Assembly (NCBI GenBank): GCA_043815505.1
Contig: JBDRIV010000004.1
Span: 7,135-71,134 of the forward strand
DNA: 64,000 bases
Direction of reading: 5' to 3'
Source of the DNA: a bacterium
GTDB taxonomy: Bacteria; Patescibacteriota; JABMPQ01; JBDRIV01
In this document: piece by piece, positions 1-64,000 of the stretch
Position numbering within the stretch: the first letter of the stretch is position 1
How the letters are laid out: each line of letters opens with the position of its first letter
Made by a program: the position numbers and the translations under genes
Notes under the pieces: generated by a model
What the model was told of the DNA's origin: nothing
Seen by the model: only the letters and a program-made list of their open reading frames with translations
The model's database searches: none

Positions 1-414
1 TACTAAGGTTTTCATATTGAATTTTTCTGCCAGCCACGACGCGGCCATTAGTGCTAAGGGATCCTTCATAACCAGTCGCGCACTTCTTTTCTTGAATAGT
101 TTTAATTTTCGGCTTTGCAACCATTCATAATATGCTCTTTTTAAATTTCTTTCTTTCCCTAACACGCCAGTCCAATCATAATACGATTCAAATTTTAACA
201 AATGATCAAGGTGATGTAAATATTTTTCTTCGTTATCGCTATCAATATATTCAAACCAGTAACGAAATTTGAAATTGCATTTTTTGCAGTGCGGACGATT
301 GAGATTAAAAGGCTCATGAAGATAACCAATATTTTCTGCTTTAGCTACAATATTTCCCACCCAAGTTGAACCGGAACGATGAGCTCCAGTTATTAGAATC
401 GGTTGCTTTGACAT
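1..414 (-). CDS. Sulfotransferase-family protein, 5' part only. The start ATG is at 414..412 and the gene runs off the window start. It is not in the ORF track because no stop lies in the window.
   Basis: Reverse translation of 414..1 gives [23 protein letters not shown]...LVMKDPLALMAASWLAEKF. It has an N-terminal P-loop of the 5'-PSB type (R-S-G-S-T-W) and a later KDP motif resembling the 3'-PB motif of PAPS-dependent sulfotransferases. The start ATG overlaps the gmd stop (TAATG). Confidence 0.5.
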   Translation of the reverse strand, partial: MSKQPILITGAHRSGSTWVGNIVAKAENIGYLHEPFNLNRPHCKKCNFKFRYWFEYIDSDNEEKYLHHLDHLLKFESYYDWTGVLGKERNLKRAYYEWLQSRKLKLFKKRSARLVMKDPLALMAASWLAEKFNMKTLV

Positions 415-1472
415 TAATATGTAATTTTATTTTTCTTAACTAGTTCCATATCGGCTTCAACCATCATTTTTACTAGATCTTTGAATTTGGTTCTTGCTTC
501 CCAACCAAGTATTTTTTTTGCTTTGGTTGGATCCCCAATCAATTCGTTAACTTCGGTTGGTCGATAATATTTCGGATCAGAAGCAATAATTGTCTGACCG
601 GTTTTTTTATTAATTCCTACCTCGTCTTTTCCTGATCTTTTCCATTCAATATCAATTATTAAGACTTTACAAGCTTCTTCAATGAATTGTCTGACAGAAT
701 AAGTTTCACCAGTTGCAATTACATAATCGTCAGCTTGTGATTGCTGTAACATCAGCCACATTGATTCCACATATTCTTTGGCATAACCCCAGTCTCTTTT
801 AGCATCCAGATTTCCAATATAAAGTTTTTCTTGTTGTCCGTTTACAATCTTAGCAAGTCCCATGGTAATCTTTCTGGTTACAAATGTTTGACCACGACGA
901 GGAGATTCATGATTAAATAAAATGCCATTGCAACCGAAAATATTATAAGCTTCACGATAATTTTTCACAATCCAATATGCATAAAGTTTGGCTACACCAT
1001 AAGGACTACGGGGATAAAAAGGTGTTGTTTCCGATTGTTTTGGCTCCTGTATTTTTCCATATAATTCGGAAGTTGATGCCTGATATAATTTTACTTTTTC
1101 AGTCATTTCCAAAAGTCTGATGGCTTCCAAAATTCTTAATGTTCCCAACGCATCAGAGTTAGCGGTATATTCCGCCGTATCAAAACTAACTTGCACGTGA
1201 CTTTGAGCACCCAAATTATAAATTTCATCAGGCTGAATTTCTTTTACTAATCTAATTAAATTAGTGGCATCAGTTAATTCGCCGTAATGTAAAAATAATC
1301 TTTCGGCTTCGTGCGGATCTTTGTACAGATGATTTATACGCCAAGTATTGAAAGTAGAACTTCTTCTAATTACCCCGTGAACCTCATACCCTTTTTCCAT
1401 TAGTAAATCTGCTAGGTATGATCCATCTTGTCCGGTTATTCCTGTTATTAATGCTATTCTTCGATTCGTCAT
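414..1472 (-). CDS. gmd: GDP-mannose 4,6-dehydratase (long, 352-aa type)
   Basis: N-terminus [25 protein letters not shown] and the SDR catalytic region ([10 protein letters not shown]) are typical of Gmd. Confidence 0.9.
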
Positions 1473-1481
1473 AAATTAATC

Positions 1482-2294
1482 TTAGTACTTATAGTCTAAT
1501 TTTCTGTTTCTTTTTTTAGCCTTAAGCAATTTATATTTCTTCATTATACCAAGTTTTAAAAATATGTAAGACAGTATATTTATTATTTTTCTTTTTATAA
1601 TAAATTTAAATAACCTGATTTTTCCTAATTGTTTTTTTATTATTCTTTTTTCTTCATCATATGCTAATTTTTTATTTGCCCCAAAACCACCGGTTGTAAA
1701 TTTAGCTACTATCTTTTTTGTATATTTACTTGGGTATTTTCCGATAAACACTTTGTAAAGTAGATCCGTATCAGCTGCCAACTTAAAACTCAAGTCAAAC
1801 ATTCCTAGCTTTTTAATAACTGAGGTTTTAATAAATACTCCCTGATGATTCATTGATTCAACTTTTCTCACAACGTCTTTTTCATAATATTTTATGTTGG
1901 TGAGATAGTTTAATTGGGATTTTTTATCTTGGATTAAAACGTTCCCAAAAATCATTGCTAAATCCTTCTCTTGTTCAAATTCCTTTACAATGTTTGATAT
2001 AACTTCTTTATCATATAATTCATCATCGGCATTTAGGAAATAAATAACTTCACCATTGGCAATCGAAATACCTTTGTTCATTCCATCATAGATTCCTTTG
2101 TCCCCTTCCGAAACAAAATAGTCTATTGAATTTTTATACTTTTCAATAATTTCTAAAGTACCATCTTTTGAACCGCCGTCAATAATAATATACTCAATAT
2201 TACTATAATTTTGTTGAAGTATGCTTTTTATAGTTTGTTCAATCGTATCTTTTGCATTAAACACGGTTGTAACAACAGAAATTTTTAAACTCAT
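1482..2294 (-). CDS. Glycosyltransferase family 2
   Basis: N-terminal GT-A signature VVTTVFNAKDTIEQTIKSILQQNYSNIEYIIIDGGSKDGT and a DDE/DxD region. Confidence 0.75.
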   Translation of the reverse strand: MSLKISVVTTVFNAKDTIEQTIKSILQQNYSNIEYIIIDGGSKDGTLEIIEKYKNSIDYFVSEGDKGIYDGMNKGISIANGEVIYFLNADDELYDKEVISNIVKEFEQEKDLAMIFGNVLIQDKKSQLNYLTNIKYYEKDVVRKVESMNHQGVFIKTSVIKKLGMFDLSFKLAADTDLLYKVFIGKYPSKYTKKIVAKFTTGGFGANKKLAYDEEKRIIKKQLGKIRLFKFIIKRKIINILSYIFLKLGIMKKYKLLKAKKRNRKLDYKY

Positions 2295-2308
2295 TATTTA
2301 TACTGAAA

Positions 2309-3175
2309 CTAATATATACGCTTTTTTATCCTTAGCCATGTATATGTAAAAAATCTTACTATAGCAGGCGGAGTTAAACAAAAGTATTTATAAAAAATAT
2401 GCCTTTTAAAATCAAACTTTAGACCATTCTTTTTTACAAAGATCAAATAGCTTTTTCGCATTGATTTATAATCTCTTCTGGTTTTATTATACTCTTTATT
2501 CTTAATACTATCAGACATTTTATCATGTATTATTTTACTATCAGTGGATATATAGGACTTATATTTACAATTCATTAGATAAATACCTTTTTGCAAATCT
2601 TCAAAACCAACAAAGTATTCTGGATCCCATTTGATAGTTGATGACAATTCTTTTCTGTATACAATACATCCAGAACATAAATCATCAACATGGAGATATT
2701 TTTCAACATTTTCATGTATTTTTGGTCTCGACATTTTTAACACCCCATTCTTAATGTTGAAATTCCTCCCACAGACCTTCCATTTCTTTTCATTACTATT
2801 AACGTCTTCAGTCAATATGCAACCCATTGCACCAACATCAGAATGCTTTGCAAACATTTTGAATATTGGCTCACACCATCCAGGCTGAAGATACATGTCA
2901 TCATCTAAAGACATTAAGAAAGGTGTTTCAATTCCTTCAACTAGTTTTGCTCGCCCGCGTGATGCTCCAATATTTTCACTTGAATATATTATTTCATAAT
3001 TATCATTTGAATTCAGTTCTTCTAGATATTCTTTAATGCTTTCATTTATATATCCATTATTAAGTATCTTAACACTGTGATTAACTGTTGTGTTTTTTTT
3101 TATGTGTTCAATAGTTTTTTTTAGTTTATCCAACCTTCTATAATGTACTATGTAAATTGTAAGCATCGTATTCAT
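2309..3175 (-). CDS. Glycosyltransferase-like protein (GT-A/GT2-like)
   Basis: A 288-aa protein with a DDD motif (MSLDDDMYLQPGW). It sits tightly packed between GT genes. Confidence 0.5.
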   Translation of the reverse strand: MNTMLTIYIVHYRRLDKLKKTIEHIKKNTTVNHSVKILNNGYINESIKEYLEELNSNDNYEIIYSSENIGASRGRAKLVEGIETPFLMSLDDDMYLQPGWCEPIFKMFAKHSDVGAMGCILTEDVNSNEKKWKVCGRNFNIKNGVLKMSRPKIHENVEKYLHVDDLCSGCIVYRKELSSTIKWDPEYFVGFEDLQKGIYLMNCKYKSYISTDSKIIHDKMSDSIKNKEYNKTRRDYKSMRKSYLIFVKKNGLKFDFKRHIFYKYFCLTPPAIVRFFTYTWLRIKKRIY

Positions 3176-3196
3176 GTTTTGGCGATAATTATCCTA

Positions 3197-4087
3197 TTAA
3201 TTACTAATTCCTACTTTTTCAAAGAATATTTCGAAGGCGCATTTTTGCTTAAGCAATCTTTCATCTTTCATGAGATCATCAATAGTAATTCTTTCCACTG
3301 TTGTTTCTTTTAGAATACTACGGAAATGATTATCATGAGTTATTGCCACCATAATCTCAAAACCATTATCTTTTAGTTTTTGTAACATTTCCTTACTTTT
3401 TTCGGGTTCTATAATATGAGTATGTAGTTCAATAAACAAATGCAGATTAGGATTGTTTTTTAGTGTTTCATTCATCCCTTTAAGTGCCTCATATTCATAA
3501 CCCTCAATGTCCATACGAATCATATCTATATTTCCTTTGTTTTTCAGAAAATTATCAACGCTTTTAGTTTGAACCATTTCTGTTTTATAATCACGTGTTT
3601 TTGGTTTACCCATAGAATGAAGATTTGAACTACTAGTTACATACAAAGGATATTCACCATCTTTGTCACTAATAGCCATGTGATTTACTTCAATATTATT
3701 AGCATTATTCAACTTAATATTTCTTTTTAGAAGATTAATATTATTTTTTTCTGGTTCCACCGCATAAACTTTTCCTGTCTCACCAATTATTTTTGATTCC
3801 ATTAAAGCATAATAACCAACATTGGCTCCCAATTCAAATATTTTAAAACCGGGTTTAATTAATTGTTTAATTACTTTTGTTGCTTCAAATTCTCTCACAC
3901 CATCCATGGCTAATTGTTTAAAAATACTTGCTTCATATACATCCAAACCTTTCTTGGCTGTGGAAATATACATTTTATAACCATTAATATTCTTCACATA
4001 TTCATTAGAGGGATGAAATAATTTTATAAGCAACCATTTTATGTTCCTATAAATTATAGCCACTACGAACTTGATTTTGCTAAACAT
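3197..4087 (-). CDS. FkbM-family SAM-dependent methyltransferase (likely sugar O-methyltransferase)
   Basis: Motif FELGANVGYYAL, which is the FkbM-family class I MT glycine-rich motif. Confidence 0.7.
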   Translation of the reverse strand: MFSKIKFVVAIIYRNIKWLLIKLFHPSNEYVKNINGYKMYISTAKKGLDVYEASIFKQLAMDGVREFEATKVIKQLIKPGFKIFELGANVGYYALMESKIIGETGKVYAVEPEKNNINLLKRNIKLNNANNIEVNHMAISDKDGEYPLYVTSSSNLHSMGKPKTRDYKTEMVQTKSVDNFLKNKGNIDMIRMDIEGYEYEALKGMNETLKNNPNLHLFIELHTHIIEPEKSKEMLQKLKDNGFEIMVAITHDNHFRSILKETTVERITIDDLMKDERLLKQKCAFEIFFEKVGISN

Positions 4088-4107
4088 TTATTATGATTAA
4101 TACTTTT

Positions 4108-5241
4108 TTAATTATTTTTTAATTCAGCGATACTTCTATATACGGTCATATATTTATTTGCCATATTTGACCAACTAAGTTCTTCTGCTTTTTTTCTACT
4201 TGCAATTTTCAATTTTTTTAAATATTTATTATCTTCGCAAATGGATTTCATGGATTTATAAACTGCATCAACAGATCTATTTGATAAAATAATACCATTA
4301 TCTTTAATTATTTCTTTTGCTCCACCAGTATTGGAAGTAATTATGGCTAAACCTGATGCCATAGCTTCCAACAAAGAATTACTCATCCCCTCATTTTTTG
4401 AAGGTAAAACCATTGCATCTGCTTGTCCAAGATATTCAGATATTTCTTCATGTTTTAACACTCCAGCAAATTCAATATTTTTACTCAATCCTTTTTCAAT
4501 AACTATTCTTTTTAGTTCTGCTTCCATATTTCCACCACCGATTAATACTAAACGAGCATTTTTATAATCACCAACTATTTTTAAAAAAGCTTCTACTAAA
4601 ATATCTATACCCTTTCTTTTAATTAGTCTGGAGGTAGAAATAAAAACTACTTCTTTTTTATTTCTATTACTACTTGTAAATTCTTTTATATCTACACCAT
4701 TGTAGATTACATCTATTGGTTGTCTTGGATTTGTTAATAAGGCTTTGTTTTTCAAATCTAGGGAATTTGCTATAACCTTTTTAGCTCTTTTCCAAATATT
4801 TTTACTCATTCTAACAAACAACAATTTATCTAACCAATAAAATCTATCATTATAAAATGGTACGTCACTTCCTCTTAGACTTACTATAAATGGCAAATTT
4901 AAATTTTTTGCAACATAACCACAAGGAATACCAAAAAAAGCATGGACTAAATCATATTTATTCAAAGCAATTAATTTCTTACAATATTTCCGAGCTCTAA
5001 GGGCATATTTTAACAATTCAGTCATTCGTTGATAATGCAAATTTCCGTTTTTGTTAACATCTAAATAATGAACTTTTATTTTGTCAGAGAAATTTTCAAC
5101 TTTACTTTCATTTACTGACGAAGTTACCAGATCAATTTCTAAATTCTTAATCTTACTAAATTCTTTTAGCAAATAATAAGTCGCATTACCAGCTCCCCCA
5201 CCCAGTGGCGGAAATTCATAATTTAAGACTAATATTTTCAT
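4108..5241 (-). CDS. Glycosyltransferase family 4 (GT-B)
   Basis: C-terminal EX7E-type motif (SKNEGMSNSLLEAMASGLAIITSNTGGAKEII). Confidence 0.8.
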   Translation of the reverse strand: MKILVLNYEFPPLGGGAGNATYYLLKEFSKIKNLEIDLVTSSVNESKVENFSDKIKVHYLDVNKNGNLHYQRMTELLKYALRARKYCKKLIALNKYDLVHAFFGIPCGYVAKNLNLPFIVSLRGSDVPFYNDRFYWLDKLLFVRMSKNIWKRAKKVIANSLDLKNKALLTNPRQPIDVIYNGVDIKEFTSSNRNKKEVVFISTSRLIKRKGIDILVEAFLKIVGDYKNARLVLIGGGNMEAELKRIVIEKGLSKNIEFAGVLKHEEISEYLGQADAMVLPSKNEGMSNSLLEAMASGLAIITSNTGGAKEIIKDNGIILSNRSVDAVYKSMKSICEDNKYLKKLKIASRKKAEELSWSNMANKYMTVYRSIAELKNN

Positions 5242-5242
5242 A

Positions 5243-6946
5243 TTAGTTGCTAGGGATAAACTCTTTATCTTCTAAATATTTAATCACTTTCTCAGTACAA
5301 GCGACTGTGTCTAATTCTGCAGTTTTTAAGTCTATATCAGGGTTTTGCGGTTCTTCAAATGGATCATTAACGCCAGTAAAATTTTGAATCTCACCTGCTC
5401 GAGCTTTGGCATAAAGTCCTCTGGTATCACGTTTCTCGCAAACCTCAATTGGCGTATTCATAAATATTTCTATAAAATTTTCAGTTTTGGCTCGCAAATC
5501 ATCACGCTGTTTTTTATAAGGTGAAATAAATGATGATATTACTCCCACACCATTGCGTGATAAAAGTTGCGCCACAAAACCAACCCGACGAATATTTTCA
5601 TCTCTATCTTCTTTGGAGAATCCTAAATCTTTGGTTAAGGATTCACGAACTATATCTCCGTCCAGTCGTTCAATTTTTATTCCTCGATCTTTTAGGACTT
5701 CATAAACTGCATCCGCTGTAGTTGTTTTGCCTGATTGAGACAGACCGGTAAACCACAACACAAAACCTTTTTGTTTGCCATTGGTTTTTTTATACATTGT
5801 ATCTACTAATGAATTATTACTATTAACTAAAAAATTAAATACTTCAGATCGTATAACATGTTCCGGTGGTTGTTCTTTTTTCTCAATCATTTCTCTTAAG
5901 GCAGTTCCTGATATGGATTCCGCCTCATCTTCTGGACATTCATTTACAAACATCAATTCTTTCTTTACTTTATTGTAAACCACACCTGCTAATTTCATTA
6001 TTTCTATACCGATTTCTTCTGGCTTGAATTTGTCAAAAACACTTTGAGCAGCGAACGGTTCATAATAATCTCCTACTCCAGCATGATCACGACCAACAAT
6101 AAAATGTGTACATCCAAAGTTTTTTCTAATTAAGGCATGAAAAACGGCTTCGCGTGGACCAGCGTAACGCATTTTTAAAGGCAGAATTCCCAGCACCACT
6201 TTGCCTTCGGGAAAATGTTGTTTAATTAAAATTTCATAACTTACCAAAATATATTCATCTTTAAAGTCCTGTATTTTTTTATCACCGATTACTGGTTGAA
6301 CAAACAAACCATCAACTTTGCTTAAAGCTTCGTGTTGTAAAAATTCGTGTGCTCGGTGCGGAACATTTCTGGTTTGAAAAGCCACAATTTTATTCCAACC
6401 AAGTTCTTCAAATTTTGCTCTGGTCTCAGCTGGCGAAAAATTGTGTTCCGGAAAAGTTTTTTTAGTATTATTCAGAAGTTCGATTTTACCACCAACAAGA
6501 TATTTATTCATTTTATATGTAGCTTCTACGCCCGGATGTTTTTTATCAATTGTCCCGTAAACATTTTGAGCAAATTCTTTTTTATTATATTCATAAATTT
6601 CCGGTTTTTGTAATAAAGCAACTGGCTTATAATCCTCATCCACCAACATTATTTTTTTCTCTCCATTAATTAGTTCTTTTTCTTTGTCATCAATATCTAA
6701 AACTATGGGAATGGACCAAACCACACCACTAGCTAGACGCATATCGGCCAACACAGACAAATAATCTTTTTTTCCTAAGAAACCTTCCAGAGGCGAATAA
6801 ACTCCACGAGCAATATTTTTTACATCTTTTACTTGTTCCTTATCAAGTTGAACTTTTTTGTAATTTTCTTGCTCACCTATTATTTTTTCAGCTTCTTCTT
6901 TGGGCAGAATTTTATTTACCAATTTTCCACCATGCGGTTGTATCAT
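5243..6946 (-). CDS. Bifunctional sulfate adenylyltransferase (ATP sulfurylase) / adenylylsulfate kinase = PAPS synthase
   Basis: The N-terminal half carries the ATP-sulfurylase motifs QTRNVPHRAHE and GRDHAGVG. The C-terminal half carries an APS-kinase P-loop (GLSQSGKTT) and DGDIVR. The start ATG overlaps the stop of the upstream cysQ-like gene (ATGA). Confidence 0.85.
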   Translation of the reverse strand: MIQPHGGKLVNKILPKEEAEKIIGEQENYKKVQLDKEQVKDVKNIARGVYSPLEGFLGKKDYLSVLADMRLASGVVWSIPIVLDIDDKEKELINGEKKIMLVDEDYKPVALLQKPEIYEYNKKEFAQNVYGTIDKKHPGVEATYKMNKYLVGGKIELLNNTKKTFPEHNFSPAETRAKFEELGWNKIVAFQTRNVPHRAHEFLQHEALSKVDGLFVQPVIGDKKIQDFKDEYILVSYEILIKQHFPEGKVVLGILPLKMRYAGPREAVFHALIRKNFGCTHFIVGRDHAGVGDYYEPFAAQSVFDKFKPEEIGIEIMKLAGVVYNKVKKELMFVNECPEDEAESISGTALREMIEKKEQPPEHVIRSEVFNFLVNSNNSLVDTMYKKTNGKQKGFVLWFTGLSQSGKTTTADAVYEVLKDRGIKIERLDGDIVRESLTKDLGFSKEDRDENIRRVGFVAQLLSRNGVGVISSFISPYKKQRDDLRAKTENFIEIFMNTPIEVCEKRDTRGLYAKARAGEIQNFTGVNDPFEEPQNPDIDLKTAELDTVACTEKVIKYLEDKEFIPSN

Positions 6947-7743
6947 TTAATTTCCTTTGTTATTTTCTTATTTAATTCTTTGTTAGCAGAACCTACTATA
7001 CCATCTAAATTATGGGGATCTTTTTTATTAAATTTCAAATCTTGACCCTGCATTCCTGTTACTACTCCTCCCGCTTCTTGTAAAACCACCACGCCACCAG
7101 CTGAATCCCATTCCCATGATTTTGGGCTTAAAGATAGGTAAATATCAGCTTTATTTTCAGCTATTTTACACATTTTCAAGCTTACACTGCCACATTTTAC
7201 ATAATTTTTCACCTGCAATTTCTTGGCCAAATCTTCTTCAGGACCGCCGGAATGATTACGACTAACGATGGCTCTCGCTTCTGCTGTTTCTGAAACTGTA
7301 GAAGTTTTTAACCCAACCTTTTGTCCATCCTTAATTTTATATGAACCTTGTCCTTTTATACCGTAATATGTTTCTCCAGTTACTGGCTGATAAACAATTC
7401 CCATAATGGGCTCCCCATTTTTTATTAAACCAACAATTATAGAAAATTCTCCTGTTTTTTGAATAAAATCCTTGGTTCCGTCCAAGGGATCAACTGTCCA
7501 AATAAATTCGGAGTCTAAACGTTTCTTATCATCAATAGATTCTTCAGCTAAAACTGGATAACCATATTTTTTTAAACCTGCAACTAAAATATCGTTTGAT
7601 TCTGTATCAGCTTTAGTTAAAGGACTGTTATCATCTTTTATTTCAATTTTATAATCCTTATTATAATAAAATCTTACTCGTTCTCCGGCAGTGTGAACTA
7701 ATCTTATAATTTCGGAAGCAACAGTTTCGGGATTATTCATCAA
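6943..7743 (-). CDS. 3'(2'),5'-bisphosphate nucleotidase (CysQ) / inositol-monophosphatase family
   Basis: IMPase-family motifs WTVDPLDGTKDF and the GG..E region. It is translationally coupled to the PAPS synthase, which fits a PAP-recycling role. Confidence 0.65.
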   Translation of the reverse strand: MMNNPETVASEIIRLVHTAGERVRFYYNKDYKIEIKDDNSPLTKADTESNDILVAGLKKYGYPVLAEESIDDKKRLDSEFIWTVDPLDGTKDFIQKTGEFSIIVGLIKNGEPIMGIVYQPVTGETYYGIKGQGSYKIKDGQKVGLKTSTVSETAEARAIVSRNHSGGPEEDLAKKLQVKNYVKCGSVSLKMCKIAENKADIYLSLSPKSWEWDSAGGVVVLQEAGGVVTGMQGQDLKFNKKDPHNLDGIVGSANKELNKKITKEIK

Positions 7744-8680
7744 CTTCTCCTTTAGCTATAACCTCCTTGATGGAATAATTAGTTTTGCCGTTGGAGTAGT
7801 AAGTTTTGATATTTATATCAGCTATAATGCCAAATATTAGAAATTGCACTCCGAGTACCACCAAGAATACCGCCAATAAGGGCAAAATGCTATCTTGTAA
7901 AGAAATATATTTCATTATTCTGGCAATAAACAAGTATAATCCTAGAATTGAACCACTTAAAGTAAAAAGAATTCCTATACCACCAAACAAATGTAAAGGA
8001 CGAGAGGCATATTTACGCCAAAACCAAACTGAAATCATGTCTAAAAATCCTTTAACCACTCGTTTCCAATTATATTTAGTAACTCCAGCCTTACGAGAAT
8101 GGTGTTCAACTTTAACTTCGCCAATTTTATAGCCATCAAGTTTTAAAACTGCCGGTATAAAACGATGCATTTCCCCAAATAAAGTTAAATGATCAAAACA
8201 TTCACTGCGATAAGTTTTCAAACTACAACCAGAATCTTGAATACCATCATTAATTAGAAATTTTCTTAAAACATTGGCACCACGCGATAAGAAATTTTTC
8301 ATAAAGGAATCTTTTCTATTATGTCGCCAACCTGATACAATATCAAACCCCTCATCCATCTTGGCTAGCAATTTGGGAATTTCTTCTGGCGGATTCTGCA
8401 AATCTCCATCCATAGTAATGTAAATTTCTCCCTGTGCTGCTTTAAAACCGGCATCAAGAGCTGCCGTTTGACCAAAGTTTTTTCTCATCACCACAATTTT
8501 CACCGGCATAAGCTTTGATAATCTTTTAACGCTATCATCTGTGGAACCGTCGTCAACAAAAATAACCTCATAAGATTCTGCCAATTTATCCATAGTTTGG
8601 AGAATCCGAGCATGAAGTTCTTCCACGTTTTCGGCCTCATTAAAGACCGGCACTATTACCGAATACTTGTATTTTGCCAT
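7733..8680 (-). CDS. Polyprenyl-phosphate sugar synthase (GtrB/ArnC/DPM1-like GT2 with C-terminal TM helices)
   Basis: KYSVIVPVFNEAENV...EVIFVDDGSTDDS...ITMDGDLQNPPE. It has two C-terminal hydrophobic helices, as in GtrB/DPM synthases. Confidence 0.75.
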   Translation of the reverse strand: MAKYKYSVIVPVFNEAENVEELHARILQTMDKLAESYEVIFVDDGSTDDSVKRLSKLMPVKIVVMRKNFGQTAALDAGFKAAQGEIYITMDGDLQNPPEEIPKLLAKMDEGFDIVSGWRHNRKDSFMKNFLSRGANVLRKFLINDGIQDSGCSLKTYRSECFDHLTLFGEMHRFIPAVLKLDGYKIGEVKVEHHSRKAGVTKYNWKRVVKGFLDMISVWFWRKYASRPLHLFGGIGILFTLSGSILGLYLFIARIMKYISLQDSILPLLAVFLVVLGVQFLIFGIIADINIKTYYSNGKTNYSIKEVIAKGEVDE

Positions 8681-8852
8681 AAATTAGGTGCCTTTTTTAG
8701 CAAAATTTAAAATCACTATATAGCACAACTTATCATATTTTTTTGTTCTTGGCAATTCTTTTTTCTTTTCGATAATAAGCTTATAATTTGGCTTATTTAA
8801 GGGTTTTATTGCTGTTTATAATAACTTGCTTAAGTGTGTTATAATAACCTAT

Positions 8853-10826
8853 ATGGAAGTTGAAGAAAATCAAAATTTAATAGAAGAATTTTTTGAGCCA
8901 ACTATTCGCAATACTGGCATTGTTATTGCTATTTATTTGGCTCTCTTGACAACCTTGGCTATGTTTGGTCTATTCTCTAAAACAGTTGTGATAGTACTTT
9001 TATTTCCAGTAATATTTTTATTTTTATTTTGGCTTTATAAATATCTGCGAAAATTAGAAACTCCTTGGCGCATCCAAAAATTTGATTTTATTGCTCTGCT
9101 TTTAATTCTATTTATTGCTATTGCCCTTGGCGCCTTTCATCATCATTTACCAATGGGTCGCGACGATATGGCCTATATGGCTAGTGCTGTCAACATTTCT
9201 GATAATGGCAGTTTAGAATTTGAAGATGTTTACAGCTATCCTTTTTCCCCTTGGCAAGAAATTTCTGACAATACTTTTACTTCCCAGTTTGTTCCTGTTT
9301 ATGCTGTTGGTTTAGCTTCTTTTTATGTTTTATTTGGACTGACGGGAATTTATTGGTTTAATGCAGTATTAATATTTTTAACCTTATTATTTCTATTTCG
9401 TTTAATAGTTTTACTTACAAAAAGTAGACATTCTGGCATTACATTAATATTACTTTTCAGTTCCCTTTTTACAACGATTTGGTTTGTTCGACGAACAAAT
9501 TCAGAAATTCTATTTATGTTTTTGTTTTGGTTGGGAATTTATTTATTTGTACTGGGGTTCAAGAATTCTAAAATTAATCAAACTTTGTTGGGATTTATAC
9601 CCATCACTCTTCTTCCCCTAGTTCGTTTTGAAGGTGTCTTTTTTATAGTTTCTTATTTATTAGTTTTTATATATTTACTACTTTTCTCAAATTTACGCCA
9701 TAGTAAAACTCGAGCTACAAAATATATTTATTTACCGCTGATTCTTAATTTGGGAATTTTTGTTTGGTATGTTGTTTTGTATAGTTCTGGCTATATTTCT
9801 CGTATTCTAAATGAATATTTTGGTACATTGACTTCATATTTGCTAAACAATTGGATCTTTCTAATTATTTTATTGCTTCTGGTTGTGGGTATAATAATCT
9901 ATCGTGTATTTTATTTCACCAAAAAGGAAATCTCTAAAATAAGTTTTTCCCGATTATTTTTTACTTTATTAATATTAATTGGAATTGCTTGGGGAATTTA
10001 TGAATATTTTCTGTTGCAGTATGCTGATACTGTCAGCTGGGGACAAATAAAGAGTTATTATATAGCCTATAGCTTTTTCACTTATGGTTTTGTCTGGTAC
10101 ATAATTATAGCCCTATTTGGTTGGTATAAAAAATATTTTAAGAAATCTGTTTGGTTAATTGTTCTTATTTCTTTGCCCAGTTTTATGTTCCTAATTGAAC
10201 CTGGTATTGCCATTGATCATCCTTGGTATATGAGAAGGTTTATTGCTGTATTAATTCCCCTACTTATAATACTTGCTACTATCACTTTGGCTAAATTAAG
10301 GCTACCTTTAAAACAACTTTTAAGTTTAACTCTTATTTTACTGGCTTTAAATATAACTATTAGTTTACCAATTTTAATTTATCGCGATCATTTAGGAGTT
10401 GATCAGGAATTGTCAGATTTTGCTGAGCATTTTAAAGACAATGATTTACTAATCATGCAACCCGGTTGGGACTGGCAACAATGGGCTTATGGGCTTCATT
10501 ATCTACATGATTTGGATGTTGTGCCTAGAGAAGATAATTTAGCTAAAGATAAATTGAACGAAATAATTAACAGTCACGAACATATTTATTTAATTAGCAC
10601 CAGCGAAGATTATCGTCACCCTCTTTTTCCCGGCCCCTATGCAGAACCTGATTTTAAATGGCTACTTCATTATCCAGAAATGCAAAAAGCTGCTGATATG
10701 AATTTGTATATTGATGACAAAGGAGCCAATATGAAAACATCAGCCATTAAAGCTTATTTAGACGAATTACCACCACGAGTTATTATGGAAAAACAAACTC
10801 TTTGGTATATAACAAAGGTTAAGTAA
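8853..10826 (+). CDS. Polytopic membrane protein, GT-C-fold glycosyltransferase-like (ArnT/PMT/YfhO-like)
   Basis: It has more than 12 predicted TM helices. A conserved-looking RDD acidic motif lies in the first extracytoplasmic loop (HLPMGRDDMAYMAS). The gene is divergent from the GtrB-like gene. The likely start is the ATG at 8853; the ORF track extends it to a TTG at 8826. Confidence 0.45.
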   Translation: MEVEENQNLIEEFFEPTIRNTGIVIAIYLALLTTLAMFGLFSKTVVIVLLFPVIFLFLFWLYKYLRKLETPWRIQKFDFIALLLILFIAIALGAFHHHLPMGRDDMAYMASAVNISDNGSLEFEDVYSYPFSPWQEISDNTFTSQFVPVYAVGLASFYVLFGLTGIYWFNAVLIFLTLLFLFRLIVLLTKSRHSGITLILLFSSLFTTIWFVRRTNSEILFMFLFWLGIYLFVLGFKNSKINQTLLGFIPITLLPLVRFEGVFFIVSYLLVFIYLLLFSNLRHSKTRATKYIYLPLILNLGIFVWYVVLYSSGYISRILNEYFGTLTSYLLNNWIFLIILLLLVVGIIIYRVFYFTKKEISKISFSRLFFTLLILIGIAWGIYEYFLLQYADTVSWGQIKSYYIAYSFFTYGFVWYIIIALFGWYKKYFKKSVWLIVLISLPSFMFLIEPGIAIDHPWYMRRFIAVLIPLLIILATITLAKLRLPLKQLLSLTLILLALNITISLPILIYRDHLGVDQELSDFAEHFKDNDLLIMQPGWDWQQWAYGLHYLHDLDVVPREDNLAKDKLNEIINSHEHIYLISTSEDYRHPLFPGPYAEPDFKWLLHYPEMQKAADMNLYIDDKGANMKTSAIKAYLDELPPRVIMEKQTLWYITKVK

Positions 10827-12346
10827 TGGACAAACTTACCATAAAAATTATCAAGATATTAATTATAGTTTCTCCGCTTATTCTCTTTGGATATCTGCTA
10901 GACAAACGCTTTGTTCCGAGTGGCAAAATAAGTTTTGTTTACGATTTCAAAAATGATTCTGGTTTTATTTCTAAGCTTTATCCTGATGATAGAATAGCTG
11001 AAATTGAAAACACGGACGATTTTTATTCACAAGCACTAAAAAAAGATTTAGCTTATTTTGATACTTTTATATTTCGTCCTTTCAACGAAATTAAAATGAC
11101 AGTTGATTTTAAACCTGGTCAGCAAAATGTCGTTGAACTTGGTCCCGATATTTCTGACAATAAATGGACTTATGATTTTCAACCGTTAACTAATCAAATT
11201 CTAAATAATTTAACTTGGGAACAGGTAGCTGAAAATGGAACAATTTTATGGCAAAAAGAAAAGAATTATGATTCTTTAGAACAATTATTTGGCAATTTAC
11301 CTGGGGAAAATAAGAATGTGGCCTATTATAATTATGATGATTTTATCAGCGACCGTCGTTTAGCCGATTACTCTCCCACTGACGAAACATATGTAATAAA
11401 TGAAGCCTTGCGTGGTAGTCATACAATTTATACTTACATTAAAGATGAAAATTTGGATATTAAAGTGCAAAAATCTGATTTAAACAGGTATAATGGCCAA
11501 GACGAATTAAATATCAGATTATTCTCAGGCGCCAGAGAAATTTTTGCTAAAACAATAGATGATGATGGTATTAATGATAACTCTGATGTCCCAGGAAAAA
11601 TTCAAGCCACGCAAGTTAAAATTTCTAAAGAATCTTTGCCGGAAGGAATTTATCGTATTGAACTTGATACCTCCGATGATGTTTTAATTAGAAGAATTGA
11701 AACTAAACAAAATAAATTAGTATTTGCCAATAAAATATTTTTAGCAGAAAATGTTAATTACTTGCCAACCGAATCTGTTAAAGACGAGCCCACTATTGTA
11801 TATGCTTCTATTTATCCCGAGCTAGGAAAAACCGAGGTGGAAACCCCCCGAGCAGAAAGCCTCCAGACCATTACTTTTGATAATAAATCAATTAAATTAA
11901 CAGAACCTAATACTAAATATGATATTAGTCAACTAGTTGATGCTACGGGTATTACTAAAATTTCTGTCCCGGATCGTGATATAAAGATTGAGAGCAAAGG
12001 TTTCTTTGCTTTTTCCGATCAGCAATATTTTTATCCCCTGCCACCAAATTATTCCAGGCTAAGTGATACAACTAATTTAGATAAAACTGATTACATAATT
12101 GCTAATTATGTAAAACCAACTAAGCTGGCAGATGACAGGTGGCAAAATTCAATTACTTTTAATTATGATGATGTTTATATTGATCAGAATAATACTTTAC
12201 AGTTTGCTCTTTCAGCCCCTAATTTAGAAAACAATAATAACAGTGTTGCCATATCCCAAATTAAATTGGAATTGATAAAAGATCCGCTTCATTGGAACGA
12301 TTTCTTGCCCCGTCTCAAAAACTATATCACTAATTTGTATCAATAA
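10826..12346 (+). CDS. N-terminally membrane-anchored extracytoplasmic protein, unknown function
   Basis: A 506-aa ORF translationally coupled (ATGA/TAATG) to both the upstream GT-C gene and the downstream gene. It has a single N-terminal TM helix and is Asp/Asn-rich. Confidence 0.5.
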   Translation: MDKLTIKIIKILIIVSPLILFGYLLDKRFVPSGKISFVYDFKNDSGFISKLYPDDRIAEIENTDDFYSQALKKDLAYFDTFIFRPFNEIKMTVDFKPGQQNVVELGPDISDNKWTYDFQPLTNQILNNLTWEQVAENGTILWQKEKNYDSLEQLFGNLPGENKNVAYYNYDDFISDRRLADYSPTDETYVINEALRGSHTIYTYIKDENLDIKVQKSDLNRYNGQDELNIRLFSGAREIFAKTIDDDGINDNSDVPGKIQATQVKISKESLPEGIYRIELDTSDDVLIRRIETKQNKLVFANKIFLAENVNYLPTESVKDEPTIVYASIYPELGKTEVETPRAESLQTITFDNKSIKLTEPNTKYDISQLVDATGITKISVPDRDIKIESKGFFAFSDQQYFYPLPPNYSRLSDTTNLDKTDYIIANYVKPTKLADDRWQNSITFNYDDVYIDQNNTLQFALSAPNLENNNNSVAISQIKLELIKDPLHWNDFLPRLKNYITNLYQ

Positions 12347-12717
12347 TGTCTCTGCGCAATTTATTAAATCGCGATAATATAAATGAAATAAACACCACGT
12401 TTTTTTCCACGGTTATAATAACTTATATTATAATTTTATTAATAGATATTGTTACCTCAGGTTTTGTGGCGCGTTTGTTTAACATAAACATCTTTTTGTT
12501 TCTATGCGCAGTTTCTGCTTTTATTATGATGGTATTCCCACCCAAAAAATCTTATTTTGCAGATAAATTTTCAAAAAATTTCCTCCTAATAGTTTCTCTA
12601 TTAGCAGGAGCTCTGGTTTATGCCAAGACCTTTGATACTGGCTGGGAAGGAATTATATTTTCCTTGGCCGTTTTGTTTATTACTTACCAATCACTAAAAC
12701 TTTTTTATCAGCCTTAA
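12346..12717 (+). CDS. Small 4-TM membrane protein (GtrA-like flippase-associated protein?)
   Basis: A 123-aa protein with 3-4 hydrophobic helices. Its size and position next to the GtrB-like/GT-C genes resemble GtrA. No diagnostic motif was seen. Confidence 0.35.
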   Translation: MSLRNLLNRDNINEINTTFFSTVIITYIIILLIDIVTSGFVARLFNINIFLFLCAVSAFIMMVFPPKKSYFADKFSKNFLLIVSLLAGALVYAKTFDTGWEGIIFSLAVLFITYQSLKLFYQP

Positions 12718-13664
12718 GATCTGTTGGTTTTATACCAGTCAACAAATATTTTAATTCCGTCAGTAAATGAGGTTGACGGTTTAAAGCCAAGTAACTGCTC
12801 GGCTTTTTTTGTATCAGCATAAGTAATAGCCACATCTTCTTTTGGTTTGGGTGATTCTTCAATAATTGCCTTTTTACCTATTGCCTCTTCTATATTGGCA
12901 ATAAATGAGTTCAAATCTATTGGCTTTGAATTTCCTAGATTTATAATTTCGTAAGGAAAGGATTTTTTGGCAGCTGCTATTACACCATTTACAATATCAT
13001 CAATATAAGTCCAGTCCCGTTTCATGGAACCATCACCAAATTTTTTAATGGGTTGGTTTTTTATTATTGCTTCTGTGAATAAATATGGCGCCATATCAGG
13101 GCGACCTTTTGGTCCATAAACGGAAAAAAAGCGCAAACAGGTCGTATTTAAGCCAAATAAATAGTGATAGGTATAGCACATCAACTCCCCTGCTTTTTTT
13201 GTGGCAGCATAGGGAGAGGCGGGACTATTAACATCATCACTTTCTGCAAAAGGAACTTTTTTATTATTACCATAAACTGACGATGAGGAAGCAAAAATAA
13301 AATCCTTCGGTCCATATTTTTTGGCAGCTTCTAAGAGATTTAATGTTCCCATAACATTTACTTGGTTGTAAAGTGTGGGATCGGCAATTGAATTTCGCAC
13401 TCCGGCTCGGGCAGCTAGATGAATTATTTTATCAAATTTGTTTTCGCTAAATACTTCTTCTACAAATTCTCTATTAGTAAAATCTCCTTCTAACAAATGA
13501 AACTTTACGAATTTTTCAAGTTCAGCAGTATTTTGTCTTTTGTATTCTGGATTATAATAATCGTTAAAACAATCTAAACCAAAAACTTCTTCTCCGTTTT
13601 CAAGAAGTTTTTTAGCAACTGAAGAACCAATGAAACCGGCGGCGCCGGTGATTAAATATTTCAT
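12714..13664 (-). CDS. NAD-dependent nucleotide-sugar epimerase (UDP-glucuronate 4-epimerase-like)
   Basis: ITGAAGFIGSSVAKKLL followed by YYNPEYKRQN, a pattern seen in Cap1J/LpsL/GlaKP-type epimerases. The SDR motif YAATKKAGE is present. It lies adjacent to ugd. Confidence 0.7.
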   Translation of the reverse strand: MKYLITGAAGFIGSSVAKKLLENGEEVFGLDCFNDYYNPEYKRQNTAELEKFVKFHLLEGDFTNREFVEEVFSENKFDKIIHLAARAGVRNSIADPTLYNQVNVMGTLNLLEAAKKYGPKDFIFASSSSVYGNNKKVPFAESDDVNSPASPYAATKKAGELMCYTYHYLFGLNTTCLRFFSVYGPKGRPDMAPYLFTEAIIKNQPIKKFGDGSMKRDWTYIDDIVNGVIAAAKKSFPYEIINLGNSKPIDLNSFIANIEEAIGKKAIIEESPKPKEDVAITYADTKKAEQLLGFKPSTSFTDGIKIFVDWYKTNRS

Positions 13665-13665
13665 T

Positions 13666-14739
13666 TTAATTTAAATATTGACTCGGTATTAATTTCTTAT
13701 CTATCATCTTTTCCAATTCCTTGTTATAAACTCTCGATTTTTCTTTAATAAGGTTTCTTATTAACTTAGGTAATTTATACTGTAAAAATCGATATTTACT
13801 ACAAATTCTACTATAATACCTAATAATTTTGAGAATATACTTATCAAATTTGGAATATATGGTTTTAGAATGGTTTTTCAATAACTTAATATTATTTATA
13901 AATTTATCAACATCTTTATTATCATATAACGATCTTGACTTTCTAGCCTGCAATAAAAGATTGTTCATTATCTTACTATCATAACCATAATTTGAACGAA
14001 ATGCTATTTTATGCTTTGCCATTATTATCACAATAAACATTGTTATAAGATCGTATGAAATATTTGTTCTAGGAATATTAATATCGGAGCTGTTGTCAAA
14101 TTTGATACCTGCTATTTTTAATATTTCACTTCCGATATTTGTAATATTACTTTTATAATTTTCGTAAAACAAAATACTAAGCTTGTCTTTATAATGAAAT
14201 GAAAATTCTTTTATTAAATCTACATAATTCCAATCGTTAATATCTATTTGCATGCATCTCTTCCATTTCTCATTATAAGCAAATTTAATATTGGAAAATG
14301 GAAGAAAAACATCTTTTGGATTTAGAAAATAATTTTGATAAACATGCTGTTGATACAAACTTCTTAAAATACTTTCTTGATGCCTTAAAACTATGATTAT
14401 TCTCGCATTTGGAAATATTGCTTTAATAAACTTTAGTCTTTTTTTGTAGTCAAACCTTAACATCCTTAGAGATAGTGTTTCTAATGATATTAATATATTC
14501 TTCTGCTTAATCTTTTTTTCTTGATTTTCTATAACATTCTTTAGTAATTCTATGTCATCTTCTTTAAACATATCAAAATCCACAAGTTTTATTGCTTGTT
14601 TGAGTGAATTAAGTATTACCAGAGGGTTATAGATTGTAGAATTATTATTGAGTCTTGAGAAAAAATGTTTTTGAATTGCTGTAGTGCCGGTTTTTGGTAA
14701 TCCAATATGAAGTATATAATTCTTCATGTTTTGATTCAT
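13666..14739 (-). CDS. Sulfotransferase-like P-loop protein
   Basis: N-terminal HIGLPKTGTTAIQ (5'-PSB-like PKxGTT) and a later IIIVLRHQESILRSLY region (3'-PB-like). The rest of the protein is divergent. Confidence 0.45.
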   Translation of the reverse strand: MNQNMKNYILHIGLPKTGTTAIQKHFFSRLNNNSTIYNPLVILNSLKQAIKLVDFDMFKEDDIELLKNVIENQEKKIKQKNILISLETLSLRMLRFDYKKRLKFIKAIFPNARIIIVLRHQESILRSLYQQHVYQNYFLNPKDVFLPFSNIKFAYNEKWKRCMQIDINDWNYVDLIKEFSFHYKDKLSILFYENYKSNITNIGSEILKIAGIKFDNSSDINIPRTNISYDLITMFIVIIMAKHKIAFRSNYGYDSKIMNNLLLQARKSRSLYDNKDVDKFINNIKLLKNHSKTIYSKFDKYILKIIRYYSRICSKYRFLQYKLPKLIRNLIKEKSRVYNKELEKMIDKKLIPSQYLN

Positions 14740-14788
14740 AATATTTCTTGTGTTGCCAATATTTTAGATTCTACTTTAGACGCCCATC

Positions 14789-16078
14789 TTATTTCCCAAT
14801 ACCAAAATATTTATAGCCCATATTTATCATTTTTTCTTTATCTAAAAGATTGCGACCATCAAAAATGTAAGGTTTTTTAAGCATAGATTTTATTTTATTC
14901 CAATCCAGATCTTTAAATTCTGGCCATTCGGTAGCAATAATTACAGCGTCTGCATCTTTAACGGCTTCATAAGCATCGTTGGTATATTCAACCTCATGTC
15001 CGTTTAAGGCGCTGGCCGCCGTTTCTTCGGCAATTGGATCATAAGCAGCCACTTTGGCACCAGCTTCTTTTAAAAGCTTTATAATTTCTAAACTGGCAGA
15101 TTCACGAATATCATCTGTATTGGCTTTAAAAGCTAAACCCAGTGCACCAAATTTTAATCCTTTAATTTCTTTAAACTCATCCTTAATTTTTTCAAATAAT
15201 ACTCTTCTTTGGTTATTATTGACAGTAATTACAGCCTTTAAAAGGTTAAATTCATAACCACGAGTTCCAGCAATTTGGTAAAGAGCATTAACATCTTTTG
15301 GAAAACAAGAGCCACCATAGCCAATTCCCGCGTGCAAAAAATGCCGTCCGATTCTATCATCCCTACCCATCCCGTGAGCGACCATGTCAACATCAGCTCC
15401 AACCTTTTCACAAATGTTAGCAATTTCATTTATGAAAGATATTTTGGTTGCCAAAAAAGCATTGGAGGCATATTTAATCATTTCTGAGCTAGCAATATTT
15501 GTTGTTATGATATCAGCGTCAATGGGATCAAATAGTTTTTTTATTTTGTCTTTGGCTTTTTTACTCTCTGCTCCAATTACAATTCTGTTAGGTTCAAAGA
15601 AATCCTGTACCGCTGAACCTTCACGTAAAAATTCCGGACAAGAAACTACATCAAATTCTCCCTTATAATGTTTTTTAATTATTTTCTTTATTTCCTGACC
15701 TGTTCCTACTGGTACAGTACTTTTAGTAGCAATTATTTTGTAGCCTTTCAGGTTTTTACCAATATCTTCTGCTACTTGATAAACATATTTCAGATTGGCA
15801 GTTCCATCTGGGTTAGACGGCGTTCCTACAGCAATGAATACAATTTCTGATTCAGCCAATTCATCTTTTAAGGATGTTGAAAAAGAGAGGGTTCCTTTTT
15901 TTGCTTCTTCAACTATTAATTCTGTTAATCCTGGTTCATAAATAGGAACTTTTCCCTTTTTTAATTTCTCAATTTTTTCTTTATCAATGTCGACACAAAC
16001 CACTTGATTGCCAAATGATGCTAAACAAGGACCTAATACTAATCCTACATAACCTGTTCCGACAACTGTTACTTTCAT
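14789..16078 (-). CDS. ugd: UDP-glucose 6-dehydrogenase
   Basis: MKVTVVGTGYVGLV Rossmann motif and the catalytic Cys region (GGSCFPKD). Confidence 0.85.
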   Translation of the reverse strand: MKVTVVGTGYVGLVLGPCLASFGNQVVCVDIDKEKIEKLKKGKVPIYEPGLTELIVEEAKKGTLSFSTSLKDELAESEIVFIAVGTPSNPDGTANLKYVYQVAEDIGKNLKGYKIIATKSTVPVGTGQEIKKIIKKHYKGEFDVVSCPEFLREGSAVQDFFEPNRIVIGAESKKAKDKIKKLFDPIDADIITTNIASSEMIKYASNAFLATKISFINEIANICEKVGADVDMVAHGMGRDDRIGRHFLHAGIGYGGSCFPKDVNALYQIAGTRGYEFNLLKAVITVNNNQRRVLFEKIKDEFKEIKGLKFGALGLAFKANTDDIRESASLEIIKLLKEAGAKVAAYDPIAEETAASALNGHEVEYTNDAYEAVKDADAVIIATEWPEFKDLDWNKIKSMLKKPYIFDGRNLLDKEKMINMGYKYFGIGK

Positions 16079-16084
16079 ATTATT

Positions 16085-17245
16085 TTACTTTAAGTATGTT
16101 TTTAGTTTGGCTGCTTTGTTGGTTTTTTCCCAAGTGAAATCTTTATCGTTGCGTCCGAAATGTCCATAAGCAGCAGTTTTTTTGTAGATTGGTCTCTTGA
16201 GTCTTAGAGTTTTGATGATGTCAGCTGGTTTCAGGGAAAATTCACGTTTTACAATTTTTTCGATTTGCTGATCAGGAAGCTGGCCCGTTCCAAAGGTTTG
16301 CACTAAAACTGAAACCGGTTCGGCGCGTCCAATTACATAAGCTATTTGCACCTCACATTTTTCTGCCAATTTGGCTGCCACAATGTTTTTAGCAATGTAG
16401 CGTCCCATATAAGATGCACTTCTATCAACTTTGGATGGATCTTTTCCAGAAAAACATCCCCCACCGTGAGAACCGTGCCCACCATAAGTATCAACAATTA
16501 TTTTTCTGCCGGTAAGGCCCGCATCAGCTGGTGGCCCACCTTTAACAAATTTTCCGGTAGCATTTATGAAATATTTAGTTTTACTGTCCAAATATTTACC
16601 TGCTACAGGTTTAATTACTTTGTTTATAATATCTTTTTCCAGTTTGACTGGTGAAACCTCAGGATTGTGTTGAGCTGCACAAACAACGGTATCAACTCTT
16701 TTGGGCTTACCATCTACGTATTCAACAGCAATTTCTATTTTTCCATCTGGTCTGAGGTAAGGAAGAGTTTTATTTTTTCTAACATCAGCTAGCTTTTTAG
16801 CCATTTTGTGAGAAAGCAAAATTGGCAAAGGCATTAATTCTGGAGTTTCGTTACAAGCATAACCAAACATTAAACCTTGATCTCCTGCTCCTTGTTCTTT
16901 AAATTTTCCCTTTCCTTTATCAACGCCTTGAGCAATATCACCCGACTGTTCATCAACTGCTACAATTACACCACAATCATCACCAGAAAAACCAATACTT
17001 CCATTATTGTAGCCTATTTCCTTTATAGTATCGCGGGCAATCTTGGCTATATCGACATAACCTTTAGTTCTAATTTCTCCTGCTACTACCACTAAACCGG
17101 TAGTAACCAAGCATTCTACACCGGCTCTACTCTCAGGATCCTGAGATAGTAGCGAGTCTAGAATACTATCTGAAATTTGGTCGGCAACTTTGTCGGGATG
17201 CCCTTCAGTCACAGATTCTGAAGTAAATATGTATTTGTTGGCCAT
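16085..17245 (-). CDS. metK: S-adenosylmethionine synthetase
   Basis: [28 protein letters not shown]-like GGGCFSGKD, and DTYGG. Confidence 0.92.
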
Positions 17246-17260
17246 ATTTTTAATTAATAA

Positions 17261-18229
<969 letters not shown>

Positions 18230-18238
18230 TTAGATAAA

Positions 18239-19159
18239 TTATATCTTCCTTCGAAAATATTGTAAAGTTTCTTTTAATGTTTCCATTATATCAATTTGCG
18301 CTTGCCATGATGTTTCCTTATAGATTTTTTTAGGACTACCAACCAGGCACATAATATCACTTGTTCGCATCATGGCTGGATCATTTTCTATACTTATTTT
18401 CACCTTAGATAAACTAAGAAGTCGATTTAGTAAATCTTTAATAGTATAACCTTCTCCTCGGGCAATATTATAGACCTCGCCAGCTTTCCCGTTTAATAAA
18501 ATATCTCGATACGCCCGAACCACATCTCTAACATCTAGCATTTCTTTTTTTGGTTCTAAATTACCAACTTTAATAACTGGTTTTAATATTCCGGCTTCAA
18601 TTTGAGCAATTTGATTTGAAAATGATGGCACCACAAATTCCGTTGTCTGTCCTGGACCAGTATGATTAAATGGTCGAGCAATTTTTATTTTCAAATTACT
18701 TTTAAGGTATTCATTCGCGAGATTTTCCATAGCTAATTTACTTTCAGCATATATTCCCATTGCCTTTGTAGGACTTTTCTCTGTCAGAATAACTTCGGAG
18801 CTTCCGTAAACATAGGCTGAACTGACAAGTAATACATCTGTCTTTTTTTCTGATTGGGAAAGTGCTTGAAGTAAATTTTTAGTTCCACCGACGTTTACAT
18901 CGTATACTAACTTTTTGTTTTCTATTTGAGGATTGGCTACAGCAACTAAATGAATAACCAAATCAGGTTCAATTTCTTTAATTAGTTCAGCAAGCTTTAT
19001 ACTATTAGTTATGTCACACGACTGATGGTGATAACTTTTTTCGTTACTTTTATTTTTATCAATACCATATATTTTGTAATTTTTATCTCTCAGCAAAAAA
19101 GAGGTTAAATACCTCCCAACAAAACCTTGACTACCTGTAATTAAAATTCTTTTATGCAC
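18239..19159 (-). CDS. GDP-4-keto-6-deoxy-D-mannose reductase / GDP-6-deoxyhexose synthase (Rmd/Fcl-like SDR)
   Basis: ILITGSQGFVGRYL Rossmann motif and the YAESK catalytic motif. It lies immediately downstream of the short gmd. Confidence 0.6.
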   Translation of the reverse strand: MHKRILITGSQGFVGRYLTSFLLRDKNYKIYGIDKNKSNEKSYHHQSCDITNSIKLAELIKEIEPDLVIHLVAVANPQIENKKLVYDVNVGGTKNLLQALSQSEKKTDVLLVSSAYVYGSSEVILTEKSPTKAMGIYAESKLAMENLANEYLKSNLKIKIARPFNHTGPGQTTEFVVPSFSNQIAQIEAGILKPVIKVGNLEPKKEMLDVRDVVRAYRDILLNGKAGEVYNIARGEGYTIKDLLNRLLSLSKVKISIENDPAMMRTSDIMCLVGSPKKIYKETSWQAQIDIMETLKETLQYFRRKI

Positions 19160-20087
19160 TTTTTAAATTATTTTTAAACCAATCAACTGTTTGTTTGATG
19201 CCGTCCTTAAATTCCACTTCTGGTTGCCATTTAAAAGTTTCGTACAGTTCCGTATAAGATAAACAAGAAGTTTGTTGTTCGCCCAATTTTGCCTCACCGT
19301 GCTTTTCTTCGGCCATGCTCCCCAAAACTGTTTTGATGGAATTAAATACTTTATTCACGTCAGTCTCTTTTCCTGTACCAACATTGAAAATATGTTTTTC
19401 ACTTCTCTCTTCCAAAGCTAAAACATTGGCTCGCACAACATCAGAAACAAAAACATAATCTCTAGTTTGTTTACCATCACCATTTATGACTGCTTCTTCT
19501 TTTTCTATTAGCTTTTTAGAAAAGATTGCCACCACTCCTGCTTCACCGTGAGGATTCTGCCGTGGTCCGTAAACATTACCGTATCTAAGCGCTACGTAAC
19601 CAAGCTGGTGAACTTTATTATAATAATATAGATATTTTTCATTAGTTAGCTTGGCAATGCCATAAGGCGATTCGGGCTTGGCTTTGGCCGATTCTGGTGT
19701 GGGACGATTGTCGGTATCACCATAAATAGCACCACCGGTAGAAGCAAAAACGACCTTTTTAGTACGATTTTTAATGCAAGCTTGGTAAAGATTTAGACTA
19801 CCCAAGATATTAACTTCAGCATCAAAGGCTGGATCCTCAGTTGATTTTCTAACATCAATTTGAGCAGCAAGATGAACTAAAGCATCTGGTCTAAATTCAA
19901 CAAAAGTCTTTTCAATAAGTGTTTTATCTTTGATGTCACCTTTAATAAATTCCGCTGCCGTATTTACATATTCTTCATTGCCAGTTGAAAGATTATCAAT
20001 TATTAAAACGTCATGCTTGTTTTTTACTAAAGCATCAACTGTGTGTGAACCGATAAAGCCGGCTCCGCCTGTTACGATTACTTTCAT
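19152..20087 (-). CDS. NAD-dependent epimerase/dehydratase (UDP-glucose 4-epimerase family)
   Basis: VIVTGGAGFIGSHTVDAL, and YGIAKL (YxxxK). Confidence 0.75.
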   Translation of the reverse strand: MKVIVTGGAGFIGSHTVDALVKNKHDVLIIDNLSTGNEEYVNTAAEFIKGDIKDKTLIEKTFVEFRPDALVHLAAQIDVRKSTEDPAFDAEVNILGSLNLYQACIKNRTKKVVFASTGGAIYGDTDNRPTPESAKAKPESPYGIAKLTNEKYLYYYNKVHQLGYVALRYGNVYGPRQNPHGEAGVVAIFSKKLIEKEEAVINGDGKQTRDYVFVSDVVRANVLALEERSEKHIFNVGTGKETDVNKVFNSIKTVLGSMAEEKHGEAKLGEQQTSCLSYTELYETFKWQPEVEFKDGIKQTVDWFKNNLKSA

Positions 20088-20088
20088 A

Positions 20089-21474
20089 TTATTCTCCGAT
20101 AGAATTAATAGGGTCCCCGCCGGGATGTAAAAGCACTATCCAATTAGGGATGCGTTTAACTTGGCCATAATTATAACCCAAGCCTTCAAAGATTGATGGT
20201 GAACCGATGTGTCGGCGCTTGCCATTTTCCATTACAAAAATGTGACCCGATTCATCAGCAAACAATGTTCCGTCTTGTAATAAGACATTTGGTCCAGTGG
20301 CATAGCGATTCATTTCGGCAGTAGAAATTGTAATTATGTCTTGCCAACGAAAACGATTCTCAAAAACTATCCGATCGCTAACTGGTTGTTTTTTTCCACC
20401 ACTTATTAAGAACACAGCGCCACTATCAGCAGTTTTTACCAAAGCGCCATCAGGATGCTTTCTGGTATTTTTATCGGTTATTAAAGCACCATCACCATAA
20501 CTATTATACTCGGCCTGATTAATTGGCATGACGCGACTAAAATTGTATCCCAGGCTATCAAATACATCGCGCGAGGTTACTCCTCGGCGTTTTTCGTGTT
20601 CCACAACATAAATTGCACCTTGACCATCCAGCTGAATTAAAGTGCCATCAGGATATAAAAGCATGGTTCGTTCGGGATATTTTTGCAATTCAGTTGAACT
20701 AACTTCAATCACATTTCTCTCAGAAAACTGACGATAAGCAAATAAATTATCAGTTATAATAGCTCGTCTTTTTCCGTTGTCTATATAATAAACAATTCCT
20801 TCAGGAGAATCTTTTAAAAGTGAACCGTTAGGATGAGTAGCATCAAAATATGAAATCCAAATTTTCCAAAATAGAAAGTTGCCACCATTTCCTGTGACTG
20901 TATCTTTCGTACCTGCTGGAGCCCCTGCAACAGGCGTATAATTGTAAAGTCCGGCAGTGGCAGAATTAGCTGGTTTTACCGAAACACCATCCTGAGTAGT
21001 TCTACGAACATTTACTTTATAATTGTAATTACCCGGATTATCTAAATATCTTCTGAATTGCTTAGCAGCATAATTAATTTGATTAAAGACTCCACCAAAT
21101 TCACTTACGCTCCCATAACCCATTAGATGTCGCAAAGCTCCACTGGATAAATTTGATGTGGTTATAGCACTTTGTTCTTTTTGAGCATGAGCCAGTAGAA
21201 ATTGCTGACTGATACGATAATATTTAGCAGCATCATAAAATATTTGGGAAACCCGTTTTCTCCCTCCAATAGCATCAACGGCCATTCCAGCTAAACCACT
21301 TCCCTTAGATCTCAAAAAAGCCTCAATTTGATCTGGGTTCATTGATGATGAATTTGTATATTCATTATTAGAGACAATATTATTGGGATTAAAAGTTGCA
21401 GCTAAAACCAGCCCTGGCACCATCACTGATGCTAAAACTGTCAAGCATAGAATAAATCCGGTTGTTTTTTTCAT
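20089..21474 (-). CDS. Secreted protein with four tandem ~54-aa repeats
   Basis: Signal peptide MKKTTGFILCLTVLASVMVPGLVLA. The C-terminal half contains four repeats built on the pattern DG(T/A)L...G.(I/V)(Y/F).(I/V)..GK(R/K)..(I/V).S..(I/V)F...G(Y/F). Confidence 0.6.
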   Translation of the reverse strand: MKKTTGFILCLTVLASVMVPGLVLAATFNPNNIVSNNEYTNSSSMNPDQIEAFLRSKGSGLAGMAVDAIGGRKRVSQIFYDAAKYYRISQQFLLAHAQKEQSAITTSNLSSGALRHLMGYGSVSEFGGVFNQINYAAKQFRRYLDNPGNYNYKVNVRRTTQDGVSVKPANSATAGLYNYTPVAGAPAGTKDTVTGNGGNFLFWKIWISYFDATHPNGSLLKDSPEGIVYYIDNGKRRAIITDNLFAYRQFSERNVIEVSSTELQKYPERTMLLYPDGTLIQLDGQGAIYVVEHEKRRGVTSRDVFDSLGYNFSRVMPINQAEYNSYGDGALITDKNTRKHPDGALVKTADSGAVFLISGGKKQPVSDRIVFENRFRWQDIITISTAEMNRYATGPNVLLQDGTLFADESGHIFVMENGKRRHIGSPSIFEGLGYNYGQVKRIPNWIVLLHPGGDPINSIGE

Positions 21475-21484
21475 GATCTCCTAA

Positions 21485-22204
21485 TTATTTTTTATTTTTT
21501 TCGGCGATTAAATTGTTTATCAATAGAAGTGAATCAAAGGTTCCAGCATCAACCCAAAAACCCTTGGCCTTATCATACAACATCGTGCCTTCTTTAATAT
21601 AAATATTATTTAGATCAGTAATTTCTAATTCTCCCCTGTCTGATGGCTTTAATCCTTTAATAAATTCAAAACATCTATTGTCATACATATAAAGCCCGGT
21701 GACTGCTAAATTTGTTTCGGGATCAGTTGGTTTTTCAATTATTTCTTCTATTTTATCTCCAGAAATTTTGGCTACACCAAATCTTTCTGGGTCTGGAACT
21801 TCTTTCAAAACAACCTTAGCTCCTTTTTCTTTTTTAGAAAATTCCTCCACCGCCTGCTTAAAATTATCTTCGAAAACATTGTCGCCAAGAATTGCTACCA
21901 CCGCTTCATCATCAGCAAAGTCTTCGGCCAGTCCCAGGGCTTGAGCAATTCCTCCCGGTTTTTCCTGTAATTCATAGCTAAGTTTTACTCCCAGTTCTTT
22001 TCCGGAACCAAGCAAATCTAAATACTGACCAGCATGTTCTGTACCAGAAATTATAAGTATATTTTCTATACCCGCATCTTTTAGAGTTAAAATGGGATAA
22101 TAAATGAGTGGTTTGTCATAAACTGGCAAAACACTTTTGTTAACTATTTTTGTCAGCGGCTTAAGTCTTGTACCTGAACCGCCAGCAATAACTACACCTT
22201 TCAT
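21485..22204 (-). CDS. rmlA: Glucose-1-phosphate thymidylyltransferase, short form (RmlA-like)
   Basis: MKGVVIAGGSGTRLKPLT...LPVYDKPLIYYPI closely matches the RmlA N-terminus. The protein is 239 aa, which is the short type. Confidence 0.75.
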   Translation of the reverse strand: MKGVVIAGGSGTRLKPLTKIVNKSVLPVYDKPLIYYPILTLKDAGIENILIISGTEHAGQYLDLLGSGKELGVKLSYELQEKPGGIAQALGLAEDFADDEAVVAILGDNVFEDNFKQAVEEFSKKEKGAKVVLKEVPDPERFGVAKISGDKIEEIIEKPTDPETNLAVTGLYMYDNRCFEFIKGLKPSDRGELEITDLNNIYIKEGTMLYDKAKGFWVDAGTFDSLLLINNLIAEKNKK

Positions 22205-23025
22205 AATTTTTTGAAATAATCTTTAAGGGCTTCCTGCCAAGAGCGTAGTGAATCAGTTTTGGTATTATTTAAAATACTAAAGCGCGGTCGGTTGGCTTTC
22301 ATGGCATAATCTTTAGTCGCTACCGGTTTCACTTTTACTTTCTGCCCTGATCTTTTTATAAGTTCTCTGGCAAAATCAAACCAACTAGTTTTGTTTTCAT
22401 TTACTAGATGATAAATTCCAAATGGCCGTCTGCTTTCGAACAATTCTCTTGTTCCTTGTGCTAAATCATAAGTCCAAGTCGGTTTGCCAAATTGGTCATT
22501 TACCACCTCAATGCTATCAGATTCTTCAGCTTTTTTCAATATAGTATCAATAAAGTTTTTCCCGTTTTTTCCATATAACCATTGGGTACGAATTATATAA
22601 AAATCGGAAGTATTATTAATAATATTCTTTTCGCCCATTACTTTGGAACGACCATAAGCATTCACGGGATTTACAGTCTCATCTTCATTATAGCCGACTT
22701 CTTTATCACCCTTAAAAACATAGTCCGTACTATAATGAATTAGTGGAATTAGATTATTTTTACAAATTCCCGCTAACATTCCTGGAGCTTCACCGTTTAC
22801 TTTATTGGCCAATTCTTCATTGTCTTCAGCACCATCAACATCGGTATAGGCAGCCGCGTTAATTACCAATTGGGGTTTTTCTAAATTTACAATTCTTTCC
22901 ACTTTGTCCCTGTCGGTAATATCAATATCTTCAATATCTTGCGCTAAAATATCATAACCGTCAGAAAAGACCTCAACCAAATCGGTCCCTAACATTCCTT
23001 TTGCTCCCAGTATTAATATTTTCAT
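22201..23025 (-). CDS. rmlD: dTDP-4-dehydrorhamnose reductase
   Basis: MKILILGAKGMLG, YGRSK, and a size of 274 aa. Confidence 0.8.
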   Translation of the reverse strand: MKILILGAKGMLGTDLVEVFSDGYDILAQDIEDIDITDRDKVERIVNLEKPQLVINAAAYTDVDGAEDNEELANKVNGEAPGMLAGICKNNLIPLIHYSTDYVFKGDKEVGYNEDETVNPVNAYGRSKVMGEKNIINNTSDFYIIRTQWLYGKNGKNFIDTILKKAEESDSIEVVNDQFGKPTWTYDLAQGTRELFESRRPFGIYHLVNENKTSWFDFARELIKRSGQKVKVKPVATKDYAMKANRPRFSILNNTKTDSLRSWQEALKDYFKKL

Positions 23026-23040
23026 TTTATTATTTTTTAA

Positions 23041-24036
23041 TTATTTGTATTGTTTTTTATAATATTCTAAATATTCTCCGGTTTTAATTGGTTGCCACCA
23101 CCAGTCATTAGCTTTATACCAATCGACGGTAGCAGCTAGTGCTTTATCAAAATCAAATTCAGGCTGCCAACCAAGCGTCCGCAATTTATCACTGTTTAAA
23201 GCGTAACGAAAATCGTGGCCAGGACGATCGGTAACATATTCTATCATATCTTCTCCTTTACCCATTAAATTTAGGATTTTTTTCGTGGTTTCCATATTGG
23301 TAGAAAATTCTTTTGTGCCAATATTATAGGTTTCTCCCGCTTTACCATTTTTCCAAATTGTTTCTACCGCCCGACAATGATCTGAGGTATAAATCCATTC
23401 CCTCATTTGCTCACCCTTACCATAAACAGGAACTTTTTTGTCTTCAACTAAATTGGTAATAAAAAGTGGAATTAGTTTTTCTGGATACTGATAAGGTCCC
23501 ATAAAATTACAGCTATGTGTAATAATTACCGGTAAATCATAAGTTACATGGTAAGCGCGACACAAATGGTCTGCTCCAGCTTTGGAGGCTGAATATGGAC
23601 TGTTCGGCATAAAAGGGCTATCTTCTGTAAATTCACCTTCTGCAATACTACCATAAACTTCATCCGTTGAAATTTGAATATATTTTTTAATTTTGTATTT
23701 CTTGGCTGCTTCCAAAAGGGTGTAGGTGCCAACGACGTCGGTGAAAATAAAATCACGGGCCTGCTGAATGGAACGATCGACATGAGTTTCGGCAGCATAA
23801 TTTATTATTACCTCAATTCCCTTCTGCATCACTTCATCTACAATTTTTTCATCCACAATATCGCCTTGCACAAATTCGTAGTTCTTATTATTCGCAATAT
23901 CTTTTAAATTATTTAAATTTCCTGCATATGTAAGTTTATCCAGATTAACAATTTCTACATCAGGATGTTCTTGTAAAATGTAGTGAATAAAATTGGAGCC
24001 CATGAAACCGGCTCCGCCTGTAACAAGAATTTTCAT
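23041..24036 (-). CDS. rmlB: dTDP-glucose 4,6-dehydratase
   Basis: ILVTGGAGFMGSNF...VNLDKLTYAGN...YSASKAGADHL. Confidence 0.9.
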   Translation of the reverse strand: MKILVTGGAGFMGSNFIHYILQEHPDVEIVNLDKLTYAGNLNNLKDIANNKNYEFVQGDIVDEKIVDEVMQKGIEVIINYAAETHVDRSIQQARDFIFTDVVGTYTLLEAAKKYKIKKYIQISTDEVYGSIAEGEFTEDSPFMPNSPYSASKAGADHLCRAYHVTYDLPVIITHSCNFMGPYQYPEKLIPLFITNLVEDKKVPVYGKGEQMREWIYTSDHCRAVETIWKNGKAGETYNIGTKEFSTNMETTKKILNLMGKGEDMIEYVTDRPGHDFRYALNSDKLRTLGWQPEFDFDKALAATVDWYKANDWWWQPIKTGEYLEYYKKQYK

Positions 24037-24452
24037 TATTCTAATGCTTTACTAATTTTTATGGCCGTATTTTCTGCTTCTTCTTCGCTGGGATATTTTT
24101 TTCCGGGCCATGGTTTTAATTCATCGTCAACAACTCGGGGAATTACGTGCAGATGCGTGTGAAATACTATTTGACCAGCTACGCGATCGTTGTTTAGACA
24201 AACATTAAATCCGCCAACCGACAATCCTTGTTTCATCGCTTGTCCAACTTTTTTACTTACTGTAATTAAATTGGCCAATTCAAAATCATCAGTTTCGACA
24301 AATGTTTCAAAATGATTTTTTGGTACTACCAAAGTATGACCAGGAGCAATAGGAGCAATGTCTAAAAATGCCAGCACATTTTCATCTTCATAAACTTTAT
24401 GAGCAGGCACTTCTCCCTTGATAATTTTACAGAAAACACAATTGGACATCAC
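24036..24452 (-). CDS. HIT-family (histidine triad) nucleotide hydrolase/transferase
   Basis: HTLVVPKNH and HTHLHVIP (HxHxHxx). Confidence 0.8.
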   Translation of the reverse strand: MMSNCVFCKIIKGEVPAHKVYEDENVLAFLDIAPIAPGHTLVVPKNHFETFVETDDFELANLITVSKKVGQAMKQGLSVGGFNVCLNNDRVAGQIVFHTHLHVIPRVVDDELKPWPGKKYPSEEEAENTAIKISKALE

Positions 24453-24534
24453 CTTTACTTAAGTGTTTATATTTTACTATAAACTACAAAGCTTGGCAAT
24501 GCCCGATTTGAGCTTGTTTCAGGTTATTTTTTGC

Positions 24535-25683
24535 TTATATTTGTTTTAAAGCCGCTTGCTTTTTTCTTACTTTTTTAGCTTGAATCAAGCCATAATAAGT
24601 ATTGGCTGTATCTCTAGCAATATCATCCCAATTAAATAATTCTTTAACAAATTTTTGATTAGCTCTTTTGATAGCCAGATTTTTTTCTAAACCTTTAAGT
24701 TTTTTCAAACTTCTAATTAAACTTGATTGGCTGTTATTTTTAAAATAATGGGCTTGTTTTTCAAAAGAAATTTTGTGCTCATGAACATCAGAAAGTAAAA
24801 CTTCGGCACCTTCAGCTAATGCTTCTAAAACCACAATTGGCAAACCTTCAGCTTGTGAAGGATGAATGTAAAGATAACAATTTTTATACAAAGCTCTAAG
24901 TTCTTCTTTATCTTGCCAGCCGGTGAAAGTAATATTGTCATTGCCAGCTGCCAGTTCATGTAATTCTTTTACATATTCTGAAGTATGAGAAGAATCACCA
25001 ACGATAACTAATTTTTTGTCAGTCTTAATTTTTTTATAAGCCTTAATTAAAAGATGAATATTTTTATGACGAACAAGTCTAGCTACTGTTAAAAAGTAAC
25101 CGTTCTTTTTAAGATTATTTCTTTTCAAAGTCTCGGGATCAATAGGTTCGTTTTCAGTTGTCACGCCATTAGGAATATAGGTAGCTACGGTGTTAAAAGT
25201 TTCCGCACAATGATTGGCAATATCCTTGGATACCGCAATGGTGTGATGACCAAATTTAGCCGTGGCATATTCACCAAACCGTAAATACATTTTTGCCAGT
25301 GGTCCCCATTTTTGGTGGAACTGATCACGACAATGAAAAGTATTTACTACCATTGCTTTTCTTTTCAAAAGTTTAGGAATTATAGACATAGTGGCAGGTC
25401 CAACGGCATGATAGTGAACAATGTCCACTTTTCTACGCAAGACATCTAAAGTTGAAAATAAAGTATGAGTAATAGCATCCAGATTTTTTGTAGGAATGGT
25501 GGGTGTAAAAATTAATTTAACACCTTTGTAAGTTTTTCTAACCGGTTGAACATAATGTTTTCGACAATACACAAAAACCTCGTGTCCCTGTTTTGCCAGG
25601 CGTACGGCTAATTCTTCTACATGTCTCTCTACTCCGCCATATGAGGCAGGTATACCTTTTTGGCCAATTATAGCTATTTTCAT
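24535..25683 (-). CDS. Glycosyltransferase family 4
   Basis: GT-B protein with the C-terminal SQAEGLPIVVLEALAEG E-x7-E motif. Confidence 0.75.
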   Translation of the reverse strand: MKIAIIGQKGIPASYGGVERHVEELAVRLAKQGHEVFVYCRKHYVQPVRKTYKGVKLIFTPTIPTKNLDAITHTLFSTLDVLRRKVDIVHYHAVGPATMSIIPKLLKRKAMVVNTFHCRDQFHQKWGPLAKMYLRFGEYATAKFGHHTIAVSKDIANHCAETFNTVATYIPNGVTTENEPIDPETLKRNNLKKNGYFLTVARLVRHKNIHLLIKAYKKIKTDKKLVIVGDSSHTSEYVKELHELAAGNDNITFTGWQDKEELRALYKNCYLYIHPSQAEGLPIVVLEALAEGAEVLLSDVHEHKISFEKQAHYFKNNSQSSLIRSLKKLKGLEKNLAIKRANQKFVKELFNWDDIARDTANTYYGLIQAKKVRKKQAALKQI

Positions 25684-25737
25684 CGTTTTTTGATTAACTG
25701 GGCATTATATTGTATTTAATCTATTTTGTCAAGTCCC

Positions 25738-28700
25738 TCACTGAATTAGACCTACAGCTGAAATTCCACCTCTAAAATAGTCTTCAAAAGCAAAGAACTG
25801 CAGACTATTTTCCCCACCACCAGTATTAAAAGTTCTAACTTGTGGTCCACCCGAAGCATTGGGACCAGTTATCACACCAGGCGTTCCATAATATGTTAGG
25901 GGTACAAAATCTATATTGGCACCCGCTTCAACCCCTTGAGGGTAAGCTCTAAATTCTGCCAATTGATTTCGTTCATTGTTATAACGATAAATTTTTGTCC
26001 AAGCTTCTCCATTTCTAAGTTGACTAACAGCAATTTCATCTTTGCCATCAGAGTCGGCGTCAACCGTGGCTACATCTACTCCGGTTCGAGAATCGGGATG
26101 AAAAGCATAAAACTGAATTGGTTTAAGAGCACCATTGGCTTCAAAAACTCTGATTTGGGGACCGCCACCAGTACCGGCGCCAACAATAACTTCTTCTTTG
26201 TTATCAGCGTCAATATCTCCCATAGCCACAGTGGCTCCAATTTCTAATCCGGGAGCAAAAGCTCGCCACTCACCTACTACAGTTTGTTCATCGTTATAAC
26301 GATAAACTTTAACCCAAGCTTCTCCGTTAGCAAATTGGGAAGCGGCAATTTCATCTTTACCGTCATTGTCAATATCACCACAGGCTACATCAACCCCAGT
26401 CCGGGAATCAGAATGAAAGGCAAAAAATTGAATTGGCTTAACCGAACCATTACTTTCAAAAACTCTAATTTGCGGACCGCCACCAGTACCGGCACCAGCA
26501 ATTATTTCTTCTTGACCATCACCATCAATATCACCGGAAGCTAGACGAACACCACCACGAAAGTTTTCGGCATAGGCATAAAATCTTGTTTCTTCTTGTC
26601 CTAAGTTGTTGAAAACTTTTATTTCTGGTGTGGCTCCAGCTCCACGAGCTACAGCAATTTTGTAATTAACTGTTATATTTTCACCACCACTTCCGTTATT
26701 TGGTGGCTTATTGGTATCTTGAGGCGGATCTACAACTGGCAAACTTGCTTTCACCTCACCATTAATTTCTAAAATCATGACCGAATGAGCGGGAATTCTT
26801 AAATCAATTGAATTGCCAGAAAATGATTGTCTAGATTCTGAAACTTGAACCTTAGTTATGCTTTCATTATGAGCATAAATGCTGGGACCATTTAAACTGT
26901 AAATTGTAACTTGTCTGTTTGAATTAAAATGGTCAATACCAATATCAGCCTGCATGGCAGTGTTGGGATGTTTGTTTATAATTAACAAATAAATCTTATC
27001 ACCAGATCTGGAAGCATAACTGGTAACATATTTGTTTTTGCTTAAAGCCGGTAAATTTCTAAATTGTCCTACCGAATATTTTGGACTACCTGTTACAGTA
27101 GAAGCTATAGCTTTATTTCCGTGATGTTCATTTACCAAACTGACAGCTAAAGCAGATGGTCTGGGATCACCGTTGTCTTTAAAAGCACCCCAGTGACTAC
27201 CAAAAACAGAAATTCCGTGAAACATACCAGCCGTAACTCCTTCCTGTTGCATTGCGCCCAGTAAATCAGCTGTCGCTATTCCATAGGCTAAACTACGACC
27301 AAGATTCTCATCACCGGTGTTAAATTCTGTAACCAAAACTTCCAACTCACTTGTTCTATTGCCATAGCGTCTGGCAATATCATTCAATCTATCAACTACC
27401 CCCATTCCTTGTCCGTAGGGAGTAGGATAATTTTTTTGAAAGCTTCTGGCTGAAGCCATCAACTGATGATAGCTTTCACCACCAATGCCATAAAAAGGAT
27501 AATAATGTACCGCCACAAAATCTATTTGATTGTTGGCTTCTTGAAATAAAACTCTTTCCCAATTAGCAACCGAATTATCCAACGCCACGTGCGCTCCAAT
27601 TTTTATGGACGGATCAACCGCCTTCATGGCACTAGAGAATTGTTTTACGGTTTGAGCATATTTAGAAGCCGTCATGGTGGCATCATCCCAGATGTAGTGT
27701 TCATTACCTATTTCCCAATACTTAATATGGCGATTTTCTACAATATTTAATTGGCGAACTAAATTGGCGGCATTCGTAGGAGTTCCTTTGGTATTGGCCA
27801 CCATTACAATTGGGCTATTTGTTTCGTCTGCTAAATCTAGGGCCGATTCAAAATCTCGCACTCCCCAAGGCTTGCCAGAATACGTTGGTTGACGTTGTTC
27901 TGCTCGCCAAATAAATCTGTAATTATTTAAAGTATTTTGAGAGCGAGCCGCAATTCCTATATAACCTTGATCAAATGGATTTCCAGCGGCCACCGGTTTT
28001 ACATCAACCTCAAATTTGTAATTGCGCCAATTTTTTAATCCGGCGCGTCTTAAAACAAAAGGAATTTTTCCTTCGTGAACATAGCGTCCATTTCCACTAG
28101 TCCAAGTTCCAGTATTTCTATAATAAGGAATATCGCCATTACTCCATTCAGAATCATCACTATCATTAAACAAGTCTTGATATAAAACTTCGTCGTTGGC
28201 CAAATTGGTAATTCTGACATTATTAAATATAACTTTCTCATTATCAGAACTAATTAAACCAATATCTCCAGTTGAAAAAGTTGAATCGGAATCAGAAAAT
28301 ACTACTTTGTTATCAATATATAATCTTAAACTTGATCCATTAACTCTAAATTCTAAATGATATTCTTGGCCGGGATTATAAGTTACATTGTCAGAATCTA
28401 AAACATAATATTTTCCATCTACAATTTTAACGAGCATTCTGGCACCCGGATCGTAAGGAGCAAAAATTCTTACTGCCCCAGCTGGATAATCTTCCAAGGC
28501 TTCATTTAAATTATCTTTATTAAAAAGTTCTGGATCAGAACTAAAACCAGCAACCTTACTATCTATGGAATTACCAATGTCTAAAGGGTTAACTCTAATT
28601 TTAATATTTTGGGTAGCGCGAGAATCGTGCGTTAGAGTAATTACCGCTATGATTAAAATAAGCAAACCAATTTTTAGAAAAAACAAAATCTCCCATTCGA

Positions 28701-28791
28701 CAAAGGGAGTGGCAATAATATGCAAAAATTGCCGTACCAATTTATAAATCTGTCGACCGATTTCTTTAATTTTTTTCCATAAATAAGCCAT
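25738..28791 (-). CDS. Large membrane-anchored surface protein with a clan GH-A glycoside hydrolase-like domain and C-terminal FG-GAP (integrin-alpha-type) repeats
   Basis: It has an N-terminal TM helix. The clan GH-A acid/base motif YWEIGNEHY and the nucleophile motif VTEFN are present. Three C-terminal FG-GAP-like blades carry GDIDGDGQEEI / CGDIDNDGKDEI / MGDIDADNKEEV. Confidence 0.7.
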   Translation of the reverse strand: MAYLWKKIKEIGRQIYKLVRQFLHIIATPFVEWEILFFLKIGLLILIIAVITLTHDSRATQNIKIRVNPLDIGNSIDSKVAGFSSDPELFNKDNLNEALEDYPAGAVRIFAPYDPGARMLVKIVDGKYYVLDSDNVTYNPGQEYHLEFRVNGSSLRLYIDNKVVFSDSDSTFSTGDIGLISSDNEKVIFNNVRITNLANDEVLYQDLFNDSDDSEWSNGDIPYYRNTGTWTSGNGRYVHEGKIPFVLRRAGLKNWRNYKFEVDVKPVAAGNPFDQGYIGIAARSQNTLNNYRFIWRAEQRQPTYSGKPWGVRDFESALDLADETNSPIVMVANTKGTPTNAANLVRQLNIVENRHIKYWEIGNEHYIWDDATMTASKYAQTVKQFSSAMKAVDPSIKIGAHVALDNSVANWERVLFQEANNQIDFVAVHYYPFYGIGGESYHQLMASARSFQKNYPTPYGQGMGVVDRLNDIARRYGNRTSELEVLVTEFNTGDENLGRSLAYGIATADLLGAMQQEGVTAGMFHGISVFGSHWGAFKDNGDPRPSALAVSLVNEHHGNKAIASTVTGSPKYSVGQFRNLPALSKNKYVTSYASRSGDKIYLLIINKHPNTAMQADIGIDHFNSNRQVTIYSLNGPSIYAHNESITKVQVSESRQSFSGNSIDLRIPAHSVMILEINGEVKASLPVVDPPQDTNKPPNNGSGGENITVNYKIAVARGAGATPEIKVFNNLGQEETRFYAYAENFRGGVRLASGDIDGDGQEEIIAGAGTGGGPQIRVFESNGSVKPIQFFAFHSDSRTGVDVACGDIDNDGKDEIAASQFANGEAWVKVYRYNDEQTVVGEWRAFAPGLEIGATVAMGDIDADNKEEVIVGAGTGGGPQIRVFEANGALKPIQFYAFHPDSRTGVDVATVDADSDGKDEIAVSQLRNGEAWTKIYRYNNERNQLAEFRAYPQGVEAGANIDFVPLTYYGTPGVITGPNASGGPQVRTFNTGGGENSLQFFAFEDYFRGGISAVGLIQ
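25940..26550. repeat. Two tandem ~300-bp near-identical DNA repeats inside the FG-GAP region of the 1017-aa gene
   Basis: The antisense ORF-track fragments 25936..26247 and 26284..26544 translate to near-identical peptides. The sense-strand protein repeats IAGAGTGGGPQIRVFESNGSVKPIQFFAFHSDSRTGVDVACGDIDNDGKDEI as IVGAGTGGGPQIRVFEANGALKPIQFYAFHPDSRTGVDVATVDADSDGKDEI. Confidence 0.6.
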
Positions 28792-28893
28792 AAAATACTA
28801 CTTATTTAACATGCTAGTATATTATAATTATTCTATTTTGTCAAGGATTAAAGAACCATGACTTTTTGGCTTAAATTAAGCATAAAATTCGAT

Positions 28894-28931
28894 AAAAAAT
28901 CCCCCCAATGACTTGTGAGTCTTGGGGGGGG
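28894..28931 (-). terminator. Rho-independent terminator (GC-rich hairpin plus U-run) downstream of the high-GC gene
   Basis: On the minus strand the sequence reads CCCCCCCCAAGACT-CACA-AGTCATTGGGGGG followed by ATTTTTTAT. It lies about 45 nt after the stop at 28975. Confidence 0.7.
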
Positions 28932-28974
28932 TTGAGGCGATTAACCTCTAGTTTGAAGGATAAGTGGAATTAAT

Positions 28975-29952
28975 TTAACTAGGACCGACACCTTGATTGG
29001 TATCAACGGCCAAGGTAATAACTGGACCCTTGTCTCCGCCCCAAGGATTAAGATCCCAGCCGTAGAGGAGAATTTCATCCATACTGAACACGCTCATTCT
29101 GAATTTGCACAACACGTGTTCGTTGTTTTCACCTCCGATGTGAATCATAACTCCATTTTTACTTCTCTGTAAAAGAAGTAATCCCCACACATATGGGTGG
29201 TAATTACTGGTGTTCCAATTACCGGGAAAAGTATACAGATGGCTGGTATTGTAGAATCCACCACCTGTATCAATATTAACGTCGCGAACCCAGGCCTCAA
29301 CCAACCCATCTGTGCGGGAGCGGAAGCTGTAAGCCATGTAGAACAGCCGGAAATGGTCCTGCGTTTCCTGGTTGATGACCGCCAGCTTTTCCGACAACCG
29401 ATAGATAAGAAAGGATGGTGGTGCTGACCAAGTCAGCACGACTCCCATTCCCTCTTGCAAGCGATACGGGCCGTCCCACTCATGCGAGGTACCCAGTTCC
29501 GGATAGCACTGTTGTACCTCTCGTTGCCAGAACGGGGAGTAATCGCCATATCCATCAATCAAGGTGTTCATCGGAACATTAACTGTTGCGTTAATGTTTA
29601 TCGGCTGCATATCATACAGCGACATGTTTGCCGGCACTGATACAATCCGATTAATTCCATAAGACATCAATCCTTTTTGAGGACCGACGTACTCTTCCTT
29701 AACCGTCTGCATCGTATCCACGTTATACCACATCACCAGAACGGTGTCGGTATAATTTACCCGTGGGAAATACCCAACAATGTCCTGGCCGGTTTCGGTG
29801 AAGACCTGGTCGTAGGACCGATCGGCCTTAACCATCTGAACAAATTCATTTTCCACACCCGGCAAGTTGGGCCGAATGAGAGCGGCATTCACGGTTCCCG
29901 TGAACGTGACGACCAAAACGGCCATCAAAGCGATAATCAGTATTCTTTTCAT
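28975..29952 (-). CDS. Secreted hypothetical protein encoded in a high-GC island
   Basis: Signal peptide MKRILIIALMAVLVVTFTGTVNA. The start is the ATG at 29952, preceded by AGGAGA; the ORF track extends it to a GTG at 29976. GC is about 48% against about 31% in the flanks. The gene has its own terminator. Confidence 0.6.
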   Translation of the reverse strand: MKRILIIALMAVLVVTFTGTVNAALIRPNLPGVENEFVQMVKADRSYDQVFTETGQDIVGYFPRVNYTDTVLVMWYNVDTMQTVKEEYVGPQKGLMSYGINRIVSVPANMSLYDMQPININATVNVPMNTLIDGYGDYSPFWQREVQQCYPELGTSHEWDGPYRLQEGMGVVLTWSAPPSFLIYRLSEKLAVINQETQDHFRLFYMAYSFRSRTDGLVEAWVRDVNIDTGGGFYNTSHLYTFPGNWNTSNYHPYVWGLLLLQRSKNGVMIHIGGENNEHVLCKFRMSVFSMDEILLYGWDLNPWGGDKGPVITLAVDTNQGVGPS

Positions 29953-30178
29953 TCTCTTTCTCCTGATTTGCCACACGACGATGGCAAAAGTTGTAGTTGC
30001 AGTCGTACTCGAACAAACTTAGTTTTGCACCTCCTTTCCACTTTTCCTTCAGTTGTAATGAACGTTATTTATTATATTTATTTTTAACAGCACCAGATGG
30101 TACTGTCCTGCCCTTTCTATATTCTTTTTAAACACTTCTTACTGCTTTCAGAAAGAGCTGGATAGTATCACCTATTTT

Positions 30179-31045
30179 TTATTTCCGAGCTTCAACCCAC
30201 ATCACATCACCTAAATTAATATTTACCGTCTTATTTTTTATTCTAAATAGCTTCAGAAATCTCTCAATAATTTTCCCAATCAACTGGCTATAATATTGTG
30301 AAATTCTATAATCAATTAAACCCAGTCTAACCTGGCGACCAACACTTTTCTTTTTACCAATTTCCATATTTTCTTCTTTAAGAATCTTTACTAATGATTT
30401 TTTATTGAACAAAATGAAGTGATCAATTATACACTGACGCCATTTTCTGCCTAAAATTTTAAACCACACTGATCCTGCATCGGGAGTTTCAATAAATATC
30501 ATTCCACCCGATTTCAGAAGTTTAAGTGCGTCTTTTATTACAGCTTTGGGATTTGGTAAATGTTCAACGGTATGAAACAGGGTTATTACATCAAAGCTCT
30601 CTTTGGCAAAATCAGAATCAGACAAAGTTCCTCTAACCACTTTTTGATTAAAGACATCTTTGGCAAATTCTGCTCCTGCTTTAGTTGGTTCAACACCGTA
30701 TGTTTCCCAACCTCTAATTTCTGCTAGCCAGAGAAATAATCCAGAATAACATCCAATATCTAGAATTCTCCCCTTCTCCGGAAAATGTTTTTCAATCTTT
30801 TCCAGTCGATCCAGAAAAGTTTTTTTACGCCAAGGAAATTCTGGGATTTGATCGGCGAAAAGTTTTTTAAACTTATCGCCATCTTCCTTCGTTTCAATTA
30901 AGTCCTCTATATTTCTAGGATTGGCATAATAAACTTTGCAATTTTTACAATGTACAATCCGACCGGCAGGTGAACTTTTTAATCTCACCTTAAAGTCAGA
31001 TGCATCACAAACAGGACAGTTAATTTTTTGTGCTTTAACTGACAT
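30179..31045 (-). CDS. Class I SAM-dependent methyltransferase with N-terminal Zn-ribbon
   Basis: CPVCDAS...CKNCKVYY four-Cys ribbon followed by ILDIGCYSGLF (MT motif I). The probable start is the ATG at 31045; the track starts it at a GTG at 31078. Confidence 0.7.
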   Translation of the reverse strand: MSVKAQKINCPVCDASDFKVRLKSSPAGRIVHCKNCKVYYANPRNIEDLIETKEDGDKFKKLFADQIPEFPWRKKTFLDRLEKIEKHFPEKGRILDIGCYSGLFLWLAEIRGWETYGVEPTKAGAEFAKDVFNQKVVRGTLSDSDFAKESFDVITLFHTVEHLPNPKAVIKDALKLLKSGGMIFIETPDAGSVWFKILGRKWRQCIIDHFILFNKKSLVKILKEENMEIGKKKSVGRQVRLGLIDYRISQYYSQLIGKIIERFLKLFRIKNKTVNINLGDVMWVEARK

Positions 31046-32036
31046 GAGCCTTGGCTTTATTCCAAGCTGCCCAAGCACTTACCTTCACAGGATGTTTTAG
31101 CATGGCAGTTCTAGCTGTACAAATCATCCAATCTTTATCATCAAAAGTTAAAAGCTTGTCTCGCATTTTATCTGCTTTAGCAGAATTCCAAATTTTAGCA
31201 AAACTTTCATCTTTAATATTTCCCATTTTTTCAGAAATAACATTTGAGGGATAAACGAAACCAAGTGGATCCAGAAAGAAAAAATCACCCATAGCTAATG
31301 AAGGAAGTTTTCTTGGCTGATCTTCTAATACGTTATATAGCCCGTCAATAAAATATGCTCTCGCCCATCTTTTCTTGTTCATGGAACGAAGCTCATTTTT
31401 CTTAACATATTCAAATTCTTTTTTGAATTGGTCCAGACGTGCTAACTTTTCGTTTTGCTTCTTGAAATAATGCTCGGAAGACTGTACAACTGCACAGGTA
31501 AATTCTATTCCTTCTTTTACTGCCAGATCATACACCTTACAGAAATGCGCTATGTTTTTGTCTTGCGCAGTAAAAGCGAAACGAATATTTTTTAAACCAA
31601 GTGATTTAACTTCTTGCAAAGTTTTCATTACTTTTTCGTAGCCTCCGGGGACGCCACGAATTTCGTCATGCATTTTGCCAATTCCATCCAGAGAAAAAGC
31701 TATACCAATTTGGGGAACAGTTTTCATGAATCTTTCCATTTGGCGCTTTATCAGTTCTGGTGTAAATCCATTTGTAGAAATTACAATTTCAGGTCCATTA
31801 CAACGTTCGTTGATGGCTTCAATTATTTCTACAATGTCTTGACGCATAAAGGGCTCACCGCCAGAAATGTTGACATATTTCAACGTTTTCGGTAGTTTCT
31901 TGTATTCCTTAGGTTCCATTGTGCCTTTAGTCTGGTCTTTCCAGATATTACACATAGAACACTTCGAATTACACTGGTAAGTAATGGCCAGCACAGCGTC
32001 AATCGGATATGGAGTTTTTGGCTTATTTTTAGACAT
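31035..32036 (-). CDS. Radical SAM enzyme
   Basis: CNSKCSMC (CX3CX2C) near the N-terminus and the GGEPF motif. There is no C-terminal Cys cluster, so it is not a SPASM type. It overlaps the downstream MT by about 11 nt. Confidence 0.75.
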   Translation of the reverse strand: MSKNKPKTPYPIDAVLAITYQCNSKCSMCNIWKDQTKGTMEPKEYKKLPKTLKYVNISGGEPFMRQDIVEIIEAINERCNGPEIVISTNGFTPELIKRQMERFMKTVPQIGIAFSLDGIGKMHDEIRGVPGGYEKVMKTLQEVKSLGLKNIRFAFTAQDKNIAHFCKVYDLAVKEGIEFTCAVVQSSEHYFKKQNEKLARLDQFKKEFEYVKKNELRSMNKKRWARAYFIDGLYNVLEDQPRKLPSLAMGDFFFLDPLGFVYPSNVISEKMGNIKDESFAKIWNSAKADKMRDKLLTFDDKDWMICTARTAMLKHPVKVSAWAAWNKAKAHVS

Positions 32037-32069
32037 AAATCAGTTCTACTTGTTTAATCACTAAAAACA

Positions 32070-33188
32070 TTACATAATACTATAATGTTTTATTCTTGTC
32101 AAGTCTGCTGTTAACTTAGGGTTATTTAAATTTTTCAACAGATAAGCTAAATATTTAGCATTAGCCTTAATATCATTGTTTTGCATTGCATATTCTCTTC
32201 CTTTTTTCCCTATTTCATTTCTTAAGTTCTTGCTTTCTAGAAGCTTTTTAAAAGCTTGAACCCATTCCTCTTTTTTATCCGCCAAAATTCCCGTATCATT
32301 TCTGGCAAAATCAATATTCATGCCAACTGGGGAAGCTACAAAAGGAACTCCGGCCGCCATATACTGAACTAGTTTAAAACCACTCTTTCCTCTTTCCCAC
32401 TCATTGTCATGAAGTGGCATTACACCAATATCAAATTTTAATAACTCTTCAATTTCATTTTCTTTTGACCAGGGAATAATTTTAGTTTTAACATTTCCTA
32501 AAATATCTTGAGGTGTACTTTTCGGACCAATAATATGAAAAGTAAATTTAATTTCTTTAGATAATTCATCGAGCGCTGGTTTTATAATTTCTAAATATTT
32601 TAATCCTGGTTCTGAACCTATCCAACCAATAACATATTGGTTTTTCTGCTCATGATATTTTGTTGGATATTCATCAACATTAACACTATCAAAATATAAA
32701 CAAGTATTTTTAGAATATTTATCAGCATAATTTTTTAAATGTTTTGAACCTACTAATGTAAGTTTTGACATTTCTATTAAATTACCTAACTTATCTTCAC
32801 CTTTTAGGGGACGCCAATCCTTTAGATGTTCGGGGAAAGTGTAAACGGCGTCGTCAAAATCTAGGACAACATTTTTGTTTACTAGTTTAATAAATTTTTC
32901 AATCCAATCTTTACCAATAGGAAAACCTTCTTTCTGAATTATTACCACTTTTACAAAAGGGGCCACAAATAGAATTGTCAGCAACCTCAATTTTAACCCC
33001 CAAAGCAAATATATTGTCTTGCGAATTCTTTTGCCCTTAACATTTTTATTTGTAAATAGCCATTTAGAAAATATTGAATGATGAATCAAATTAACATCAT
33101 GTTTATTCAACTCATTTTTGAGCAATAAAAATCTTACCCTAGCACACGGTTCTTCGTATGGATAAGTTGTTAGGAGTAAACATTTCAT
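32070..33188 (-). CDS. Glycosyltransferase (GT-B fold, GT1/GT4-like)
   Basis: A 372-aa protein between GT4 genes. Its C-terminal region resembles a GT-B nucleotide-binding half. The call rests on weak motif evidence. Confidence 0.45.
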   Translation of the reverse strand: MKCLLLTTYPYEEPCARVRFLLLKNELNKHDVNLIHHSIFSKWLFTNKNVKGKRIRKTIYLLWGLKLRLLTILFVAPFVKVVIIQKEGFPIGKDWIEKFIKLVNKNVVLDFDDAVYTFPEHLKDWRPLKGEDKLGNLIEMSKLTLVGSKHLKNYADKYSKNTCLYFDSVNVDEYPTKYHEQKNQYVIGWIGSEPGLKYLEIIKPALDELSKEIKFTFHIIGPKSTPQDILGNVKTKIIPWSKENEIEELLKFDIGVMPLHDNEWERGKSGFKLVQYMAAGVPFVASPVGMNIDFARNDTGILADKKEEWVQAFKKLLESKNLRNEIGKKGREYAMQNNDIKANAKYLAYLLKNLNNPKLTADLTRIKHYSIM

Positions 33189-34366
33189 TGGACTTTTTCC
33201 TTTACTTCCTTTTTAATTGTAGTTTCACGAAAATAATTTATCTCTTCGTCAAGACGGAGTTTTTCAATTATATTTTCAAATTGATTAGCTCTTTTTAACC
33301 AAGTATTTTCATAAGCAAATCTCATGCGTTGTTCTTTTCTGCCATGATTATCAGTAATTGCCAAGCGTACGGTTTTAGCAAAATCTGCCACAATTTCTGC
33401 TTGATAAAGATGTCCCTCAAATTCATTTTTCAAATCTAAATTGAAACTAACTACTGGTTTTCCTAACAATAAATATTCGTATATTTTTAAAGGATTGCTG
33501 GAACGATTAAATAAATTGTCTTTATATGGCAAAAATCCAACATCAAAAGAATCGATTATGGATCCTAAGCTCTCTTTGGGTTGAGCCGGATAAAAGAAAA
33601 CATTTGAATAATTTAATTGCTGCTGTAATTTCGTTTCGGTATTACCAACAAAAACAAAGGAAAAATGTTTGTTGTCAGCAATTACCTTCTCCAGCATTTC
33701 TTTGTCAATTCTTTCGTTCACTGTCCCCTGAAATCCGATAATAGGTTTGGGTAATTGTTTTAAATCGTAAATAATATTTTTATTTACTTTGCTAAAACTT
33801 TCTGGATTACAAGCATTGCGGAATAAAAATGTTTTGGGATTATACAAACTGGCTTTTTCGGCTAAAGCATTTGAGCAGGCCAAGACCGCGTCAACATTTT
33901 TAGCCATAGCTACTTGTTGCCAAGAAATATGTTTCCCATTTCTTTCTGGCATAGCAGCATAATCATCAGTCCAGTGCCAAAAATTTGTTGGATATTTAAA
34001 TTTAAGCGGAATTTTGTAATCTGCAGGGTTAGTAAATATTATCACATCTAGACTGGCATCAGAATTCTTTCTAATCGCTCTTTCAATTAGAATCTCATGA
34101 ATTTTTGCTGTCGCTTTAAATCTGTGCCAAGGAAAAAAACCAAAAACATTAATAATTTTAAGATTTTCATTTACTTGTATTTTTCTGGAAAGTAAATACT
34201 TCCATCTTTTCATATTTTTTAAAGCTGACAAAATATGCCAAGAAGGATTAATATAAGTAACCTGATGATCCTTAGACAATTCTAAGGTTAGTTCTTGTTT
34301 AGAGAACTTAGTTTCTGGCCAAAATACATTGGAAACATATACGATTTTAAGTGGTAGCTTGCTCAT
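33185..34366 (-). CDS. Glycosyltransferase family 4-like
   Basis: GT-B pattern. The likely start is the internal Met (MSKLPLKIVYV); the track start at 34432 overlaps the upstream gene by 86 nt. Confidence 0.6.
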   Translation of the reverse strand: MSKLPLKIVYVSNVFWPETKFSKQELTLELSKDHQVTYINPSWHILSALKNMKRWKYLLSRKIQVNENLKIINVFGFFPWHRFKATAKIHEILIERAIRKNSDASLDVIIFTNPADYKIPLKFKYPTNFWHWTDDYAAMPERNGKHISWQQVAMAKNVDAVLACSNALAEKASLYNPKTFLFRNACNPESFSKVNKNIIYDLKQLPKPIIGFQGTVNERIDKEMLEKVIADNKHFSFVFVGNTETKLQQQLNYSNVFFYPAQPKESLGSIIDSFDVGFLPYKDNLFNRSSNPLKIYEYLLLGKPVVSFNLDLKNEFEGHLYQAEIVADFAKTVRLAITDNHGRKEQRMRFAYENTWLKRANQFENIIEKLRLDEEINYFRETTIKKEVKEKVQ

Positions 34367-35798
34367 GGTTTGATTTATAATATAAATATTCGGTAATTCC
34401 GAAAATAATTCCCAGTAACAACGTAGCAGCATAGTTGGTTAGCATCACAGTTGATAATCCAAATGTTAGAAAACCTAATAAACTGGCAATTAAGGCACTG
34501 GCAATCATTAAACTTTTAGCATCAAGTTTTCTTTTGAAAACTACTACTAAAAGTTTCCAACCATAATAAAGAAAGAAAGCTAGCATGGCTAGTAATCCCG
34601 GCACACCGGCTTTGTAAGCAATCATTAAATAGGAATTATCAATATATGGTAGATCATAAAACTGATTGCGATATTCAATTCGCACCGGTTGTCCTAAGCC
34701 GACACCAAAAACAGGATTTTCTTTTGTTTCCTCAATAATTTGTGGTGTAACAGAAACCCTAAAACGATATGACGCATCATCAGCATAATTAATATTAGTA
34801 AGAGTTTTAACGCGTTCTAATGTTTGACCGTACAATTTTGAATCTCTAACCCAAGGAATGCTTATTAGCAAGGTGACTATAATTAGAATTAGGGCTAAAC
34901 TTTTTAAAACTGTTTGCCATTTCATCTGTTTCTGCCAAACACTTAAAACTAAAAATATAATTCCACAAGCAACCAGTACCGCCCACAAGGTTCTGGTTTG
35001 AGAAAGAATTACACCTAAAGTAATGGCTAGTAAACTTAGTAAATACATAATTTTTAAGCTTGGTTTAGTCTCATATTTGATAAAAACAATTGATAACAAC
35101 CACGGTAAAAAGAAAAAACTGGTGTTGCGAAAATTAAATCTTAGTTCCTGAAAAAGACCAGGAAAACTTAGACCCATTAATCCCACCACAAAACTTTCTA
35201 TATAAGATAAAGCAAAAAAGAGAATAGAAAAACCAGCTGCTCCAAAAATGAAAGCGGACAAAAGTTTGTCTCTATCCTCATTACTTTTAAGTGATGTAAT
35301 AACCGGCAGAATTACTAAGTAATACGAGAAAGATCTGATGTCGTTCATAAAATCTGTCAACGCTGAACCGTTTAAAATTCCGTGATACGAAGCCACGGCT
35401 AACCATAAAATTAGAGGAGCACTTATTAGAATTGTACCTGTGACATATGATCGCCACTTTTCTGAACCTATTAACAGTTTAAAAAGCCAGACTCCCAAAA
35501 TTACTAACAATACCAATTCAATATATCTGATGTTAAATCCTAAAAGATTGATAGAAAAATATGACCAAGCACCAACACCTTCGGGAATAAGTAAAACTAA
35601 AGCTGCTAAAACCCCGAGCGCGGTCGGCAAATTCTTCCAAGCCAAATAGATTAGGCCTGAAACTGCTATAATTCCAAAAACTGCCATCGCTCCAGAATAA
35701 GCCACCATTCCAGACGCTAATAATATTAAAAGAGCACCTCCGATTAACGCGAGAAGTGAAATATCAGGAAATATTTTTTTGACTTGCGCTTGTTCCAT
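34347..35798 (-). CDS. O-antigen ligase / polymerase-like (Wzy_C family) polytopic membrane protein
   Basis: About 11-12 TM helices with a larger extracytoplasmic loop near the C-terminal third, the Wzy/WaaL topology. It lies adjacent to the Wzz-like gene and the GTs. Confidence 0.55.
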   Translation of the reverse strand: MEQAQVKKIFPDISLLALIGGALLILLASGMVAYSGAMAVFGIIAVSGLIYLAWKNLPTALGVLAALVLLIPEGVGAWSYFSINLLGFNIRYIELVLLVILGVWLFKLLIGSEKWRSYVTGTILISAPLILWLAVASYHGILNGSALTDFMNDIRSFSYYLVILPVITSLKSNEDRDKLLSAFIFGAAGFSILFFALSYIESFVVGLMGLSFPGLFQELRFNFRNTSFFFLPWLLSIVFIKYETKPSLKIMYLLSLLAITLGVILSQTRTLWAVLVACGIIFLVLSVWQKQMKWQTVLKSLALILIIVTLLISIPWVRDSKLYGQTLERVKTLTNINYADDASYRFRVSVTPQIIEETKENPVFGVGLGQPVRIEYRNQFYDLPYIDNSYLMIAYKAGVPGLLAMLAFFLYYGWKLLVVVFKRKLDAKSLMIASALIASLLGFLTFGLSTVMLTNYAATLLLGIIFGITEYLYYKSNHEQATT

Positions 35799-36943
35799 TA
35801 TGTTTTTAATTGATTAATCATTACTGGTTCCATAATATTTTCTGATGAAACTTTTGCCAATTCAGAAATACCTTCTTTAACAGATTTAATTATATAAGAA
35901 ACGTCTTTGTCTGAAAGTTTGTCATGAACTGGCAAGGTAATTAAATTTTGCCAAATTTTGTCAGCCACGGGATATTTGGTCGGATCATCTTGAAAATAGG
36001 TATGTAAATGTAAGGGTTTGTAATGCACAGAAACATGAATTCCCTTATTTGTTAGAAACTCAACTAAAGCATTTCTATTAGTCACTCTGGCAATATAATA
36101 TTGAACCGTTTCCGAATAAACAGGTTTTTTTATAAAACCATTTAGTTCAGCATCATAGCGAGCAGCGATAACACGACGTTTGGCATTTTTTTTGTCCAAT
36201 TTTTTCAATTGTTCTAGTGCAATAGCGGCCGGAATATCAGTCATATAATATTTATAACCAAGCGAATCAATGTCGTACTCCCAGGCATAGTTCCCTTTTC
36301 TAATTCGTTCGTAGGTACTTTCCTTTACTCCGTACCAAATCATAGCTTTAATTTTTTCGTACAACTTTTTATTATAAGTCGTTATCATGCCACCATCACC
36401 AGCGGGCAAATTTTTTATAGCTTGAAATGACCAACAGGCCAAATCTCCATCTTGTCCAGCACCTTTAGACAAACAAGCATGAGCACAATCTTCAATTACA
36501 GGGCCTGCAAATTTTTCCTTAATCGCTTTTATATTGGCAACAACTCCCGCATTATGAACAGCAATTACTGCTTTAGTATTTTTTGTAATTGGCAATTTTT
36601 CAGGATCAAGACATAAAGAATCTGGTTCAATATCTGCTAGTACTGTCTGACAATTATTAATCTTAGGTGCCATAGCAGTCGCCACAAAAGTCATGGTCGG
36701 AACGATAACCTCATCTTTATCACTTCCACCAGTAACAGCACCTATATTTAAAGCTTTTAAGGCTAAATCAAGAGCAGCACTGCAAGATGTTACAGCCACA
36801 GTATAAGGAACACTAATATAATCGGCGAATTTCTTTTCGAATTCTTCGACTTCTTGCCCTTTCCCCCACCATCCAGATTTGATAATCTTAGCCAAGGCCT
36901 TAATTTCTGCGCGCCCACCAACGGGACGCTGATTTGGAATCAT
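35798..36943 (-). CDS. DegT/DnrJ/EryC1/StrS-family PLP-dependent sugar aminotransferase
   Basis: The N-terminal region and the overall 381-aa size match ArnB/WecE/PglE-type aminotransferases (SGWWGKGQEVEEFEKKFADYI...AVTSCSAALDLAL). Confidence 0.85.
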   Translation of the reverse strand: MIPNQRPVGGRAEIKALAKIIKSGWWGKGQEVEEFEKKFADYISVPYTVAVTSCSAALDLALKALNIGAVTGGSDKDEVIVPTMTFVATAMAPKINNCQTVLADIEPDSLCLDPEKLPITKNTKAVIAVHNAGVVANIKAIKEKFAGPVIEDCAHACLSKGAGQDGDLACWSFQAIKNLPAGDGGMITTYNKKLYEKIKAMIWYGVKESTYERIRKGNYAWEYDIDSLGYKYYMTDIPAAIALEQLKKLDKKNAKRRVIAARYDAELNGFIKKPVYSETVQYYIARVTNRNALVEFLTNKGIHVSVHYKPLHLHTYFQDDPTKYPVADKIWQNLITLPVHDKLSDKDVSYIIKSVKEGISELAKVSSENIMEPVMINQLKT

Positions 36944-36952
36944 AAACTTGAA

Positions 36953-37831
36953 TTATCTAAGATTATTAAAATAATCTTCTGGGTTGGGTGTTTGTTTTAA
37001 GGTTTCAGGTTGAGAATTTTCTGTTTCCTGAATTTTTAATTTATCTAAACTTTCGTCTTGAGAATCGTTGTTTTCATTAAAATAATTTTCTTCTTCAAAT
37101 TCGGTATTGCCAGGTTCGGGCGAATCGTCTGCTCGACCTTCATAATCTTCATTTACTTGATCATTGCTTTCTAATATCTCTTCTTTACCTTCATCATTTA
37201 CTTTTACCGTCACGGCATCAATATCTTTTCTAAAACCAATGGCAATAATAATTACCACAGAGAAAATAATTCCCAACAGTAGAGCACTAAAAGTGTTGGT
37301 AGCAATAGCTGGTTTAACTGGATTTTCCGAAGTGGTTGGCACGTTAACCATTTTGATCGTTACCGCATCTCCACCACCATGATAAATGTCGCCTTCATAA
37401 GTTAAAACTGAAGCAACGGCGCGAGCAATTTTTTCAGATTGATTAGGATCGGGATTGTAAACTGCTAATTTCATTATTCCCGATTTGTCAGATAAATTAG
37501 CATCTATGGTTTCGTCCCATTGTTTTTGACGTTCAATCGGATCACTTGAATAAGTATTGGCAATATCATATTTTGAATCCATTACCCGCTCAAAAAATGA
37601 GCTGGTATGAACCATATTGGTTAAAAGTGACGCTATAGTTTCGGCTGATCTAGTTGCAGTGTAGGCATCCATCGAACCCTCTTGTTCTTGAATAACAAGC
37701 ATGGTTACTTCTGACTTATATTCAGGTGTTTGAACAGCACTAAAAATAAACGTTAAAACTGTTAACGTTGTTATAAACAAGGCCAAATATGGCCAAATCT
37801 TTTTTAGGATATTGATGTAATTGTTGGGCAT
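36953..37831 (-). CDS. Wzz-like polysaccharide co-polymerase (chain-length determinant), short periplasmic domain
   Basis: An N-terminal TM helix is followed by the Wzz signature TPEYKSEVTMLV (P-x-Y-x-[AS]-x-x-x-L-V). A second TM helix lies near the C-terminus, followed by an acidic cytoplasmic tail. Confidence 0.5.
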   Translation of the reverse strand: MPNNYINILKKIWPYLALFITTLTVLTFIFSAVQTPEYKSEVTMLVIQEQEGSMDAYTATRSAETIASLLTNMVHTSSFFERVMDSKYDIANTYSSDPIERQKQWDETIDANLSDKSGIMKLAVYNPDPNQSEKIARAVASVLTYEGDIYHGGGDAVTIKMVNVPTTSENPVKPAIATNTFSALLLGIIFSVVIIIAIGFRKDIDAVTVKVNDEGKEEILESNDQVNEDYEGRADDSPEPGNTEFEEENYFNENNDSQDESLDKLKIQETENSQPETLKQTPNPEDYFNNLR

Positions 37832-37858
37832 AAAAATACTATATTCTTAAAACAATAG

Positions 37859-37887
37859 AATATAGCACATACCTTTTTTATTGTCAA
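37859..37887 (-). promoter_or_regulatory. Sigma70-type promoter for the Wzz-like/aminotransferase/Wzy operon, overlapped by a 9-bp perfect palindrome
   Basis: The minus strand carries TTGACA (37887..37882), a 17-nt spacer, and TATATT (37864..37859). The palindrome CTATATTCT-N9-AGAATATAG (37839..37865) overlaps the -10 element and the TSS. Confidence 0.4.
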
Positions 37888-37914
37888 TAGAATTAATTGA
37901 TTGGCCTATTTTTA

Positions 37915-39078
37915 CTACTGTTCAGCCAGAACTATTTTTAGTGAAAAATTATTATCTTCTCTAATCACTTTTAGTATTACTTCATCTTGAGGATCAAAGT
38001 TTTGCATAATTTTGGAAAATGATGATGTTTTTCCAATCTCATAATCATCAATTTGCGTTATTATATCACCCGATCGCAGTTTGGCTTCAGCGGCAGGTGA
38101 ATCTTCTACCACAGCCGATATGCGGACATCATCAGAGTAAATGAGAATTCCATGATCAGAGGGCAAATCATTTAGTGAAGCAAATTCAGGAGTTAAAGGA
38201 ATGTATCTAATTCCTAAAAATGGTCTCAGTATTTTGCCACCAGCAATAACACTGTCAATAGCTTTTTTGGCATCGTCAATTGGCAAAGCGAAACCAATAA
38301 GCTGACCCGAACTATCTACAGCAGTATTTATACCAACAACGCGACCAGATAAATCAAGTAGCGGTCCGCCCGAATTGCCGGGATTAATAGAAGCATCAGT
38401 TTGAATAACTCCTTCTAGTTGCTCACTTTGCGAGGCAAATGAACCACCGGCGTATATATTTCTGTCTAAACCACTAACAATGCCTTTGGTTACAGTGTTT
38501 TGATAATTACCCAAGGCATTACCAATCGCTACTACAGTTTGTCCAACTTCCAAAGCAGAAGAGTTTCCTAATTCTAAAACTGGTAAAGTAGAGGCTTCAA
38601 TTTCTAAAAAAGCTAAATCATTAATCGTATCTCTTATTACCTTGGTGACTGTAAACTTTTTCCCGGCACTGGTAATTACTGTATAGGTTGCATCAGTAGC
38701 GGAAACAACATGACGGTTGGTTAAAATTAAACCATCACTGGTAATGATAAATCCCGTTCCACTTGCCTGTTGATTAATAGTTTGCCCAAAAATATTTGTA
38801 CTTTGAATATCAGCCATAATACTAACAACCGAGGAACTGGCTTCTTTAATTATATCTGTTACCGCTTCATTAATTTCGACATTTATAACTTCTTCACTCG
38901 TAGCATTGTTGTTGTTCGTTTCAGTATTTGTTTTAGAACTAAAGTAACGATCGGTAACAAAACCTCCTAAAGCGCCAGCTACTAAAGAAATTATAATTAG
39001 TAAAACTAGATATCGACCTTTTCTTTTTGGCGATTTCTTCATTTTTATTGTTTCTGTTTCCATATTTATATTGTCCAT
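37915..39078 (-). CDS. HtrA/DegP-family serine protease with PDZ domain
   Basis: Catalytic motifs TNRHVV and GNSGGPL, a C-terminal PDZ domain, and an N-terminal TM anchor. Confidence 0.8.
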   Translation of the reverse strand: MDNINMETETIKMKKSPKRKGRYLVLLIIISLVAGALGGFVTDRYFSSKTNTETNNNNATSEEVINVEINEAVTDIIKEASSSVVSIMADIQSTNIFGQTINQQASGTGFIITSDGLILTNRHVVSATDATYTVITSAGKKFTVTKVIRDTINDLAFLEIEASTLPVLELGNSSALEVGQTVVAIGNALGNYQNTVTKGIVSGLDRNIYAGGSFASQSEQLEGVIQTDASINPGNSGGPLLDLSGRVVGINTAVDSSGQLIGFALPIDDAKKAIDSVIAGGKILRPFLGIRYIPLTPEFASLNDLPSDHGILIYSDDVRISAVVEDSPAAEAKLRSGDIITQIDDYEIGKTSSFSKIMQNFDPQDEVILKVIREDNNFSLKIVLAEQ

Positions 39079-39848
39079 TGTGAAGTACTGATTGTTATTA
39101 TAACAGCTATTAAGCTTATTGTTAGAGTCCTAATTATAGCTGCTCGATTCAAAGTATAAGTTAAACTTTGAGCCATGATTTGGGACAAGGCAAAGTAAAC
39201 TGTCAGAATTGTAAAGGCAATGGCTAAATTAGTTATTGGCCAAAACATTATTACCCAACCAACTTCGGCTATAAGAAATCCGATAATCACAACCTCTTTC
39301 CACCACTCTCTTTTCATCACATCATAAATCCATAAGCGTTCATAAAATAAGGCAGCGGAAATAAGAAATAACGGCAACATGATAGACCATGGTGGTAAAT
39401 CCAAAAATATTCTAAAGCTATAAATGGCACTTACAAAAAAGAAGAATGTAAATAAAATGAAAATTTCAAAATATTTTCCGTAATATTCTTTTTGTTTTCC
39501 TTCACTTGTCGTCATCATATTATTGATAACAAACAACATCCAACCATAGATTAAGCTGGCAATAACTAAGAAAATGTGAGCAATCATTTCATTTCTTAAC
39601 AAGGCCACAAAACTTCCTAAACTTATAATGTAAAGGATGGGAAGGATAAAATTCTTTAGCTTCTCTTTTTGACGAAGGTGAGGTTTGATAATTCCGAGTA
39701 ACATTATACTCGTTAAAAGAATAATGGCAGCAAAAATTGCTATAAAACTTCTAGGATTACGCAATACATATTCAGTTCCCGCTAAAAGAATTAGCGGACT
39801 GAAGAAAACAAATATTTTATTGGGGTCAAATTTCATGTTATCAGACAA
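39066..39848 (-). CDS. Polytopic membrane protein, unknown function
   Basis: A 260-aa protein with about 7 hydrophobic helices. It overlaps the HtrA start by 13 nt. Confidence 0.5.
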   Translation of the reverse strand: MSDNMKFDPNKIFVFFSPLILLAGTEYVLRNPRSFIAIFAAIILLTSIMLLGIIKPHLRQKEKLKNFILPILYIISLGSFVALLRNEMIAHIFLVIASLIYGWMLFVINNMMTTSEGKQKEYYGKYFEIFILFTFFFFVSAIYSFRIFLDLPPWSIMLPLFLISAALFYERLWIYDVMKREWWKEVVIIGFLIAEVGWVIMFWPITNLAIAFTILTVYFALSQIMAQSLTYTLNRAAIIRTLTISLIAVIITISTSQWTI

Positions 39849-39889
39849 AAAACACCCCTGGAGGGAATGTTTTCTGCTTCAAATATAAA

Positions 39890-40096
39890 TTATTTAATTG
39901 CGCCAATTCTGAACATCTTGGTGCCGCATTTTGGACAAGTTCCTTGAACTGCTGGACGACCATTTTTCATCTCAATTTGGTTTGGCTCGTTCATTTGTTG
40001 TTTAGCTTTGCATTTGACACAGTAAGCCTCAACTTGTGGTGTGTCATCACTTTGGGTGTCGTCACTTTTTGTGTCTTCACTTGGTGCATCTGCCAT
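39890..40096 (-). CDS. Small zinc-ribbon protein
   Basis: A 68-aa protein with CVKC...CPKC four-Cys ribbon and an acidic N-terminus. Confidence 0.5.
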   Translation of the reverse strand: MADAPSEDTKSDDTQSDDTPQVEAYCVKCKAKQQMNEPNQIEMKNGRPAVQGTCPKCGTKMFRIGAIK

Positions 40097-40121
40097 GTTG
40101 TTTTTGTTAATTATAAATAAT

Positions 40122-41336
40122 CTAGTTTTTTGCCTTATCTAAGGTAACTTTAACGGTTTTTTCCTTTCCGTCATGTAATACCCTTAGATCAATTATAGCA
40201 CTTACCTGCTTATTGGCAATAATTTTGGCCAATCCGTTGGAAGAATCGATTTTTTCACCATTTACCTCTAAAATTATATCGTTTTCTTCAAGTCCCGCTT
40301 TGTCGGCTGGACTGCCGGGAATTATTGCTAAATCATTCGGATTTTCACCTCGTAAAAGAAGTGCACCGTAGTCAACATTTAAATTATTTCTTTCTTTTAA
40401 GCTTTCTGTAACGATTATATAGCGAACGCCCAAATAGGGACGAACAATTTCTCCATCTTTTATTACTCCATTGATTATACTCTTTACAGAATTAATGGGA
40501 ATAGCAAAGCCAATGAGCTGTCCCGAAGCATCAATGGCGGTATTAATCCCTACTACCTGACCGTCAATATTAACTAAGGGACCACCGGAATTACCGGGAT
40601 TAATGGCTGCATCGGTTTGAATTACATTTTCTAAGTTTTCTGAGTTTAGGCCACTTGAAGCAGTTATATTTCTACCAGTAGCACTTATTATTCCGGCCGT
40701 AACTGAATTCTCATATTCTCCCAAAGAATTGCCAATAGCAATAGCTCGCTGTCCAATTTTGAGAGCGTCAGAATCACCAAATTCAACAACTGTTAAATTC
40801 TTAGCCTCAATCTTTATAACTGCCAAATCGGTAATTGTATCTTTAGCAATAATTTCAGCCGGATATTCTTCCCCATCAGATGTAACCACCGTATAATCTG
40901 CTTCCCCGTCACTCACTACATGTCGATTGGTAATAATTAAGCCATCTTCGGAAACAATAAAACCAGAACCGCCACCAATTTCAGTTTGTCCGCGTTCATT
41001 TTCTGGCAATTCAAAGGTGTAAGGAAATAGATTATCGAAAATTCCACCTTCGCCAAGATTATTATAAATCTTTTCTAAATCCTTGGTTACCACAATACTT
41101 ACAACTGCTGGTTTAACTTTGTCAACTGCAGATATAATTCCAGAGTCTTCATCAATAGTTACCGCTTTATTGTTTTGATTTCTGCTTATTTCACCGTTAT
41201 TATTTTTAACCAAAATATTAATGGTAACATAGGTTGTGATAAGTGAAGTTACAATAGCTACGATTAGAATTAGAAAAACTAATTTTTTAATGTGCCGCTC
41301 TTTTTTGGCTTGTGGTTGCCTTTTTTCGTCAATCAT
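40122..41336 (-). CDS. HtrA/DegP-family serine protease with PDZ domain (second paralog)
   Basis: TNRHVV, GNSGGPL, a PDZ domain, and an N-terminal TM helix. Confidence 0.8.
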   Translation of the reverse strand: MIDEKRQPQAKKERHIKKLVFLILIVAIVTSLITTYVTINILVKNNNGEISRNQNNKAVTIDEDSGIISAVDKVKPAVVSIVVTKDLEKIYNNLGEGGIFDNLFPYTFELPENERGQTEIGGGSGFIVSEDGLIITNRHVVSDGEADYTVVTSDGEEYPAEIIAKDTITDLAVIKIEAKNLTVVEFGDSDALKIGQRAIAIGNSLGEYENSVTAGIISATGRNITASSGLNSENLENVIQTDAAINPGNSGGPLVNIDGQVVGINTAIDASGQLIGFAIPINSVKSIINGVIKDGEIVRPYLGVRYIIVTESLKERNNLNVDYGALLLRGENPNDLAIIPGSPADKAGLEENDIILEVNGEKIDSSNGLAKIIANKQVSAIIDLRVLHDGKEKTVKVTLDKAKN

Positions 41337-41341
41337 AATTT

Positions 41342-42082
41342 TTAATTACTTTTTTTGTTTAATAATCTTTTTTGCTTTCTTATGGTAATTCTTACTTTTA
41401 TAAGATCGTTTAAAGTTTTGCAAGCTGCAATAATTGGATTTAGTGTTGTGGCTTCAGAATTCTCCCATTTTACTGGTAATTCTTTTAGTTTAAAATTATA
41501 TAATCTAGCTAGGGCTAGAATTTCGAAGTCGAAACTCCACCCAGACATAGTTTGCTTGGTAAAAACTTTTTCTACACATTTTTTATTAAATAATTTAAAG
41601 CCACACTGAGTATCATGAATTCCAGGAAGTAATAATATTCTTATTAATAAATTACCGGTTTTCCCAATTATTTGTCTGTACCACGATTGACTTTTTTGAA
41701 TGTCTGCTCCAACAATTGCCCGTGATCCTAAAATCAAATCATACCTATTGGTTTCTGGCCAAAATGTTTCAATTTGATTAATAGTAGTAGAATTATCTGC
41801 ATCCATAAACAACCGCCATTCGCCAGTTGCTTTAAGCATGCCAGTTTTTACAGCCATGCCTTTTCCCTTGTTTTCATTTAATCTGACATGCTGAGCAGGA
41901 ATTTGGCTAGTAGCAACAAAATCTTGAACAATTAAATCTGTTTTATCAGTTGATCCATCAGAAACAACAATAATTTCGGCTGAATAATCTTTAGTACTTA
42001 AATAAGCTTCAATTTCTTTCAAAGTAGGTTTAATTCTTTTTTCTTCGTTGTAAGCTGGTATTATAACCGATAATGTTATCAT
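41342..42082 (-). CDS. Glycosyltransferase family 2 (DPM/DPG-synthase-like, soluble)
   Basis: LSVIIPAYNEEKRI...EIIVVSDGSTDKT...DADN. Confidence 0.75.
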   Translation of the reverse strand: MITLSVIIPAYNEEKRIKPTLKEIEAYLSTKDYSAEIIVVSDGSTDKTDLIVQDFVATSQIPAQHVRLNENKGKGMAVKTGMLKATGEWRLFMDADNSTTINQIETFWPETNRYDLILGSRAIVGADIQKSQSWYRQIIGKTGNLLIRILLLPGIHDTQCGFKLFNKKCVEKVFTKQTMSGWSFDFEILALARLYNFKLKELPVKWENSEATTLNPIIAACKTLNDLIKVRITIRKQKRLLNKKSN

Positions 42083-42474
42083 CTTCTATCTAAATAGTTT
42101 TGTAAAATAATTTTGGCAGCCAGTTCATGATCAGTTCTGTTAACACCCTCCAGTTTTAAAATATCTTTGGCTTGTTTACTAGAAAGTCTTTCGTCTTGCC
42201 ATTTAATTTGGCATCCAGTTTCGTTTTCGATAAAATCGACTTTTTCCCTTATTGAAGCCGTTTGTGGGGTTTTTTCTCCCTTCATATTTAGAGAAAGACC
42301 AACCACAATAATGGTTACATCTTCCTTGGTAACAATTTCCTTCACTCTACTCACAAGTGATGTTGTTGAATCGTGATTTATAGTTTTGTAAATCGAAGCA
42401 AGATTACTACCCTCTTCTGAAATTGCAACACCTGTATGTCTGTCACCAATATCTAGTCCTAAAATGTTTGGCAT
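42079..42474 (-). CDS. ruvX: Putative pre-16S rRNA nuclease / Holliday-junction resolvase-like YqgF
   Basis: ILGLDIGDRHTGVAISE N-terminal RNase H-like motif and a size of 131 aa. Confidence 0.8.
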   Translation of the reverse strand: MPNILGLDIGDRHTGVAISEEGSNLASIYKTINHDSTTSLVSRVKEIVTKEDVTIIVVGLSLNMKGEKTPQTASIREKVDFIENETGCQIKWQDERLSSKQAKDILKLEGVNRTDHELAAKIILQNYLDRR

Positions 42475-43229
42475 TATAAGGTTGTTAATATTTCTACTCC
42501 GTTATCTGTTACCAGAATTGTATTTTCAAAATGACATGATAACGAACCGTCGATCGTTTTGTATGTCCAATTATTCTTGTCTAATTCTACTTCATGTGAA
42601 CCAAGTGCTAGCATCGGTTCAATGGCAATGGTCATTCCACTCAACAATTCTTCTCCTTGGCCTCTTTTTCCAAAATTAGGAATTTGTGGTGGCTCATGAA
42701 TTTCCCTACCAACACCATGTCCCACTAATTCTCTAATTACTTGGGTGTCATTATTTTCGGCATATTTTTGAATAGCTTGTCCAATATCACCAACTCTGGT
42801 TCCATTTTTTATTTGAGCAATTCCGATTTGTAATGATTTCTCAGTAATAGTTATTAGTTTTCTGGCATCTGTTGAAATTTCTCCTACGGCAAATGTTCTA
42901 GCCATGTCAGTGCACATATTTTTATGCCAAATACCATAGTCAATACTTACTAGGTCGCCTTCATGTAAAATCCTATCTGGTGCGGGAATACCGTGAACTA
43001 TTTCATCATTTATTGATACGCAAGCACCATTAGGATATTTTTGAAAGCCTTTAAAAGCTGGTTTTACATTTAATTCTTGACATAATTCATCAGCTTTGTT
43101 ATCGATATCCATTGTTGAGATTCCGATTTGTATGTATTTTCCTAAGCCATCAACAATTTGCGCCAATATTTTACCACCTGCGCGCATAGCATCGATTTCT
43201 TTTTCAGTTTTAATAAGACTTTTTAACAT
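42474..43229 (-). CDS. map: Methionine aminopeptidase type I
   Basis: Pita-bread fold motifs VHGIP, DLVSIDYG and HEPPQIPN. Confidence 0.9.
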   Translation of the reverse strand: MLKSLIKTEKEIDAMRAGGKILAQIVDGLGKYIQIGISTMDIDNKADELCQELNVKPAFKGFQKYPNGACVSINDEIVHGIPAPDRILHEGDLVSIDYGIWHKNMCTDMARTFAVGEISTDARKLITITEKSLQIGIAQIKNGTRVGDIGQAIQKYAENNDTQVIRELVGHGVGREIHEPPQIPNFGKRGQGEELLSGMTIAIEPMLALGSHEVELDKNNWTYKTIDGSLSCHFENTILVTDNGVEILTTL

Positions 43230-43252
43230 TAAAATAAGCGGATTTTAGCCGC

Positions 43253-43903
43253 TTACTCATTTAATTTAAGTGCTCTGAGAATGTCTGCGTGTACATCTTC
43301 GCGAGATTGTACTCCATTAATTTTTTGTAAGACACCTAGTTCGTCGTAGTATTTTATGGCGGCTTTTACGTGTTCGTCAAACCAATCTAAACGTTTATTA
43401 ATTTTATCTGCATTTTGATCATCATCTCTTTGCACAACTTCTCCTCCACATTTATCGCATTTCTCAACTGTTAAATCAGCATAGATATTACCACAATCAA
43501 CACAAAGTCTTCTTTTTAGTAATCTGGTCAGAGCCTCTTCTCGAGAAATATCAATCCAAATAGCTTGCAAATTATCATCTTTATCTAAATCTTTTAGTAG
43601 GCCATGTAAATCATTCGCCTGTCCTGCGGTTCTGGGATAACCATCAAATATTAATCCTTTTTCTGGATCTGTTTTTTGTAAGACGTCCTCAACAACCTGC
43701 AAAGCAATTTCATCTGACATGTGCACACCCTTGTTTATTTCCTTTAGCTTATTTCCCAGTTTGTCTTCTTGTTTACTTCGGTCTCGCATCAACTTCCCCG
43801 TTTCAATTCTTTGGTAACCAAATTTATCTATCAAATAATCAACTTGGGTTCCCTTGCCGGAACCTGCGGGTCCAAAAATTATTATAGTATTATTCTTGAC
43901 CAT
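43253..43903 (-). CDS. adk: Adenylate kinase (Zn-lid type)
   Basis: GPAGSGKGTQ P-loop and the CVDCGNIY...CDKCGG lid. Confidence 0.9.
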   Translation of the reverse strand: MVKNNTIIIFGPAGSGKGTQVDYLIDKFGYQRIETGKLMRDRSKQEDKLGNKLKEINKGVHMSDEIALQVVEDVLQKTDPEKGLIFDGYPRTAGQANDLHGLLKDLDKDDNLQAIWIDISREEALTRLLKRRLCVDCGNIYADLTVEKCDKCGGEVVQRDDDQNADKINKRLDWFDEHVKAAIKYYDELGVLQKINGVQSREDVHADILRALKLNE

Positions 43904-43908
43904 GGATA

Positions 43909-45189
43909 TTAGTAAAAACTTTCATAATCGCGCATTACCATTTGGGCTTCAACTTGTTTAACAGTTTCTATAACAACACTAACAACGATCAATAAACCTG
44001 TACCACCAATTACCATTGATTGCACTGATGTTAGTCCCTGTACTAAAAATGGCATAACAGCTATCATACCCAAAAATATTGCACCCGCCAAAGTTACTCT
44101 ATTCAAGGTTTTTTTCAAATAACTTTCTGTTGATTGACCGGGTCTAATACCAGGTATGAACCCGCCTTGTTTTTGTAAATTATCGGAAATAGAATGAGGA
44201 TCAAATGATATGGCCGTATAAAAATAGGTGAAAGCAATAACTAAAATAAAATACACGACGCCGTAAAATACTTGATTGTTAAATAAATCAGAAATGTATT
44301 TAGCAGAAGTTGCTAACCAAGTTATATCAGAATTCGATAAAAAGTTAGCAATCAGTCCTGGAAAAATCATCAGCGATAGGGCAAAGATAATGGGAATAAC
44401 ACCACCTTGATTTACGCGCATGGGCAAATGAGTAGAACCCCCACCATACATACGATTGCCTTTGATTCTTTTGGCATAAGAAACAGGAATGTTTCTTTGT
44501 CCTTCGGTTACAATTACAACTCCGGCAATAACGACCACTCCAATAACTGCAAAAACTAAATAATTAAATAACTGTGTTGGATCATAAGAAACAATTGCTT
44601 GTTGAACTGCTTGTGGGATATTGGTAATAATACCGGCAAATATTATTAGCGACACACCATTGCCAATTCCCTTTTCTGTTATTAACTCACCAATCCACAT
44701 TAAAAACATAGTTCCAGCTGTGGCAATAATTATAGTTAAAATAATATTATAAACGGACAAATCTGTAATAATTGGTGGACTCTGGCGAGATAATAAAGTT
44801 ATCATGGTATAGCCCTGCAAAGCAGCGAGAGGAATAGTTACAATTCTAGTAATTTGATTGAATTTTTTACGTCCCGCTTCTCCTTCTTCTTTCATCATTT
44901 GTTGGAGTTTGGGAATTATCATCGTTAAAAGCTGTAAAATAATTGTGGAAGTAATATATGGCCCCACACCCAACAAAACGATTGACATATTTTCCATACC
45001 ACTACCAGAAAACATATTTAACAGACCAAAAATCTGATTATTCTCAAAAAATGAACGAAGATTTTCCTGATTTACAGCTGGTAAAGGAATATGAGCCGCT
45101 AGTCTAAAAATACCTAAAAGCACTAAGGAAAATATAATTCTTTTTCTTAGTTCCTTGATGCGCCAAATTTCGGCTAACTTCTTAAACAT
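43909..45189 (-). CDS. secY: Preprotein translocase subunit SecY
   Basis: A 426-aa protein with 10 TM helices and SecY-conserved segments. It lies in the canonical position after rplO. Confidence 0.92.
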   Translation of the reverse strand: MFKKLAEIWRIKELRKRIIFSLVLLGIFRLAAHIPLPAVNQENLRSFFENNQIFGLLNMFSGSGMENMSIVLLGVGPYITSTIILQLLTMIIPKLQQMMKEEGEAGRKKFNQITRIVTIPLAALQGYTMITLLSRQSPPIITDLSVYNIILTIIIATAGTMFLMWIGELITEKGIGNGVSLIIFAGIITNIPQAVQQAIVSYDPTQLFNYLVFAVIGVVVIAGVVIVTEGQRNIPVSYAKRIKGNRMYGGGSTHLPMRVNQGGVIPIIFALSLMIFPGLIANFLSNSDITWLATSAKYISDLFNNQVFYGVVYFILVIAFTYFYTAISFDPHSISDNLQKQGGFIPGIRPGQSTESYLKKTLNRVTLAGAIFLGMIAVMPFLVQGLTSVQSMVIGGTGLLIVVSVVIETVKQVEAQMVMRDYESFY

Positions 45190-45216
45190 ATTTTTTGACT
45201 ATTTTTTTATTTGTAG

Positions 45217-45750
45217 CTACTTTACTTTTTTTGGTGCTTGCTCTAAATCTTTTTGAAGGGAGTCTGTCGAACCATCTTTTTGAGGAAGTTCTTTTATTGT
45301 AATCTTTTTAAACTCTCCTTTAGCTTGGGTAATCTTTTTAATTGCCTGAGTTGAAGCTTGATGAGCATAAACTGTTAATTTTTTTGTCAGCTGACCCGCA
45401 CCCAGTATTTTAACCAACTTATTAGTTTTCTTGATTAAACCAGATTTTTTTAAAACTTTAATATCAACTACATCTCCAGTGGCAAATTTATTCTCCAAAT
45501 CATAGATATTAATATTTTGAACTTTTTTACTTATACTTTTAAAACCTCGGAGCTTTGGTAATTGCTGAATCACAGTTGTTCTACCACCTTCAAAACCTGG
45601 TCGTTGTGAAGCACCGGCTCTAGCTTTTTGACCCTTAGTACCACGACCGGAAGTTGTTCCGCGCGAAGCATTACCACGCCCAACCCGTTTTTTGTTTTTG
45701 GCTGTGCGACGATCTTTAGGTTTTCTTAAATTGTGAAATCCAGTCACCAT
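45217..45750 (-). CDS. rplO: 50S ribosomal protein L15 (with C-terminal Lys-rich extension)
   Basis: GRGNASRGTTSGRGTKGQKARAG. Confidence 0.85.
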   Translation of the reverse strand: MVTGFHNLRKPKDRRTAKNKKRVGRGNASRGTTSGRGTKGQKARAGASQRPGFEGGRTTVIQQLPKLRGFKSISKKVQNINIYDLENKFATGDVVDIKVLKKSGLIKKTNKLVKILGAGQLTKKLTVYAHQASTQAIKKITQAKGEFKKITIKELPQKDGSTDSLQKDLEQAPKKVK

Positions 45751-46331
45751 TATTTTTTCTTAGATTTAGTAGCCTTTTTTGCGTCTGCGATATCTTCTTT
45801 TTCTGCCGTTTTTTCTTTTTTTGCTTTACCGGGTTGCAACTCTTCTAAGGTCATTCCTCTTCTTTTAGCTATATCCTTGGGATCAGAAAAATTAGCCAAG
45901 GCATTAATTGTCGCTTTAACATTGTTTATTTTATTCTGAGTTCCCAGTATTTTTCCAACTATATTTTTTATACCGGCCAGTTCGACAACAGTTCTAACGG
46001 TTCCACCAGCAATAATTCCTGTTCCTTCAGGAGCTGGTTTTAGAAATAATTTGGCACTACCATATTTAGCTTTAGTTTCATGATAAATGGTACCATTTAC
46101 AGTTTGGACATTAACAATATTTTTTTTGGCTTGTCTGATTGCTTTTTCACGTGCAATAGCAACATCTGAACCTTTAGCAACTCCCACGCCCACTCGTCCT
46201 TTACGATCACCAATTACAATAGTTACACGAAAGCTAAAACGACGTCCGCCGGCAACTATTCTAGCTACCCGAGCAATGTCTACAATTTGTTCATCAAATT
46301 CAGATTTTGGTTTACGATTAAATCTTGGCAT
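45750..46331 (-). CDS. rpsE: 30S ribosomal protein S5 (with C-terminal Lys/Glu-rich tail)
   Basis: S5 dsRBD and C-terminal domain motifs (VVRVTKGGRRFSF-like VARIVAGGRRFSF). It is directly followed by rplO with no rpmD between them. Confidence 0.9.
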   Translation of the reverse strand: MPRFNRKPKSEFDEQIVDIARVARIVAGGRRFSFRVTIVIGDRKGRVGVGVAKGSDVAIAREKAIRQAKKNIVNVQTVNGTIYHETKAKYGSAKLFLKPAPEGTGIIAGGTVRTVVELAGIKNIVGKILGTQNKINNVKATINALANFSDPKDIAKRRGMTLEELQPGKAKKEKTAEKEDIADAKKATKSKKK

Positions 46332-46409
46332 CCCGGTTGTACAATTTAATATTCATATATTTCAATTATTCATGCTACGGTTATACAAATTAATTATTGT
46401 ACAACCGGG
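46332..46409. repeat. Perfect 14-bp inverted repeat (CCCGGTTGTACAAT-N50-ATTGTACAACCGGG) filling the rplR-rpsE spacer
   Basis: The arms lie at 46332..46345 and 46396..46409. The proximal arm abuts the rpsE ATG (46331..46329). Confidence 0.6.
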
Positions 46410-46413
46410 CATA

Positions 46414-46770
46414 TTATATTTTTAATCCTCCTTCTCTTGCGCCTTCGCTAACATTTTTAATCCGACCGTGATATAAATTACCACCCCGATCAAAAACTGC
46501 ATTTTTAATACCTTTTGCTACGGCTTTTGCAGCCAATTCCTTTCCAGCATTTTTAGCAATATCAATTGGTTTCATTTTATCTGCTCCTTTCAATTCTTTA
46601 TCAGAATAGCTAAATAAGGTTTTTCCTGATTCATCATCAATTAATTGCAAATACAAATGTTTGTTGCTTCTAAAAACTGATAAGCGAGGCTTACTTTTGG
46701 TACCAGAAATTTTAGCTCGCACTCTGTGCTGCCGTCTTTTTCTGGCTAATACTTTTTTGCTAGTCTTCAT
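46414..46770 (-). CDS. rplR: 50S ribosomal protein L18
   Basis: KRRQHRVRAKISGT...RLSVFRSNKHLYLQL. The likely start is the internal Met (MKTSKK); the track start at 46809 overlaps rplF. Confidence 0.85.
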   Translation of the reverse strand: MKTSKKVLARKRRQHRVRAKISGTKSKPRLSVFRSNKHLYLQLIDDESGKTLFSYSDKELKGADKMKPIDIAKNAGKELAAKAVAKGIKNAVFDRGGNLYHGRIKNVSEGAREGGLKI

Positions 46771-46774
46771 AATT

Positions 46775-47320
46775 TTATTCTCCTTCGGTGCCGGTGGCCC
46801 GTTTACCAATTTTTCTTCTTACGTGTTCATCTTCATATCTGATACCTTTACCTTTATAAGGTTCTGGTTTTTTTACTTTTCTAATTTCAGCTGCAGCTTG
46901 TCCAACCATTTGTTTATCTCTGCCTGATACAATAATAAATTCCTTTTCTACTTTAATTTCTACACCTTCGGGTGGATTATACTCTACCGAATGAGAAAAA
47001 CCAACACTTAATTCTAGAATCTTGCCTTTCATAACTGCCCGATAACCAACACCTTCGATAATAAGTTTTTTTTCAAAACCTTCACTTACGCCAATTACAG
47101 AATTGTTTATCAGTGATCTAGTTAGTCCCCAAATAGCATTATTACCCTCATCTTTTTTCAATTCGACAATAATATTTTTGTCATCAATTTTAACTTCAGC
47201 CCCATTAGGAATTTTAGTTGTTAATTCACCCTTGGGACCAGACACGATAAATTCATCCTGTTCAATTTTGCAGGTTACTTTTTCTGGAATTGTAATTGGA
47301 AGTTTTCCTATGCGTGACAT
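46775..47320 (-). CDS. rplF: 50S ribosomal protein L6
   Basis: MSRIGKLPITIP N-terminus. Confidence 0.9.
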   Translation of the reverse strand: MSRIGKLPITIPEKVTCKIEQDEFIVSGPKGELTTKIPNGAEVKIDDKNIIVELKKDEGNNAIWGLTRSLINNSVIGVSEGFEKKLIIEGVGYRAVMKGKILELSVGFSHSVEYNPPEGVEIKVEKEFIIVSGRDKQMVGQAAAEIRKVKKPEPYKGKGIRYEDEHVRRKIGKRATGTEGE

Positions 47321-47324
47321 ATTT

Positions 47325-47720
47325 TTACCAGATTTTACAAATTAATTCTCCGCCCATTCTGCGACGACGCGCTTCTCTATCTGTCATTAATCCTTGCGAA
47401 GTTGAAAGAATTACTGTTCCTAACCCACCACGAACTCGTGGTATACTTCTTCTTCCTTCGTGAATTCTTCTTCCCGGTTTACTCATTCTTTTTATACCAT
47501 TAATAACGGGATTTTTATTCTCGTCATATTTTAGGGTCACAATTAAGCTTTTTCTTTCCTTACTATCAGTTTCCGGTGCTACTTCAGCAATAAAACCCTC
47601 GGCCACTAAAACTTCTGCCAGAGCAGCTTTGATGGTAGAATGCGGGATTTTTACCTCCGCTTTACCTACTGCTTGAGCATTTTTTATTCTTATTAACATG
47701 TCTGAAATTGGATCGGTCAT
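47325..47720 (-). CDS. rpsH: 30S ribosomal protein S8
   Basis: MTDPISDMLIRIKNA N-terminus. Confidence 0.9.
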   Translation of the reverse strand: MTDPISDMLIRIKNAQAVGKAEVKIPHSTIKAALAEVLVAEGFIAEVAPETDSKERKSLIVTLKYDENKNPVINGIKRMSKPGRRIHEGRRSIPRVRGGLGTVILSTSQGLMTDREARRRRMGGELICKIW

Positions 47721-47728
47721 AATAATTA

Positions 47729-47855
47729 AGTCAAAAGTTAAAAGTCAAAGGTAAAAAGTTTGAAGTTAAATGTAAAAAGGCAAAATTTAAAACCAAGCGA
47801 GTTCTGGAGCTTACCACTTTCAATTACTTTTGAATTTTGAGTTTTGACTTTTGAC
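47729..47855. repeat. Intercistronic inverted-repeat element (CAAAAG/GTCAAA-type arms of about 29 bp flanking about 75 bp) between rpsN and rpsH
   Basis: The left arm AAGTCAAAAGTTAAAAGTCAAAGG (47729..47752) matches the reverse complement of the right arm CTTTTGAATTTTGAGTTTTGACTTTTGAC (47827..47855). The element is related to the ones at 52700..52778 and 59882..59942. Confidence 0.5.
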
Positions 47856-47862
47856 ATATATT

Positions 47863-48048
47863 TTACCAACTTGATTTTTTAATACCTGGGATTTCCCCAT
47901 TATTAGCCATTTCTCTAAAACAAATTCTACACAAACCAAATTTTCTCATGTAACCATGTTTACGACCACAAGCAAAACATCTGTTTATTTTTCTGGTTGA
48001 ATACTTAGGTTTTCTTTTCGCCTTTACGACGAGTGCTTTTCTAGCCAT
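47863..48048 (-). CDS. rpsN: 30S ribosomal protein S14 type Z (zinc-binding, 61 aa)
   Basis: [20 protein letters not shown]. Confidence 0.85.
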
Positions 48049-48050
48049 AT

Positions 48051-48590
48051 TTATTTACTAAAGGGAAAATTAAATTCTTTTAATAAGTTTTTTGTTTCTT
48101 CATCATTCTTAGCGGTAGTGGCAATTGTAATTTCTAAACCATGAATCCCTGAAACTTGATCCATTCTAATTTCCGGAAAAACAGTATGTTCTTTAATACC
48201 AATTGTTATATTTCCCTGCTTATCAAAACTTTTAGGATCAATGCCACGAAAATCTCTAACACGCGGTAAAGTAATATTTATAAATCTATCTAAGAAATCA
48301 TACATTCTCGTTCCTCTCAACGTCACCATCAAACCCACAACTGAACCTTCTCTAAGTTTAAAATTGGAAATAGATTTTTTAGCAACTTTTTTTGAAGGTT
48401 GCTGACCAGTAATATCGCGTAAGTTATTTATCATGGTTTCCAAAACATTTTTATCGTCAGCGGCTTTACCGGCACCAATACTGACAATAATTTTATCAAC
48501 TTTTGGAACAGCCATAACATTATCAGTTTTTTTGTTCTTTAAAAAGGCTGGTACTATCTTTTTATTAAATTTTTCTTCTAATCTATTCAT
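48051..48590 (-). CDS. rplE: 50S ribosomal protein L5
   Basis: A 179-aa protein with L5-conserved segments, in the canonical spc position. Confidence 0.9.
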
Positions 48591-48596
48591 AACTTT

Positions 48597-48914
48597 TTAA
48601 GAAATTACCTCTTTACACTTTACACAAATGCGGGCAGTTTTTTTGTCCTGTAATTTTTTCTTACCTACTCTGGTGGGCTTACCACATTTTGGACAAACCA
48701 TCATAACATTGGAAATATTTACCGATCCGTTAATATCAACTCGCTGACCTTTTTCACCTTGTTTTTTTGGTCGGTTATGTTTCTTGAGGATATTTACACC
48801 GTCAATTACTAGCTTACCATTAATAGGATCGGTTGATAAAACTTTGCCCTTTTTTCCACTATCTTTGCCTGTAACTACTTGAACGGTGTCACCTTTTTTT
48901 ATTCTCAACTTCAT
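48597..48914 (-). CDS. rplX: 50S ribosomal protein L24 with C-terminal C4 zinc-ribbon extension
   Basis: KGDTVQVVTGKDSGKKGKVL KOW motif plus CPKCG...CVKC. Confidence 0.85.
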   Translation of the reverse strand: MKLRIKKGDTVQVVTGKDSGKKGKVLSTDPINGKLVIDGVNILKKHNRPKKQGEKGQRVDINGSVNISNVMMVCPKCGKPTRVGKKKLQDKKTARICVKCKEVIS

Positions 48915-48918
48915 ATTT

Positions 48919-49290
48919 TTATAATACCTCAGGTGCTAAAGATATAATTTTACTATAACCAGCTTCACGCAATTCTCTTGCTACCGGTCCAAAAATTCTG
49001 GTACCACGTGGATCTTTTGAATCACTCGAAATTATTACAGCAGCGTTTTCATCAAATTTAATCAAGGAACCATCTTTTCTTTGAAATTCCTTTTTTTGTC
49101 TGACGATAACACAGTGCACAACTTCTTTTTTCTTAACCATACCATGAGGAGTAGCTTCTTTTACGGAAGCAATTACTACATCACCAATGCGGGCGTAGCG
49201 CTTTCTGTTACCACCAAGCACTTTAAAACACTCGATCGATTTAGCACCAGTATTGTCGGCTACTTTCAGTTTTGTTTCTGCTTGAATCAT
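48919..49290 (-). CDS. rplN: 50S ribosomal protein L14
   Basis: [17 protein letters not shown]. Confidence 0.92.
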
Positions 49291-49593
49291 TTATTTAGAC
49301 TTTTTTAAAACTTTGAATCTTTTATCACGAGAAAGTGGGCGTACTTCTTCAATAATAACCTCATCACCAGTTTTATATTCATTCTTGGCATCATGAGCTT
49401 TATATTTTTTGCTACTTATAAAACGCTTGCTGTAACGAGGATGATTTTTTAAGCGATCAACTCTAACAACTACAGTCTTATCCATTTTATCACTAACAAT
49501 TACACCGACCAATTGTCGCTTTTGTACTTCTTTAGTGTCTCGTGGTGAGTTTACCGAACTATCTTCAATTTTTTTACTTTCCGGCTTGTTCAT
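49291..49593 (-). CDS. rpsQ: 30S ribosomal protein S17 (N-terminal extension)
   Basis: [28 protein letters not shown]. Confidence 0.85.
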
Positions 49594-49804
49594 CTTTTTT
49601 GGTTACTGACTTTTTATTCTTCATTGAATCATTTAACAACATGGAAATTCTAGCCACGTCTCTTTTTTCAACTTTTATTTCGTTAAAATTTTTTAACTGT
49701 CCAGATGCACTCTTAAATTTAAGTTCTCTAATTTTATTCTTTTTACTAAGCAAAAGTTTTTTCAATTCTTCGGTAGATTTTCCTTTTAATTCCTTAAACT
49801 TCAT
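49574..49804 (-). CDS. rpmC: 50S ribosomal protein L29
   Basis: [27 protein letters not shown]. Confidence 0.8.
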
Positions 49805-50214
49805 TATTTTATAATAAACCTTGTTTTTACTGATAATTTATTGGCAGCCAGACGCAGTGCTTCTTTAGCTACATCTTCCTCTACGCCATCCATTTCAAAT
49901 AGAATACGTCCGGGTTTTACAATAACCACAAAATGATCAACTGTACCCTTTCCCTTACCCATTGGCATTTCAGCTCCTTTAGCTGTTATGGGTTTATCGG
50001 GAAATATTCTAATCCAAATTTTACCACCACGTTGCACAAATCTGGTCATAGCACGACGAGCCGCTTCAATTTGCCGAGAAGATATCCATGATTTTTCAAC
50101 AGCTTTCAAACCATAAATCCCAAAGGAAAGATCCGCACCACGAGTGGCCTTGCCTAAATTTCTTCTTCTCCCCTTTTGATGTTTGCGGTGTTTTACCTTT
50201 TTAGGCATCAACAT
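49804..50214 (-). CDS. rplP: 50S ribosomal protein L16
   Basis: [16 protein letters not shown]. Confidence 0.9.
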
Positions 50215-50215
50215 A

Positions 50216-50899
50216 TTATTTCTTCTCCTCCTTCTTAATTCCTTCTAATCTTTTTTCATCAGCATTAAATACTTCACCTTTATAAATCCAAATTTTAATT
50301 CCAACTACTCCATAAGTTGTATAAGCATTTGTTCTATTAAAATCAATGTCAGCTCTTAAGGTTTGCAGTGGAATACTACCTTCTACTATCCATTCGCGTC
50401 GTGACATTTCCGCACCGTCAAGCCGTCCCGCAATCATAATTTTTACCCCCTTAGCACCTGCTTCTATAACTTTTCCAGCCATTTGTTTCATAACTCTCCG
50501 AAAGGGCATACGTTTTTCAATTTGTTCTGCCGCCATAATACCTACTAATTTAGCATCAAGTAAAGGTTGTCTAACTTCTTGAATATTTATTTTTATTTGA
50601 GTTTTACTGGAAGGAAGTATTTTATTAATTTCTTTTTTCAAATCTTCAATTCCTCCTCCACCTCTACCAATAATTAAACCTGGTCGAGAGGAATAAATAT
50701 TATAAATAATTTCCTGAGGTGACCGTTCAACTTCAATTTTGGAAATTGCGGCATCCTTCAATTTTTTCAATAAAAACTTTTTCACTTTTGTATCCTGCTC
50801 TAAATAAACTGCATAATTCTTACCAGAAAACCACTTGGAGTTCCAAGAGTAGAGATAACCTAATCGATATGCTTTGGGATGGACCTTTTGTCCCATCAA
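50216..50899 (-). CDS. rpsC: 30S ribosomal protein S3
   Basis: [13 protein letters not shown], and a KH domain. Confidence 0.9.
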
Positions 50900-50912
50900 A
50901 ATGAATTAATAA

Positions 50913-51479
50913 TTATTGAGCTTTTCTTCTGAAAAATCTTTGTTTAAATCCTTTTCTCATCTTTCCTGATTTTTTATCTTCAAATTTTTTACCGTCTGGT
51001 GCTGTAAATGTTTTTTTCTCTTCTTTCTCGTCCTCTTGTCCTGAGCTTGTCGAAGAAACTTTTTTATCCACTGCTTCGCTTTTAGCATCATAATTTACTG
51101 GTTTTGGTTTTGCAGTTGCCTTTTCTTTCTTCTGACGTTTACCTTCTTTTCTTTCGTTCAGAATAACTGTAATGTGACTTTCTCTCTTTCTAATTGGAAA
51201 AGCGCGTCCGAAGGCACGTGGTTGATATCTTACCAATGTTCTACCTTCATCACAAGTTACAAATTCAATATATAAATTTTCTTTAACCATGTCGTGATTG
51301 TTTTCACCGTTGGCGATAGCGCTTTTCAAGATTTCTCTCATTAACCTAGCACCTTTATGAGGCATAAAAACAAGTTGTCTTTCTGCTTCCACGGCATCCA
51401 TGCCACGCACAACATTGGCAATCAAACGAATCTTGCGTGGTGATATTTTTACATTTTTTCCTTTAGCTTTAACTTGCAT
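50913..51479 (-). CDS. rplV: 50S ribosomal protein L22 (long C-terminal Lys/Glu-rich extension)
   Basis: The L22 core spans residues 1-115, followed by a 70-aa tail. Confidence 0.85.
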   Translation of the reverse strand: MQVKAKGKNVKISPRKIRLIANVVRGMDAVEAERQLVFMPHKGARLMREILKSAIANGENNHDMVKENLYIEFVTCDEGRTLVRYQPRAFGRAFPIRKRESHITVILNERKEGKRQKKEKATAKPKPVNYDAKSEAVDKKVSSTSSGQEDEKEEKKTFTAPDGKKFEDKKSGKMRKGFKQRFFRRKAQ

Positions 51480-51481
51480 AA

Positions 51482-51838
51482 TTATTCCTTTTTATTTTCT
51501 TCCTTTCCTTCAACATCTTCTTTGGTAGCAGCTATTTTAGCCTTAGCTGCTTCGGCTTCAGCCATTTCCTGTTCCTTAGCCATGCGACCACCATGTCCAT
51601 GAAATTTTCTAGTTGGAGAAAACTCGCCTAATTTGTGTCCGACCATATCTTCGGTAACAAAAACTGGTGTATGTTCTTTGCCATTATGAACACCAAAAGT
51701 AAAACCTACCATTTCTGGGGAAATAGTTGAGCTTCTGGCCCAGGTTTTTATAACCGTTTTATCGTCCGCTTTTAAATTACTAATTTTTTTCAGCAATTTT
51801 TCATCGACGTATGGTCCTTTTTTTAGTGATCTCGACAT
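51482..51838 (-). CDS. rpsS: 30S ribosomal protein S19 (C-terminal extension)
   Basis: [19 protein letters not shown] and [17 protein letters not shown]. Confidence 0.9.
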
Positions 51839-51840
51839 AA

Positions 51841-52683
51841 CTATTTTTTCCTATTCTTACGCGGTTTAATAATAAATCTATCTGAAAATTTAACTTGCTT
51901 TCTACTTGGTACACCCAAAGCTGGTTTACCCCATTTAGTTTTTGGTCGTCTGAGACCAATTGGTGATCTTCCTTCACCGCCACCATGAGGATGATCAACA
52001 GGATTCATAGCCTTACCACGAACTGTTGGTCGTTTGCTTTGCCATCTCTTACGACCAGCTTTTCCAATAACAATATTATTATGATCCCCTCTGGAAACTG
52101 TACCGATTGTGGCGGAACATTCAGAATTCACATTTCTAACTTCACCAGAAGGAAATTTAATTTGCGTATATTCTCCGTCATGAGCAACAACTGTAGCATA
52201 AGTTCCAGCTGACCTAGCTCGAACAGCACCTCTACCTACTTCAATTTCTACATTATGAATTTCTGTACCCAAAGGCATATGTTTTAAAATCGTTCGGTTA
52301 CCATTTTTAATCTCAATTTTTTTTCTGGAAGAAACGATTTCATCCCCAACTTTCATTTTTTTAGTGGCAATAATATAAGATTTTTTTCCATTTGAATAAG
52401 TAAGAAGAGCAATAAAGGCGGAACGATTGGGATCGTATTCAACAGCTTTCACTATGGCTGTAATATCGTAATCTTGTTGCTTAAAATCGATTTCTCTGTG
52501 CTTTCTTTTATTACCCCCACCACGGTGTCGAATTGTAACTGTTCCAGTACGAGCACGTCCAGCTTTTTGCTTCTTATATTTAGTAAGACTTTTTTCGGGT
52601 CTCTTTTTTGTTAAAGTCGAAAAATCAGTCGTGGACATAGTACGACGGGATGGAGTGTATGGTTTGTAATTTTTAATTGACAT
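51841..52683 (-). CDS. rplB: 50S ribosomal protein L2
   Basis: [14 protein letters not shown]. The start is the ATG at 52683; the track extends it to a TTG at 52689. Confidence 0.92.
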
Positions 52684-52699
52684 AAACAATTCAAATTTT

Positions 52700-52778
52700 A
52701 AAACTCAAAAGTCAAAACTACTACGACTTTTTGTTTACTAAATTAATAATTTTTGACCTTTGACTTTTTACTTTTAAC
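52700..52778. repeat. Intercistronic inverted-repeat element (AAAAGTCAAA-core arms) between rplW and rplB
   Basis: AAAACTCAAAAGTCAAAAC (52700..52718) matches the reverse complement of GACCTTTGACTTTTTAC (52754..52770). It shares the GTCAAAAG/CTTTTGAC motif family with 47729..47855 and 59882..59942. Confidence 0.5.
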
Positions 52779-52785
52779 TTAACTA

Positions 52786-53271
52786 TCATACTCCTTCAAC
52801 TAAATCTAATTTATCGCCAGCAATCAATTTCACATAAGCTTTTTTGTAACGGCTGGTGAAACCCTTGCTTCTACCATAGCGTCTCATTTTTCCTTTTACA
52901 TTAACGATTCTAACTTGAACAACTTGTACACCATATAAATCCTCCACCGCATTTGCAATCTGACGACGATTGGAATCTTTATTTACAATAAAAGCATATT
53001 TATTTTCTTCCTGAATTACTGAAGCTTTTTCTGAAATAACTGGTTTAATCAAAATTTTGTAAGCTCTATTGTCATCTTTTTTACTGACTTTTCTTTTGAC
53101 AACAGTTTTTTTCTTGGGTTTAGCCTTTTCTTTATTTACTTGTCCTGAGCCTGTCGAAGAATCTTTTTTTTCACTAACAGTTTCGGCCTTTTTTGGAGCA
53201 TCCTTAACTTTGTCATTTTTAGTGACTTCCTTTTCTTCTTCTTCTTTCTTTTTACGATTAAATAAACCCAT
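52786..53271 (-). CDS. rplW: 50S ribosomal protein L23 (about 68-aa N-terminal Lys/Glu-rich extension)
   Basis: The L23 core AYKILIKPVISEKA begins at about residue 69. Confidence 0.8.
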   Translation of the reverse strand: MGLFNRKKKEEEEKEVTKNDKVKDAPKKAETVSEKKDSSTGSGQVNKEKAKPKKKTVVKRKVSKKDDNRAYKILIKPVISEKASVIQEENKYAFIVNKDSNRRQIANAVEDLYGVQVVQVRIVNVKGKMRRYGRSKGFTSRYKKAYVKLIAGDKLDLVEGV

Positions 53272-53273
53272 AA

Positions 53274-53903
53274 TTACTTAGCAAATTTCTTTTCTAAAGT
53301 GTTAATTGTTTCTGGCAGTACTAACAAATATTCATAAGAAACTAGATCGATAATATCTAAAATGTCCGTGTTTGTAACTTTAACTTTCTGAATATTTTTG
53401 GAGGCTCGGTAAACTTTGTCGTCTTTCTTTGGCAAAACAATCAGTAAACTTTTATTCTTAACAGGTAATTTAGAAATTACCTTCGCCATCTCTCTGGTTT
53501 TAACATCTTTTATGTTCAAATCATCAACGACCAACAATTTATCTTCTTTGGCTTTAGCTGTAAGAATAGCCAGCAACGCTTTTTGTCTTTCCTTCCTATT
53601 AACTTTGCGTTTATAATTTCTTTCCTTACTTGGTCCAAATGTTACACCGCCCCCAATCCAAATTGGAGAACGAATTGATCCATGTCTAGCTCGGCCAGTT
53701 CCTTTTTGTTTCCAAGGTTTTTTACCACCACCTCTAACATCAGATCTTCCTTTGGTATTAGCAATTATTTCTCTTTTATTACTTCTGGCAGCAACTAAAA
53801 CTTTATAAATAGTATCATCAGCTACTTGCACAGAGAATAATGAAGCCGGCAACTTTTGTTTGCCAGTATCTTTGCCTTCAGAATTTAATAATTTAGCTTC
53901 CAT
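53274..53903 (-). CDS. rplD: 50S ribosomal protein L4
   Basis: A 209-aa protein with the KPWKQKGTGRARHGS motif. Confidence 0.88.
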   Translation of the reverse strand: MEAKLLNSEGKDTGKQKLPASLFSVQVADDTIYKVLVAARSNKREIIANTKGRSDVRGGGKKPWKQKGTGRARHGSIRSPIWIGGGVTFGPSKERNYKRKVNRKERQKALLAILTAKAKEDKLLVVDDLNIKDVKTREMAKVISKLPVKNKSLLIVLPKKDDKVYRASKNIQKVKVTNTDILDIIDLVSYEYLLVLPETINTLEKKFAK

Positions 53904-54526
53904 TATTTTACTTTTCTTACTTGTACAATTTTTCCCTTAGCACCCGGAACAGAACCCTTCACCGCTAAAATATTTTTCTTAACATCAACTGTAGCAACTT
54001 CTAAATTACTTATTGTTACTCTTTCGTTACCCATACGTCCAGCCATTTTCATTCCCTTCATAACATGTTGAGGAAAAGCGGCACCAATTGATCCAGGAGC
54101 TCTTTCGTCATGTCTGTGTCCATGAGTTTTAGGCGAACCAGCAAAACCGTGGCGTTTTACCACGCCGGCAAATCCTCTACCTTTACTAGTTGAAGTAACT
54201 TTTACTTTGTCGCCTGTAGCAAAACTTTCTACTGTGAAAACGTCGCCCACTTTTGGTAATTTGTAATCTTCTTTTTTAAACTTTATTCTCATTTCTTTCA
54301 AGCCAACAAACTTTTTCTTCAAATTTTTTAGATGACCCTGCATGGGTTTACTAATTTTTTTAGCTTCAGCGTAACCAATTTGGACAGCGGTATAACCATC
54401 TTTGTCATCATTTTTTACTTGTGTAACTGTGCAAGGACCCACTTCCAAAACTGTGACCGGAATAACTTTTCCGCTCTCATCATACGTTCTACTCATACCA
54501 ATTTTTTTGCCTAACATAAAATCCAT
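53903..54526 (-). CDS. rplC: 50S ribosomal protein L3
   Basis: GKKIGMSRTYDESGKVIPVTVLE. Confidence 0.9.
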   Translation of the reverse strand: MDFMLGKKIGMSRTYDESGKVIPVTVLEVGPCTVTQVKNDDKDGYTAVQIGYAEAKKISKPMQGHLKNLKKKFVGLKEMRIKFKKEDYKLPKVGDVFTVESFATGDKVKVTSTSKGRGFAGVVKRHGFAGSPKTHGHRHDERAPGSIGAAFPQHVMKGMKMAGRMGNERVTISNLEVATVDVKKNILAVKGSVPGAKGKIVQVRKVK

Positions 54527-54548
54527 CTTGCTTGATTGATTAAAACAA

Positions 54549-54594
54549 GGATCTTAGTACGTAGCAAAATCGCTTTTGCTACCTACAAAGATCC
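54549..54594. promoter_or_regulatory. Nested perfect stem-loop in the rpsJ-rplC intercistronic spacer
   Basis: An outer 7-bp stem GGATCTT/AAGATCC (54549..54555 and 54588..54594) encloses an inner 9-bp stem GTAGCAAAA-TCGC-TTTTGCTAC (54561..54582). Confidence 0.45.
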
Positions 54595-54615
54595 CATCGC
54601 TAAAAGGAATCTTAT

Positions 54616-55092
54616 TTACATCTTGATCTCAATGTCAACGCCAGCAGGTAAATTCAGATTAGTCAGTGAATCCACAGTTTTAGGGGTCGGATTGGTGATA
54701 TCAATTAAACGCTTGTGAATTCTCATTTCGTACTGCTCTCGTGAATCCTTATGAACGAATGGTGATTTAATAACTGTATACTTATTCTTTTCGGTTGGTA
54801 GGGGTACGGGGCCAGAAATATCAGCGCCAGTTCTTTTGGCAGTTTCCACAATTTTCAAAGCCGTTTGATCAACAACTTTGTGATCATAAGCTTTAATTTT
54901 AATTCTTACCCGTTGCGAAACTTCTTCAGCTCCGGTTGCAACCTGTTTATTAGCATCAACTTTTTTAGCAATGGTTTTTTTCGCTACTCTCTTCTTGCTG
55001 GTAGTTTTCTTGGTTGACTTCTTATGTGATGCGGATTTTGCTTTAGCTGAAGCAGGTTTTTTAGCCTTCTTAGCTTTTTTTGAATCTGGCAT
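54616..55092 (-). CDS. rpsJ: 30S ribosomal protein S10 (about 55-aa N-terminal Lys/Ala-rich extension)
   Basis: The core [16 protein letters not shown]...[18 protein letters not shown] follows a histone-H1-like [15 protein letters not shown] tail. Confidence 0.88.
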
Positions 55093-55141
55093 TAACTTTT
55101 AAATAATAGAACTTATTATTATTTTCCTCTATACACAGAAA

Positions 55142-55190
55142 GCTGGCGCCTCTCACCTTCTAAATTAGAAAGCAAGAGACGCCGCTTTTT
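55142..55190. terminator. GC-rich imperfect hairpin followed by a T-run (plus-strand sense) in the tuf-rpsJ spacer; possible bidirectional terminator or attenuator
   Basis: GCTGGCGCCTCTCACC...AAGAGACGCCGC is followed by TTTTTGTGTTTATTT. The stem is imperfect. Both flanking genes are on the minus strand, so function is uncertain. Confidence 0.3.
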
Positions 55191-55209
55191 GTGTTTATTT
55201 ACAATTCAT

Positions 55210-56418
55210 TTATTTGACAATCTTGGTTACGGCACCGGCGCCAACAGTTTTTCCACCTTCGCGAATAGCAAAGCGCATACCATCTTCCATAGCAATCGGA
55301 GAACCAAGTTTGATTTGCATTTTTACAGTATCCCCAGGCATTACCATTTCGGCATCTTTTCCATCTTCAGACATAACTTTTTCCACTTCACCAGTTACAT
55401 CAGTTGTCCTGATATAGAACTGTGGTTTGTACCCTTTAACAAAAGCTGTATGACGTCCACCTTCTTCTTGAGTTAGAACATAAACCTCGGCTTCAAATTC
55501 TGTATGAGGAGTAATTGAGCCTGGTTTAGCCAAAACTTGACCACGTTCAACTTCTTCTTTCTTAGTACCACGAAGCAAAACACCAGCATTATCACCAGCT
55601 TTTCCTTCATCAAGTTGTTTGTTGAACATCTCAATTCCGGTAACAACGGTTTTAGAAGTGTCTTTAATTCCAACGATTTCAATTTCGTCGTTTACTTTAA
55701 CAACACCGCGATCAATTCTACCTGTCACAACAGTTCCGCGACCTTCAATTGAGAAAATATCTTCAATTGGCATTAAGAAATCTTTATCAACATCTCGTTT
55801 TGGTTCTGGAATATGTTCATCCAAAGCTTTAATAAGTTCCAAAACCGCTTTGCCATCTTCACCCTTGGGATCTTCCAAAGCCTTTAGAGCTGAACCTTTT
55901 ATTACAGGAATATCATCACCTGGGAATTCATATTTTTTAAGCAAATCACGAACTTCAACTTCTACTAGGTCTAGAAGTTCTGGATCATCAACTTGATCAG
56001 TTTTATTTAAGAAAACTACCATAGCAGGAACATTAACTTGACGAGCCAACAAAATATGTTCACGGGTTTGAGGCATTGGACCATCAGCGGCTGAAACTAC
56101 TAAAATAGCGCCGTCCATCTGGGCAGCACCAGTAATCATATTCTTAACATAGTCAGCGTGACCTGGGCAGTCAACATGAGCATAATGTCGATTAGGACTT
56201 TCATACTCACAATGAGCGGTAGCAATTGTAATACCACGCTCTTTTTCTTCAGGAGCGTTGTCAATCTGATCAACAGATTTTACATTTGCTTTGTAACCCT
56301 CACCAGCTTCTGCCAAAGTGTTTAAAATGGCAGCTGTAAGAGTGGTTTTACCATGGTCAACGTGTCCAATTGTACCCACGTTAACGTGTGGTTTTGAGCG
56401 GTCAAATTTTTCGGCCAT
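55210..56418 (-). CDS. tuf: Elongation factor Tu
   Basis: [22 protein letters not shown] and NKTD. Confidence 0.95.
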
Positions 56419-56451
56419 ATATTTTAATTTAAATGTTTAAATTTAAGCTTA

Positions 56452-56525
56452 TTAATACTGAATTTCACAAGTTTTGGCAAGTGAAGTTCAGCGTTAAGTA
56501 TAACAAGAGCTATTGATTTTGGCAA
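56452..56525 (-). promoter_or_regulatory. Two tandem sigma70-type promoters upstream of tuf (P1: TTGCCA-N17-TATACT; P2: TTGCCA-N17-TATTAA)
   Basis: On the minus strand P1 has -35 at 56525..56520 and -10 at 56502..56497. P2 has -35 at 56480..56475 and -10 at 56457..56452. The -35 elements are an 11-bp direct repeat (TTTTGGCAAGT on the plus strand). Confidence 0.45.
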
Positions 56526-56584
56526 GTCCCTCTTACTGACATATCATCCACTACTGCTTTTTGGCTTATATAAGCCTATATTTA

Positions 56585-58681
56585 TTATTTTTTAGTCGTT
56601 TCTTCTCCTCCGGCTTTAGTCATAATTTCTTCAGCTACATTTCTTGGTACAGGCTCATAATGGTCAAATTCCATGGTGTAGTTGGCTCTTCCTTGAGTCA
56701 TAGAACGAAGTGAGGTCGCATAACCAAACATTTCTGACAAAGGAACTTGAGCATCTATTTCTTTCATTTGCGCTCGATCTTCCATTTTTTCCACTTGACC
56801 TCTTTTGGAATTTAAATCTCCAACCACATCACCCATAAACTGTTCTGGAGTTACTACTGTTACTTTCATCATTGGTTCCAATAATTGTGGCTTAGCTTTT
56901 TTGAAACAAGCTTGAAAAGCCATCGAGGCAGCAATTTTGAAAGCAGCTTCGGAGGAATCTACATCATGATAAGAACCATCATAAGCTGTGGCTTTAACAT
57001 CAACAATTGGATAACCAGCCAGCACACCATTATCCATTGCTTCTTTCACACCTTTTTCAACGGCGGGAACATATTCTTGAGGAATTACACCACCTTTAAT
57101 TTCATTAGCAAATTCGAATCCTTCTCCCCGCTCGCGAGGTTCCAAACGAATCCAAACATGTCCGTACTGACCACGACCACCGGATTGTCTAATATATTTT
57201 CCTTCTGCTTCAGCGGTCGTAAAAATAGTTTCTTTGTAAGCAACTTGTGGTTTACCAATATTTGCCTCAACATTAAATTCTCTTTTCATGCGATCAATAA
57301 TAACTTCCAAATGAAGTTCGCCCATTCCCGAAATAATTGTCTGGGCTGTCTCCTCATCTGTTTTAACCTGAAATGTTGGGTCTTCTTCAGCTAGTTTATG
57401 TAAAGCAATACTCATTTTTTCCTGATCAGCTTTGGTTTTTGGCTCAACAGAAATAGAAATAACAGGTTCAGGGAAAGTAATTTTTTCTAAGATAATTTGA
57501 TTCTCTTGATCACAAAGTGTATCACCAGTTGTGGTGTTGTCCAGTCCAACAATAGCAGCAATGTCACCAGCATAAACTTTTTTAATTTCTTCCCGTTTAT
57601 TAGCATGCATCATTAAAATTCGTCCTACTCTTTCTTTTTTTCCGGTGGTGGAATTATAAACATAGGAACCGGCTTCTAAAGTTCCAGAATACATTCTAAA
57701 GAAGGCTAATTTTCCCACAAAAGGATCAGTAGCAATTTTAAATACCAAAGCTGATTGTGGTTCTTCATCGGATGCATGTCGTTCCATTTCTTTTTCTTCA
57801 TCTTCAGGATCAATGCCTTTGATAGCAGGAATATCAAGTGGTGAAGGTAAATATTCTACAATGGCATCAAGCATTTGCTGAACACCTTTGTTTTTTAAGG
57901 CCGAACCACAAAGAATAGGAATAAATTCGTTGGCTATAACACCTTTTCTAATTGCTTTAACAATTTCTTCTTCTGAAAGTTCTGTTCCTTCCAAATACTT
58001 TTCCATTGTTTTTTCGTCATTTTCAACGGCTGCTTCAATCATTTTTTCACGATATTCGCGTGTCTTGTCTTTCATATCGTCAGGAATTTCCTGTTCTTCA
58101 ATTTCCTTGCCCATTTCATCTTTAAAGACATAAGCTTTTTGTTTCAATAAATCCACAATTCCTAAGAAATTTTCTTCAATACCAATTGGTAACTGAATAG
58201 GATAAGCTTTCTTGGTTAAACGATCGTGAATGGAATCTACGTCACCATAAAAATCGGCACCAGTTCTATCCAGTTTATTTATAAAACACATTCTCGGTAC
58301 ACTGTATTTTTCAGCTTGGTGCCAAACAGTTTCCGATTGCGGTTCCACGCCAGCGACACCATCAAAGACAACCACGCCACCGTCGAGCACACGCAAACTT
58401 CTTTCCACCTCAACCGTAAAATCTACATGACCTGGGGTATCAATAATATTTATTCTGGTGTCTTTCCAAAAACAAGTGGTAGCAGCAGAAGTAATGGTAA
58501 TACCGCGTTCACGTTCCTGTTCCATCCAATCCATTTCAGCTTCACCTTCATGAACTTCACCAATCTTATGTTTTTTTCCAGTGTAATATAAAACGCGCTC
58601 AGTAACAGTAGTTTTACCGGCATCAATATGAGCAATGATTCCAATATTTCTTGTTTTCTCTAAGGTGTAATCGCGCGCCAT
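56585..58681 (-). CDS. fusA: Elongation factor G
   Basis: [19 protein letters not shown] and DTPGHVDF, with a length of 698 aa. Confidence 0.95.
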
Positions 58682-58792
58682 CTAATTTTGCTTATTGCTT
58701 ATGGCGAATAGCTTATGTATAAGCTACTCACTTTAAGTAATAAAAAACCACTGGCCGTGGCTATTAGCTATTTGCCATATGCCACTGGCCGT

Positions 58793-59260
58793 TTATGCAT
58801 AGTGAGCAAAAGCCTTGTTTGCTTCAGCCATGCGATGAGTATCATCTCTTTTCTTCATAGCTGTTCCCATTTTCTTAGCAGCATCCATTAATTCATTGGC
58901 CAATCTAGTTGCCATTGGTCGTCCACTTTTTCTTTTAACTGCGCCAATAATCCAACGAAAAGCCAAAGTATTACGACGTCCGCCGCGAACTTCCACTGGC
59001 ACCTGATAGTTAGCACCACCAACTCTTTTAGCCCTTACTTCAACTTGCGGTCCTACATTTCTCATAGCTAAATCGAAAATATCGATAGGATCTTTTTTGG
59101 TTTTAGCGGCAATAATTTCGAACGCATCATAAACAATATGTTCGGCCGTACTCTTCTTACCTCTTTCCATAATATGATTAATAAATTTGGCCACTAAAAC
59201 ATTATTGAATTTTGGATCAGGTAAAATATTTCTCTTATATTGTCTTTTTCGTCTAGGCAT
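58793..59260 (-). CDS. rpsG: 30S ribosomal protein S7
   Basis: [20 protein letters not shown]. Confidence 0.92.
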
Positions 59261-59264
59261 TAGT

Positions 59265-59400
59265 TTGCTTATGGCCTATAGCTTATGGCTAAGGGCACAT
59301 TGAATTATTTATTATATGTTGTTTATGGCTTATGGCGAATAGTCTGTGGCCACTGGCACTTAGATTATTTATTATTATGGCTTATGGCGAATAGTTTATT
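59265..59400. repeat. Tandem ~55-bp direct repeats (about 2.5 copies) in the rpsL-rpsG spacer, containing the 16-mer GGCTTATGGCGAATAG twice
   Basis: The 16-mer is exact at 59327..59342 and 59379..59394. A 15-mer copy lies at 58697..58711 in the rpsG-fusA spacer. TTATTTATTAT is also repeated at 59306 and 59366. Confidence 0.55.
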
Positions 59401-59439
59401 GAAATAAACTGCTATTTGTTATTGGCAATTAGCTATCTG

Positions 59440-59862
59440 CTACTTAGCTTTCTGCTTTTTAGCACCGTATAAACTACGACTTTGTTTTCTATCATCAACT
59501 CCAGTAGCATCTAAAACTCCGCGAATAATATGATAACGCACACCGGGAAGATCTGGAACACGACCACCACGAATTAATACAATGGAATGTTCTTGTAAAG
59601 TGTGTCCTTCTCCTGGAATATAGGCTGTTACTTCCATGCCATTAGTTAATCTTACTCTGGCAATTTTTCTGAGAGCTGAATTCGGTTTTTTAGGAGCTGT
59701 AGTTGTTACTTTTACGCAAACACCACGCTTAAAAGGACTACCTTTAGGTAGAATTTTATTACGTCTTTTTATATGATTGAATGATTTTAGCAAAGCCGGT
59801 GATTTTGGCTTTTTTTTGCTTGATTTACGCGGCTTGCGAATTAATTGATTTATTGTTGGCAT
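59440..59862 (-). CDS. rpsL: 30S ribosomal protein S12
   Basis: [10 protein letters not shown]...[10 protein letters not shown]. Confidence 0.92.
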
Positions 59863-59881
59863 ATAAAATTAACTCAAATTT

Positions 59882-59942
59882 CAAAAGTAAAAGAGTCAAA
59901 GGATTAGATTGGTACTTTTGATTTTTGAGTTTTCCTTTTGAC
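59882..59942. repeat. Inverted-repeat element (CAAAAG/GTCAAAGG-type) in the rpsL 5' leader
   Basis: CAAAAGTAAAAGAGTCAAAGG (59882..59902) matches the reverse complement of CTTTTGATTTTTGAGTTTTCCTTTTGAC (59915..59942). Confidence 0.45.
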
Positions 59943-59950
59943 TTAATATA

Positions 59951-59979
59951 TTATTACCATACGCTAATTTTTCTGTCAA
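59951..59979 (-). promoter_or_regulatory. Sigma70-type promoter of the str operon (TTGACA-N17-TAATAA with upstream TGG extended -10)
   Basis: The minus strand carries -35 TTGACA at 59979..59974 and -10 TAATAA at 59956..59951. The predicted TSS is about 59944, just upstream of the leader hairpin. Confidence 0.4.
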
Positions 59980-60059
59980 CAAATTTCTTTAAAAAATTAG
60001 TGGATAAAAATAAAACGATATAACATCACGTTATATCATTTTAGTCAATGTTGATACCT

Positions 60060-61100
60060 TTATTTTTTGATTACCTTTTCATAAGCCTCAAGATAACCAG
60101 CGGCCATCTTTTCTTTAGAGAAATTTTCTTGAGCATGTTCGTGACATTTTCTTCTATCCAGCTTTTCAATTTCTGGAATTTTTGCCGCTAACTCATCTGT
60201 AGTACTGCGTAAAAAACCTGTTTCCCCATCTATAATCAGCTCTTTGGTAGAACCTCTATCAGTAGCTAAAACCGGTGTTCCGCAAATCATTGATTCTACA
60301 AAGAAAAGTCCAAATGGTTCTTCCCATTGAATTGGTGCAATTAAAGCTTTAGCATTACCAAGTAATTCAACTTTTTCTTTGTGTCCAATCTCACCAATAT
60401 ATTCAATTTGGTCTCCATCAATTAAAGGCTTAACTTCTTTTTCATAAAATTCAGAATCATGAGGATCAATTTTAGCTGCCATTTTTAGTTTAACACTAGC
60501 TTTTTTAGCAATCTCGATTGCCTGTACCGGACCTTTTTCTGGCGAAAATCTTCCGAGGAAAGCATAATAATCTTGAGGCCGATCAAAATATTTAAATTTC
60601 TTTGTATCCAAACCATTATATACATTAGCAACATAATTAACATTGGGAAGTGGATTTCTTTGATTCATACTAATACTGACATAATTTGTTTCTGGAAAAG
60701 ATCCATAAATTTTATTTTGGTCCTCAGGTTCCAGTGGTCCATGCAAAGTTGTTACAATAGGTGACGCTAGCATTTCTTCAAACGCTAGTATTCTCCAGCC
60801 AATATTATTATGTATAATATCGTATTTATTTTTACTTAAATGACTAACTATTTTTGCAACTTCCTTAACTTTCATAGAATCTCGCAATTTCGCATTTTGA
60901 AACTCATCATATTTTCTAAAAGCCTTTGGAAAAGTTGGGATTAAATGTGCATTTGTTTTTGAATCACCAGTAGCAAATAGTGTAACATCGTGACCTTGTT
61001 TTGTAAGGACTTCTATGAAATTAGCAATCACTAATTCTATTCCCCCATATTTTGGTGGTGGAACGGATTCATCAAATGTAGATAAAACTGCAATTTTCAT
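60060..61100 (-). CDS. Glycosyltransferase family 4
   Basis: GT-B protein with EPFGLFFVESMICGTPVLATDRG (E-x7-E). Confidence 0.75.
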   Translation of the reverse strand: MKIAVLSTFDESVPPPKYGGIELVIANFIEVLTKQGHDVTLFATGDSKTNAHLIPTFPKAFRKYDEFQNAKLRDSMKVKEVAKIVSHLSKNKYDIIHNNIGWRILAFEEMLASPIVTTLHGPLEPEDQNKIYGSFPETNYVSISMNQRNPLPNVNYVANVYNGLDTKKFKYFDRPQDYYAFLGRFSPEKGPVQAIEIAKKASVKLKMAAKIDPHDSEFYEKEVKPLIDGDQIEYIGEIGHKEKVELLGNAKALIAPIQWEEPFGLFFVESMICGTPVLATDRGSTKELIIDGETGFLRSTTDELAAKIPEIEKLDRRKCHEHAQENFSKEKMAAGYLEAYEKVIKK

Positions 61101-61109
61101 TATAGATAA

Positions 61110-62183
61110 TTAATTTTTATTCAAAATTTTAAAATAAAGCTTTTCGTAATTATCAACCATTTTCTCGATTGTAAACATGTTTTCAACTCGCTTTCTACAA
61201 TCAAAGGGTTTAATGGTATTTAATTTATTAAGAGCCTCTATCATTTCGTCCAAACTTTTACATAAGAAACCTGTTTTTTTGTCTTCAATAACTTCTGGTA
61301 ATGCACCTTTACTTAAAGCAATTGTTGGGGTTCCAGTTGCCATGGCTTCAATTGATACCAAGCCAAATGGCTCTTCCCATTGCAAGGGAAAAATAAAAGC
61401 TTTTGCTCGGCTAATATAATCAAACAATTCTTCTCGAGCAACAGCACCATGATGAAATATTTGTTTATTATCAATATACGGCTTAATTTTTTTATCCCAA
61501 TAATCACTCTTTTCTTCTGGCGTTCCAAAAATATGCAATTTATGATTGGTTTTTTTAGCTATTTCAATCGCTTCTGATACTCCTTTGGTTTCAACAATTC
61601 GACCTACAAAGATTAGAAAATCTTCTTTTTCCTCTTTAAAAGGAATGTTTTTTATATCAATTCCATTATAAACTGTACCTATGTATTGTAATTCGGGTAA
61701 ATCTTTTCTTTGATTATCACTAATACTTACATAATACTGAGTATTAAAATAATATTTAAGTATATCTTTCTTTTTTGTAGCATCATCTAAAGGGCTATGT
61801 AAAGTTGATACTGTTGGTATTTTAACTAAGGGCGCATAATAAGCTGAACGAACATCATAATTACTATGAATAATATCAAATTCTCCAGCTTCTGCCATTT
61901 GATAAGCTTTAGATATTAATAGATGTTCATAATCTTTATGTCTACCGACACCAACATTTTTCCATGTAGCTTCATCAGTAACGCTAATCAATTTTGCGCT
62001 AACTTCTGAATCCCCAGATGCAAACACAGTAACCTCGTGTCCTTTTCTCACCATGCCTTCAGCAATTTCGTAAATAATCATTTCTGGAGCTCCAGAAAAA
62101 CCCTTTGGAACATATTTTGCCATTGGCAAAGGAGGAATACGAATAAAGTTTGATGCTAATATAGCTATGCGTAATTTTCTCAT
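61110..62183 (-). CDS. Glycosyltransferase family 4 (paralog of the preceding gene)
   Basis: EEPFGLVSIEAMATGTPTIALSKG. Its overall architecture is similar to 60060..61100. Confidence 0.75.
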   Translation of the reverse strand: MRKLRIAILASNFIRIPPLPMAKYVPKGFSGAPEMIIYEIAEGMVRKGHEVTVFASGDSEVSAKLISVTDEATWKNVGVGRHKDYEHLLISKAYQMAEAGEFDIIHSNYDVRSAYYAPLVKIPTVSTLHSPLDDATKKKDILKYYFNTQYYVSISDNQRKDLPELQYIGTVYNGIDIKNIPFKEEKEDFLIFVGRIVETKGVSEAIEIAKKTNHKLHIFGTPEEKSDYWDKKIKPYIDNKQIFHHGAVAREELFDYISRAKAFIFPLQWEEPFGLVSIEAMATGTPTIALSKGALPEVIEDKKTGFLCKSLDEMIEALNKLNTIKPFDCRKRVENMFTIEKMVDNYEKLYFKILNKN

Positions 62184-62202
62184 TTTTTAATCTTAATTTC
62201 TT

Positions 62203-63390
62203 CTAGTATAGCAGTTTAATGAAGTGTTCCACAACCCCGTTTGTCCAACCAAAACCAATTTGATTGGGATAACGATTTTTTATATTCTCCAAGTTTCCGG
62301 TTTCGCCATTATATTTTTCCCAAATCTCCCCTGTTTCCACCCAATTATCAAAAACCATTTCTACAAAGCTTAAGGCTAATTCCTGTGCTTTTTCCGAATA
62401 ACCATAATCAGACAAGCCTTTGTAAACAATCCATTGCAAAGGTGCCCAAATTATTGGCCAACTCCACTGATGTTCTTCGTGTCCATATTTTTCATCGGTT
62501 GTAGCCACCCCACCTTTAGTCTGAAATATTTTTAAATTTTGATAGAGCTTTTCTGCTTGCTCTTTTGTAGCTAGACCAACGAACATGCTTTGATAAGCTG
62601 CTAGTGATTTTATTTTTTTCTGCTCTTTGGTTTTAACATTATAATCATAAAACAATCCATCATCTTCATTCCATAAATATTTATTTATTAAATCCTTTCT
62701 CTGTTCCGCTTTTTGTAACCAATTTTCAGCTTCTGCTTTTTTCCCTAATATTTTTGTAAATTCAGAGAAATCTTTTTCATATTGATACAAATTACAATTC
62801 AAATCTATTGATACTAAATTTAAAACATCGATATCATCAAAACGCGGCGTGGTGTCCCACCCTGATTCGGCCACAGTTTTATATTCTTTATTATGATTAG
62901 CATCATCTCCTGACGCATCAAAATATCGACTTAAACCAATGCTAGTTTTGTGATCATCATTTAACCAATAAGTTTCATATTCTTTTTGAGCGTAAGAATA
63001 TGCTTTCTCTAACCAGTTCATATCATTATTCCAACTATCAACTTCTTTGATCATTAAAGTTAAGTATGGTGATTGTGAACGAGTGGCCCATCTTACCTTA
63101 TTGGCATTTAAAGTGTGGTTATAGTTCTCAATTTCATAGAAGAAATTTTCCACAACTCCTTTTACCAATTTATGACGACCCTCATCAGAAAACCCCAACA
63201 TAGTAAAATAACTGTCCCAATAAAACATGGTATCGAATTTATCACGATTAGGTACCACGTAATCATTGGGTAAATACAAAATGGCGTTAAGGTCGTCTAA
63301 CTCCTTAACACCGTCGCGCGAATTCAATGTGAGCTCATCCCACATAGCGGCAATGTATTTTTGTAAATCTTTTATTTTATTTTTAACCAT
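62203..63390 (-). CDS. Trehalase-like (GH37-like) glycoside hydrolase, short form
   Basis: RDKFDTMFYWDSYF resembles trehalase signature 1 (R-F-x-E-x-Y-x-W-D-x-Y). QWSWPIIWAP resembles signature 2 (Q-W-D-x-P-x-G-W-P-P). The C-terminal GFGWTNGV motif is also present. Confidence 0.55.
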   Translation of the reverse strand: MVKNKIKDLQKYIAAMWDELTLNSRDGVKELDDLNAILYLPNDYVVPNRDKFDTMFYWDSYFTMLGFSDEGRHKLVKGVVENFFYEIENYNHTLNANKVRWATRSQSPYLTLMIKEVDSWNNDMNWLEKAYSYAQKEYETYWLNDDHKTSIGLSRYFDASGDDANHNKEYKTVAESGWDTTPRFDDIDVLNLVSIDLNCNLYQYEKDFSEFTKILGKKAEAENWLQKAEQRKDLINKYLWNEDDGLFYDYNVKTKEQKKIKSLAAYQSMFVGLATKEQAEKLYQNLKIFQTKGGVATTDEKYGHEEHQWSWPIIWAPLQWIVYKGLSDYGYSEKAQELALSFVEMVFDNWVETGEIWEKYNGETGNLENIKNRYPNQIGFGWTNGVVEHFIKLLY

Positions 63391-64000
63391 ATTTGGAAAG
63401 TGTCTTTTTTATAAAATCAATTCCCCAATTATAAATATTTCTTTCTTTTAAAACTTTTTTCATTTCACGATTTACTTTGGTTTTATCTTTGCCTTTCATT
63501 TTTAAAGCTTCGTTTAAGGCATCGGCTGATCCTTCAGCGTCGTAAGGATTAATAAGTTTAGCTGACTTTAAATCTTTGGACGCGCCAGTAAATTTAGATA
63601 AAACTAACATCCCTTTATTTTCTTTGTTACAAACCACAAATTCTTTGGCTACCAAATTCAAACCATCATCAAGGGGGCTTACTATACAAACATCCGCAAA
63701 TTTGAAAAGTTGCAATAATTCTTCCCGCGGAAAACTTCTTCTGATTAATCTAATTGGTTGCCATTTACGATTGCCGAATTTTATATTAATTCGATTCATT
63801 AAAGCTGTAATTTGTCGGTCGTAAGCTCGGTAAGCAGGAATAGAAATTCGCGAAGGAATTCCAATGGCTAAATGTACTAATTTGTTTCGATAACGAGGAT
63901 ATTTTTCTAGTAGTTTTTCAATTATTTTAAAGCGCTCAATGATTCCTTTGGTATATTCAATACGTTCAGCACTTATCACTAAATATTGATAATTAATATT
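63383..64000 (-). CDS. otsA: Trehalose-6-phosphate synthase (OtsA, GT20), C-terminal part; the gene continues beyond the window end
   Basis: DGLNLVAKEFV and LVLSKFTGASKDL...LINPYD match the OtsA C-terminal region. The track start is an internal Met. Confidence 0.6.
   Translation of the reverse strand, partial: NINYQYLVISAERIEYTKGIIERFKIIEKLLEKYPRYRNKLVHLAIGIPSRISIPAYRAYDRQITALMNRINIKFGNRKWQPIRLIRRSFPREELLQLFKFADVCIVSPLDDGLNLVAKEFVVCNKENKGMLVLSKFTGASKDLKSAKLINPYDAEGSADALNEALKMKGKDKTKVNREMKKVLKERNIYNWGIDFIKKTLSKYG

Follow-up and report, generated by a model that had tools for sequence, protein, structure and literature searches.

A PAPS-dependent sulfation module in a glycan operon of a CPR-like bacterium: a predicted sulfated surface glycan

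The first 8,680 nucleotides of the window, by which we mean the whole 64-kb stretch of DNA analysed, hold nine genes on the minus strand (Table 1). In transcription order they are separated by -8, -4, +1, +20, +21, +14, +9 and -1 nt, and the tightly packed operon proposed in a preliminary description of this DNA is therefore confirmed. All of its gene assignments also hold according to Pfam, NCBIfam and motifs, and every gene of the operon is already correctly named in GenBank (NCBI PGAP), where the product of 6943-7740 is CysQ. Gene identities and packing alike place the PAPS-supply genes inside a glycan operon, as had been suggested. The nine genes would be co-transcribed as a single unit. 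Promoter and terminator consensus scans gave nothing above shuffled expectation, so that a single transcript is neither supported nor contradicted by them. The divergent intergenic region next to the first gene of the operon is likely the promoter region for both flanking transcription units.

Table 1. Features of the sulfation and glycan genes (positions in the window; ".", no strand)
Positions	Strand	Feature	Evidence or remark
1..414	-	ST1, PAPS-type sulfotransferase, first 138 codons	Operon's last gene in the window; open frame off the edge
414..1472	-	GDP-mannose 4,6-dehydratase (Gmd)	Pfam 508 bits; TIGR01472 575.5 (cutoff 415)
1482..2294	-	GT2 glycosyltransferase	Pfam Glycos_transf_2 101.7 bits
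2309..3175	-	GT2 glycosyltransferase	Pfam 57.1 bits
3197..4087	-	FkbM-family SAM methyltransferase	Pfam 85 bits; TIGR01444 106 bits (cutoff 37.7)
4108..5241	-	GT4 glycosyltransferase	Pfam
5243..6946	-	Fused ATP sulfurylase/APS kinase (PAPS synthase, Sat-CysC)	PUA_2, ATP-sulfurylase and APS_kinase, 182/264/203 bits
6943..about 7740	-	CysQ-like 3'(2'),5'-bisphosphate nucleotidase (PAP phosphatase)	Pfam Inositol_P 183 bits
7733..8680	-	GtrB/ArnC-like polyprenyl-phosphate GT2 glycosyltransferase, two C-terminal TM helices	Operon's first gene; Pfam GT2 113 bits; NCBIfam ArnC 185 and PgfS 145 bits, each below cutoff
8681..8825	.	Divergent intergenic region	145 nt
8826..10826	+	666-aa polytopic membrane protein	Weakly PMT_2/GT-C-like
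10826..12346	+	506-aa protein, N-terminal membrane anchor	Probably transcribed together with the GT-C-like gene
12346..12717	+	123-aa protein, 4 TM segments	Possibly GtrA-like, by size and topology only
12714..13664	-	SDR nucleotide-sugar epimerase/dehydratase	Pfam
13666..14739	-	ST2, second PAPS-type sulfotransferase	Sulfotransfer_1 33.7 (cutoff 22); Sulfotransfer_3 30.2 (cutoff 27)
14789..16078	-	UDP-glucose/GDP-mannose dehydrogenase (Ugd)	
16085..17245	-	SAM synthetase (MetK)	Within the glycan cluster
17261..24036	-	Second Gmd, two SDR reductase/epimerases, secreted protein without assigned function, RmlA, RmlD, RmlB	
34347..35798	-	Wzy_C-type polymerase/ligase-like membrane protein	
36953..37831	-	Chain-length-determinant candidate, weakly CpsC/Wzz-like	Upstream end of the glycan super-cluster

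The region from position 1 to about 37,800 is best explained as one large surface-polysaccharide cluster, in which the sulfotransferases are co-encoded with GT2 and GT4 enzymes, a Wzy_C protein and a weakly CpsC-like protein. The GT-C-like membrane protein would be a candidate user of the polyprenyl-phosphate sugar made by the GtrB-like enzyme, and the 506-aa protein encoded behind it has no family match. No Wzx flippase, initiating phosphoglycosyl transferase or sulfate transporter was identified in the 64-kb window, and neither an Rfam nor a tRNA scan of it gave any match.

The two sets of catalytic motifs in the PAPS synthase had been described as intact, and they are plainly legible in the sequence. 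The sulfurylase part has QTRNVPHRAH and GRDHAG; the APS kinase part has GLSQSGKTT, LDGD, SFISPY and NFTG. The protein scores 407.6 bits with TIGR00339 (cutoff 323) and 228.5 bits with TIGR00455 (cutoff 138.7); with the whole-protein equivalog NF004040 it reaches 522, below the cutoff of 669. A scan of genome contigs for this enzyme yielded MAGs of Chloroflexota alone, most of them Anaerolineales, with 37-41% identity, which says little on taxonomy or distribution because the search words were lysine-rich and uninformative. For the CysQ-like protein, the best NCBIfam model is TIGR01331 with 204.9 bits, just under the cutoff of 228.8. The DPLDGT and WEWDSAGG motifs are present, and the match to the PDB structure of CysQ (3b8b, 4.5e-39) is far better than that to the best inositol monophosphatase (5.6e-22).

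The gene that closes the operon is cut by the window edge, and its 138-aa fragment by itself scores 23.4 in Pfam, below the cutoff of 27. The full-length ST1 has now been recovered as P0148 (MFH1509270.1), a protein of 312 aa that is 100% identical over residues 1-138. It came from an exhaustive HMMER search, while a word-indexed search with the fragment returned only three frameshifted fragments. Full-length ST1 matches Sulfotransfer_3 with 51.1 bits (cutoff 27) and Sulfotransfer_1 with 39.0 (cutoff 22). Its 5'-PSB motif is GAHRSGSTW and its 3'-PB motif RHPAAFVSS; among 40 relatives, R13, S14, G15, T17, R141 and S149 show little or no variation, and W18 and K117-D118-P119 are likewise kept in the family. 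The AF2 model has a pLDDT of 94, and all 50 matches listed in a Foldseek search against the PDB are PAPS sulfotransferases, the lowest E being 1e-6 and the TM score near 0.5. Among these listed matches, the sulfotransferase domains of CurM (curacin polyketide synthase) and of olefin synthase lead together with TPST. In the profile comparison, tyrosylprotein sulfotransferases are the best PDB matches of the ST1 family (E 5e-6), and its 5'-PSB, KDP and 3'-PB regions align to TPST1.

By sequence and fold, ST1 comes closest to protein-tyrosine sulfotransferases and a CurM domain rather than to carbohydrate sulfotransferases, which speaks against a glycan acceptor. Sulfate could instead be placed on tyrosines of a secreted or surface protein, in the manner of RaxST/RaxX, on a lipid or on a small metabolite, with the PAPS module located here through clustering of envelope-modification genes. 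The genomic setting of ST1 argues for a glycan. The gene overlaps the stop codon of the adjoining Gmd gene by 1 nt at the end of an operon rich in glycosyltransferases, and its homologues are embedded in GT-rich polysaccharide loci of the Wzx/Wza type. Among metagenome loci of at least 8 kb, 18 of the 32 have a GT2 within 10 kb of the ST1 homologue, and these GT2s resemble the product of 1482-2294. Furthermore, no RaxX-like peptide or PKS gene is seen in the window.

The second sulfotransferase-like gene had been reported beside ugd and lies 49 nt from it, wedged between ugd and the SDR epimerase gene. ST2 exceeds the Pfam thresholds, carries the PAPS-binding motifs and has the sulfotransferase fold. 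Nearest in fold are the heparan-sulfate N- and 3-O-sulfotransferases, i.e. glycosaminoglycan sulfotransferases, which again points away from a protein, lipid or metabolite acceptor. Its nearest homologues (44-47% identity) are found mostly outside glycan clusters, which is in favour of such an acceptor; those with a named source are cyanobacterial, and one lies on a contig from a TARA ocean sample. Taking both enzymes together, we consider a non-glycan acceptor unlikely.

For both proteins the earlier assignment to the sulfotransferase fold is upheld by Pfam (for ST1 at full length), motifs and fold ranking, and the fold ranking and the motifs rule out that they are kinases or other P-loop NTPases. 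ST1 and ST2 are thus predicted to transfer sulfate from PAPS. Both would be cytoplasmic, since a hydrophobic segment is absent from each, and neither matches the Stf0-type family. Trehalose genes are present at 62-64 kb of the window. A connection of these genes with a mycobacterial-type trehalose sulfation was considered but set aside, given the distance of 55 kb and the lack of an Stf0-type match for either sulfotransferase.

Genes for making and recycling PAPS, together with two true sulfotransferases in or near a sugar-polymer operon, thus probably serve a sulfated surface glycan. This is the best-supported reading, with PAPS as donor and a glycan as the predicted acceptor, and we give it a probability of about 0.6. 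In such a pathway, Sat-CysC would make PAPS locally from sulfate and 2 ATP, and CysQ would clear PAP, the inhibitory by-product. ST1 and ST2 would use this PAPS in the cytoplasm for the O-sulfation of sugar residues of a lipid-linked oligosaccharide. The oligosaccharide would contain deoxyhexose and uronic acid and may also be methylated by the FkbM O-methyltransferase of the operon. It would then be flipped, polymerised with the Wzy-like and CpsC-like proteins and displayed on the cell surface.

The same two PAPS-related enzymes open the cys pathway in many bacteria. Sat-CysC and CysQ could therefore be housekeeping enzymes of assimilatory sulfate reduction for cysteine, present in the operon by chance, and cysH/aprA does occur in CPR MAGs, though in only 4.95% of them (PMC11608272). 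However, PAPS_reduct, sulfite-reductase and sulfate-transporter domains are absent from the Pfam-scanned ORFs of the 64-kb window, which is taken from a contig of 255 kb, overlaps of 4-8 nt join the Sat-CysC and CysQ genes to glycan genes, and two bona fide sulfotransferases are present as consumers of PAPS. In addition, PAPS synthase was found in CPR MAGs without any sulfur-reduction genes (PMC12114108). A housekeeping role is thus very improbable, and cysteine-directed sulfate reduction is presumably absent from this organism. A sulfation module would also explain why lineages without sulfate reduction have kept the sulfate-activation enzyme.

The host had been called CPR-like, in agreement with two features of the window. 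Among the top 120 SecY matches, the non-self ones with a named source are Patescibacteria, Parcubacteria, Moranbacteria or an unclassified bacterium (60-67% identity), the best of them, at 62-67%, belonging to the first three groups without exception, and S5 adjoins L15, with the L30 (uL30) gene absent between the two. Both support the assignment of the organism to the Patescibacteria (CPR), near Parcubacteria/Moranbacteria. To be considered is whether the module is an artefact, either brought in from another organism by a chimeric assembly or made of decaying or inactive genes. The GC content is indeed somewhat lower over 1-16 kb (0.29-0.33) than elsewhere in the window (0.34-0.41), although glycan clusters usually have lower GC. 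Outside one metagenome contig (L042), no homologue found for ST1, ST2 or the PAPS synthase reaches 50% identity, and the nearest ones with a named source come from non-CPR lineages. Yet the sulfation module and the CPR-type ribosomal operon share one contiguous sequence, neither the strand bias nor the negative GC skew is interrupted anywhere in the window, and all ORFs of the module are intact with conserved catalytic motifs. We regard an artefact as extremely improbable.

Attachment to other cells is the way of life of CPR bacteria, and to our knowledge almost nothing is known of their surface chemistry. We propose tentatively, at somewhat less than even odds, that a CPR episymbiont keeps sulfate activation only for surface decoration, the product being a sulfated, O-methylated, deoxyhexose/uronic-acid-rich polyanion that resembles a glycosaminoglycan. 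If this is true, the radiation would have its first sulfated envelope glycan, and with it a candidate for mediating host-cell attachment. A self-supplied, genome-encoded sulfation module leads to a concrete and testable prediction for the surface, namely a polyanionic sulfated glycan.

The mechanism itself is not new. Its cluster design is already known in other bacteria, and what is new is the CPR host lineage. Three metagenome contigs from uncultured bacteria, with no taxonomy attached, illustrate this as polysaccharide loci in which sulfotransferases occur with PAPS-related genes. In L042 the gene order of the operon described here recurs, CysQ being followed by a Sat/CysC fusion (61% identity) and this by an ST1-like gene (44%). 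L035 encodes a CysQ-like protein, three sulfotransferases, GT4s, Wzx, Bac_transf and Wza, and the presence of Poly_export (Wza) marks it as diderm and not CPR-like. L116 has cysC-cysD-cysN, a GT4, Wzx and two sulfotransferases, and thus CysDN where the present operon has Sat. ST1 and ST2 are less than 50% identical to every relative found. The preliminary description had presented such a glycan as essentially undescribed in episymbiotic ultra-small bacteria. This stands insofar as our literature search on CPR and sulfotransferases or sulfation found no relevant paper and no report of such a CPR cluster, and PMC10811913 has nothing on PAPS in CPR. The claim was overstated in view of the recurrent clusters on L035, L042 and L116, the PAPS synthase already reported in CPR MAGs (PMC12114108) and the correct annotation of the genes at NCBI.

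Known systems resemble the operon in different parts. The PAPS synthase finds its best PDB match in the bifunctional SAT/APS kinase of Aquifex aeolicus (2gks, residues 29-564, E 2.6e-116), with the same order of ATP-sulfurylase and APS-kinase domains and both motif sets present. Unlike the Aquifex enzyme, it is encoded in a glycan operon. In the rhizobial nodPQ-nodH and Xanthomonas raxPQ-raxST systems, a dedicated ATP sulfurylase/APS kinase stands beside a PAPS-using sulfotransferase, apart from cysteine synthesis. The same pairing of donor-supply genes with a sulfotransferase is seen here, but with an Aquifex-like homo-oligomeric Sat fused to CysC in place of CysD/CysN, and with CysQ included. 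The acceptors differ too, being the Nod factor and the RaxX peptide in those systems and presumably a polysaccharide in this one. Closer analogues are the cyanobacterial synechan (xss) cluster (PMC8205485) and other sulfated-exopolysaccharide clusters such as that of Pontiella (PMC7356697), where glycosyltransferases, parts for Wzy-type polymerisation and cytoplasmic PAPS-dependent sulfotransferases are likewise encoded together. The cyanobacterial origin of the source-named closest ST2 homologues is a further likeness to synechan. For the present operon, too, a sulfated extracellular polysaccharide is predicted as the product. In contrast to those clusters, the host is a reduced-genome CPR bacterium, and the PAPS synthase and CysQ are encoded within the operon itself.

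Nine successive minus-strand ORFs were called in window 1-8680, and their spacings in transcription order are -8, -4, +1, +20, +21, +14, +9 and -1 nt. Gene identities were assigned with Pfam and NCBIfam (see the table). The ORFs, spacings, family identities and fusion motifs agree with the preliminary description, whose gene-by-gene account of this operon is accurate. In the Sat-CysC fusion, a PAPS synthase, the sulfurylase motifs QTRNVPHRAH and GRDHAG and the kinase motifs GLSQSGKTT, LDGD, SFISPY and NFTG are all readable in the translation, and both catalytic sets are intact as had been stated. Its closest solved structure is the bifunctional SAT/APS kinase of Aquifex (2gks). For the putative PAP phosphatase, CysQ is the top NCBIfam model with 204.9 bits, slightly under the 228.8 cutoff, and the nearest solved structure is CysQ 3b8b (E 4.5e-39, versus 5.6e-22 for the best inositol monophosphatase).

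Features of the sulfation operon, the divergent genes and the second sulfotransferase gene
Feature	Position	Strand	Basis
GT2 with two C-terminal membrane helices (GtrB-like), nearest ArnC/PgfS-type polyprenyl-phosphate glycosyltransferases	7733-8680	-	NCBIfam
Inositol_P-family protein, CysQ-like	6943-7740	-	Pfam, NCBIfam, PDB relatives
PUA_2 + ATP-sulfurylase + APS_kinase fusion (Sat-CysC)	5243-6946	-	Pfam/NCBIfam
GT4	4108-5241	-	Pfam/NCBIfam
FkbM methyltransferase	3197-4087	-	Pfam/NCBIfam
GT2	2309-3175	-	Pfam/NCBIfam
GT2	1482-2294	-	Pfam/NCBIfam
Gmd	414-1472	-	Score above equivalog threshold
ST1, ORF open at window edge	1-414	-	ORF call
666-aa polytopic membrane protein, weak PMT_2 (GT-C) match	within 8826-12717	+	
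506-aa N-terminally anchored protein, matches none of the families	within 8826-12717	+	
123-aa four-helix protein, GtrA-like size	within 8826-12717	+	
ST2	13666-14739	-	

The operon-terminal sulfotransferase gene, ST1, begins with the N-terminus [18 protein letters not shown], and its 138-aa window fragment scores under the Pfam threshold. An exhaustive HMMER search recovered the complete product, P0148 (312 aa, MFH1509270.1, named 'sulfotransferase' by NCBI), which is encoded on the window's own 255,102-bp NCBI contig and is 100% identical to the fragment over residues 1-138. The full-length protein scores 51.1 bits with Sulfotransfer_3 (cutoff 27) and 39 bits with Sulfotransfer_1 (cutoff 22). 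Its 5'-phosphosulfate loop (R13, S14, G15, T17 and W18), its KDP motif and its 3'-phosphate motif (R141...S149) are invariant or almost so in 40 relatives, and the family profile aligns with TPST1 across all three motifs. AlphaFold models the protein with confidence (pLDDT 94), and PAPS sulfotransferases account for 50/50 of the PDB matches listed by Foldseek, including the CurM sulfotransferase domain, TPST1/2, Stf1 and cytosolic sulfotransferases (SULTs). The second sulfotransferase gene, ST2, lies beside ugd; its product is above cutoff in both Pfam models, PKTGTT, R119 and S127 are invariant, and its model has a pLDDT of 89. The earlier assignment of both P-loop proteins as sulfotransferases is thus upheld by the Pfam models, the preserved PAPS-binding motifs and the fold matches of ST1, and on the same evidence a kinase identity is rejected. 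No hydrophobic segment is found in ST1 or ST2, so both should act in the cytoplasm, the site of PAPS synthesis.

The operon makes up the distal portion of a ~37-kb glycan super-cluster. This contains ugd, a second gmd, SDR reductases and epimerases, rmlA/D/B and metK, together with GT4s, a methyltransferase, a radical-SAM/SPASM enzyme, a DegT aminotransferase, a Wzy_C membrane protein and a weakly CpsC-like protein. Three plus-strand genes diverge from the GtrB-like gene and could together form a Gtr-type extracytoplasmic glycosylation unit, for which the layout is as expected. The SAM synthetase gene metK (16085-17245) lies between ugd and the second gmd, close to three SAM users (the FkbM gene, Methyltransf_23 at 30179-31078 and radical SAM/SPASM at 31035-32036), and is therefore a second cofactor-supply gene co-located with its consumers. 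A HIT-domain gene (24036-24452) directly follows rmlB and shares one boundary base with it; the substrates of HIT enzymes are nucleotide-linked. Also inside the cluster, 25738-28791 encodes a 1017-aa protein that has FG-GAP repeats as well as weak GH53/GH39-like matches, possibly a secreted protein for glycan processing or adhesion. Elsewhere, a polytopic DUF5656 membrane protein with ~8-10 hydrophobic segments is encoded between two paralogous serine proteases of the HtrA type (Trypsin_2 + PDZ; 37915-41336). The stretch immediately upstream of rpsL (60060-63979) contains genes for a trehalase and two GT4s and a GT20 ORF (OtsA-like, trehalose-6-phosphate synthase); trehalose metabolism is notable for a reduced genome.

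A metagenome scan gave 80 loci with ST1 relatives at 35-46% identity. Since their GC ranges from 0.27 to 0.74, the ST1 family is widespread across bacteria. Among the loci of at least 8 kb, a GT2 resembling 1482-2294 lies within 10 kb of the ST1 relative in 18/32, an SDR epimerase occurs in 9/32 and a GT4 in 6/32. Locus L042 (SDBT01057783.1, GC 0.36) carries at 1386-5201, preceded by an epimerase, the CysQ (42% identity), Sat/CysC fusion (61%) and ST1-like (44%) genes, arranged and oriented as in the window, and may represent a related lineage or a mobile module. L035 (1-20906) is a Wzx/Wza-type exopolysaccharide cluster with Bac_transf, a CysQ-like gene and three sulfotransferases of three Pfam families, in a host that is diderm by its Wza/Poly_export. 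Like the window, the polysaccharide cluster L116 (1-10924, GC 0.32) has its own PAPS supply, with cysC-cysD-cysN in place of Sat, beside a GT4, a Wzx flippase and two sulfotransferases. Of the word-indexed homologues, those nearest to the ST1 fragment (L033, 385-1120; L034, 1194-1625) are split into short ORFs, which looks like frameshift errors or decay. Among the nearest ST2 relatives (44-47% identity) are two named cyanobacterial proteins and a TARA ocean contig. The surroundings of these relatives differ: one has a further sulfotransferase and a GT4 next to it, and the others lack nearby glycan genes. Every module protein checked is a singleton at the 90% identity level of a 15-billion-protein collection.

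Four lines of evidence (how the operon is built, which enzymes it encodes, the glycan surroundings of ST1 homologues and the literature on CPR sulfate reduction) make PAPS supply for glycan sulfation by ST1 and ST2 the best-supported reading, with a probability of roughly 0.6. Sat-CysC and CysQ would supply and recycle PAPS for both enzymes, which would act before export, adding sulfate to a lipid-linked oligosaccharide in the cytoplasm. The predicted product is a sulfated, probably methylated glycan with deoxyhexose and uronic acid. The reading stays qualified because the characterised relatives nearest to ST1 are tyrosylprotein and polyketide sulfotransferases; set against the glycan context, a non-glycan acceptor is unlikely. 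On the evidence of the 64-kb window, in whose scanned ORFs no domain of a PAPS reductase, a sulfite reductase or a sulfate transporter turned up, a housekeeping role of the PAPS genes in assimilation is highly improbable. Sulfate-reduction genes are rare in CPR, with cysH/aprA in 4.95% of CPR MAGs (PMC11608272), and a CPR survey detected PAPS synthase in MAGs that lack sulfur-reduction genes altogether (PMC12114108).

The str/S10/spc ribosomal operon lies within the window. After its 100% self-match, SecY has best matches of 62-67% identity, and those with a named source all belong to 'Patescibacteria group', 'Parcubacteria group', 'Candidatus Moranbacteria' or an unclassified bacterium. S5 directly adjoins L15 with the uL30 gene missing between them (45217-46331), an absence that PMC9297842 reports as a CPR trait. 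The 'CPR-like' host is borne out by both features. The ORFs of S10, L23, L22 and L15 exceed their Pfam domains by ~60-110 aa, an excess that may stem from start codons called too far upstream or from genuine extensions. Because the sulfation module and the ribosomal operon share one contiguous sequence, along which neither the strand bias nor the negative GC skew is interrupted, the module belongs physically to a CPR genome and its presence does not stem from a binning error; an artefactual origin of any kind is scarcely credible. GC is slightly lower in window 1-16 kb (0.29-0.33 vs 0.34-0.41 elsewhere in the window), which is common in glycan clusters and would fit a glycan region that is exchanged horizontally or evolves fast.

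Dedicated PAPS-supply genes adjoining a sulfotransferase are classically known from nodPQ-nodH and raxPQ-raxST. Sulfated exopolysaccharides and clusters that bear sulfotransferases, as the window's glycan cluster does, have already been described in bacteria for synechan (PMC8205485) and Pontiella (PMC7356697). The design is shared by the uncultured-bacterium loci L035, L042 and L116, the NCBI pipeline names of the module genes are already correct, and our full-text literature search for CPR with sulfotransferase or sulfation returned no paper proposing sulfated glycans in CPR. Thus the novelty lies in the host lineage and the compact all-in-one operon, not in the kind of system.

What the first reader, a model, noticed from the sequence alone, without database searches (positions are those of the whole stretch)
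1..42082. About 42-kb uninterrupted single-strand glycan super-locus with Wzy/Wzz components but no visible Wzx or initiating phosphotransferase
More than 35 consecutive minus-strand genes span 1..42082 (only 8853..12717 is on plus). They combine three NDP-sugar pathways, at least ten GTs, aminotransferase, methylation, sulfation, a Wzy-like polymerase and a Wzz-like co-polymerase. No Wzx flippase, ABC exporter or WbaP/WecA-type priming transferase is present in the window. Either these are encoded elsewhere or the GtrB/GT-C arm and the 260-aa or 483-aa membrane proteins substitute. For a small-genome organism this is an extraordinary investment in one envelope polymer (S-layer glycan, capsule, or host-interaction glycan).
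Basis: inference. Interest (0 to 1): 0.55.

Follow-up and report, generated by a model that had tools for sequence, protein, structure and literature searches.

The report
Composite envelope-glycan gene array in CPR
A 42-kb stretch of a tiny-genome (Patescibacteria/CPR) bacterium really is packed with sugar-polymer genes, but it is a patchwork of several modules; its "missing" flippase and priming genes most likely sit elsewhere in the genome, as they do in most related gene clusters.

Summary
The gene content is confirmed. Positions 1-42082 hold 38 tightly packed genes (35 minus, 3 plus). They encode three or four NDP-sugar routes, PAPS synthesis with two sulfotransferases, nine glycosyltransferases, a Wzy_C protein, a weak CpsC/Wzz-like protein and methyltransferases. 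No Wzx, ABC exporter, PHPT or PNPT was detected in the window.

The window is a Patescibacteria genome in which the whole 64 kb runs on one strand. The array flows straight out of the ribosomal/SecY operon, so co-orientation reflects genome style. The cluster is cut by the left window edge.

At least three modules are conserved separately in relatives:
- a GtrB/GT-C three-component arm;
- a widespread module of radical-SAM/SPASM, Wzy_C, GT4, GH/FG-GAP and DUF1972-GT4 genes;
- a variable low-GC block of sulfation, methylation and GT genes.

Of 41 related loci with at least 8 kb of flank, 3 carry a Wzx and 7 a PHPT. Where these are linked they are canonical (L173, L125, L161, L171). Unlinked flippase and priming genes are therefore the norm.

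The verdict is a real, large, composite glycan region that most likely works as a conventional lipid-linked pathway. The modestly new points are the conserved rSAM/Wzy_C module and PAPS sulfation in a CPR genome.

The parts
1..414 (-). N-terminal 138 aa of a sulfotransferase that runs off the left window edge, so the cluster continues beyond position 1.
   Evidence: Translation [17 protein letters not shown].... Sulfotransfer_3 E 8e-5, below the cut-off.
414..1472 (-). GDP-mannose 4,6-dehydratase (Gmd1).
   Evidence: PF16363, 507.7 bits.
1482..3175 (-). Two GT2 glycosyltransferases (1482-2294 and 2309-3175) in the low-GC block (GC 0.27-0.29).
   Evidence: PF00535, 101.7 and 57.1 bits. GC values.
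3197..4087 (-). FkbM-family methyltransferase.
   Evidence: PF05050, 85.3 bits.
4108..5241 (-). GT4 glycosyltransferase.
   Evidence: PF00534, 128.8 bits.
5243..7743 (-). PAPS supply. A fused ATP sulfurylase/APS kinase (5243-6946) and a CysQ-like PAP phosphatase (6943-7743).
   Evidence: PF01747 263.7 bits, PF01583 203.4 bits, PF00459 183.1 bits. The same pair occurs in Moraniibacteriota locus L053.
7733..8680 (-). GtrB/ArnC/PgfS-like GT2 with two C-terminal TM helices. It is a putative polyprenyl-phosphate sugar synthase, transcribed divergently from the GT-C gene.
   Evidence: PF00535 113.5 bits. ArnC NF007986 E 1e-54 and PgfS E 2.5e-42, both below their cut-offs. TM helices. A 71%-identical orthologue holds the same position in L172.
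8826..10826 (+). GT-C fold membrane glycosyltransferase, 666 aa (657 aa from the annotated ATG at 8853). About 15 TM helices and an invariant RDD motif in an outward loop.
   Evidence: AF2 model pLDDT 73.7, pTM 0.79. The top Foldseek hits are all GT-C enzymes: ALG12, STT3/PglB, ArnT, ALG9, DPY19. Weak PMT_2. Homologue P0132 carries PMT_2 and is named GT39. Invariant columns.
10826..12717 (+). p506 (one N-terminal TM helix plus a large extracytoplasmic domain) and p123 (123 aa, 4 TM helices), both co-transcribed with the GT-C gene. p123 is a candidate small flippase by size and topology only.
   Evidence: No family hit even at E<=5. TM helices. The same trio in the same order occurs in L172 at 45% and 40% identity.
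12714..13664 (-). UDP-glucuronate 4-epimerase-like SDR.
   Evidence: PDB 5u4q E 1e-90; 6zl6 (deposited as 'Epimerase domain-containing protein'; UDP-GlcA 4-epimerase by my recollection) E 5e-53.
13666..14739 (-). Sulfotransferase, the lowest-GC gene in the region (0.242).
   Evidence: PF00685 33.7 bits, above the cut-off of 22. GC.
14789..17245 (-). UDP-glucose 6-dehydrogenase (14789-16078) and SAM synthetase MetK (16085-17245).
   Evidence: Pfam. The MetK-Ugd adjacency is conserved in L171 at 74% and 59% identity.
17261..19159 (-). GDP-D-rhamnose route. Gmd2 (17261-18217) and an Rmd-like GDP-6-deoxy-D-lyxo-4-hexulose reductase (18239-19159).
   Evidence: PF16363 448 bits. PDB 2pk3 E 1.3e-55.
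19152..20087 (-). GalE-like NDP-hexose 4-epimerase.
   Evidence: TIGR01179 205.6 bits, below the cut-off of 262.
20089..21474 (-). Secreted 461-aa protein with no family match and an apparent four-fold ...G(K/E)(K/R)R... repeat.
   Evidence: No Pfam or NCBIfam hit. Signal-like N-terminal TM helix. The repeat was seen by eye in the translation.
21485..24036 (-). dTDP-sugar genes RmlA (21485-22204), RmlD (22201-23025) and RmlB (23041-24036). No RmlC.
   Evidence: PF00483 203.9 bits, PF04321 317 bits, PF16363 251.6 bits. An RfbC-seeded HMM finds nothing in the window.
24036..24452 (-). HIT-family protein. It is probably not glycan-specific.
   Evidence: PF01230, 96.8 bits.
24535..25683 (-). GT4 with an N-terminal DUF1972-type domain. 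It is a conserved member of the rSAM/Wzy_C module.
   Evidence: PF00534, PF13439 and DUF1972. Orthologues of 42-45% identity in L082-L084. Present in 24 of 41 loci. A perfect 12/12 sigma70-like site lies upstream at 25732-25704.
25738..28791 (-). Membrane-anchored 1017-aa protein. It has a lectin/CBM-like region, a GH51-like TIM-barrel hydrolase region (residues 333-643) and C-terminal FG-GAP repeats.
   Evidence: PDB 3s2c E 5e-19. FG-GAP Pfam hits. The FG-GAP region is 30-45% identical to the GHL15/FG-GAP proteins of L082-L084.
28975..29976 (-). Secreted 333-aa protein of unknown family with an outlier GC of 0.478.
   Evidence: No hits. GC.
30179..32036 (-). Methyltransf_23 methyltransferase with an N-terminal Zn-ribbon-like CxxC pair (30179-31078) and a radical-SAM/SPASM enzyme (31035-32036).
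   Evidence: Pfam. The rSAM has 775 homologues at E<1e-30, mostly from Patescibacteria. Of 59 loci with enough downstream sequence, its next gene is a Wzy_C, GT4 or FG-GAP gene in 50.
32070..34432 (-). Two GT-B glycosyltransferases with distant TuaH similarity (32070-33188 and 33185-34432).
   Evidence: PF00534 and PF13692. TuaH E 1.6e-6 and 2.8e-20, far below the cut-off. In L081 both are fused in frame with the rSAM into a single ORF.
34347..35798 (-). Wzy_C-superfamily membrane protein (483 aa, about 10 TM helices). It could be a polymerase or a ligase; this is unresolved.
   Evidence: PF04932 57.8 bits. The motif DNSYLMIAYKAGVPG stands where WaaL has H[NSQ]x9Gxx[GTY]. Only 3 relatives at E<=1e-30 among 1.84e9 representatives.
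35798..36943 (-). DegT/PseC/ArnB-family sugar aminotransferase.
   Evidence: PF01041 288 bits. PseC 228 bits and ArnB 208 bits, both below their cut-offs.
36953..37831 (-). CpsC/Wzz-like (PCP-like) 2-TM protein with an acidic C-terminal tail.
   Evidence: PF02706 E 0.0019, below the cut-off. TIGR01006 E 7e-7 over residues 7-197. It lies next to Wzy_C in L081, and with HtrA and DUF5656 in L083, L099 and L103.
37915..41336 (-). HtrA-type protease (37915-39078), 9-TM DUF5656 protein (39066-39848) and a second HtrA (40122-41336). This is a conserved Patescibacteria envelope neighbourhood and is not demonstrably glycan-specific.
   Evidence: Pfam. Conserved together in L083 and L171.
41342..42082 (-). 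Soluble Dpm1/PgfS/AglJ-like GT2, a putative polyprenyl-phosphate hexose synthase. It overlaps RuvX by 4 nt, at the position where 15 other Parcubacteria-type loci carry a WecA-like PNPT.
   Evidence: PF00535 97.5 bits. PgfS and dolichyl-P hexose transferase hits. Positional comparison.

Best explanation
The region is a real but composite envelope-glycan gene array of a Patescibacteria (Parcubacteria-type CPR) bacterium. It is not a single operon for a single polymer. I separate four parts.

(A) Precursor supply:
- GDP-D-rhamnose and GDP-4-keto-6-deoxymannose (Gmd x2, Rmd);
- dTDP-4-keto-6-deoxyglucose derivatives (RmlA/B/D, DegT);
- UDP-GlcA and UDP-GalA (Ugd, epimerase);
- PAPS (Sat/CysC, CysQ) and SAM (MetK).

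(B) A three-component extracytoplasmic glycosylation arm. A GtrB/ArnC-like synthase loads a sugar onto polyprenyl phosphate. The lipid-linked sugar is flipped, perhaps by the 4-TM p123. The 666-aa GT-C enzyme then transfers it to an envelope acceptor.

(C) A widely conserved Patescibacteria module built around a radical-SAM/SPASM enzyme, a Wzy_C membrane protein, GT-B transferases, a surface GH-like/FG-GAP protein and a DUF1972-type GT4. In this genome it is extended with DegT, a methyltransferase and a CpsC/Wzz-like protein.

(D) A low-GC block of GT2, GT4, FkbM and sulfotransferase genes that tailors the glycan by methylation and sulfation.

Most likely mechanism (inferred, not shown):
1. 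A repeat unit is built on polyprenyl diphosphate, starting from a priming PHPT or WecA-like PNPT encoded outside the window.
2. A Wzx encoded outside the window flips it.
3. The Wzy_C protein polymerises or ligates it outside the membrane, with the PCP-like protein.
4. The GtrB/GT-C arm decorates it.

The absence of Wzx and priming genes is therefore a matter of gene linkage, not of mechanism.
For: Shown:
- Family assignments of all 38 genes.
- GT-C fold of the 666-aa protein.
- Taxonomy: the best SecY relatives are Patescibacteria, up to 67% identity. S5 is followed directly by L15 with no L30 between them.
- Module B is conserved as a unit in L172: GtrB | GT-C, p506, p122 | epimerase.
- Module C is conserved in L081, with GT1d, GT1c and the rSAM fused into one ORF. 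It is also conserved in L082-L084, L173 and L175.
- Across 41 metagenomic loci with at least 8 kb of flank, Wzy_C is present in 29 and a DUF1972-type GT4 in 24.
- In those 41 loci a Wzx is linked in 3, a PHPT in 7 and an ABC ATPase in 1.
- When linked, these genes are canonical. L173 has Polysacc_synt + Wzy_C + rSAM + DUF1972-GT4 + CoA_binding_3/Bac_transf. L125 has a PHPT scoring 425 bits to TIGR03025 plus a Wzx. L171, a relative that shares GT2c, MetK, Ugd, GtrB and GT-C, has two Wzx within 10 kb.
- WecA-like PNPTs exist in this bacterial group: 15 loci carry one, and the three tested score higher to WecA than to MraY.
- The window cuts the cluster on the left.
- Compositional mosaic, GC 0.24-0.48.
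- The five best sigma70-like sites on the minus strand lie just upstream of gene starts: 25732, 37887, 32102, 28844 and 18266.
- Co-orientation continues through GT2c-RuvX-Map-Adk-SecY and the ribosomal genes.
Against: - No Wzx, PHPT or PNPT of this organism has actually been seen, because the rest of the 255-kb contig and of the MAG could not be read.
- Most homologous loci also lack them within 10 kb. That fits 'unlinked', but it does not exclude a pathway that does not need them.
- The polymerase-versus-ligase role of Wzy_C is unresolved. The WaaL histidine is replaced by Asp and the structure model failed (pLDDT 43).
- The PCP assignment is sub-threshold.
- My Wzx detection in metagenomic loci relied on a TM count, clustering and Pfam scans of representatives, so some divergent flippases may have been missed.
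- Promoter-like sites are not enriched overall relative to shuffles.
- The sugar products, and the acceptors of sulfation and methylation, are inferred from family membership only.
Confidence: 0.62

Rival explanations
1. The Wzy_C protein is a WaaL/PglL/WsaB-like ligase (O-oligosaccharyltransferase), not a polymerase. It would attach a lipid-linked glycan to a surface protein (S-layer, pilin or one of the secreted proteins encoded in the array) or to peptidoglycan. Chain extension would then happen in the cytoplasm through the many GTs, as in S-layer glycan (slg) clusters of Gram-positive bacteria.
For: - Pfam Wzy_C covers ligases as well as polymerases.
- NCBI names the protein 'O-antigen ligase family'.
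- Four secreted or anchored proteins are embedded in the array: 461 aa, 333 aa, 1017 aa and 506 aa.
- The motif spacing x[NSQ]x9Gxx[GTY] is kept.
- In L175 the Wzy_C-rSAM-GHL15 trio stands without neighbouring GTs, next to Mur genes.
Against: - The WaaL signature His is Asp here.
- A PCP-like gene lies next to Wzy_C in L081 and one gene away here. By my own knowledge this pairing is typical of Wzy polymerases.
- slg-type clusters normally carry an ABC exporter or a Wzx. None is present here.
- No S-layer protein or pilin was identified in the window.
Confidence: 0.2
2. The pathway is non-canonical and has no PHPT/PNPT or Wzx. Glycan assembly would be primed on polyprenyl monophosphate by the Dpm1/AglJ-like GT2c or the GtrB-like GT2, as in haloarchaeal N-glycosylation. 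It would be flipped by a small unclassified membrane protein (the 4-TM p123 or the 9-TM DUF5656) and transferred outside by the GT-C and/or Wzy_C proteins.
For: - Two polyprenyl-phosphate hexose-synthase-like GT2s are present.
- GT2c occupies exactly the slot after RuvX where 15 other Parcubacteria-type loci carry a WecA-like PNPT.
- p123 has the size and topology of GtrA or ArnE/F and is syntenic with the GT-C gene in L172.
- 32 of 41 homologous loci show no priming gene within their flanks.
Against: - Homologous modules that do show priming and flipping genes show canonical PHPT and Wzx.
- p123 and DUF5656 have no detectable similarity to any flippase family, even at E<=5.
- To my knowledge, Wzy_C enzymes use diphosphate-linked substrates.
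- The positional replacement of WecA by GT2c is only circumstantial.
Confidence: 0.07
3. The clustering has no functional meaning. The glycan genes are simply neighbours in a streamlined genome that is co-oriented with replication, and they serve unrelated products such as peptidoglycan decoration, glycolipids or protein glycosylation.
For: - The whole 64 kb is on one strand.
- Housekeeping genes (MetK, HIT, HtrA x2, RuvX) are interspersed.
- The block downstream of SecY is not conserved in relatives.
Against: - Sub-clusters recur as units in distant genomes.
- GT1d, GT1c and the rSAM are fused in L081.
- MetK-Ugd-GtrB-GT-C co-occur in L171.
- The precursor genes match the transferase classes present.
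Confidence: 0.11

Closest known systems
Wzx/Wzy-dependent glycan clusters with an unlinked priming enzyme (E. coli O-antigen rfb clusters using wecA; Bacillus subtilis teichuronic acid tuaA-H)
   Same: - A Wzy_C-superfamily membrane protein and a PCP-like 2-TM protein.
- Several cytoplasmic GTs, two of them with distant TuaH similarity.
- Ugd (equivalent to TuaD) and NDP-sugar genes in the same array.
- E. coli K-12 itself shows wecA far from the rfb cluster.
   Different: - No Wzx in the array, whereas rfb and tua clusters carry one.
- No TuaA-type PHPT.
- A radical-SAM/SPASM enzyme and a GH-like/FG-GAP surface protein are conserved partners.
- PAPS synthesis and sulfotransferases are included.
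- The host is a CPR bacterium, which is expected to lack LPS.
- All family scores are far below the equivalog cut-offs.
Three-component periplasmic glycosylation systems (GtrA/GtrB/GtrC, ArnC/ArnE-F/ArnT, Streptococcus mutans PgfS/PgfM1/PgfE/PgfM2)
   Same: - A GT2 with two C-terminal TM helices that scores best to ArnC and PgfS.
- A GT-C fold transferase transcribed divergently next to it.
- A small 4-TM protein and an NDP-sugar epimerase adjacent.
   Different: - The small membrane protein has no similarity to GtrA (PF04138) or to ArnE/F.
- An extra 506-aa extracytoplasmic protein of unknown family belongs to the unit.
- The acceptor is unknown.
S-layer glycan (slg) clusters of Geobacillus/Paenibacillus (own knowledge, not tested here)
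   Same: rml genes, several GTs, methylation, and a Wzy_C-domain ligase in one array of a bacterium presumed to lack an outer membrane (not tested here).
   Different: - slg clusters carry a WsaP-type PHPT and an ABC transporter.
- No S-layer gene was identified here.
Conserved Patescibacteria rSAM/SPASM - Wzy_C - GT4 - GHL15/FG-GAP - DUF1972-GT4 neighbourhood
   Same: The window contains every element. The rSAM is 45-53% identical and the DUF1972-GT4 42-45% identical to their counterparts, and the FG-GAP region 30-45%.
   Different: - The gene order is rearranged.
- The Wzy_C and the two GTs belong to divergent subfamilies, found otherwise only in L081 and a handful of proteins.
- The hydrolase domain is GH51-like rather than GHL15.
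- DegT, the Wzz-like gene and the sulfation genes are added.

Membership tests
Wzx/Wzy-dependent polysaccharide pathway | Wzy-type multi-TM polymerase (Wzy_C/O-antigen ligase superfamily) | tested here: met
   PF04932 57.8 bits against a cut-off of 31.7, and about 10 TM helices. Polymerase versus ligase is not resolved.
Wzx/Wzy-dependent polysaccharide pathway | MOP-family Wzx flippase in the locus | tested here: not met
   No PF01943, PF13440 or MurJ hit in any window ORF. Present in relatives L171, L173, L125, L142 and L161.
Wzx/Wzy-dependent polysaccharide pathway | Initiating PHPT (Bac_transf) or PNPT (WecA/MraY family) | tested here: not met
   No hit in the window. A PHPT is linked in 7 of 41 related loci and in L173. 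The rest of the genome cannot be tested.
Wzx/Wzy-dependent polysaccharide pathway | Polysaccharide co-polymerase (Wzz/CpsC) with two TM helices flanking an outside domain | tested here: inconclusive
   PF02706 18.9 bits, below the cut-off of 25.5. TIGR01006 E 7e-7, 28.9 bits against a cut-off of 296. TM helices at residues 15-33 and 182-200. Adjacent to Wzy_C in L081.
Three-component polyprenyl-P-sugar glycosylation (Gtr/Arn/Pgf type) | GtrB/ArnC-type GT2 with C-terminal TM helices | tested here: met
   PF00535 113.5 bits. ArnC model E 1e-54 over its full length, below the equivalog cut-off. Two TM helices.
Three-component polyprenyl-P-sugar glycosylation (Gtr/Arn/Pgf type) | GT-C fold transferase | tested here: met
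   The AF2 model (pLDDT 73.7) matches only GT-C enzymes at the top of the list, with E down to 8e-8 and probability 1.00.
Three-component polyprenyl-P-sugar glycosylation (Gtr/Arn/Pgf type) | Small GtrA- or ArnE/F-type flippase | tested here: inconclusive
   p123 has the right size, four TM helices and conserved synteny. It has no similarity to GtrA, ArnE or ArnF, or to any Pfam family at E<=5.
WaaL-type O-antigen ligase | Periplasmic-loop motif H[NSQ]x9Gxx[GTY] with a catalytic His (recalled from the literature) | tested here: not met
   The window protein has DNSYLMIAYKAGVPG. The spacing is kept but His is replaced by Asp.
Teichuronic acid (tua) system | The set TuaA (PHPT), TuaB (Wzx), TuaD, TuaE, TuaF, TuaG and TuaH | tested here: not met
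   Analogues of TuaD, TuaE, TuaF and TuaH are present, but only at superfamily level (TuaH E 3e-20, 72.6 bits against a cut-off of 550). TuaA and TuaB are absent.
PAPS-dependent sulfation | ATP sulfurylase, APS kinase, PAP phosphatase and a sulfotransferase | tested here: met
   PF01747 263.7 bits, PF01583 203.4 bits, PF00459 183.1 bits, PF00685 33.7 bits (cut-off 22). The acceptor was not tested.
dTDP-L-rhamnose pathway | RmlA, RmlB, RmlC and RmlD all present | tested here: not met
   RmlA, RmlB and RmlD are present. No RmlC or dTDP_sugar_isom was found in the window.
GDP-D-rhamnose pathway | Gmd plus Rmd reductase | tested here: met
   Gmd2 PF16363 448 bits. The adjacent SDR matches Rmd structure 2pk3 at E 1.3e-55. 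Enzyme specificity was not tested.

The most novel reading that the evidence does not exclude
In this Patescibacteria lineage the Wzy_C-centred glycan system would work without a dedicated Wzx and without a phosphoglycosyl transferase. Assembly would be primed on polyprenyl monophosphate by the Dpm1/AglJ-like GT2c, which sits exactly where other Parcubacteria carry a WecA-like PNPT. Translocation would be handled by unclassified small membrane proteins (p123 or DUF5656). The conserved radical-SAM/SPASM partner would carry out a sugar modification not yet described. The product would be a sulfated, methylated envelope polymer of a kind not reported for CPR bacteria.
Probability: 0.06. Interest if true: 0.75.

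Novelty: new variant of a known kind. Interest (0 to 1): 0.38.

Why it matters
CPR/Patescibacteria are thought to live attached to host cells, and their surface chemistry is almost unknown. This analysis gives three things.

- **A module map.** It covers one of the densest glycan regions seen in such a genome. The region is about 42 kb, and CPR genomes are typically near 1 Mb (my own knowledge; this genome's size was not measured).
- **A recurrent, apparently undescribed gene neighbourhood.** It consists of rSAM/SPASM, Wzy_C, GT4, GH-like/FG-GAP and DUF1972-GT4 genes. It occurs in dozens of Patescibacteria contigs and could be a general envelope-polymer system of the group.
- **Evidence for PAPS-based sulfation and methylation of a CPR glycan.**

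It also shows that the eye-catching absence of flippase and priming genes is the normal linkage pattern for this module. It is therefore not evidence for a new export mechanism.

Tried and rejected
1. **Reading outside the window.** Exact-protein look-ups of window proteins and exact 54-mer scans of genome and metagenome collections found nothing. Only NCBI protein records exist (MFH15092xx-093xx, locus tags ABIE68_038xx-040xx, contig of 255,102 bp).
2. **Structure of the Wzy_C protein.** The model had pLDDT 43 from a 3-sequence alignment and was unusable, so no fold search was made.
3. **p123 as GtrA or ArnE/F.** No hit with Pfam at E<=5, NCBIfam, or E. coli YfdG/ArnE/ArnF-seeded HMMs. The flippase role remains a guess.
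4. **E. coli Wzx, Wzy and Wzz as seeds.** They found nothing in any CPR locus because they are too divergent. Wzx detection instead used a TM filter, clustering and Pfam scans of representatives.
5. **Iterated ArnC and GtrB HMMs.** They drifted onto the rSAM through fusion proteins, and those hits were ignored.
6. **PNPT hits in rSAM loci.** The one tested (L118) is a true MraY, and L126 was assumed to be the same. Neither was counted as priming.
7. **tRNA and Rfam scans of the window.** Both were empty.
8. **Terminator and promoter scans.** Neither class of site is enriched over shuffles. Only the positions of the top promoter-like sites are suggestive.
9. **Literature searches.** Queries on CPR sulfotransferases, CPR O-antigen ligases, GHL15, and rSAM with Wzy returned nothing relevant.
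10. **An Arn-like (L-Ara4N) pathway.** I considered this because the best hits include ArnC, ArnB, Ugd and a GT-C. I rejected it as a membership claim because there is no ArnA formyltransferase or decarboxylase signature, no ArnD and no ArnE/F.

Full report
**1. What is in the sequence**

The window has about 33% GC. Every large ORF lies on the minus strand except three at 8826-12717.

Positions 42079-59862 hold RuvX, Map, Adk, SecY, L15, S5 and the rest of the ribosomal protein array, followed by EF-Tu, EF-G, S7 and S12. S5 is followed directly by L15 with no L30 between them. By my own knowledge this is typical of CPR bacteria.

SecY relatives in a species-level genome collection are all Patescibacteria: Moranbacteria, Kerfeldbacteria, Magasanikbacteria and Staskawiczbacteria MAGs. 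The best identity is 67%.

The proteins occur verbatim in an NCBI MAG labelled only '[bacterium]'. The locus tags are ABIE68_03855-04010 and the contig is 255,102 bp. The contig itself is not held in any collection I could read.

**2. Check of the observation**

Positions 1-42082 contain 38 ORFs with gaps of -86 to +273 nt. Pfam, NCBIfam and PDB sequence searches give these assignments:

| Group | Genes |
|---|---|
| GDP-sugar | two GDP-mannose 4,6-dehydratases; an Rmd-type reductase (2pk3, E 1e-55) |
| dTDP-sugar | RmlA, RmlB, RmlD; no RmlC |
| UDP-sugar | Ugd; a UDP-GlcA-4-epimerase-like SDR; a GalE-like SDR |
| Amination | a DegT aminotransferase |
| Methylation and SAM | FkbM and Methyltransf_23 methyltransferases; MetK; a radical-SAM/SPASM enzyme |
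| Sulfation | fused ATP-sulfurylase/APS-kinase; CysQ; one complete sulfotransferase and one truncated by the window edge |
| Glycosyltransferases (nine) | GT2 x4, GT4/GT-B x4, one GT-C |
| Polymerase/ligase and partner | a Wzy_C protein; a weak CpsC/Wzz-like protein |
| Secreted or anchored, unknown or hydrolase-like | 461 aa, 333 aa, 506 aa, 1017 aa |
| Apparently unrelated to glycans | HIT, two HtrA proteases, DUF5656 |

No Wzx/MOP, ABC transporter, PHPT or PNPT is detectable. Pfam found none. HMMs seeded with E. coli K-12 WzxB/C/E, MurJ, WcaJ, WecA and MsbA, iterated over all ORFs of at least 70 aa in six frames, also found none.

The factual core of the finding therefore holds, with these corrections:
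- There are nine GTs, not ten or more.
- The Wzz call is below threshold.
- The cluster is cut at position 1.
- Single-strandedness is a property of the whole window.

**3. One locus or several**

Several lines of evidence show a composite.

*Coupling to the ribosomal array.* GT2c (41342-42082) overlaps RuvX. Through RuvX it is continuous with Map-Adk-SecY and the ribosomal genes.
- The closest SecY relatives keep GT2c at this place, and more distant ones keep RuvX and an HtrA. None keeps the rest of the block.
- In 15 other Parcubacteria-type loci a PNPT sits at that position. The three I tested score higher to WecA than to MraY.

*The GtrB/GT-C unit.* GtrB(-) | GT-C, p506, p123(+) | epimerase(-) recurs with identical architecture in L172. 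Identities are 71%, 47%, 45%, 40% and 68%.
- The 666-aa protein folds as a GT-C enzyme. The AF2 model has pLDDT 73.7, and the top Foldseek hits are ALG12, STT3/PglB, ArnT, ALG9 and DPY19.
- This is the architecture of three-component polyprenyl-phosphate-sugar glycosylation systems. However, the small 4-TM protein has no similarity to GtrA or ArnE/F.

*The Wzy_C block.* WzzLike-WzyC-GT1d-GT1c-rSAM recurs in L081, a contig of the same MAG as L172. There the two GTs and the rSAM form one continuous ORF.

*The radical-SAM/SPASM gene as a marker.*
- It has 775 homologues at E<1e-30, mostly from Patescibacteria.
- In Pfam-annotated contigs it sits with Wzy_C, GT4s, a GHL15/FG-GAP protein and a DUF1972-type GT4 (L082-L084).
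- The minimal form is Wzy_C-rSAM-GHL15/FG-GAP (L175).
- Among 41 metagenomic loci with at least 8 kb of flank, 29 have a Wzy_C and 24 a DUF1972-type GT4.
- Of 59 loci with enough downstream sequence, the gene directly after the rSAM is a Wzy_C, GT4 or FG-GAP gene in 50.

*Composition.* GC per gene runs from 0.242 (sulfotransferase) to 0.478 (the 333-aa secreted protein). The GT2/FkbM/GT4 block lies at 0.27-0.29.

*Promoter-like sites.* The five best sigma70-like matches on the minus strand all lie just upstream of gene starts, three of them in intergenic gaps. They precede GT4b, the Wzz-like gene, the rSAM, the 1017-aa gene and Gmd2. Such sites are not enriched overall, so this is only suggestive.

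**4. The missing flippase and priming enzyme**

In the 41 informative homologous loci, a Wzx (confirmed by Pfam on representatives) is linked in 3, a PHPT in 7 and an ABC ATPase in 1. The two PNPT hits in these loci were not counted as priming: the one tested (L118) is a true MraY, and L126 was assumed to be the same.

Where these genes are linked, they form the canonical set:
- L173, one of the closest rSAM relatives and the closest on a contig long enough to read context, has Polysacc_synt Wzx, Wzy_C, GT4, two radical-SAM genes, a DUF1972-GT4 and a CoA_binding_3/Bac_transf PHPT in one row.
- L125 and L161 have a PHPT plus a Wzx.
- L171 shares DUF5656-HtrA-GT2c, MetK-Ugd, GtrB and the GT-C with the window. 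It has two Wzx genes within 10 kb.

The simplest reading has two parts. The module works in an ordinary lipid-diphosphate pathway with Wzx and Wzy (or a ligase). Its priming and flipping genes are usually unlinked.

This has a familiar precedent. In E. coli K-12 the rfb cluster has no initiating enzyme, and wecA lies 1.9 Mb away. Because the cluster continues beyond the left window edge, these genes may even be adjacent. I could not test that.

**5. Mechanistic model**

Shown:
- the family and fold assignments;
- the conservation of the modules;
- the linkage statistics.

Inferred:
1. A repeat unit is primed by an unlinked PHPT or WecA-type PNPT.
2. It is extended by the DUF1972-GT4, the two TuaH-like GT-B enzymes and the GT2/GT4 enzymes. 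The donors would be GDP-D-Rha, dTDP-6-deoxyhexose or aminohexose, and UDP-GlcA or UDP-GalA.
3. It is tailored by SAM-dependent methylation, PAPS-dependent sulfation and an unknown radical-SAM reaction.
4. A Wzx flips it.
5. The Wzy_C protein polymerises or ligates it, with the PCP-like protein.
6. The GH51-like/FG-GAP surface protein trims or remodels it.
7. The GtrB/GT-C arm decorates it from a polyprenyl-monophosphate sugar.

Whether all of this feeds one polymer is unknown. I consider several products more likely.

**6. Rival readings**

- **Ligase rather than polymerase (0.20).** The WaaL motif spacing is kept, but the His is replaced by Asp. The structure model failed.
- **A pathway free of PHPT and Wzx, primed by GT2c or GtrB (0.07).** GT2c occupies the WecA slot, and most relatives lack linked priming genes. 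Against it, canonical genes appear in the relatives where linkage exists.
- **Mere neighbourhood without functional coupling (0.11).** Recurrent sub-clusters and a gene fusion contradict this.

**7. Novelty and score**

As a 'super-locus without Wzx or priming enzyme' the finding is largely explained. It is a composite glycan region with unlinked initiation and flipping genes.

Three things look modestly new:
- the conserved Patescibacteria module of rSAM/SPASM, Wzy_C, GH-like/FG-GAP and DUF1972-GT4 genes, for which I found no description in the paper library;
- a complete PAPS/sulfotransferase set in a CPR genome, seen also in L053;
- a very divergent Wzy_C subfamily, with 3 relatives at E<=1e-30 among 1.84 billion representatives.

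I rate it a new variant of a known kind, with interest 0.38.

Noticed in passing
window 45217-46331: Ribosomal protein S5 (45750-46331) is followed directly by L15 (45217-45750) with no L30 gene between them. By my own knowledge this is a hallmark of CPR/Patescibacteria, and it agrees with the SecY-based taxonomy.
   Followed up: partly
window 41342-42082 versus L006, L007, L009, L010, L012-L017, L026, L028, L030, L050, L056 at about 13.1-14.2 kb: The slot directly after RuvX holds a Dpm1/PgfS-like GT2 in this genome and its closest relatives. In 15 other Parcubacteria-type loci it holds a PNPT, and the three tested score higher to WecA than to MraY. Two different lipid-carrier-loading enzymes thus occupy the same position at the end of the SecY-Adk-Map-RuvX array.
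   Followed up: partly
L081 2880-6170: In MAG GCA_964643415.1 the orthologues of GT1d, GT1c and the radical-SAM/SPASM enzyme lie in one frame without stop codons. The gene caller reports one product of at least 1097 aa. This is a natural fusion linking the three functions.
   Followed up: partly
L082-L084, L175 and about 40 of L085-L164: The neighbourhood radical-SAM/SPASM - Wzy_C - (methyltransferase) - GT4 x2 - GHL15/FG-GAP protein - secreted protein - DUF1972-GT4 recurs across Patescibacteria. Its minimal form is Wzy_C - rSAM - GHL15/FG-GAP. I found no description of it in the paper library.
   Followed up: yes
window 28975-29976 and 13666-14739: GC content is extreme for two genes inside the array. 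The 333-aa secreted protein has 0.478 and the sulfotransferase 0.242, against about 0.35 for their neighbours. This suggests a mosaic or horizontal origin of individual genes.
   Followed up: no
window 21485-24036: RmlA, RmlD and RmlB are present but there is no RmlC anywhere in the window. A HIT-family gene sits next to RmlB. Either RmlC is elsewhere, or the route ends in a dTDP-6-deoxy-D-hexose or amino sugar rather than L-rhamnose.
   Followed up: partly
window 54616-55092: Ribosomal protein S10 carries an N-terminal extension of about 55 aa that is rich in Lys, Ala and Ser. The protein is 158 aa, against about 100 aa for typical S10 (own knowledge).
   Followed up: no
window 60060-63979: Beyond the ribosomal and EF genes lie two more GT4 genes, a trehalase (PF01204, 286.7 bits) and an ORF resembling the C-terminal part of a trehalose-phosphate synthase (by eye, not scanned). 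This is a further sugar-related group outside the reported range.
   Followed up: partly
window 20089-21474: The secreted 461-aa protein has no family match. By eye it contains four repeats of roughly 60 aa, each containing a motif such as G.(I/V)(Y/F)...(G/E)(K/E)(K/R)R. It is embedded between GalE and RmlA.
   Followed up: no
window 14789-17245 and L171 5471-7980: The MetK-Ugd adjacency is conserved in L171 at 74% and 59% identity. So the SAM synthetase is a stable member of this glycan neighbourhood, not an accidental housekeeping insertion.
   Followed up: partly
window 34347-34432 and 31035-31078: The ORFs overlap by 86 nt (Wzy_C/GT1d) and 44 nt (rSAM/methyltransferase). The GT1d alignment to L081 begins at residue 29, so the true GT1d start is probably the internal Met at residue 23 and the overlap is shorter.
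   Followed up: no

What the first reader, a model, noticed from the sequence alone, without database searches (positions are those of the whole stretch)
7733..12717. Divergent GtrB-like / GT-C pair with two coupled membrane proteins: extracytoplasmic glycosylation arm of the locus
The GtrB/DPM1-like GT2 (minus strand) is divergently transcribed from a three-gene, translationally coupled plus-strand unit. The unit encodes a 12+ TM GT-C-like protein with an RDD loop motif, a 506-aa N-terminally anchored extracytoplasmic protein, and a 123-aa small membrane protein (GtrA-like?). This is the architecture of lipid-linked sugar donors used outside the membrane (Gtr O-antigen modification, ArnT, protein O-mannosylation). 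The 506-aa partner has no recognisable domain and may be the acceptor or a specificity subunit. The 145-bp divergent spacer (8681..8825) should hold both promoters.
Basis: partly seen in the sequence, partly recalled or inferred. Interest (0 to 1): 0.6.

Follow-up and report, generated by a model that had tools for sequence, protein, structure and literature searches.

The report
Lipid-linked surface glycosylation module, new partners
A candidate-phyla (Patescibacteria) bacterium encodes a standard two-enzyme system that loads a sugar onto a membrane lipid and transfers it outside the cell; the system is coupled to a previously undescribed pair of membrane proteins that sits beside this class of enzyme in many related genomes.

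Summary
All four ORFs lie at the stated coordinates, and both plus-strand junctions are 1-nt TAATG overlaps.

- **GT2 (7733-8680, minus):** a full-length ArnC/GtrB/DPMS-class polyprenyl-phosphate sugar synthase (ArnC structures, E 1e-49).
- **666-aa protein:** more likely 657 aa, starting at ATG 8853. Its AF2 model (pTM 0.83) matches only GT-C enzymes. It has about 15 TM helices, and an invariant RD in the GRDD motif sits in an outward-facing loop.
- **506-aa protein:** an N-terminal TM helix followed by an all-beta ectodomain. It has no Pfam, NCBIfam or PDB relative, yet belongs to a family of about 1,965 cluster representatives. All named members are Patescibacteria.
- **123-aa protein:** not detectably GtrA. 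It is the 4-TM form of a conserved 2-TM family whose gene follows the 506-aa gene in 13 of the 15 locus types whose downstream side could be read.
- **Synteny:** one genome (L010) reproduces the whole layout. Elsewhere the 506/small pair lies next to GT-C genes of at least three different types, or is translationally coupled to the ArnC-like GT2.
- **Sugar:** the conserved neighbouring UDP-GlcA 4-epimerase-like gene and a UDP-glucose dehydrogenase suggest a uronic acid, probably GalA.

Verdict: a known kind of system (GT2 plus GT-C) with a new, widespread accessory pair of unknown role.

The parts
7733..8680 (-). Polyprenyl-phosphate sugar synthase (GT2, ArnC/GtrB/DPMS class): a GT-A domain plus a C-terminal two-helix membrane hairpin. 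It is the first gene of a long minus-strand operon and overlaps the CysQ-like gene by 11 nt.
   Evidence: Pfam GT2 1.3e-32. NCBIfam ArnC 1.2e-54 over residues 5-309 and PgfS 2.5e-42, both below the equivalog cut-offs. PDB ArnC 9bhc/8vxh/9hwj about 1e-49 over residues 4-307, GtrB 5ekp about 5e-30, DPMS 5mlz 1e-24. Two TM segments at 235 and 268. 61-71% identical orthologs next to 506-aa homologs in L010, L011 and L012.
8681..8852 (.). Divergent intergenic spacer. It holds a plus-strand -35/-10-like pair at 8749..8776 and an extended -10 (TGTTATAAT) at 8837..8845, 7 nt before ATG 8853. Three exact blocks are shared collinearly with the orthologous L010 spacer.
   Evidence: The shared blocks are CTTATTTAAGG, TTCTTGGCAA and ATAGCACAA; 21 of 1000 shuffles reach the observed total. 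No minus-strand consensus promoter was found. Function not shown.
8853..10826 (+). GT-C fold glycosyltransferase, distantly PMT_2/GT39-like: 657 aa (666 aa if TTG 8826 is used), about 15 TM helices, N-terminus inside. The GRDD (102), VRFE (257) and DHPWYMRR (455) motifs and a 148-aa C-terminal alpha/beta domain are predicted to face outside.
   Evidence: AF2 pLDDT 78.5, pTM 0.83. Foldseek PDB top 21 hits all GT-C. Pfam PMT_2 only 18.2 bits against a cut-off of 26.1, but the homologs P0003 and L005_730 pass. Invariant R103, D104, R258, E260, D455, P457, W458, R461 and R462. Positive-inside count 22 against 11.
10826..12346 (+). Single-pass membrane protein of an unannotated Patescibacteria family: N-terminal TM helix (about residues 4-29), an acidic, cysteine-free, all-beta ectodomain of several beta-sandwich-like domains, and a C-terminal amphipathic helix. 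The start overlaps the GT-C stop codon (TAATG).
   Evidence: AF2 pLDDT 85.8, pTM 0.74. No global PDB match (TM about 0.15), only generic jelly-roll, CBM-like and BcsB hits. No Pfam, NCBIfam or PDB-sequence hit. Family of 1965 representatives at E<=1e-3 and 1015 at E<=1e-30. Ectodomain pI 4.6 with 0 Cys.
12346..12717 (+). Small 4-TM membrane protein, the long form of a conserved 2-TM hairpin family whose gene directly follows the 506-aa family gene in most loci. The start overlaps the 506-aa stop codon (TAATG).
   Evidence: 4 TM segments. 40% identical 122-aa ortholog in L010. The N-terminal half is homologous to the 58-69-aa 2-TM proteins in L012, L013, L004, L014-16, L006 and L021; long forms occur in L011 (140 aa), L018 (121 aa) and L020 (144 aa). 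No GtrA or other Pfam hit at E<=10. The word-index search found only the protein itself.
12714..13664 (-). UDP-glucuronate 4-epimerase-like SDR enzyme, convergent with the unit. It is the inferred supplier of the UDP-uronic acid donor for the GT2.
   Evidence: PDB 5u4q 6e-90, then B. cereus UGAepi (the 6zl6/6zld series) 2e-52, ahead of GalE and WbgU. The 6ZLD/6ZLL identity is confirmed in PMC11519531. Ser-rich carboxylate site, Tyr/Lys pair and an Arg185 equivalent are conserved in the alignment. Orthologs sit in the same convergent position in L010 (68%) and L013 (50%).
14789..16078 (-). UDP-glucose 6-dehydrogenase, which makes UDP-GlcA. It is the inferred first step of donor supply.
   Evidence: NCBIfam TuaD 1.7e-175, NDP-sugar dehydrogenase subfamily 496 bits against a cut-off of 190. 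UGDH genes also sit next to related units in L013, L001 and L020.

Best explanation
This is the lipid-carrier-dependent, extracytoplasmic sugar-transfer branch of a large surface-glycan locus in a Patescibacteria (CPR) genome. The steps are as follows. Step 1 (shown by homology): the ArnC/GtrB-class GT2 transfers one sugar from a UDP-sugar to polyprenyl phosphate at the cytoplasmic face. Step 1a (inferred): the sugar is a hexuronic acid, most likely GalA, made by the nearby UDP-glucose dehydrogenase and the conserved adjacent UDP-GlcA 4-epimerase-like enzyme, as in the rhizobial RgtE pathway. Step 2 (inferred, component unknown): the polyprenyl-P-sugar is flipped across the membrane. Step 3 (fold and motifs shown, activity inferred): the roughly 15-TM GT-C enzyme uses this donor on the outer face, with its invariant Asp (GRDD), VRxE and DHPWxxRR motifs in outward loops, to modify a surface glycan or protein. 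Step 4 (genomic association shown, mechanism inferred): the 506-aa single-pass beta-rich ectodomain protein and the small 2/4-TM protein form a conserved non-catalytic accessory pair. The pair works with GT-C enzymes of several subfamilies and with the GT2, most plausibly by binding or positioning the acceptor (CBM-like ectodomain) and anchoring in the membrane next to the enzyme.
For: GT2: full-length matches to ArnC, GtrB and DPMS structures, including the TM hairpin. GT-C: confident AF2 model; only GT-C enzymes among the top 21 PDB hits; invariant acidic and basic motifs on the predicted outer face; relatives pass the Pfam PMT_2 threshold. Coupling: TAATG overlaps at both junctions. Synteny: the whole layout recurs in L010. 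GT-C -> 506 -> small recurs with a different PMT_2 enzyme in L018. PMT/PMT_2 -> 506-homolog occurs in the P0022 contig. In L011 the order is GT2 -> 506 -> small -> a roughly 1000-aa polytopic protein, whose family (A3) aligns to the GT-C core at 88% probability. The same roughly 1000-aa gene lies adjacent in L004, L014, L015 and L016, which also carry a homolog of the window's GT-C 5 kb upstream. The small TM gene follows the 506-family gene in 13 of the 15 locus types whose downstream side could be read. For the 506-aa protein, only structural residues (Gly, Tyr, Phe, Ile) are invariant across 15 diverse members. It is well folded with no Ser/Thr-rich disordered tract, and its weak fold hits are beta-sandwich, CBM-like and BcsB domains. 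Sugar: UGAepi-like signature residues and UGDH recurring at related loci. Precedent: RgtE/RgtD/RgtF (PMC7663294) and PgfS/PgfE/PgfM1 and GtrB/PgtC2 in monoderm bacteria (PMC12041528).
Against: No activity, donor or acceptor has been shown. The window's GT-C is below the Pfam PMT_2 threshold (18.2 against 26.1 bits), and profile searches against PDB sequences find nothing. Foldseek TM-scores are moderate (0.32-0.47 normalised to the query among the E<=1e-3 hits). The 506/small pair also occurs with no GT-C within 7 kb (L006/L007, L008/L009, L021), so it is not an obligate GT-C subunit. The closest full-length GT-C homolog on a long contig (L001) has no 506 gene nearby. The CBM-like reading rests on low-TM generic hits. 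The GalA inference rests on gene neighbourhood and on the epimerase's similarity. Its best PDB match (5u4q) is labelled a dTDP-glucose dehydratase, and no paper characterising it was found. The loci sampled are few and partly related to each other (L004, L014, L015 and L016 share one layout).
Confidence: 0.6

Rival explanations
1. The 506-aa protein is the acceptor: a membrane-anchored surface glycoprotein that the adjacent GT-C glycosylates. It is encoded next to its modifying enzymes, as the adhesins are in the S. mutans Pgf cluster.
For: It is extracytoplasmic, abundant as a family and acidic. It stays constant while the neighbouring GT-C subfamily changes, which fits a substrate that different enzymes can serve. 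Precedent: the Pgf cluster encodes its own target adhesins (PMC12041528). The protein has seven N-x-S/T sequons.
Against: It has no Ser/Thr-rich disordered region of the kind known GT-C O-glycosylation targets carry: S+T is 13% and the only low-confidence stretch is residues 310-318. In L011/L012 the GT2 gene overlaps its start by 8 nt, and the TAATG coupling in the window implies matched expression levels, which is unusual for an enzyme and its substrate. It always comes with a dedicated small TM partner. Its conservation (45% to L010) matches that of the GT-C (47%) rather than the faster drift expected of a surface antigen.
Confidence: 0.2
2. The 506/small pair has an envelope function unrelated to GT-C catalysis (for example wall or S-layer anchoring, or polymer export or assembly). 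It sits in glycan loci only because envelope genes cluster.
For: Three locus types have the pair without any GT-C nearby (L006/L007, L008/L009, L021). In L006 and L021 it is followed by Band_7 and a dTDP-sugar isomerase instead. CPR genomes are small and their envelope genes are often clustered.
Against: The pair lies directly next to a confirmed or likely GT-C-type gene in 10 of the 13 locus types with enough flanking sequence, and three or more GT-C subfamilies and different gene orders are involved. Start/stop overlaps link it to the GT-C (window) or to the GT2 (L011, L012).
Confidence: 0.15
3. The small TM protein is the polyprenyl-P-sugar flippase, a functional analogue of GtrA, GtcA or ArnE/F. 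It would act as a 4-TM monomer or as a dimer of 2-TM units. This can hold together with the best explanation.
For: The window, L010, L018 and L020 forms have 4 TM helices and are 121-144 aa long, the size and TM count I recall for GtrA-type flippases (from memory; not checked here). No other flippase candidate lies in the unit, and GT2/GT-C systems need one (established for Gtr and Arn).
Against: GtrA (PF04138) does not appear for six members even at E<=10. Most relatives are 58-69 aa with only 2 TM helices. The gene follows the 506-aa gene even where no GT2 or GT-C is nearby (L006, L021). The alignment shows a conserved loop motif but was not examined for membrane-embedded charged residues.
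Confidence: 0.15
4. The 666-aa protein is not a glycosyltransferase but a transporter or other polytopic protein.
For: The Pfam PMT_2 match is below threshold, and there is a weak Wzy_C hit (E 0.0086). No sequence-level PDB match exists.
Against: Foldseek places only GT-C enzymes above E 0.1, and MFS/POT transporters appear at E 1-1.5 with TM 0.11-0.16. The invariant Asp-containing loop motif and the extracytoplasmic C-terminal domain are typical of GT-C enzymes. Homologs pass the PMT_2 threshold.
Confidence: 0.03

Closest known systems
Rhizobial RgtE / RgtA-D,F galacturonosylation pathway (with UDP-GlcA 4-epimerase)
   Same: UDP-Glc dehydrogenase and UDP-GlcA 4-epimerase supply UDP-GalA. A GT2 (RgtE) makes bactoprenyl-P-GalA, and ArnT-like GT-C enzymes transfer GalA outside the membrane (PMC7663294). 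The window has the same four enzyme types within 8 kb.
   Different: The Rgt acceptors are lipid A and the LPS core, which a monoderm-like CPR bacterium should lack. No direct sequence comparison with RgtE was made. The 506-aa and small-TM pair has no counterpart there.
Streptococcal Pgf (PgfS-PgfM1-PgfE-PgfM2) and GtrB/PgtC2; Bacillus/Listeria CsbB-GtcA-YfhO
   Same: These are monoderm bacteria with a GtrB-class GT2, an epimerase in the operon and GT-C enzymes that glycosylate surface proteins or teichoic acids outside the membrane (PMC12041528). PgfS is the second-best NCBIfam match of the GT2 (2.5e-42).
   Different: Their GT-C enzymes are YfhO-type, whereas this one is distantly PMT_2-like. 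Their sugars are Glc or GalNAc/GlcNAc. No equivalent of the 506-aa protein is described, and GtcA is a GtrA-family protein, which the 123-aa protein is not.
ArnC/ArnT (with ArnE/F) lipid A aminoarabinose system
   Same: ArnC is the closest solved relative of the GT2 (E about 1e-49, full length). ArnT is among the GT-C fold matches (5f15, 4.4e-4).
   Different: The GT2 scores 185 bits against the ArnC equivalog cut-off of 529, so it is not an ortholog. There is no ArnA, ArnB or ArnD, and there is no lipid A acceptor.
Phage/Shigella GtrA-GtrB-GtrV O-antigen glucosylation
   Same: Three-part logic: a GT2 synthase, a small membrane protein and a polytopic GT-C transferase.
   Different: GtrA homology was tested and not found. 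GtrB is a more distant match than ArnC. There is an additional 506-aa ectodomain protein.
Non-catalytic beta-sandwich partners of membrane glycosyltransferases (BcsB of cellulose synthase; ribophorin/OST48/Ost4-type subunits of eukaryotic OST). Analogy only.
   Same: They are single-pass membrane proteins with beta-sandwich ectodomains, plus very small TM subunits, that accompany a polytopic transferase. BcsB appears among the weak fold hits (9fmt, E about 1e-3).
   Different: No homology was shown (TM about 0.16). No physical complex has been tested. The resemblance to OST subunits is from general knowledge and was not computed.

Membership tests
GT-C fold glycosyltransferase superfamily | Polytopic membrane core with the GT-C fold | tested here: met
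   AF2 model pTM 0.83. Foldseek PDB ranks 1-21 are all GT-C enzymes, with E from 3e-6 to 0.12. TM-scores are only 0.32-0.47 (query-normalised) among the hits with E<=1e-3.
GT-C fold glycosyltransferase superfamily | Conserved acidic residue in the first large extracytoplasmic loop | tested here: met
   D104 of GRDD is invariant in 7 homologs. The loop at residues 96-145 has 8 D/E and 1 K/R and is predicted to face outside. Structural superposition on a known catalytic Asp was not possible with these tools.
Pfam PMT_2 (PF13231) / CAZy GT39-like | Score at or above the Pfam gathering threshold (26.1 bits) | tested here: not met
   The window protein scores 18.2 bits, E 0.0031. Its homologs L005_730 (33.9 bits) and P0003 (precomputed PF13231) pass, so it is a divergent relative rather than a clear member.
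Polyprenyl-phosphate glycosyltransferases (ArnC/GtrB/DPMS class of GT2) | GT-A catalytic domain followed by a C-terminal TM hairpin, alignable over the full length to characterised members | tested here: met
   Residues 4-307 align to ArnC structures (about 1e-49), 4-291 to GtrB and 3-228 to DPMS. TM segments at 235 and 268.
ArnC (undecaprenyl-phosphate Ara4FN transferase) equivalog NF007986 | Score at or above the NCBIfam equivalog cut-off (529 bits) | tested here: not met
   185.4 bits. PgfS likewise scores 145 against a cut-off of 500.
GtrA family (PF04138) lipid-linked sugar flippases | Detectable match to the GtrA profile | tested here: not met
   No PF04138 hit at E<=10 for W_123, L010_122 or four short relatives.
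GtrA family (PF04138) lipid-linked sugar flippases | About 120 aa with four TM helices (typical GtrA size and TM count recalled from memory, not checked here) | tested here: inconclusive
   W_123, L010_122, L018_121 and L020_144 have 4 TM helices. Seven relatives have only 2 TM helices and are 58-69 aa long.
UDP-glucuronate 4-epimerase (UGAepi) | Carboxylate-binding Ser/Thr cluster, catalytic Tyr/Lys, and the Arg (Arg185 in the B. cereus enzyme) that holds the GalA carboxylate | tested here: met
   The alignment to 6zl6 shows SSSS opposite S125-T126-S127-S128, SPY..TK opposite SPY149..TK153, and YGPKGRPDMA opposite YGPRQR185PDMA. The role of Arg185 is stated in PMC12338863. Activity not tested.

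The most novel reading that the evidence does not exclude
The 506-aa ectodomain protein and its 2/4-TM partner are dedicated non-catalytic subunits that assemble with GT-C transferases (and possibly with the polyprenyl-P-sugar synthase) into a multi-subunit glycosylation complex. This would be a CPR-wide bacterial counterpart of the multi-subunit eukaryotic oligosaccharyltransferase, in which an interchangeable catalytic GT-C plugs into a conserved acceptor-binding scaffold.
Probability: 0.25. Interest if true: 0.7.

Novelty: new variant of a known kind. Interest (0 to 1): 0.5.

Why it matters
Patescibacteria are a very large, mostly uncultured branch of bacteria that live attached to other cells, so their surface chemistry is central to their lifestyle, yet it is almost unknown. 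This locus shows that they use the universal system of a lipid-linked sugar plus a GT-C transferase. It also identifies a family of about 2,000 sequence clusters, with no annotation anywhere, that repeatedly accompanies those enzymes. If the pair proves to be a subunit or scaffold of GT-C enzymes, that would be a new organisational principle for bacterial extracytoplasmic glycosylation. It would also give a route to finding the acceptors. If the pair is instead the acceptor, it would be a major conserved CPR surface glycoprotein. The same locus also points to a sulfated, methylated, uronic-acid-containing glycan, a rare chemistry in bacteria.

Tried and rejected
- **Profile searches against PDB sequences:** the GT-C (A1), 506-aa (A2) and ~1000-aa (A3) alignments found nothing meaningful.
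- **Second copy of the 506-aa family in the window:** the 461-aa N-anchored ORF at 20089-21474 is not one (hhalign probability 0.1%). HMMs of A1, A2 and A3 hit only the known genes in the window.
- **The 1017-aa ORF (25738-28791) as the window's counterpart of the recurring ~1000-aa proteins:** rejected. It has one TM helix with GH-like and FG-GAP domains and shows no BLAST similarity to them.
- **506-aa family versus the soluble half of the ~1000-aa proteins:** no similarity.
- **Informative fusions in long family members** (P0158, P0097, P0022, P0071, P0142): none. P0158 and P0097 match the family profile in more than one stretch, which suggests internal duplication. The only Pfam hits are sub-threshold beta-sandwich matches.
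- **L020_535 and L021_518 as GT-C enzymes:** hhalign to A1 was not significant. L020_535 remains only suggestive (8 TM, SSPDET after TM1), and L021_518 is a secreted protein.
- **Genome scans:** the scan with the full alignment failed for lack of a conserved block. The narrower alignment gave 6 loci, and the metagenome scan only found the same contigs again.
- **Literature:** searches for CPR GT-C systems and for 5U4Q found nothing useful.
- **Word-index search with the 123-aa protein:** it found only the protein itself. Relatives emerged only from synteny plus local BLAST.

Full report
**1. Observation**

- GT2: 7733..8680 (-), 315 aa.
- A 666-aa ORF: 8826..10826 (+).
- A 506-aa ORF: 10826..12346 (+).
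- A 123-aa ORF: 12346..12717 (+).

Both plus-strand junctions read TAATG, so each stop codon shares one base with the next start codon. The 123-aa gene overlaps the convergent epimerase gene by 4 nt. Almost every other gene in the 64-kb window is on the minus strand, so this unit is the one plus-strand block.

The sequence comes from an NCBI MAG labelled only 'bacterium' (locus tags ABIE68_03890/95/900, 255-kb contig). All named relatives are Patescibacteria.

One correction concerns the start codon. NCBI starts the large protein at ATG 8853 (657 aa). That start is favoured by the alignment with the L010 ortholog. It is also favoured by an extended -10 element, TGTTATAAT at 8837-8845, which lies downstream of the TTG at 8826 and is conserved (TGCTATAAT) 6 nt before the equivalent ATG in L010. 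The spacer is then 172 bp, not 145 bp.

**2. The GT2**

- Pfam GT2 matches at 1.3e-32.
- NCBIfam ArnC matches at 1.2e-54 over residues 5-309, and PgfS at 2.5e-42. Both are far below the equivalog cut-offs.
- Among solved structures, ArnC is best (about 1e-49, residues 4-307), followed by Synechocystis GtrB (2e-30 to 5e-30) and Pyrococcus DPMS (1e-24).
- Two C-terminal TM segments lie at 235 and 268.

It is therefore a polyprenyl-phosphate monosaccharide synthase of the ArnC/GtrB/DPMS class, but it is not an ArnC ortholog. Its stop region overlaps the CysQ-like gene by 11 nt, so it heads a long minus-strand operon.

**3. The 657/666-aa protein**

Sequence methods are weak here. Pfam PMT_2 scores 18.2 bits against a cut-off of 26.1. 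Nothing is found in PDB sequences with either the single sequence or the profile. Only 7 relatives turned up in 5.8 billion proteins.

The structure is decisive. The AF2 model built on the 7-sequence alignment has pLDDT 78.5 and pTM 0.83. Foldseek against the PDB returns only GT-C enzymes in ranks 1-21: STT3, ALG12, PglB, DPY19, ALG9, ArnT, AftB, Pmt4, Pmt1/2 and EmbA. Transporters first appear at E about 1 with TM 0.11-0.16.

Hydropathy gives about 15 TM segments. The K+R count in short loops is 22 inside against 11 outside for an N-in topology. That topology places these features on the outer face:
- the invariant R103-D104 of GRDD;
- R258/E260 of VRFE;
- D455/P457/W458/R461/R462 of DHPWYMRR;
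- the 148-residue C-terminal alpha/beta domain.

**4. The 506-aa protein**

No Pfam, NCBIfam or PDB-sequence relative was found for it or for 14 diverse homologs.

AF2 gives a confident model (pLDDT 85.8, pTM 0.74). It has a TM helix at residues 3-29, all-beta structure from 34 to 484, and a C-terminal helix at 490-505. The K-rich N-terminus predicts that the bulk of the protein lies outside. The ectodomain has pI 4.6 and no cysteine.

Foldseek finds no global match (TM about 0.15). The hits are generic jelly-roll or beta-sandwich modules: birnavirus VP2, Cry/Vip toxin domains, PorU, CBMs of xylanase and dextranase, and BcsB.

Across 15 members only Gly, Tyr, Phe and Ile positions are invariant, apart from the start Met. 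Conservation is spread evenly along the chain. This argues for a binding or structural protein rather than an enzyme.

An exhaustive profile search shows that the family is large. It has 1,965 representatives (50%-identity clusters) at E<=1e-3 and 1,015 at E<=1e-30. Nearly all of the best 150 are full length at 449-594 aa.

**5. The 123-aa protein**

It has four TM segments. No Pfam hit appears, and in particular no GtrA, even at E<=10 for six members. The word-index search found only the protein itself.

Synteny revealed its relatives.
- L010 has a 122-aa ortholog (40% identity).
- 58-69-aa, 2-TM proteins directly downstream of 506-family genes in L012, L013, L004, L014-L016, L006 and L021 align with its N-terminal half. 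For example, L012_69 against L010_122 gives E 1e-6.
- Longer forms occur in L011 (140 aa), L018 (121 aa) and L020 (144 aa).
- The core is a hairpin with a conserved loop motif.

**6. Synteny**

I counted near-identical loci once.

*The small TM gene.* It follows the 506-family gene in the window, L010, L011, L012, L013, L004/5/17, L014, L015, L016, L018, L006/7, L020 and L021. It does not in L008/9 or the P0022 contig. That is 13 of the 15 locus types whose downstream side could be read.

*A GT-C-type gene next to the pair.*
- Window and L010: the same subfamily (47% identity), directly upstream.
- L018: a 562-aa PMT_2 enzyme, directly upstream on the same strand (Pfam 9e-12; hhalign to A1 94%).
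- P0022 contig: a PMT/PMT_2 enzyme of 534 aa, 3 nt upstream.
- L020: an 8-TM protein with SSPDET after TM1, directly upstream. This one is unproven.
- L011, L004, L014, L015 and L016: a roughly 1000-aa polytopic protein, directly downstream.

The roughly 1000-aa family has no Pfam hit. It has 6-8 TM helices followed by a soluble half of about 550 aa, and it aligns with the GT-C core of A1 at 88% probability, including the VRxE-equivalent IRSEPH. L004, L014-L016 and L019 also carry a full-length homolog of the window's GT-C 4.5-5 kb upstream.

*Exceptions.* There is no GT-C within 7 kb in L006/7, L008/9 and L021. The L012 and L013 contigs are too short to judge.

*The GT2, epimerase and UGDH.*
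- The ArnC-like GT2 is 61-71% identical in L010, L011 and L012. In L011 and L012 it overlaps the start of the 506-family gene by 8 nt, with no GT-C in between.
- The epimerase ortholog sits in the same convergent position in L010 (68%) and L013 (50%). In L013, UGDH comes next.
- The nearest long-contig GT-C homolog (L001) has UGDH, a different GT2 and GT4 genes around it, but no 506 gene.

The conserved core, however, is 506+small. GT-C and GT2 are frequent, interchangeable neighbours.

**7. The sugar (inference)**

- The convergent SDR enzyme matches 5u4q best (6e-90). Next comes B. cereus UDP-GlcA 4-epimerase (2e-52), ahead of the GalE/WbgU-type enzymes.
- 6ZLD, 6ZLL and 6ZLJ are confirmed as the B. 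cereus UDP-GlcA 4-epimerase in PMC11519531.
- In the printed alignment, the Ser/Thr carboxylate site, the Tyr/Lys pair and the Arg185 equivalent are all conserved. Arg185 is the residue that holds the GalA carboxylate (PMC12338863).
- A TuaD-like UDP-glucose dehydrogenase lies two genes away.
- UGDH recurs at L013, L001 and L020.

The precedent is the rhizobial pathway, in which RgtE makes bactoprenyl-P-GalA for the RgtD/RgtF transferases (PMC7663294). I rate GalA, or another uronic acid, at about 45%.

**8. Mechanism**

*Shown by homology or fold:*
- a polyprenyl-P-sugar synthase and a GT-C transferase whose conserved motifs face outward;
- tight translational coupling of the GT-C, 506 and small genes;
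- recurrent adjacency of the pair to GT-C and GT2 genes.

*Inferred:*
- flipping of the lipid-linked sugar by an unidentified component;
- transfer to an unknown surface glycan or protein;
- a non-catalytic accessory role for the 506/small pair (acceptor binding or positioning, membrane anchoring beside the enzyme).

*Rivals* (their evidence is set out in the rival-explanations section):
- the 506-aa protein is the acceptor (0.2);
- the pair has an independent envelope role (0.15);
- the small protein is the flippase (0.15, compatible with the main model);
- the large protein is not a GT-C (0.03).

**9. Comparison with known systems**

It works like the Gtr, Arn, Rgt, Pgf and CsbB/YfhO systems (PMC12041528). 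It is not a member of the ArnC or PgfS equivalogs, and the small protein is not a member of the GtrA family. The GT-C is only a divergent relative of PMT_2.

The 506/small pair has no described counterpart. No paper in the searchable library links Patescibacteria with GT-C glycosylation.

**10. Verdict**

The core is an ordinary and correctly recognised GT2/GT-C glycosylation arm. The added value is a large, unannotated, apparently CPR-restricted two-protein module that travels with these enzymes. I rate it a new variant of a known kind, with interest 0.5.

Noticed in passing
window 5243-7743 (-) and 13666-14739 (-): A complete PAPS supply sits inside the glycan locus: a fused ATP sulfurylase/APS kinase of 567 aa, a CysQ-like PAP phosphatase and a cytoplasmic sulfotransferase. 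FkbM-type and other methyltransferases and MetK lie alongside. This points to a sulfated, methylated surface glycan, which is unusual for bacteria and undescribed for CPR. The GT2 is co-oriented with the sulfate-activation genes and overlaps the CysQ-like gene.
   Followed up: partly
L011 2798-5830 (+); L004 8412-11438 (-); L001 14259-17162 (-); also L014-L016: A family of roughly 1000-aa proteins with no Pfam hit. They have 6-8 N-terminal TM helices and a soluble C-terminal half of about 550 aa. They recur next to 506/small pairs and next to a GT-C homolog, and align to the GT-C core at 88% hhalign probability. They are probably a second, undescribed GT-C type. The window has no copy.
   Followed up: partly
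window 8720-8845 and L010 723-860: The orthologous divergent spacers share collinear exact blocks (ATAGCACAA, TTCTTGGCAA, CTTATTTAAGG; 21 of 1000 shuffles reach this). Both have an extended -10 (TGnTATAAT) ending 6-7 nt before the ATG, which suggests a leaderless GT-C mRNA. In L010 the element lies inside the annotated N-terminus (MCYNDF), so that start is probably called 6 codons too early.
   Followed up: partly
window 25738-28791 (-): A 1017-aa single-pass protein with weak glycoside-hydrolase-like matches (GH53/GH39) and FG-GAP repeats, at the edge of the glycan locus. It may be a surface glycan-processing or adhesion protein. An FG-GAP protein also sits next to the 506 homolog in L008.
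   Followed up: no
window 20089-21474 (-): A 461-aa N-terminally anchored protein with no family, embedded between sugar-nucleotide genes. I tested it as a possible paralog of the 506-aa family and it is not one.
   Followed up: partly
L006 7001-10319 and L021 5152-8309: A second conserved context for the pair. The order is 506-homolog, then a 58-63-aa small protein, then a Band_7 (stomatin-like) protein, then a dTDP-sugar isomerase, with no GT-C nearby. This hints at a membrane-microdomain or scaffold association.
   Followed up: no
L019 (CAZQLY010000019.1, 6.5-kb contig): A contig from a MAG labelled 'uncultured Gammaproteobacteria' carries homologs of both the 506-aa protein and the GT-C. 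Given that all other named members are Patescibacteria, it is probably a mis-binned contig.
   Followed up: no
P0022 (749 aa), P0097 (766 aa), P0158 (1290 aa): Longer family members seem to carry internal duplications. P0022's insertion repeats the GxYRLEI motif of the middle beta-sandwich domain, and P0158 matches the profile in 4 stretches. No foreign domains are fused.
   Followed up: partly
window 8001-12000: GC skew rises from about -0.15/-0.25 to -0.09 and +0.03 across the plus-strand unit, in step with the strand switch. The unit may be a local inversion relative to the otherwise single-strand gene order. In L011 and L012 the GT2 and the 506 gene are co-oriented.
   Followed up: no
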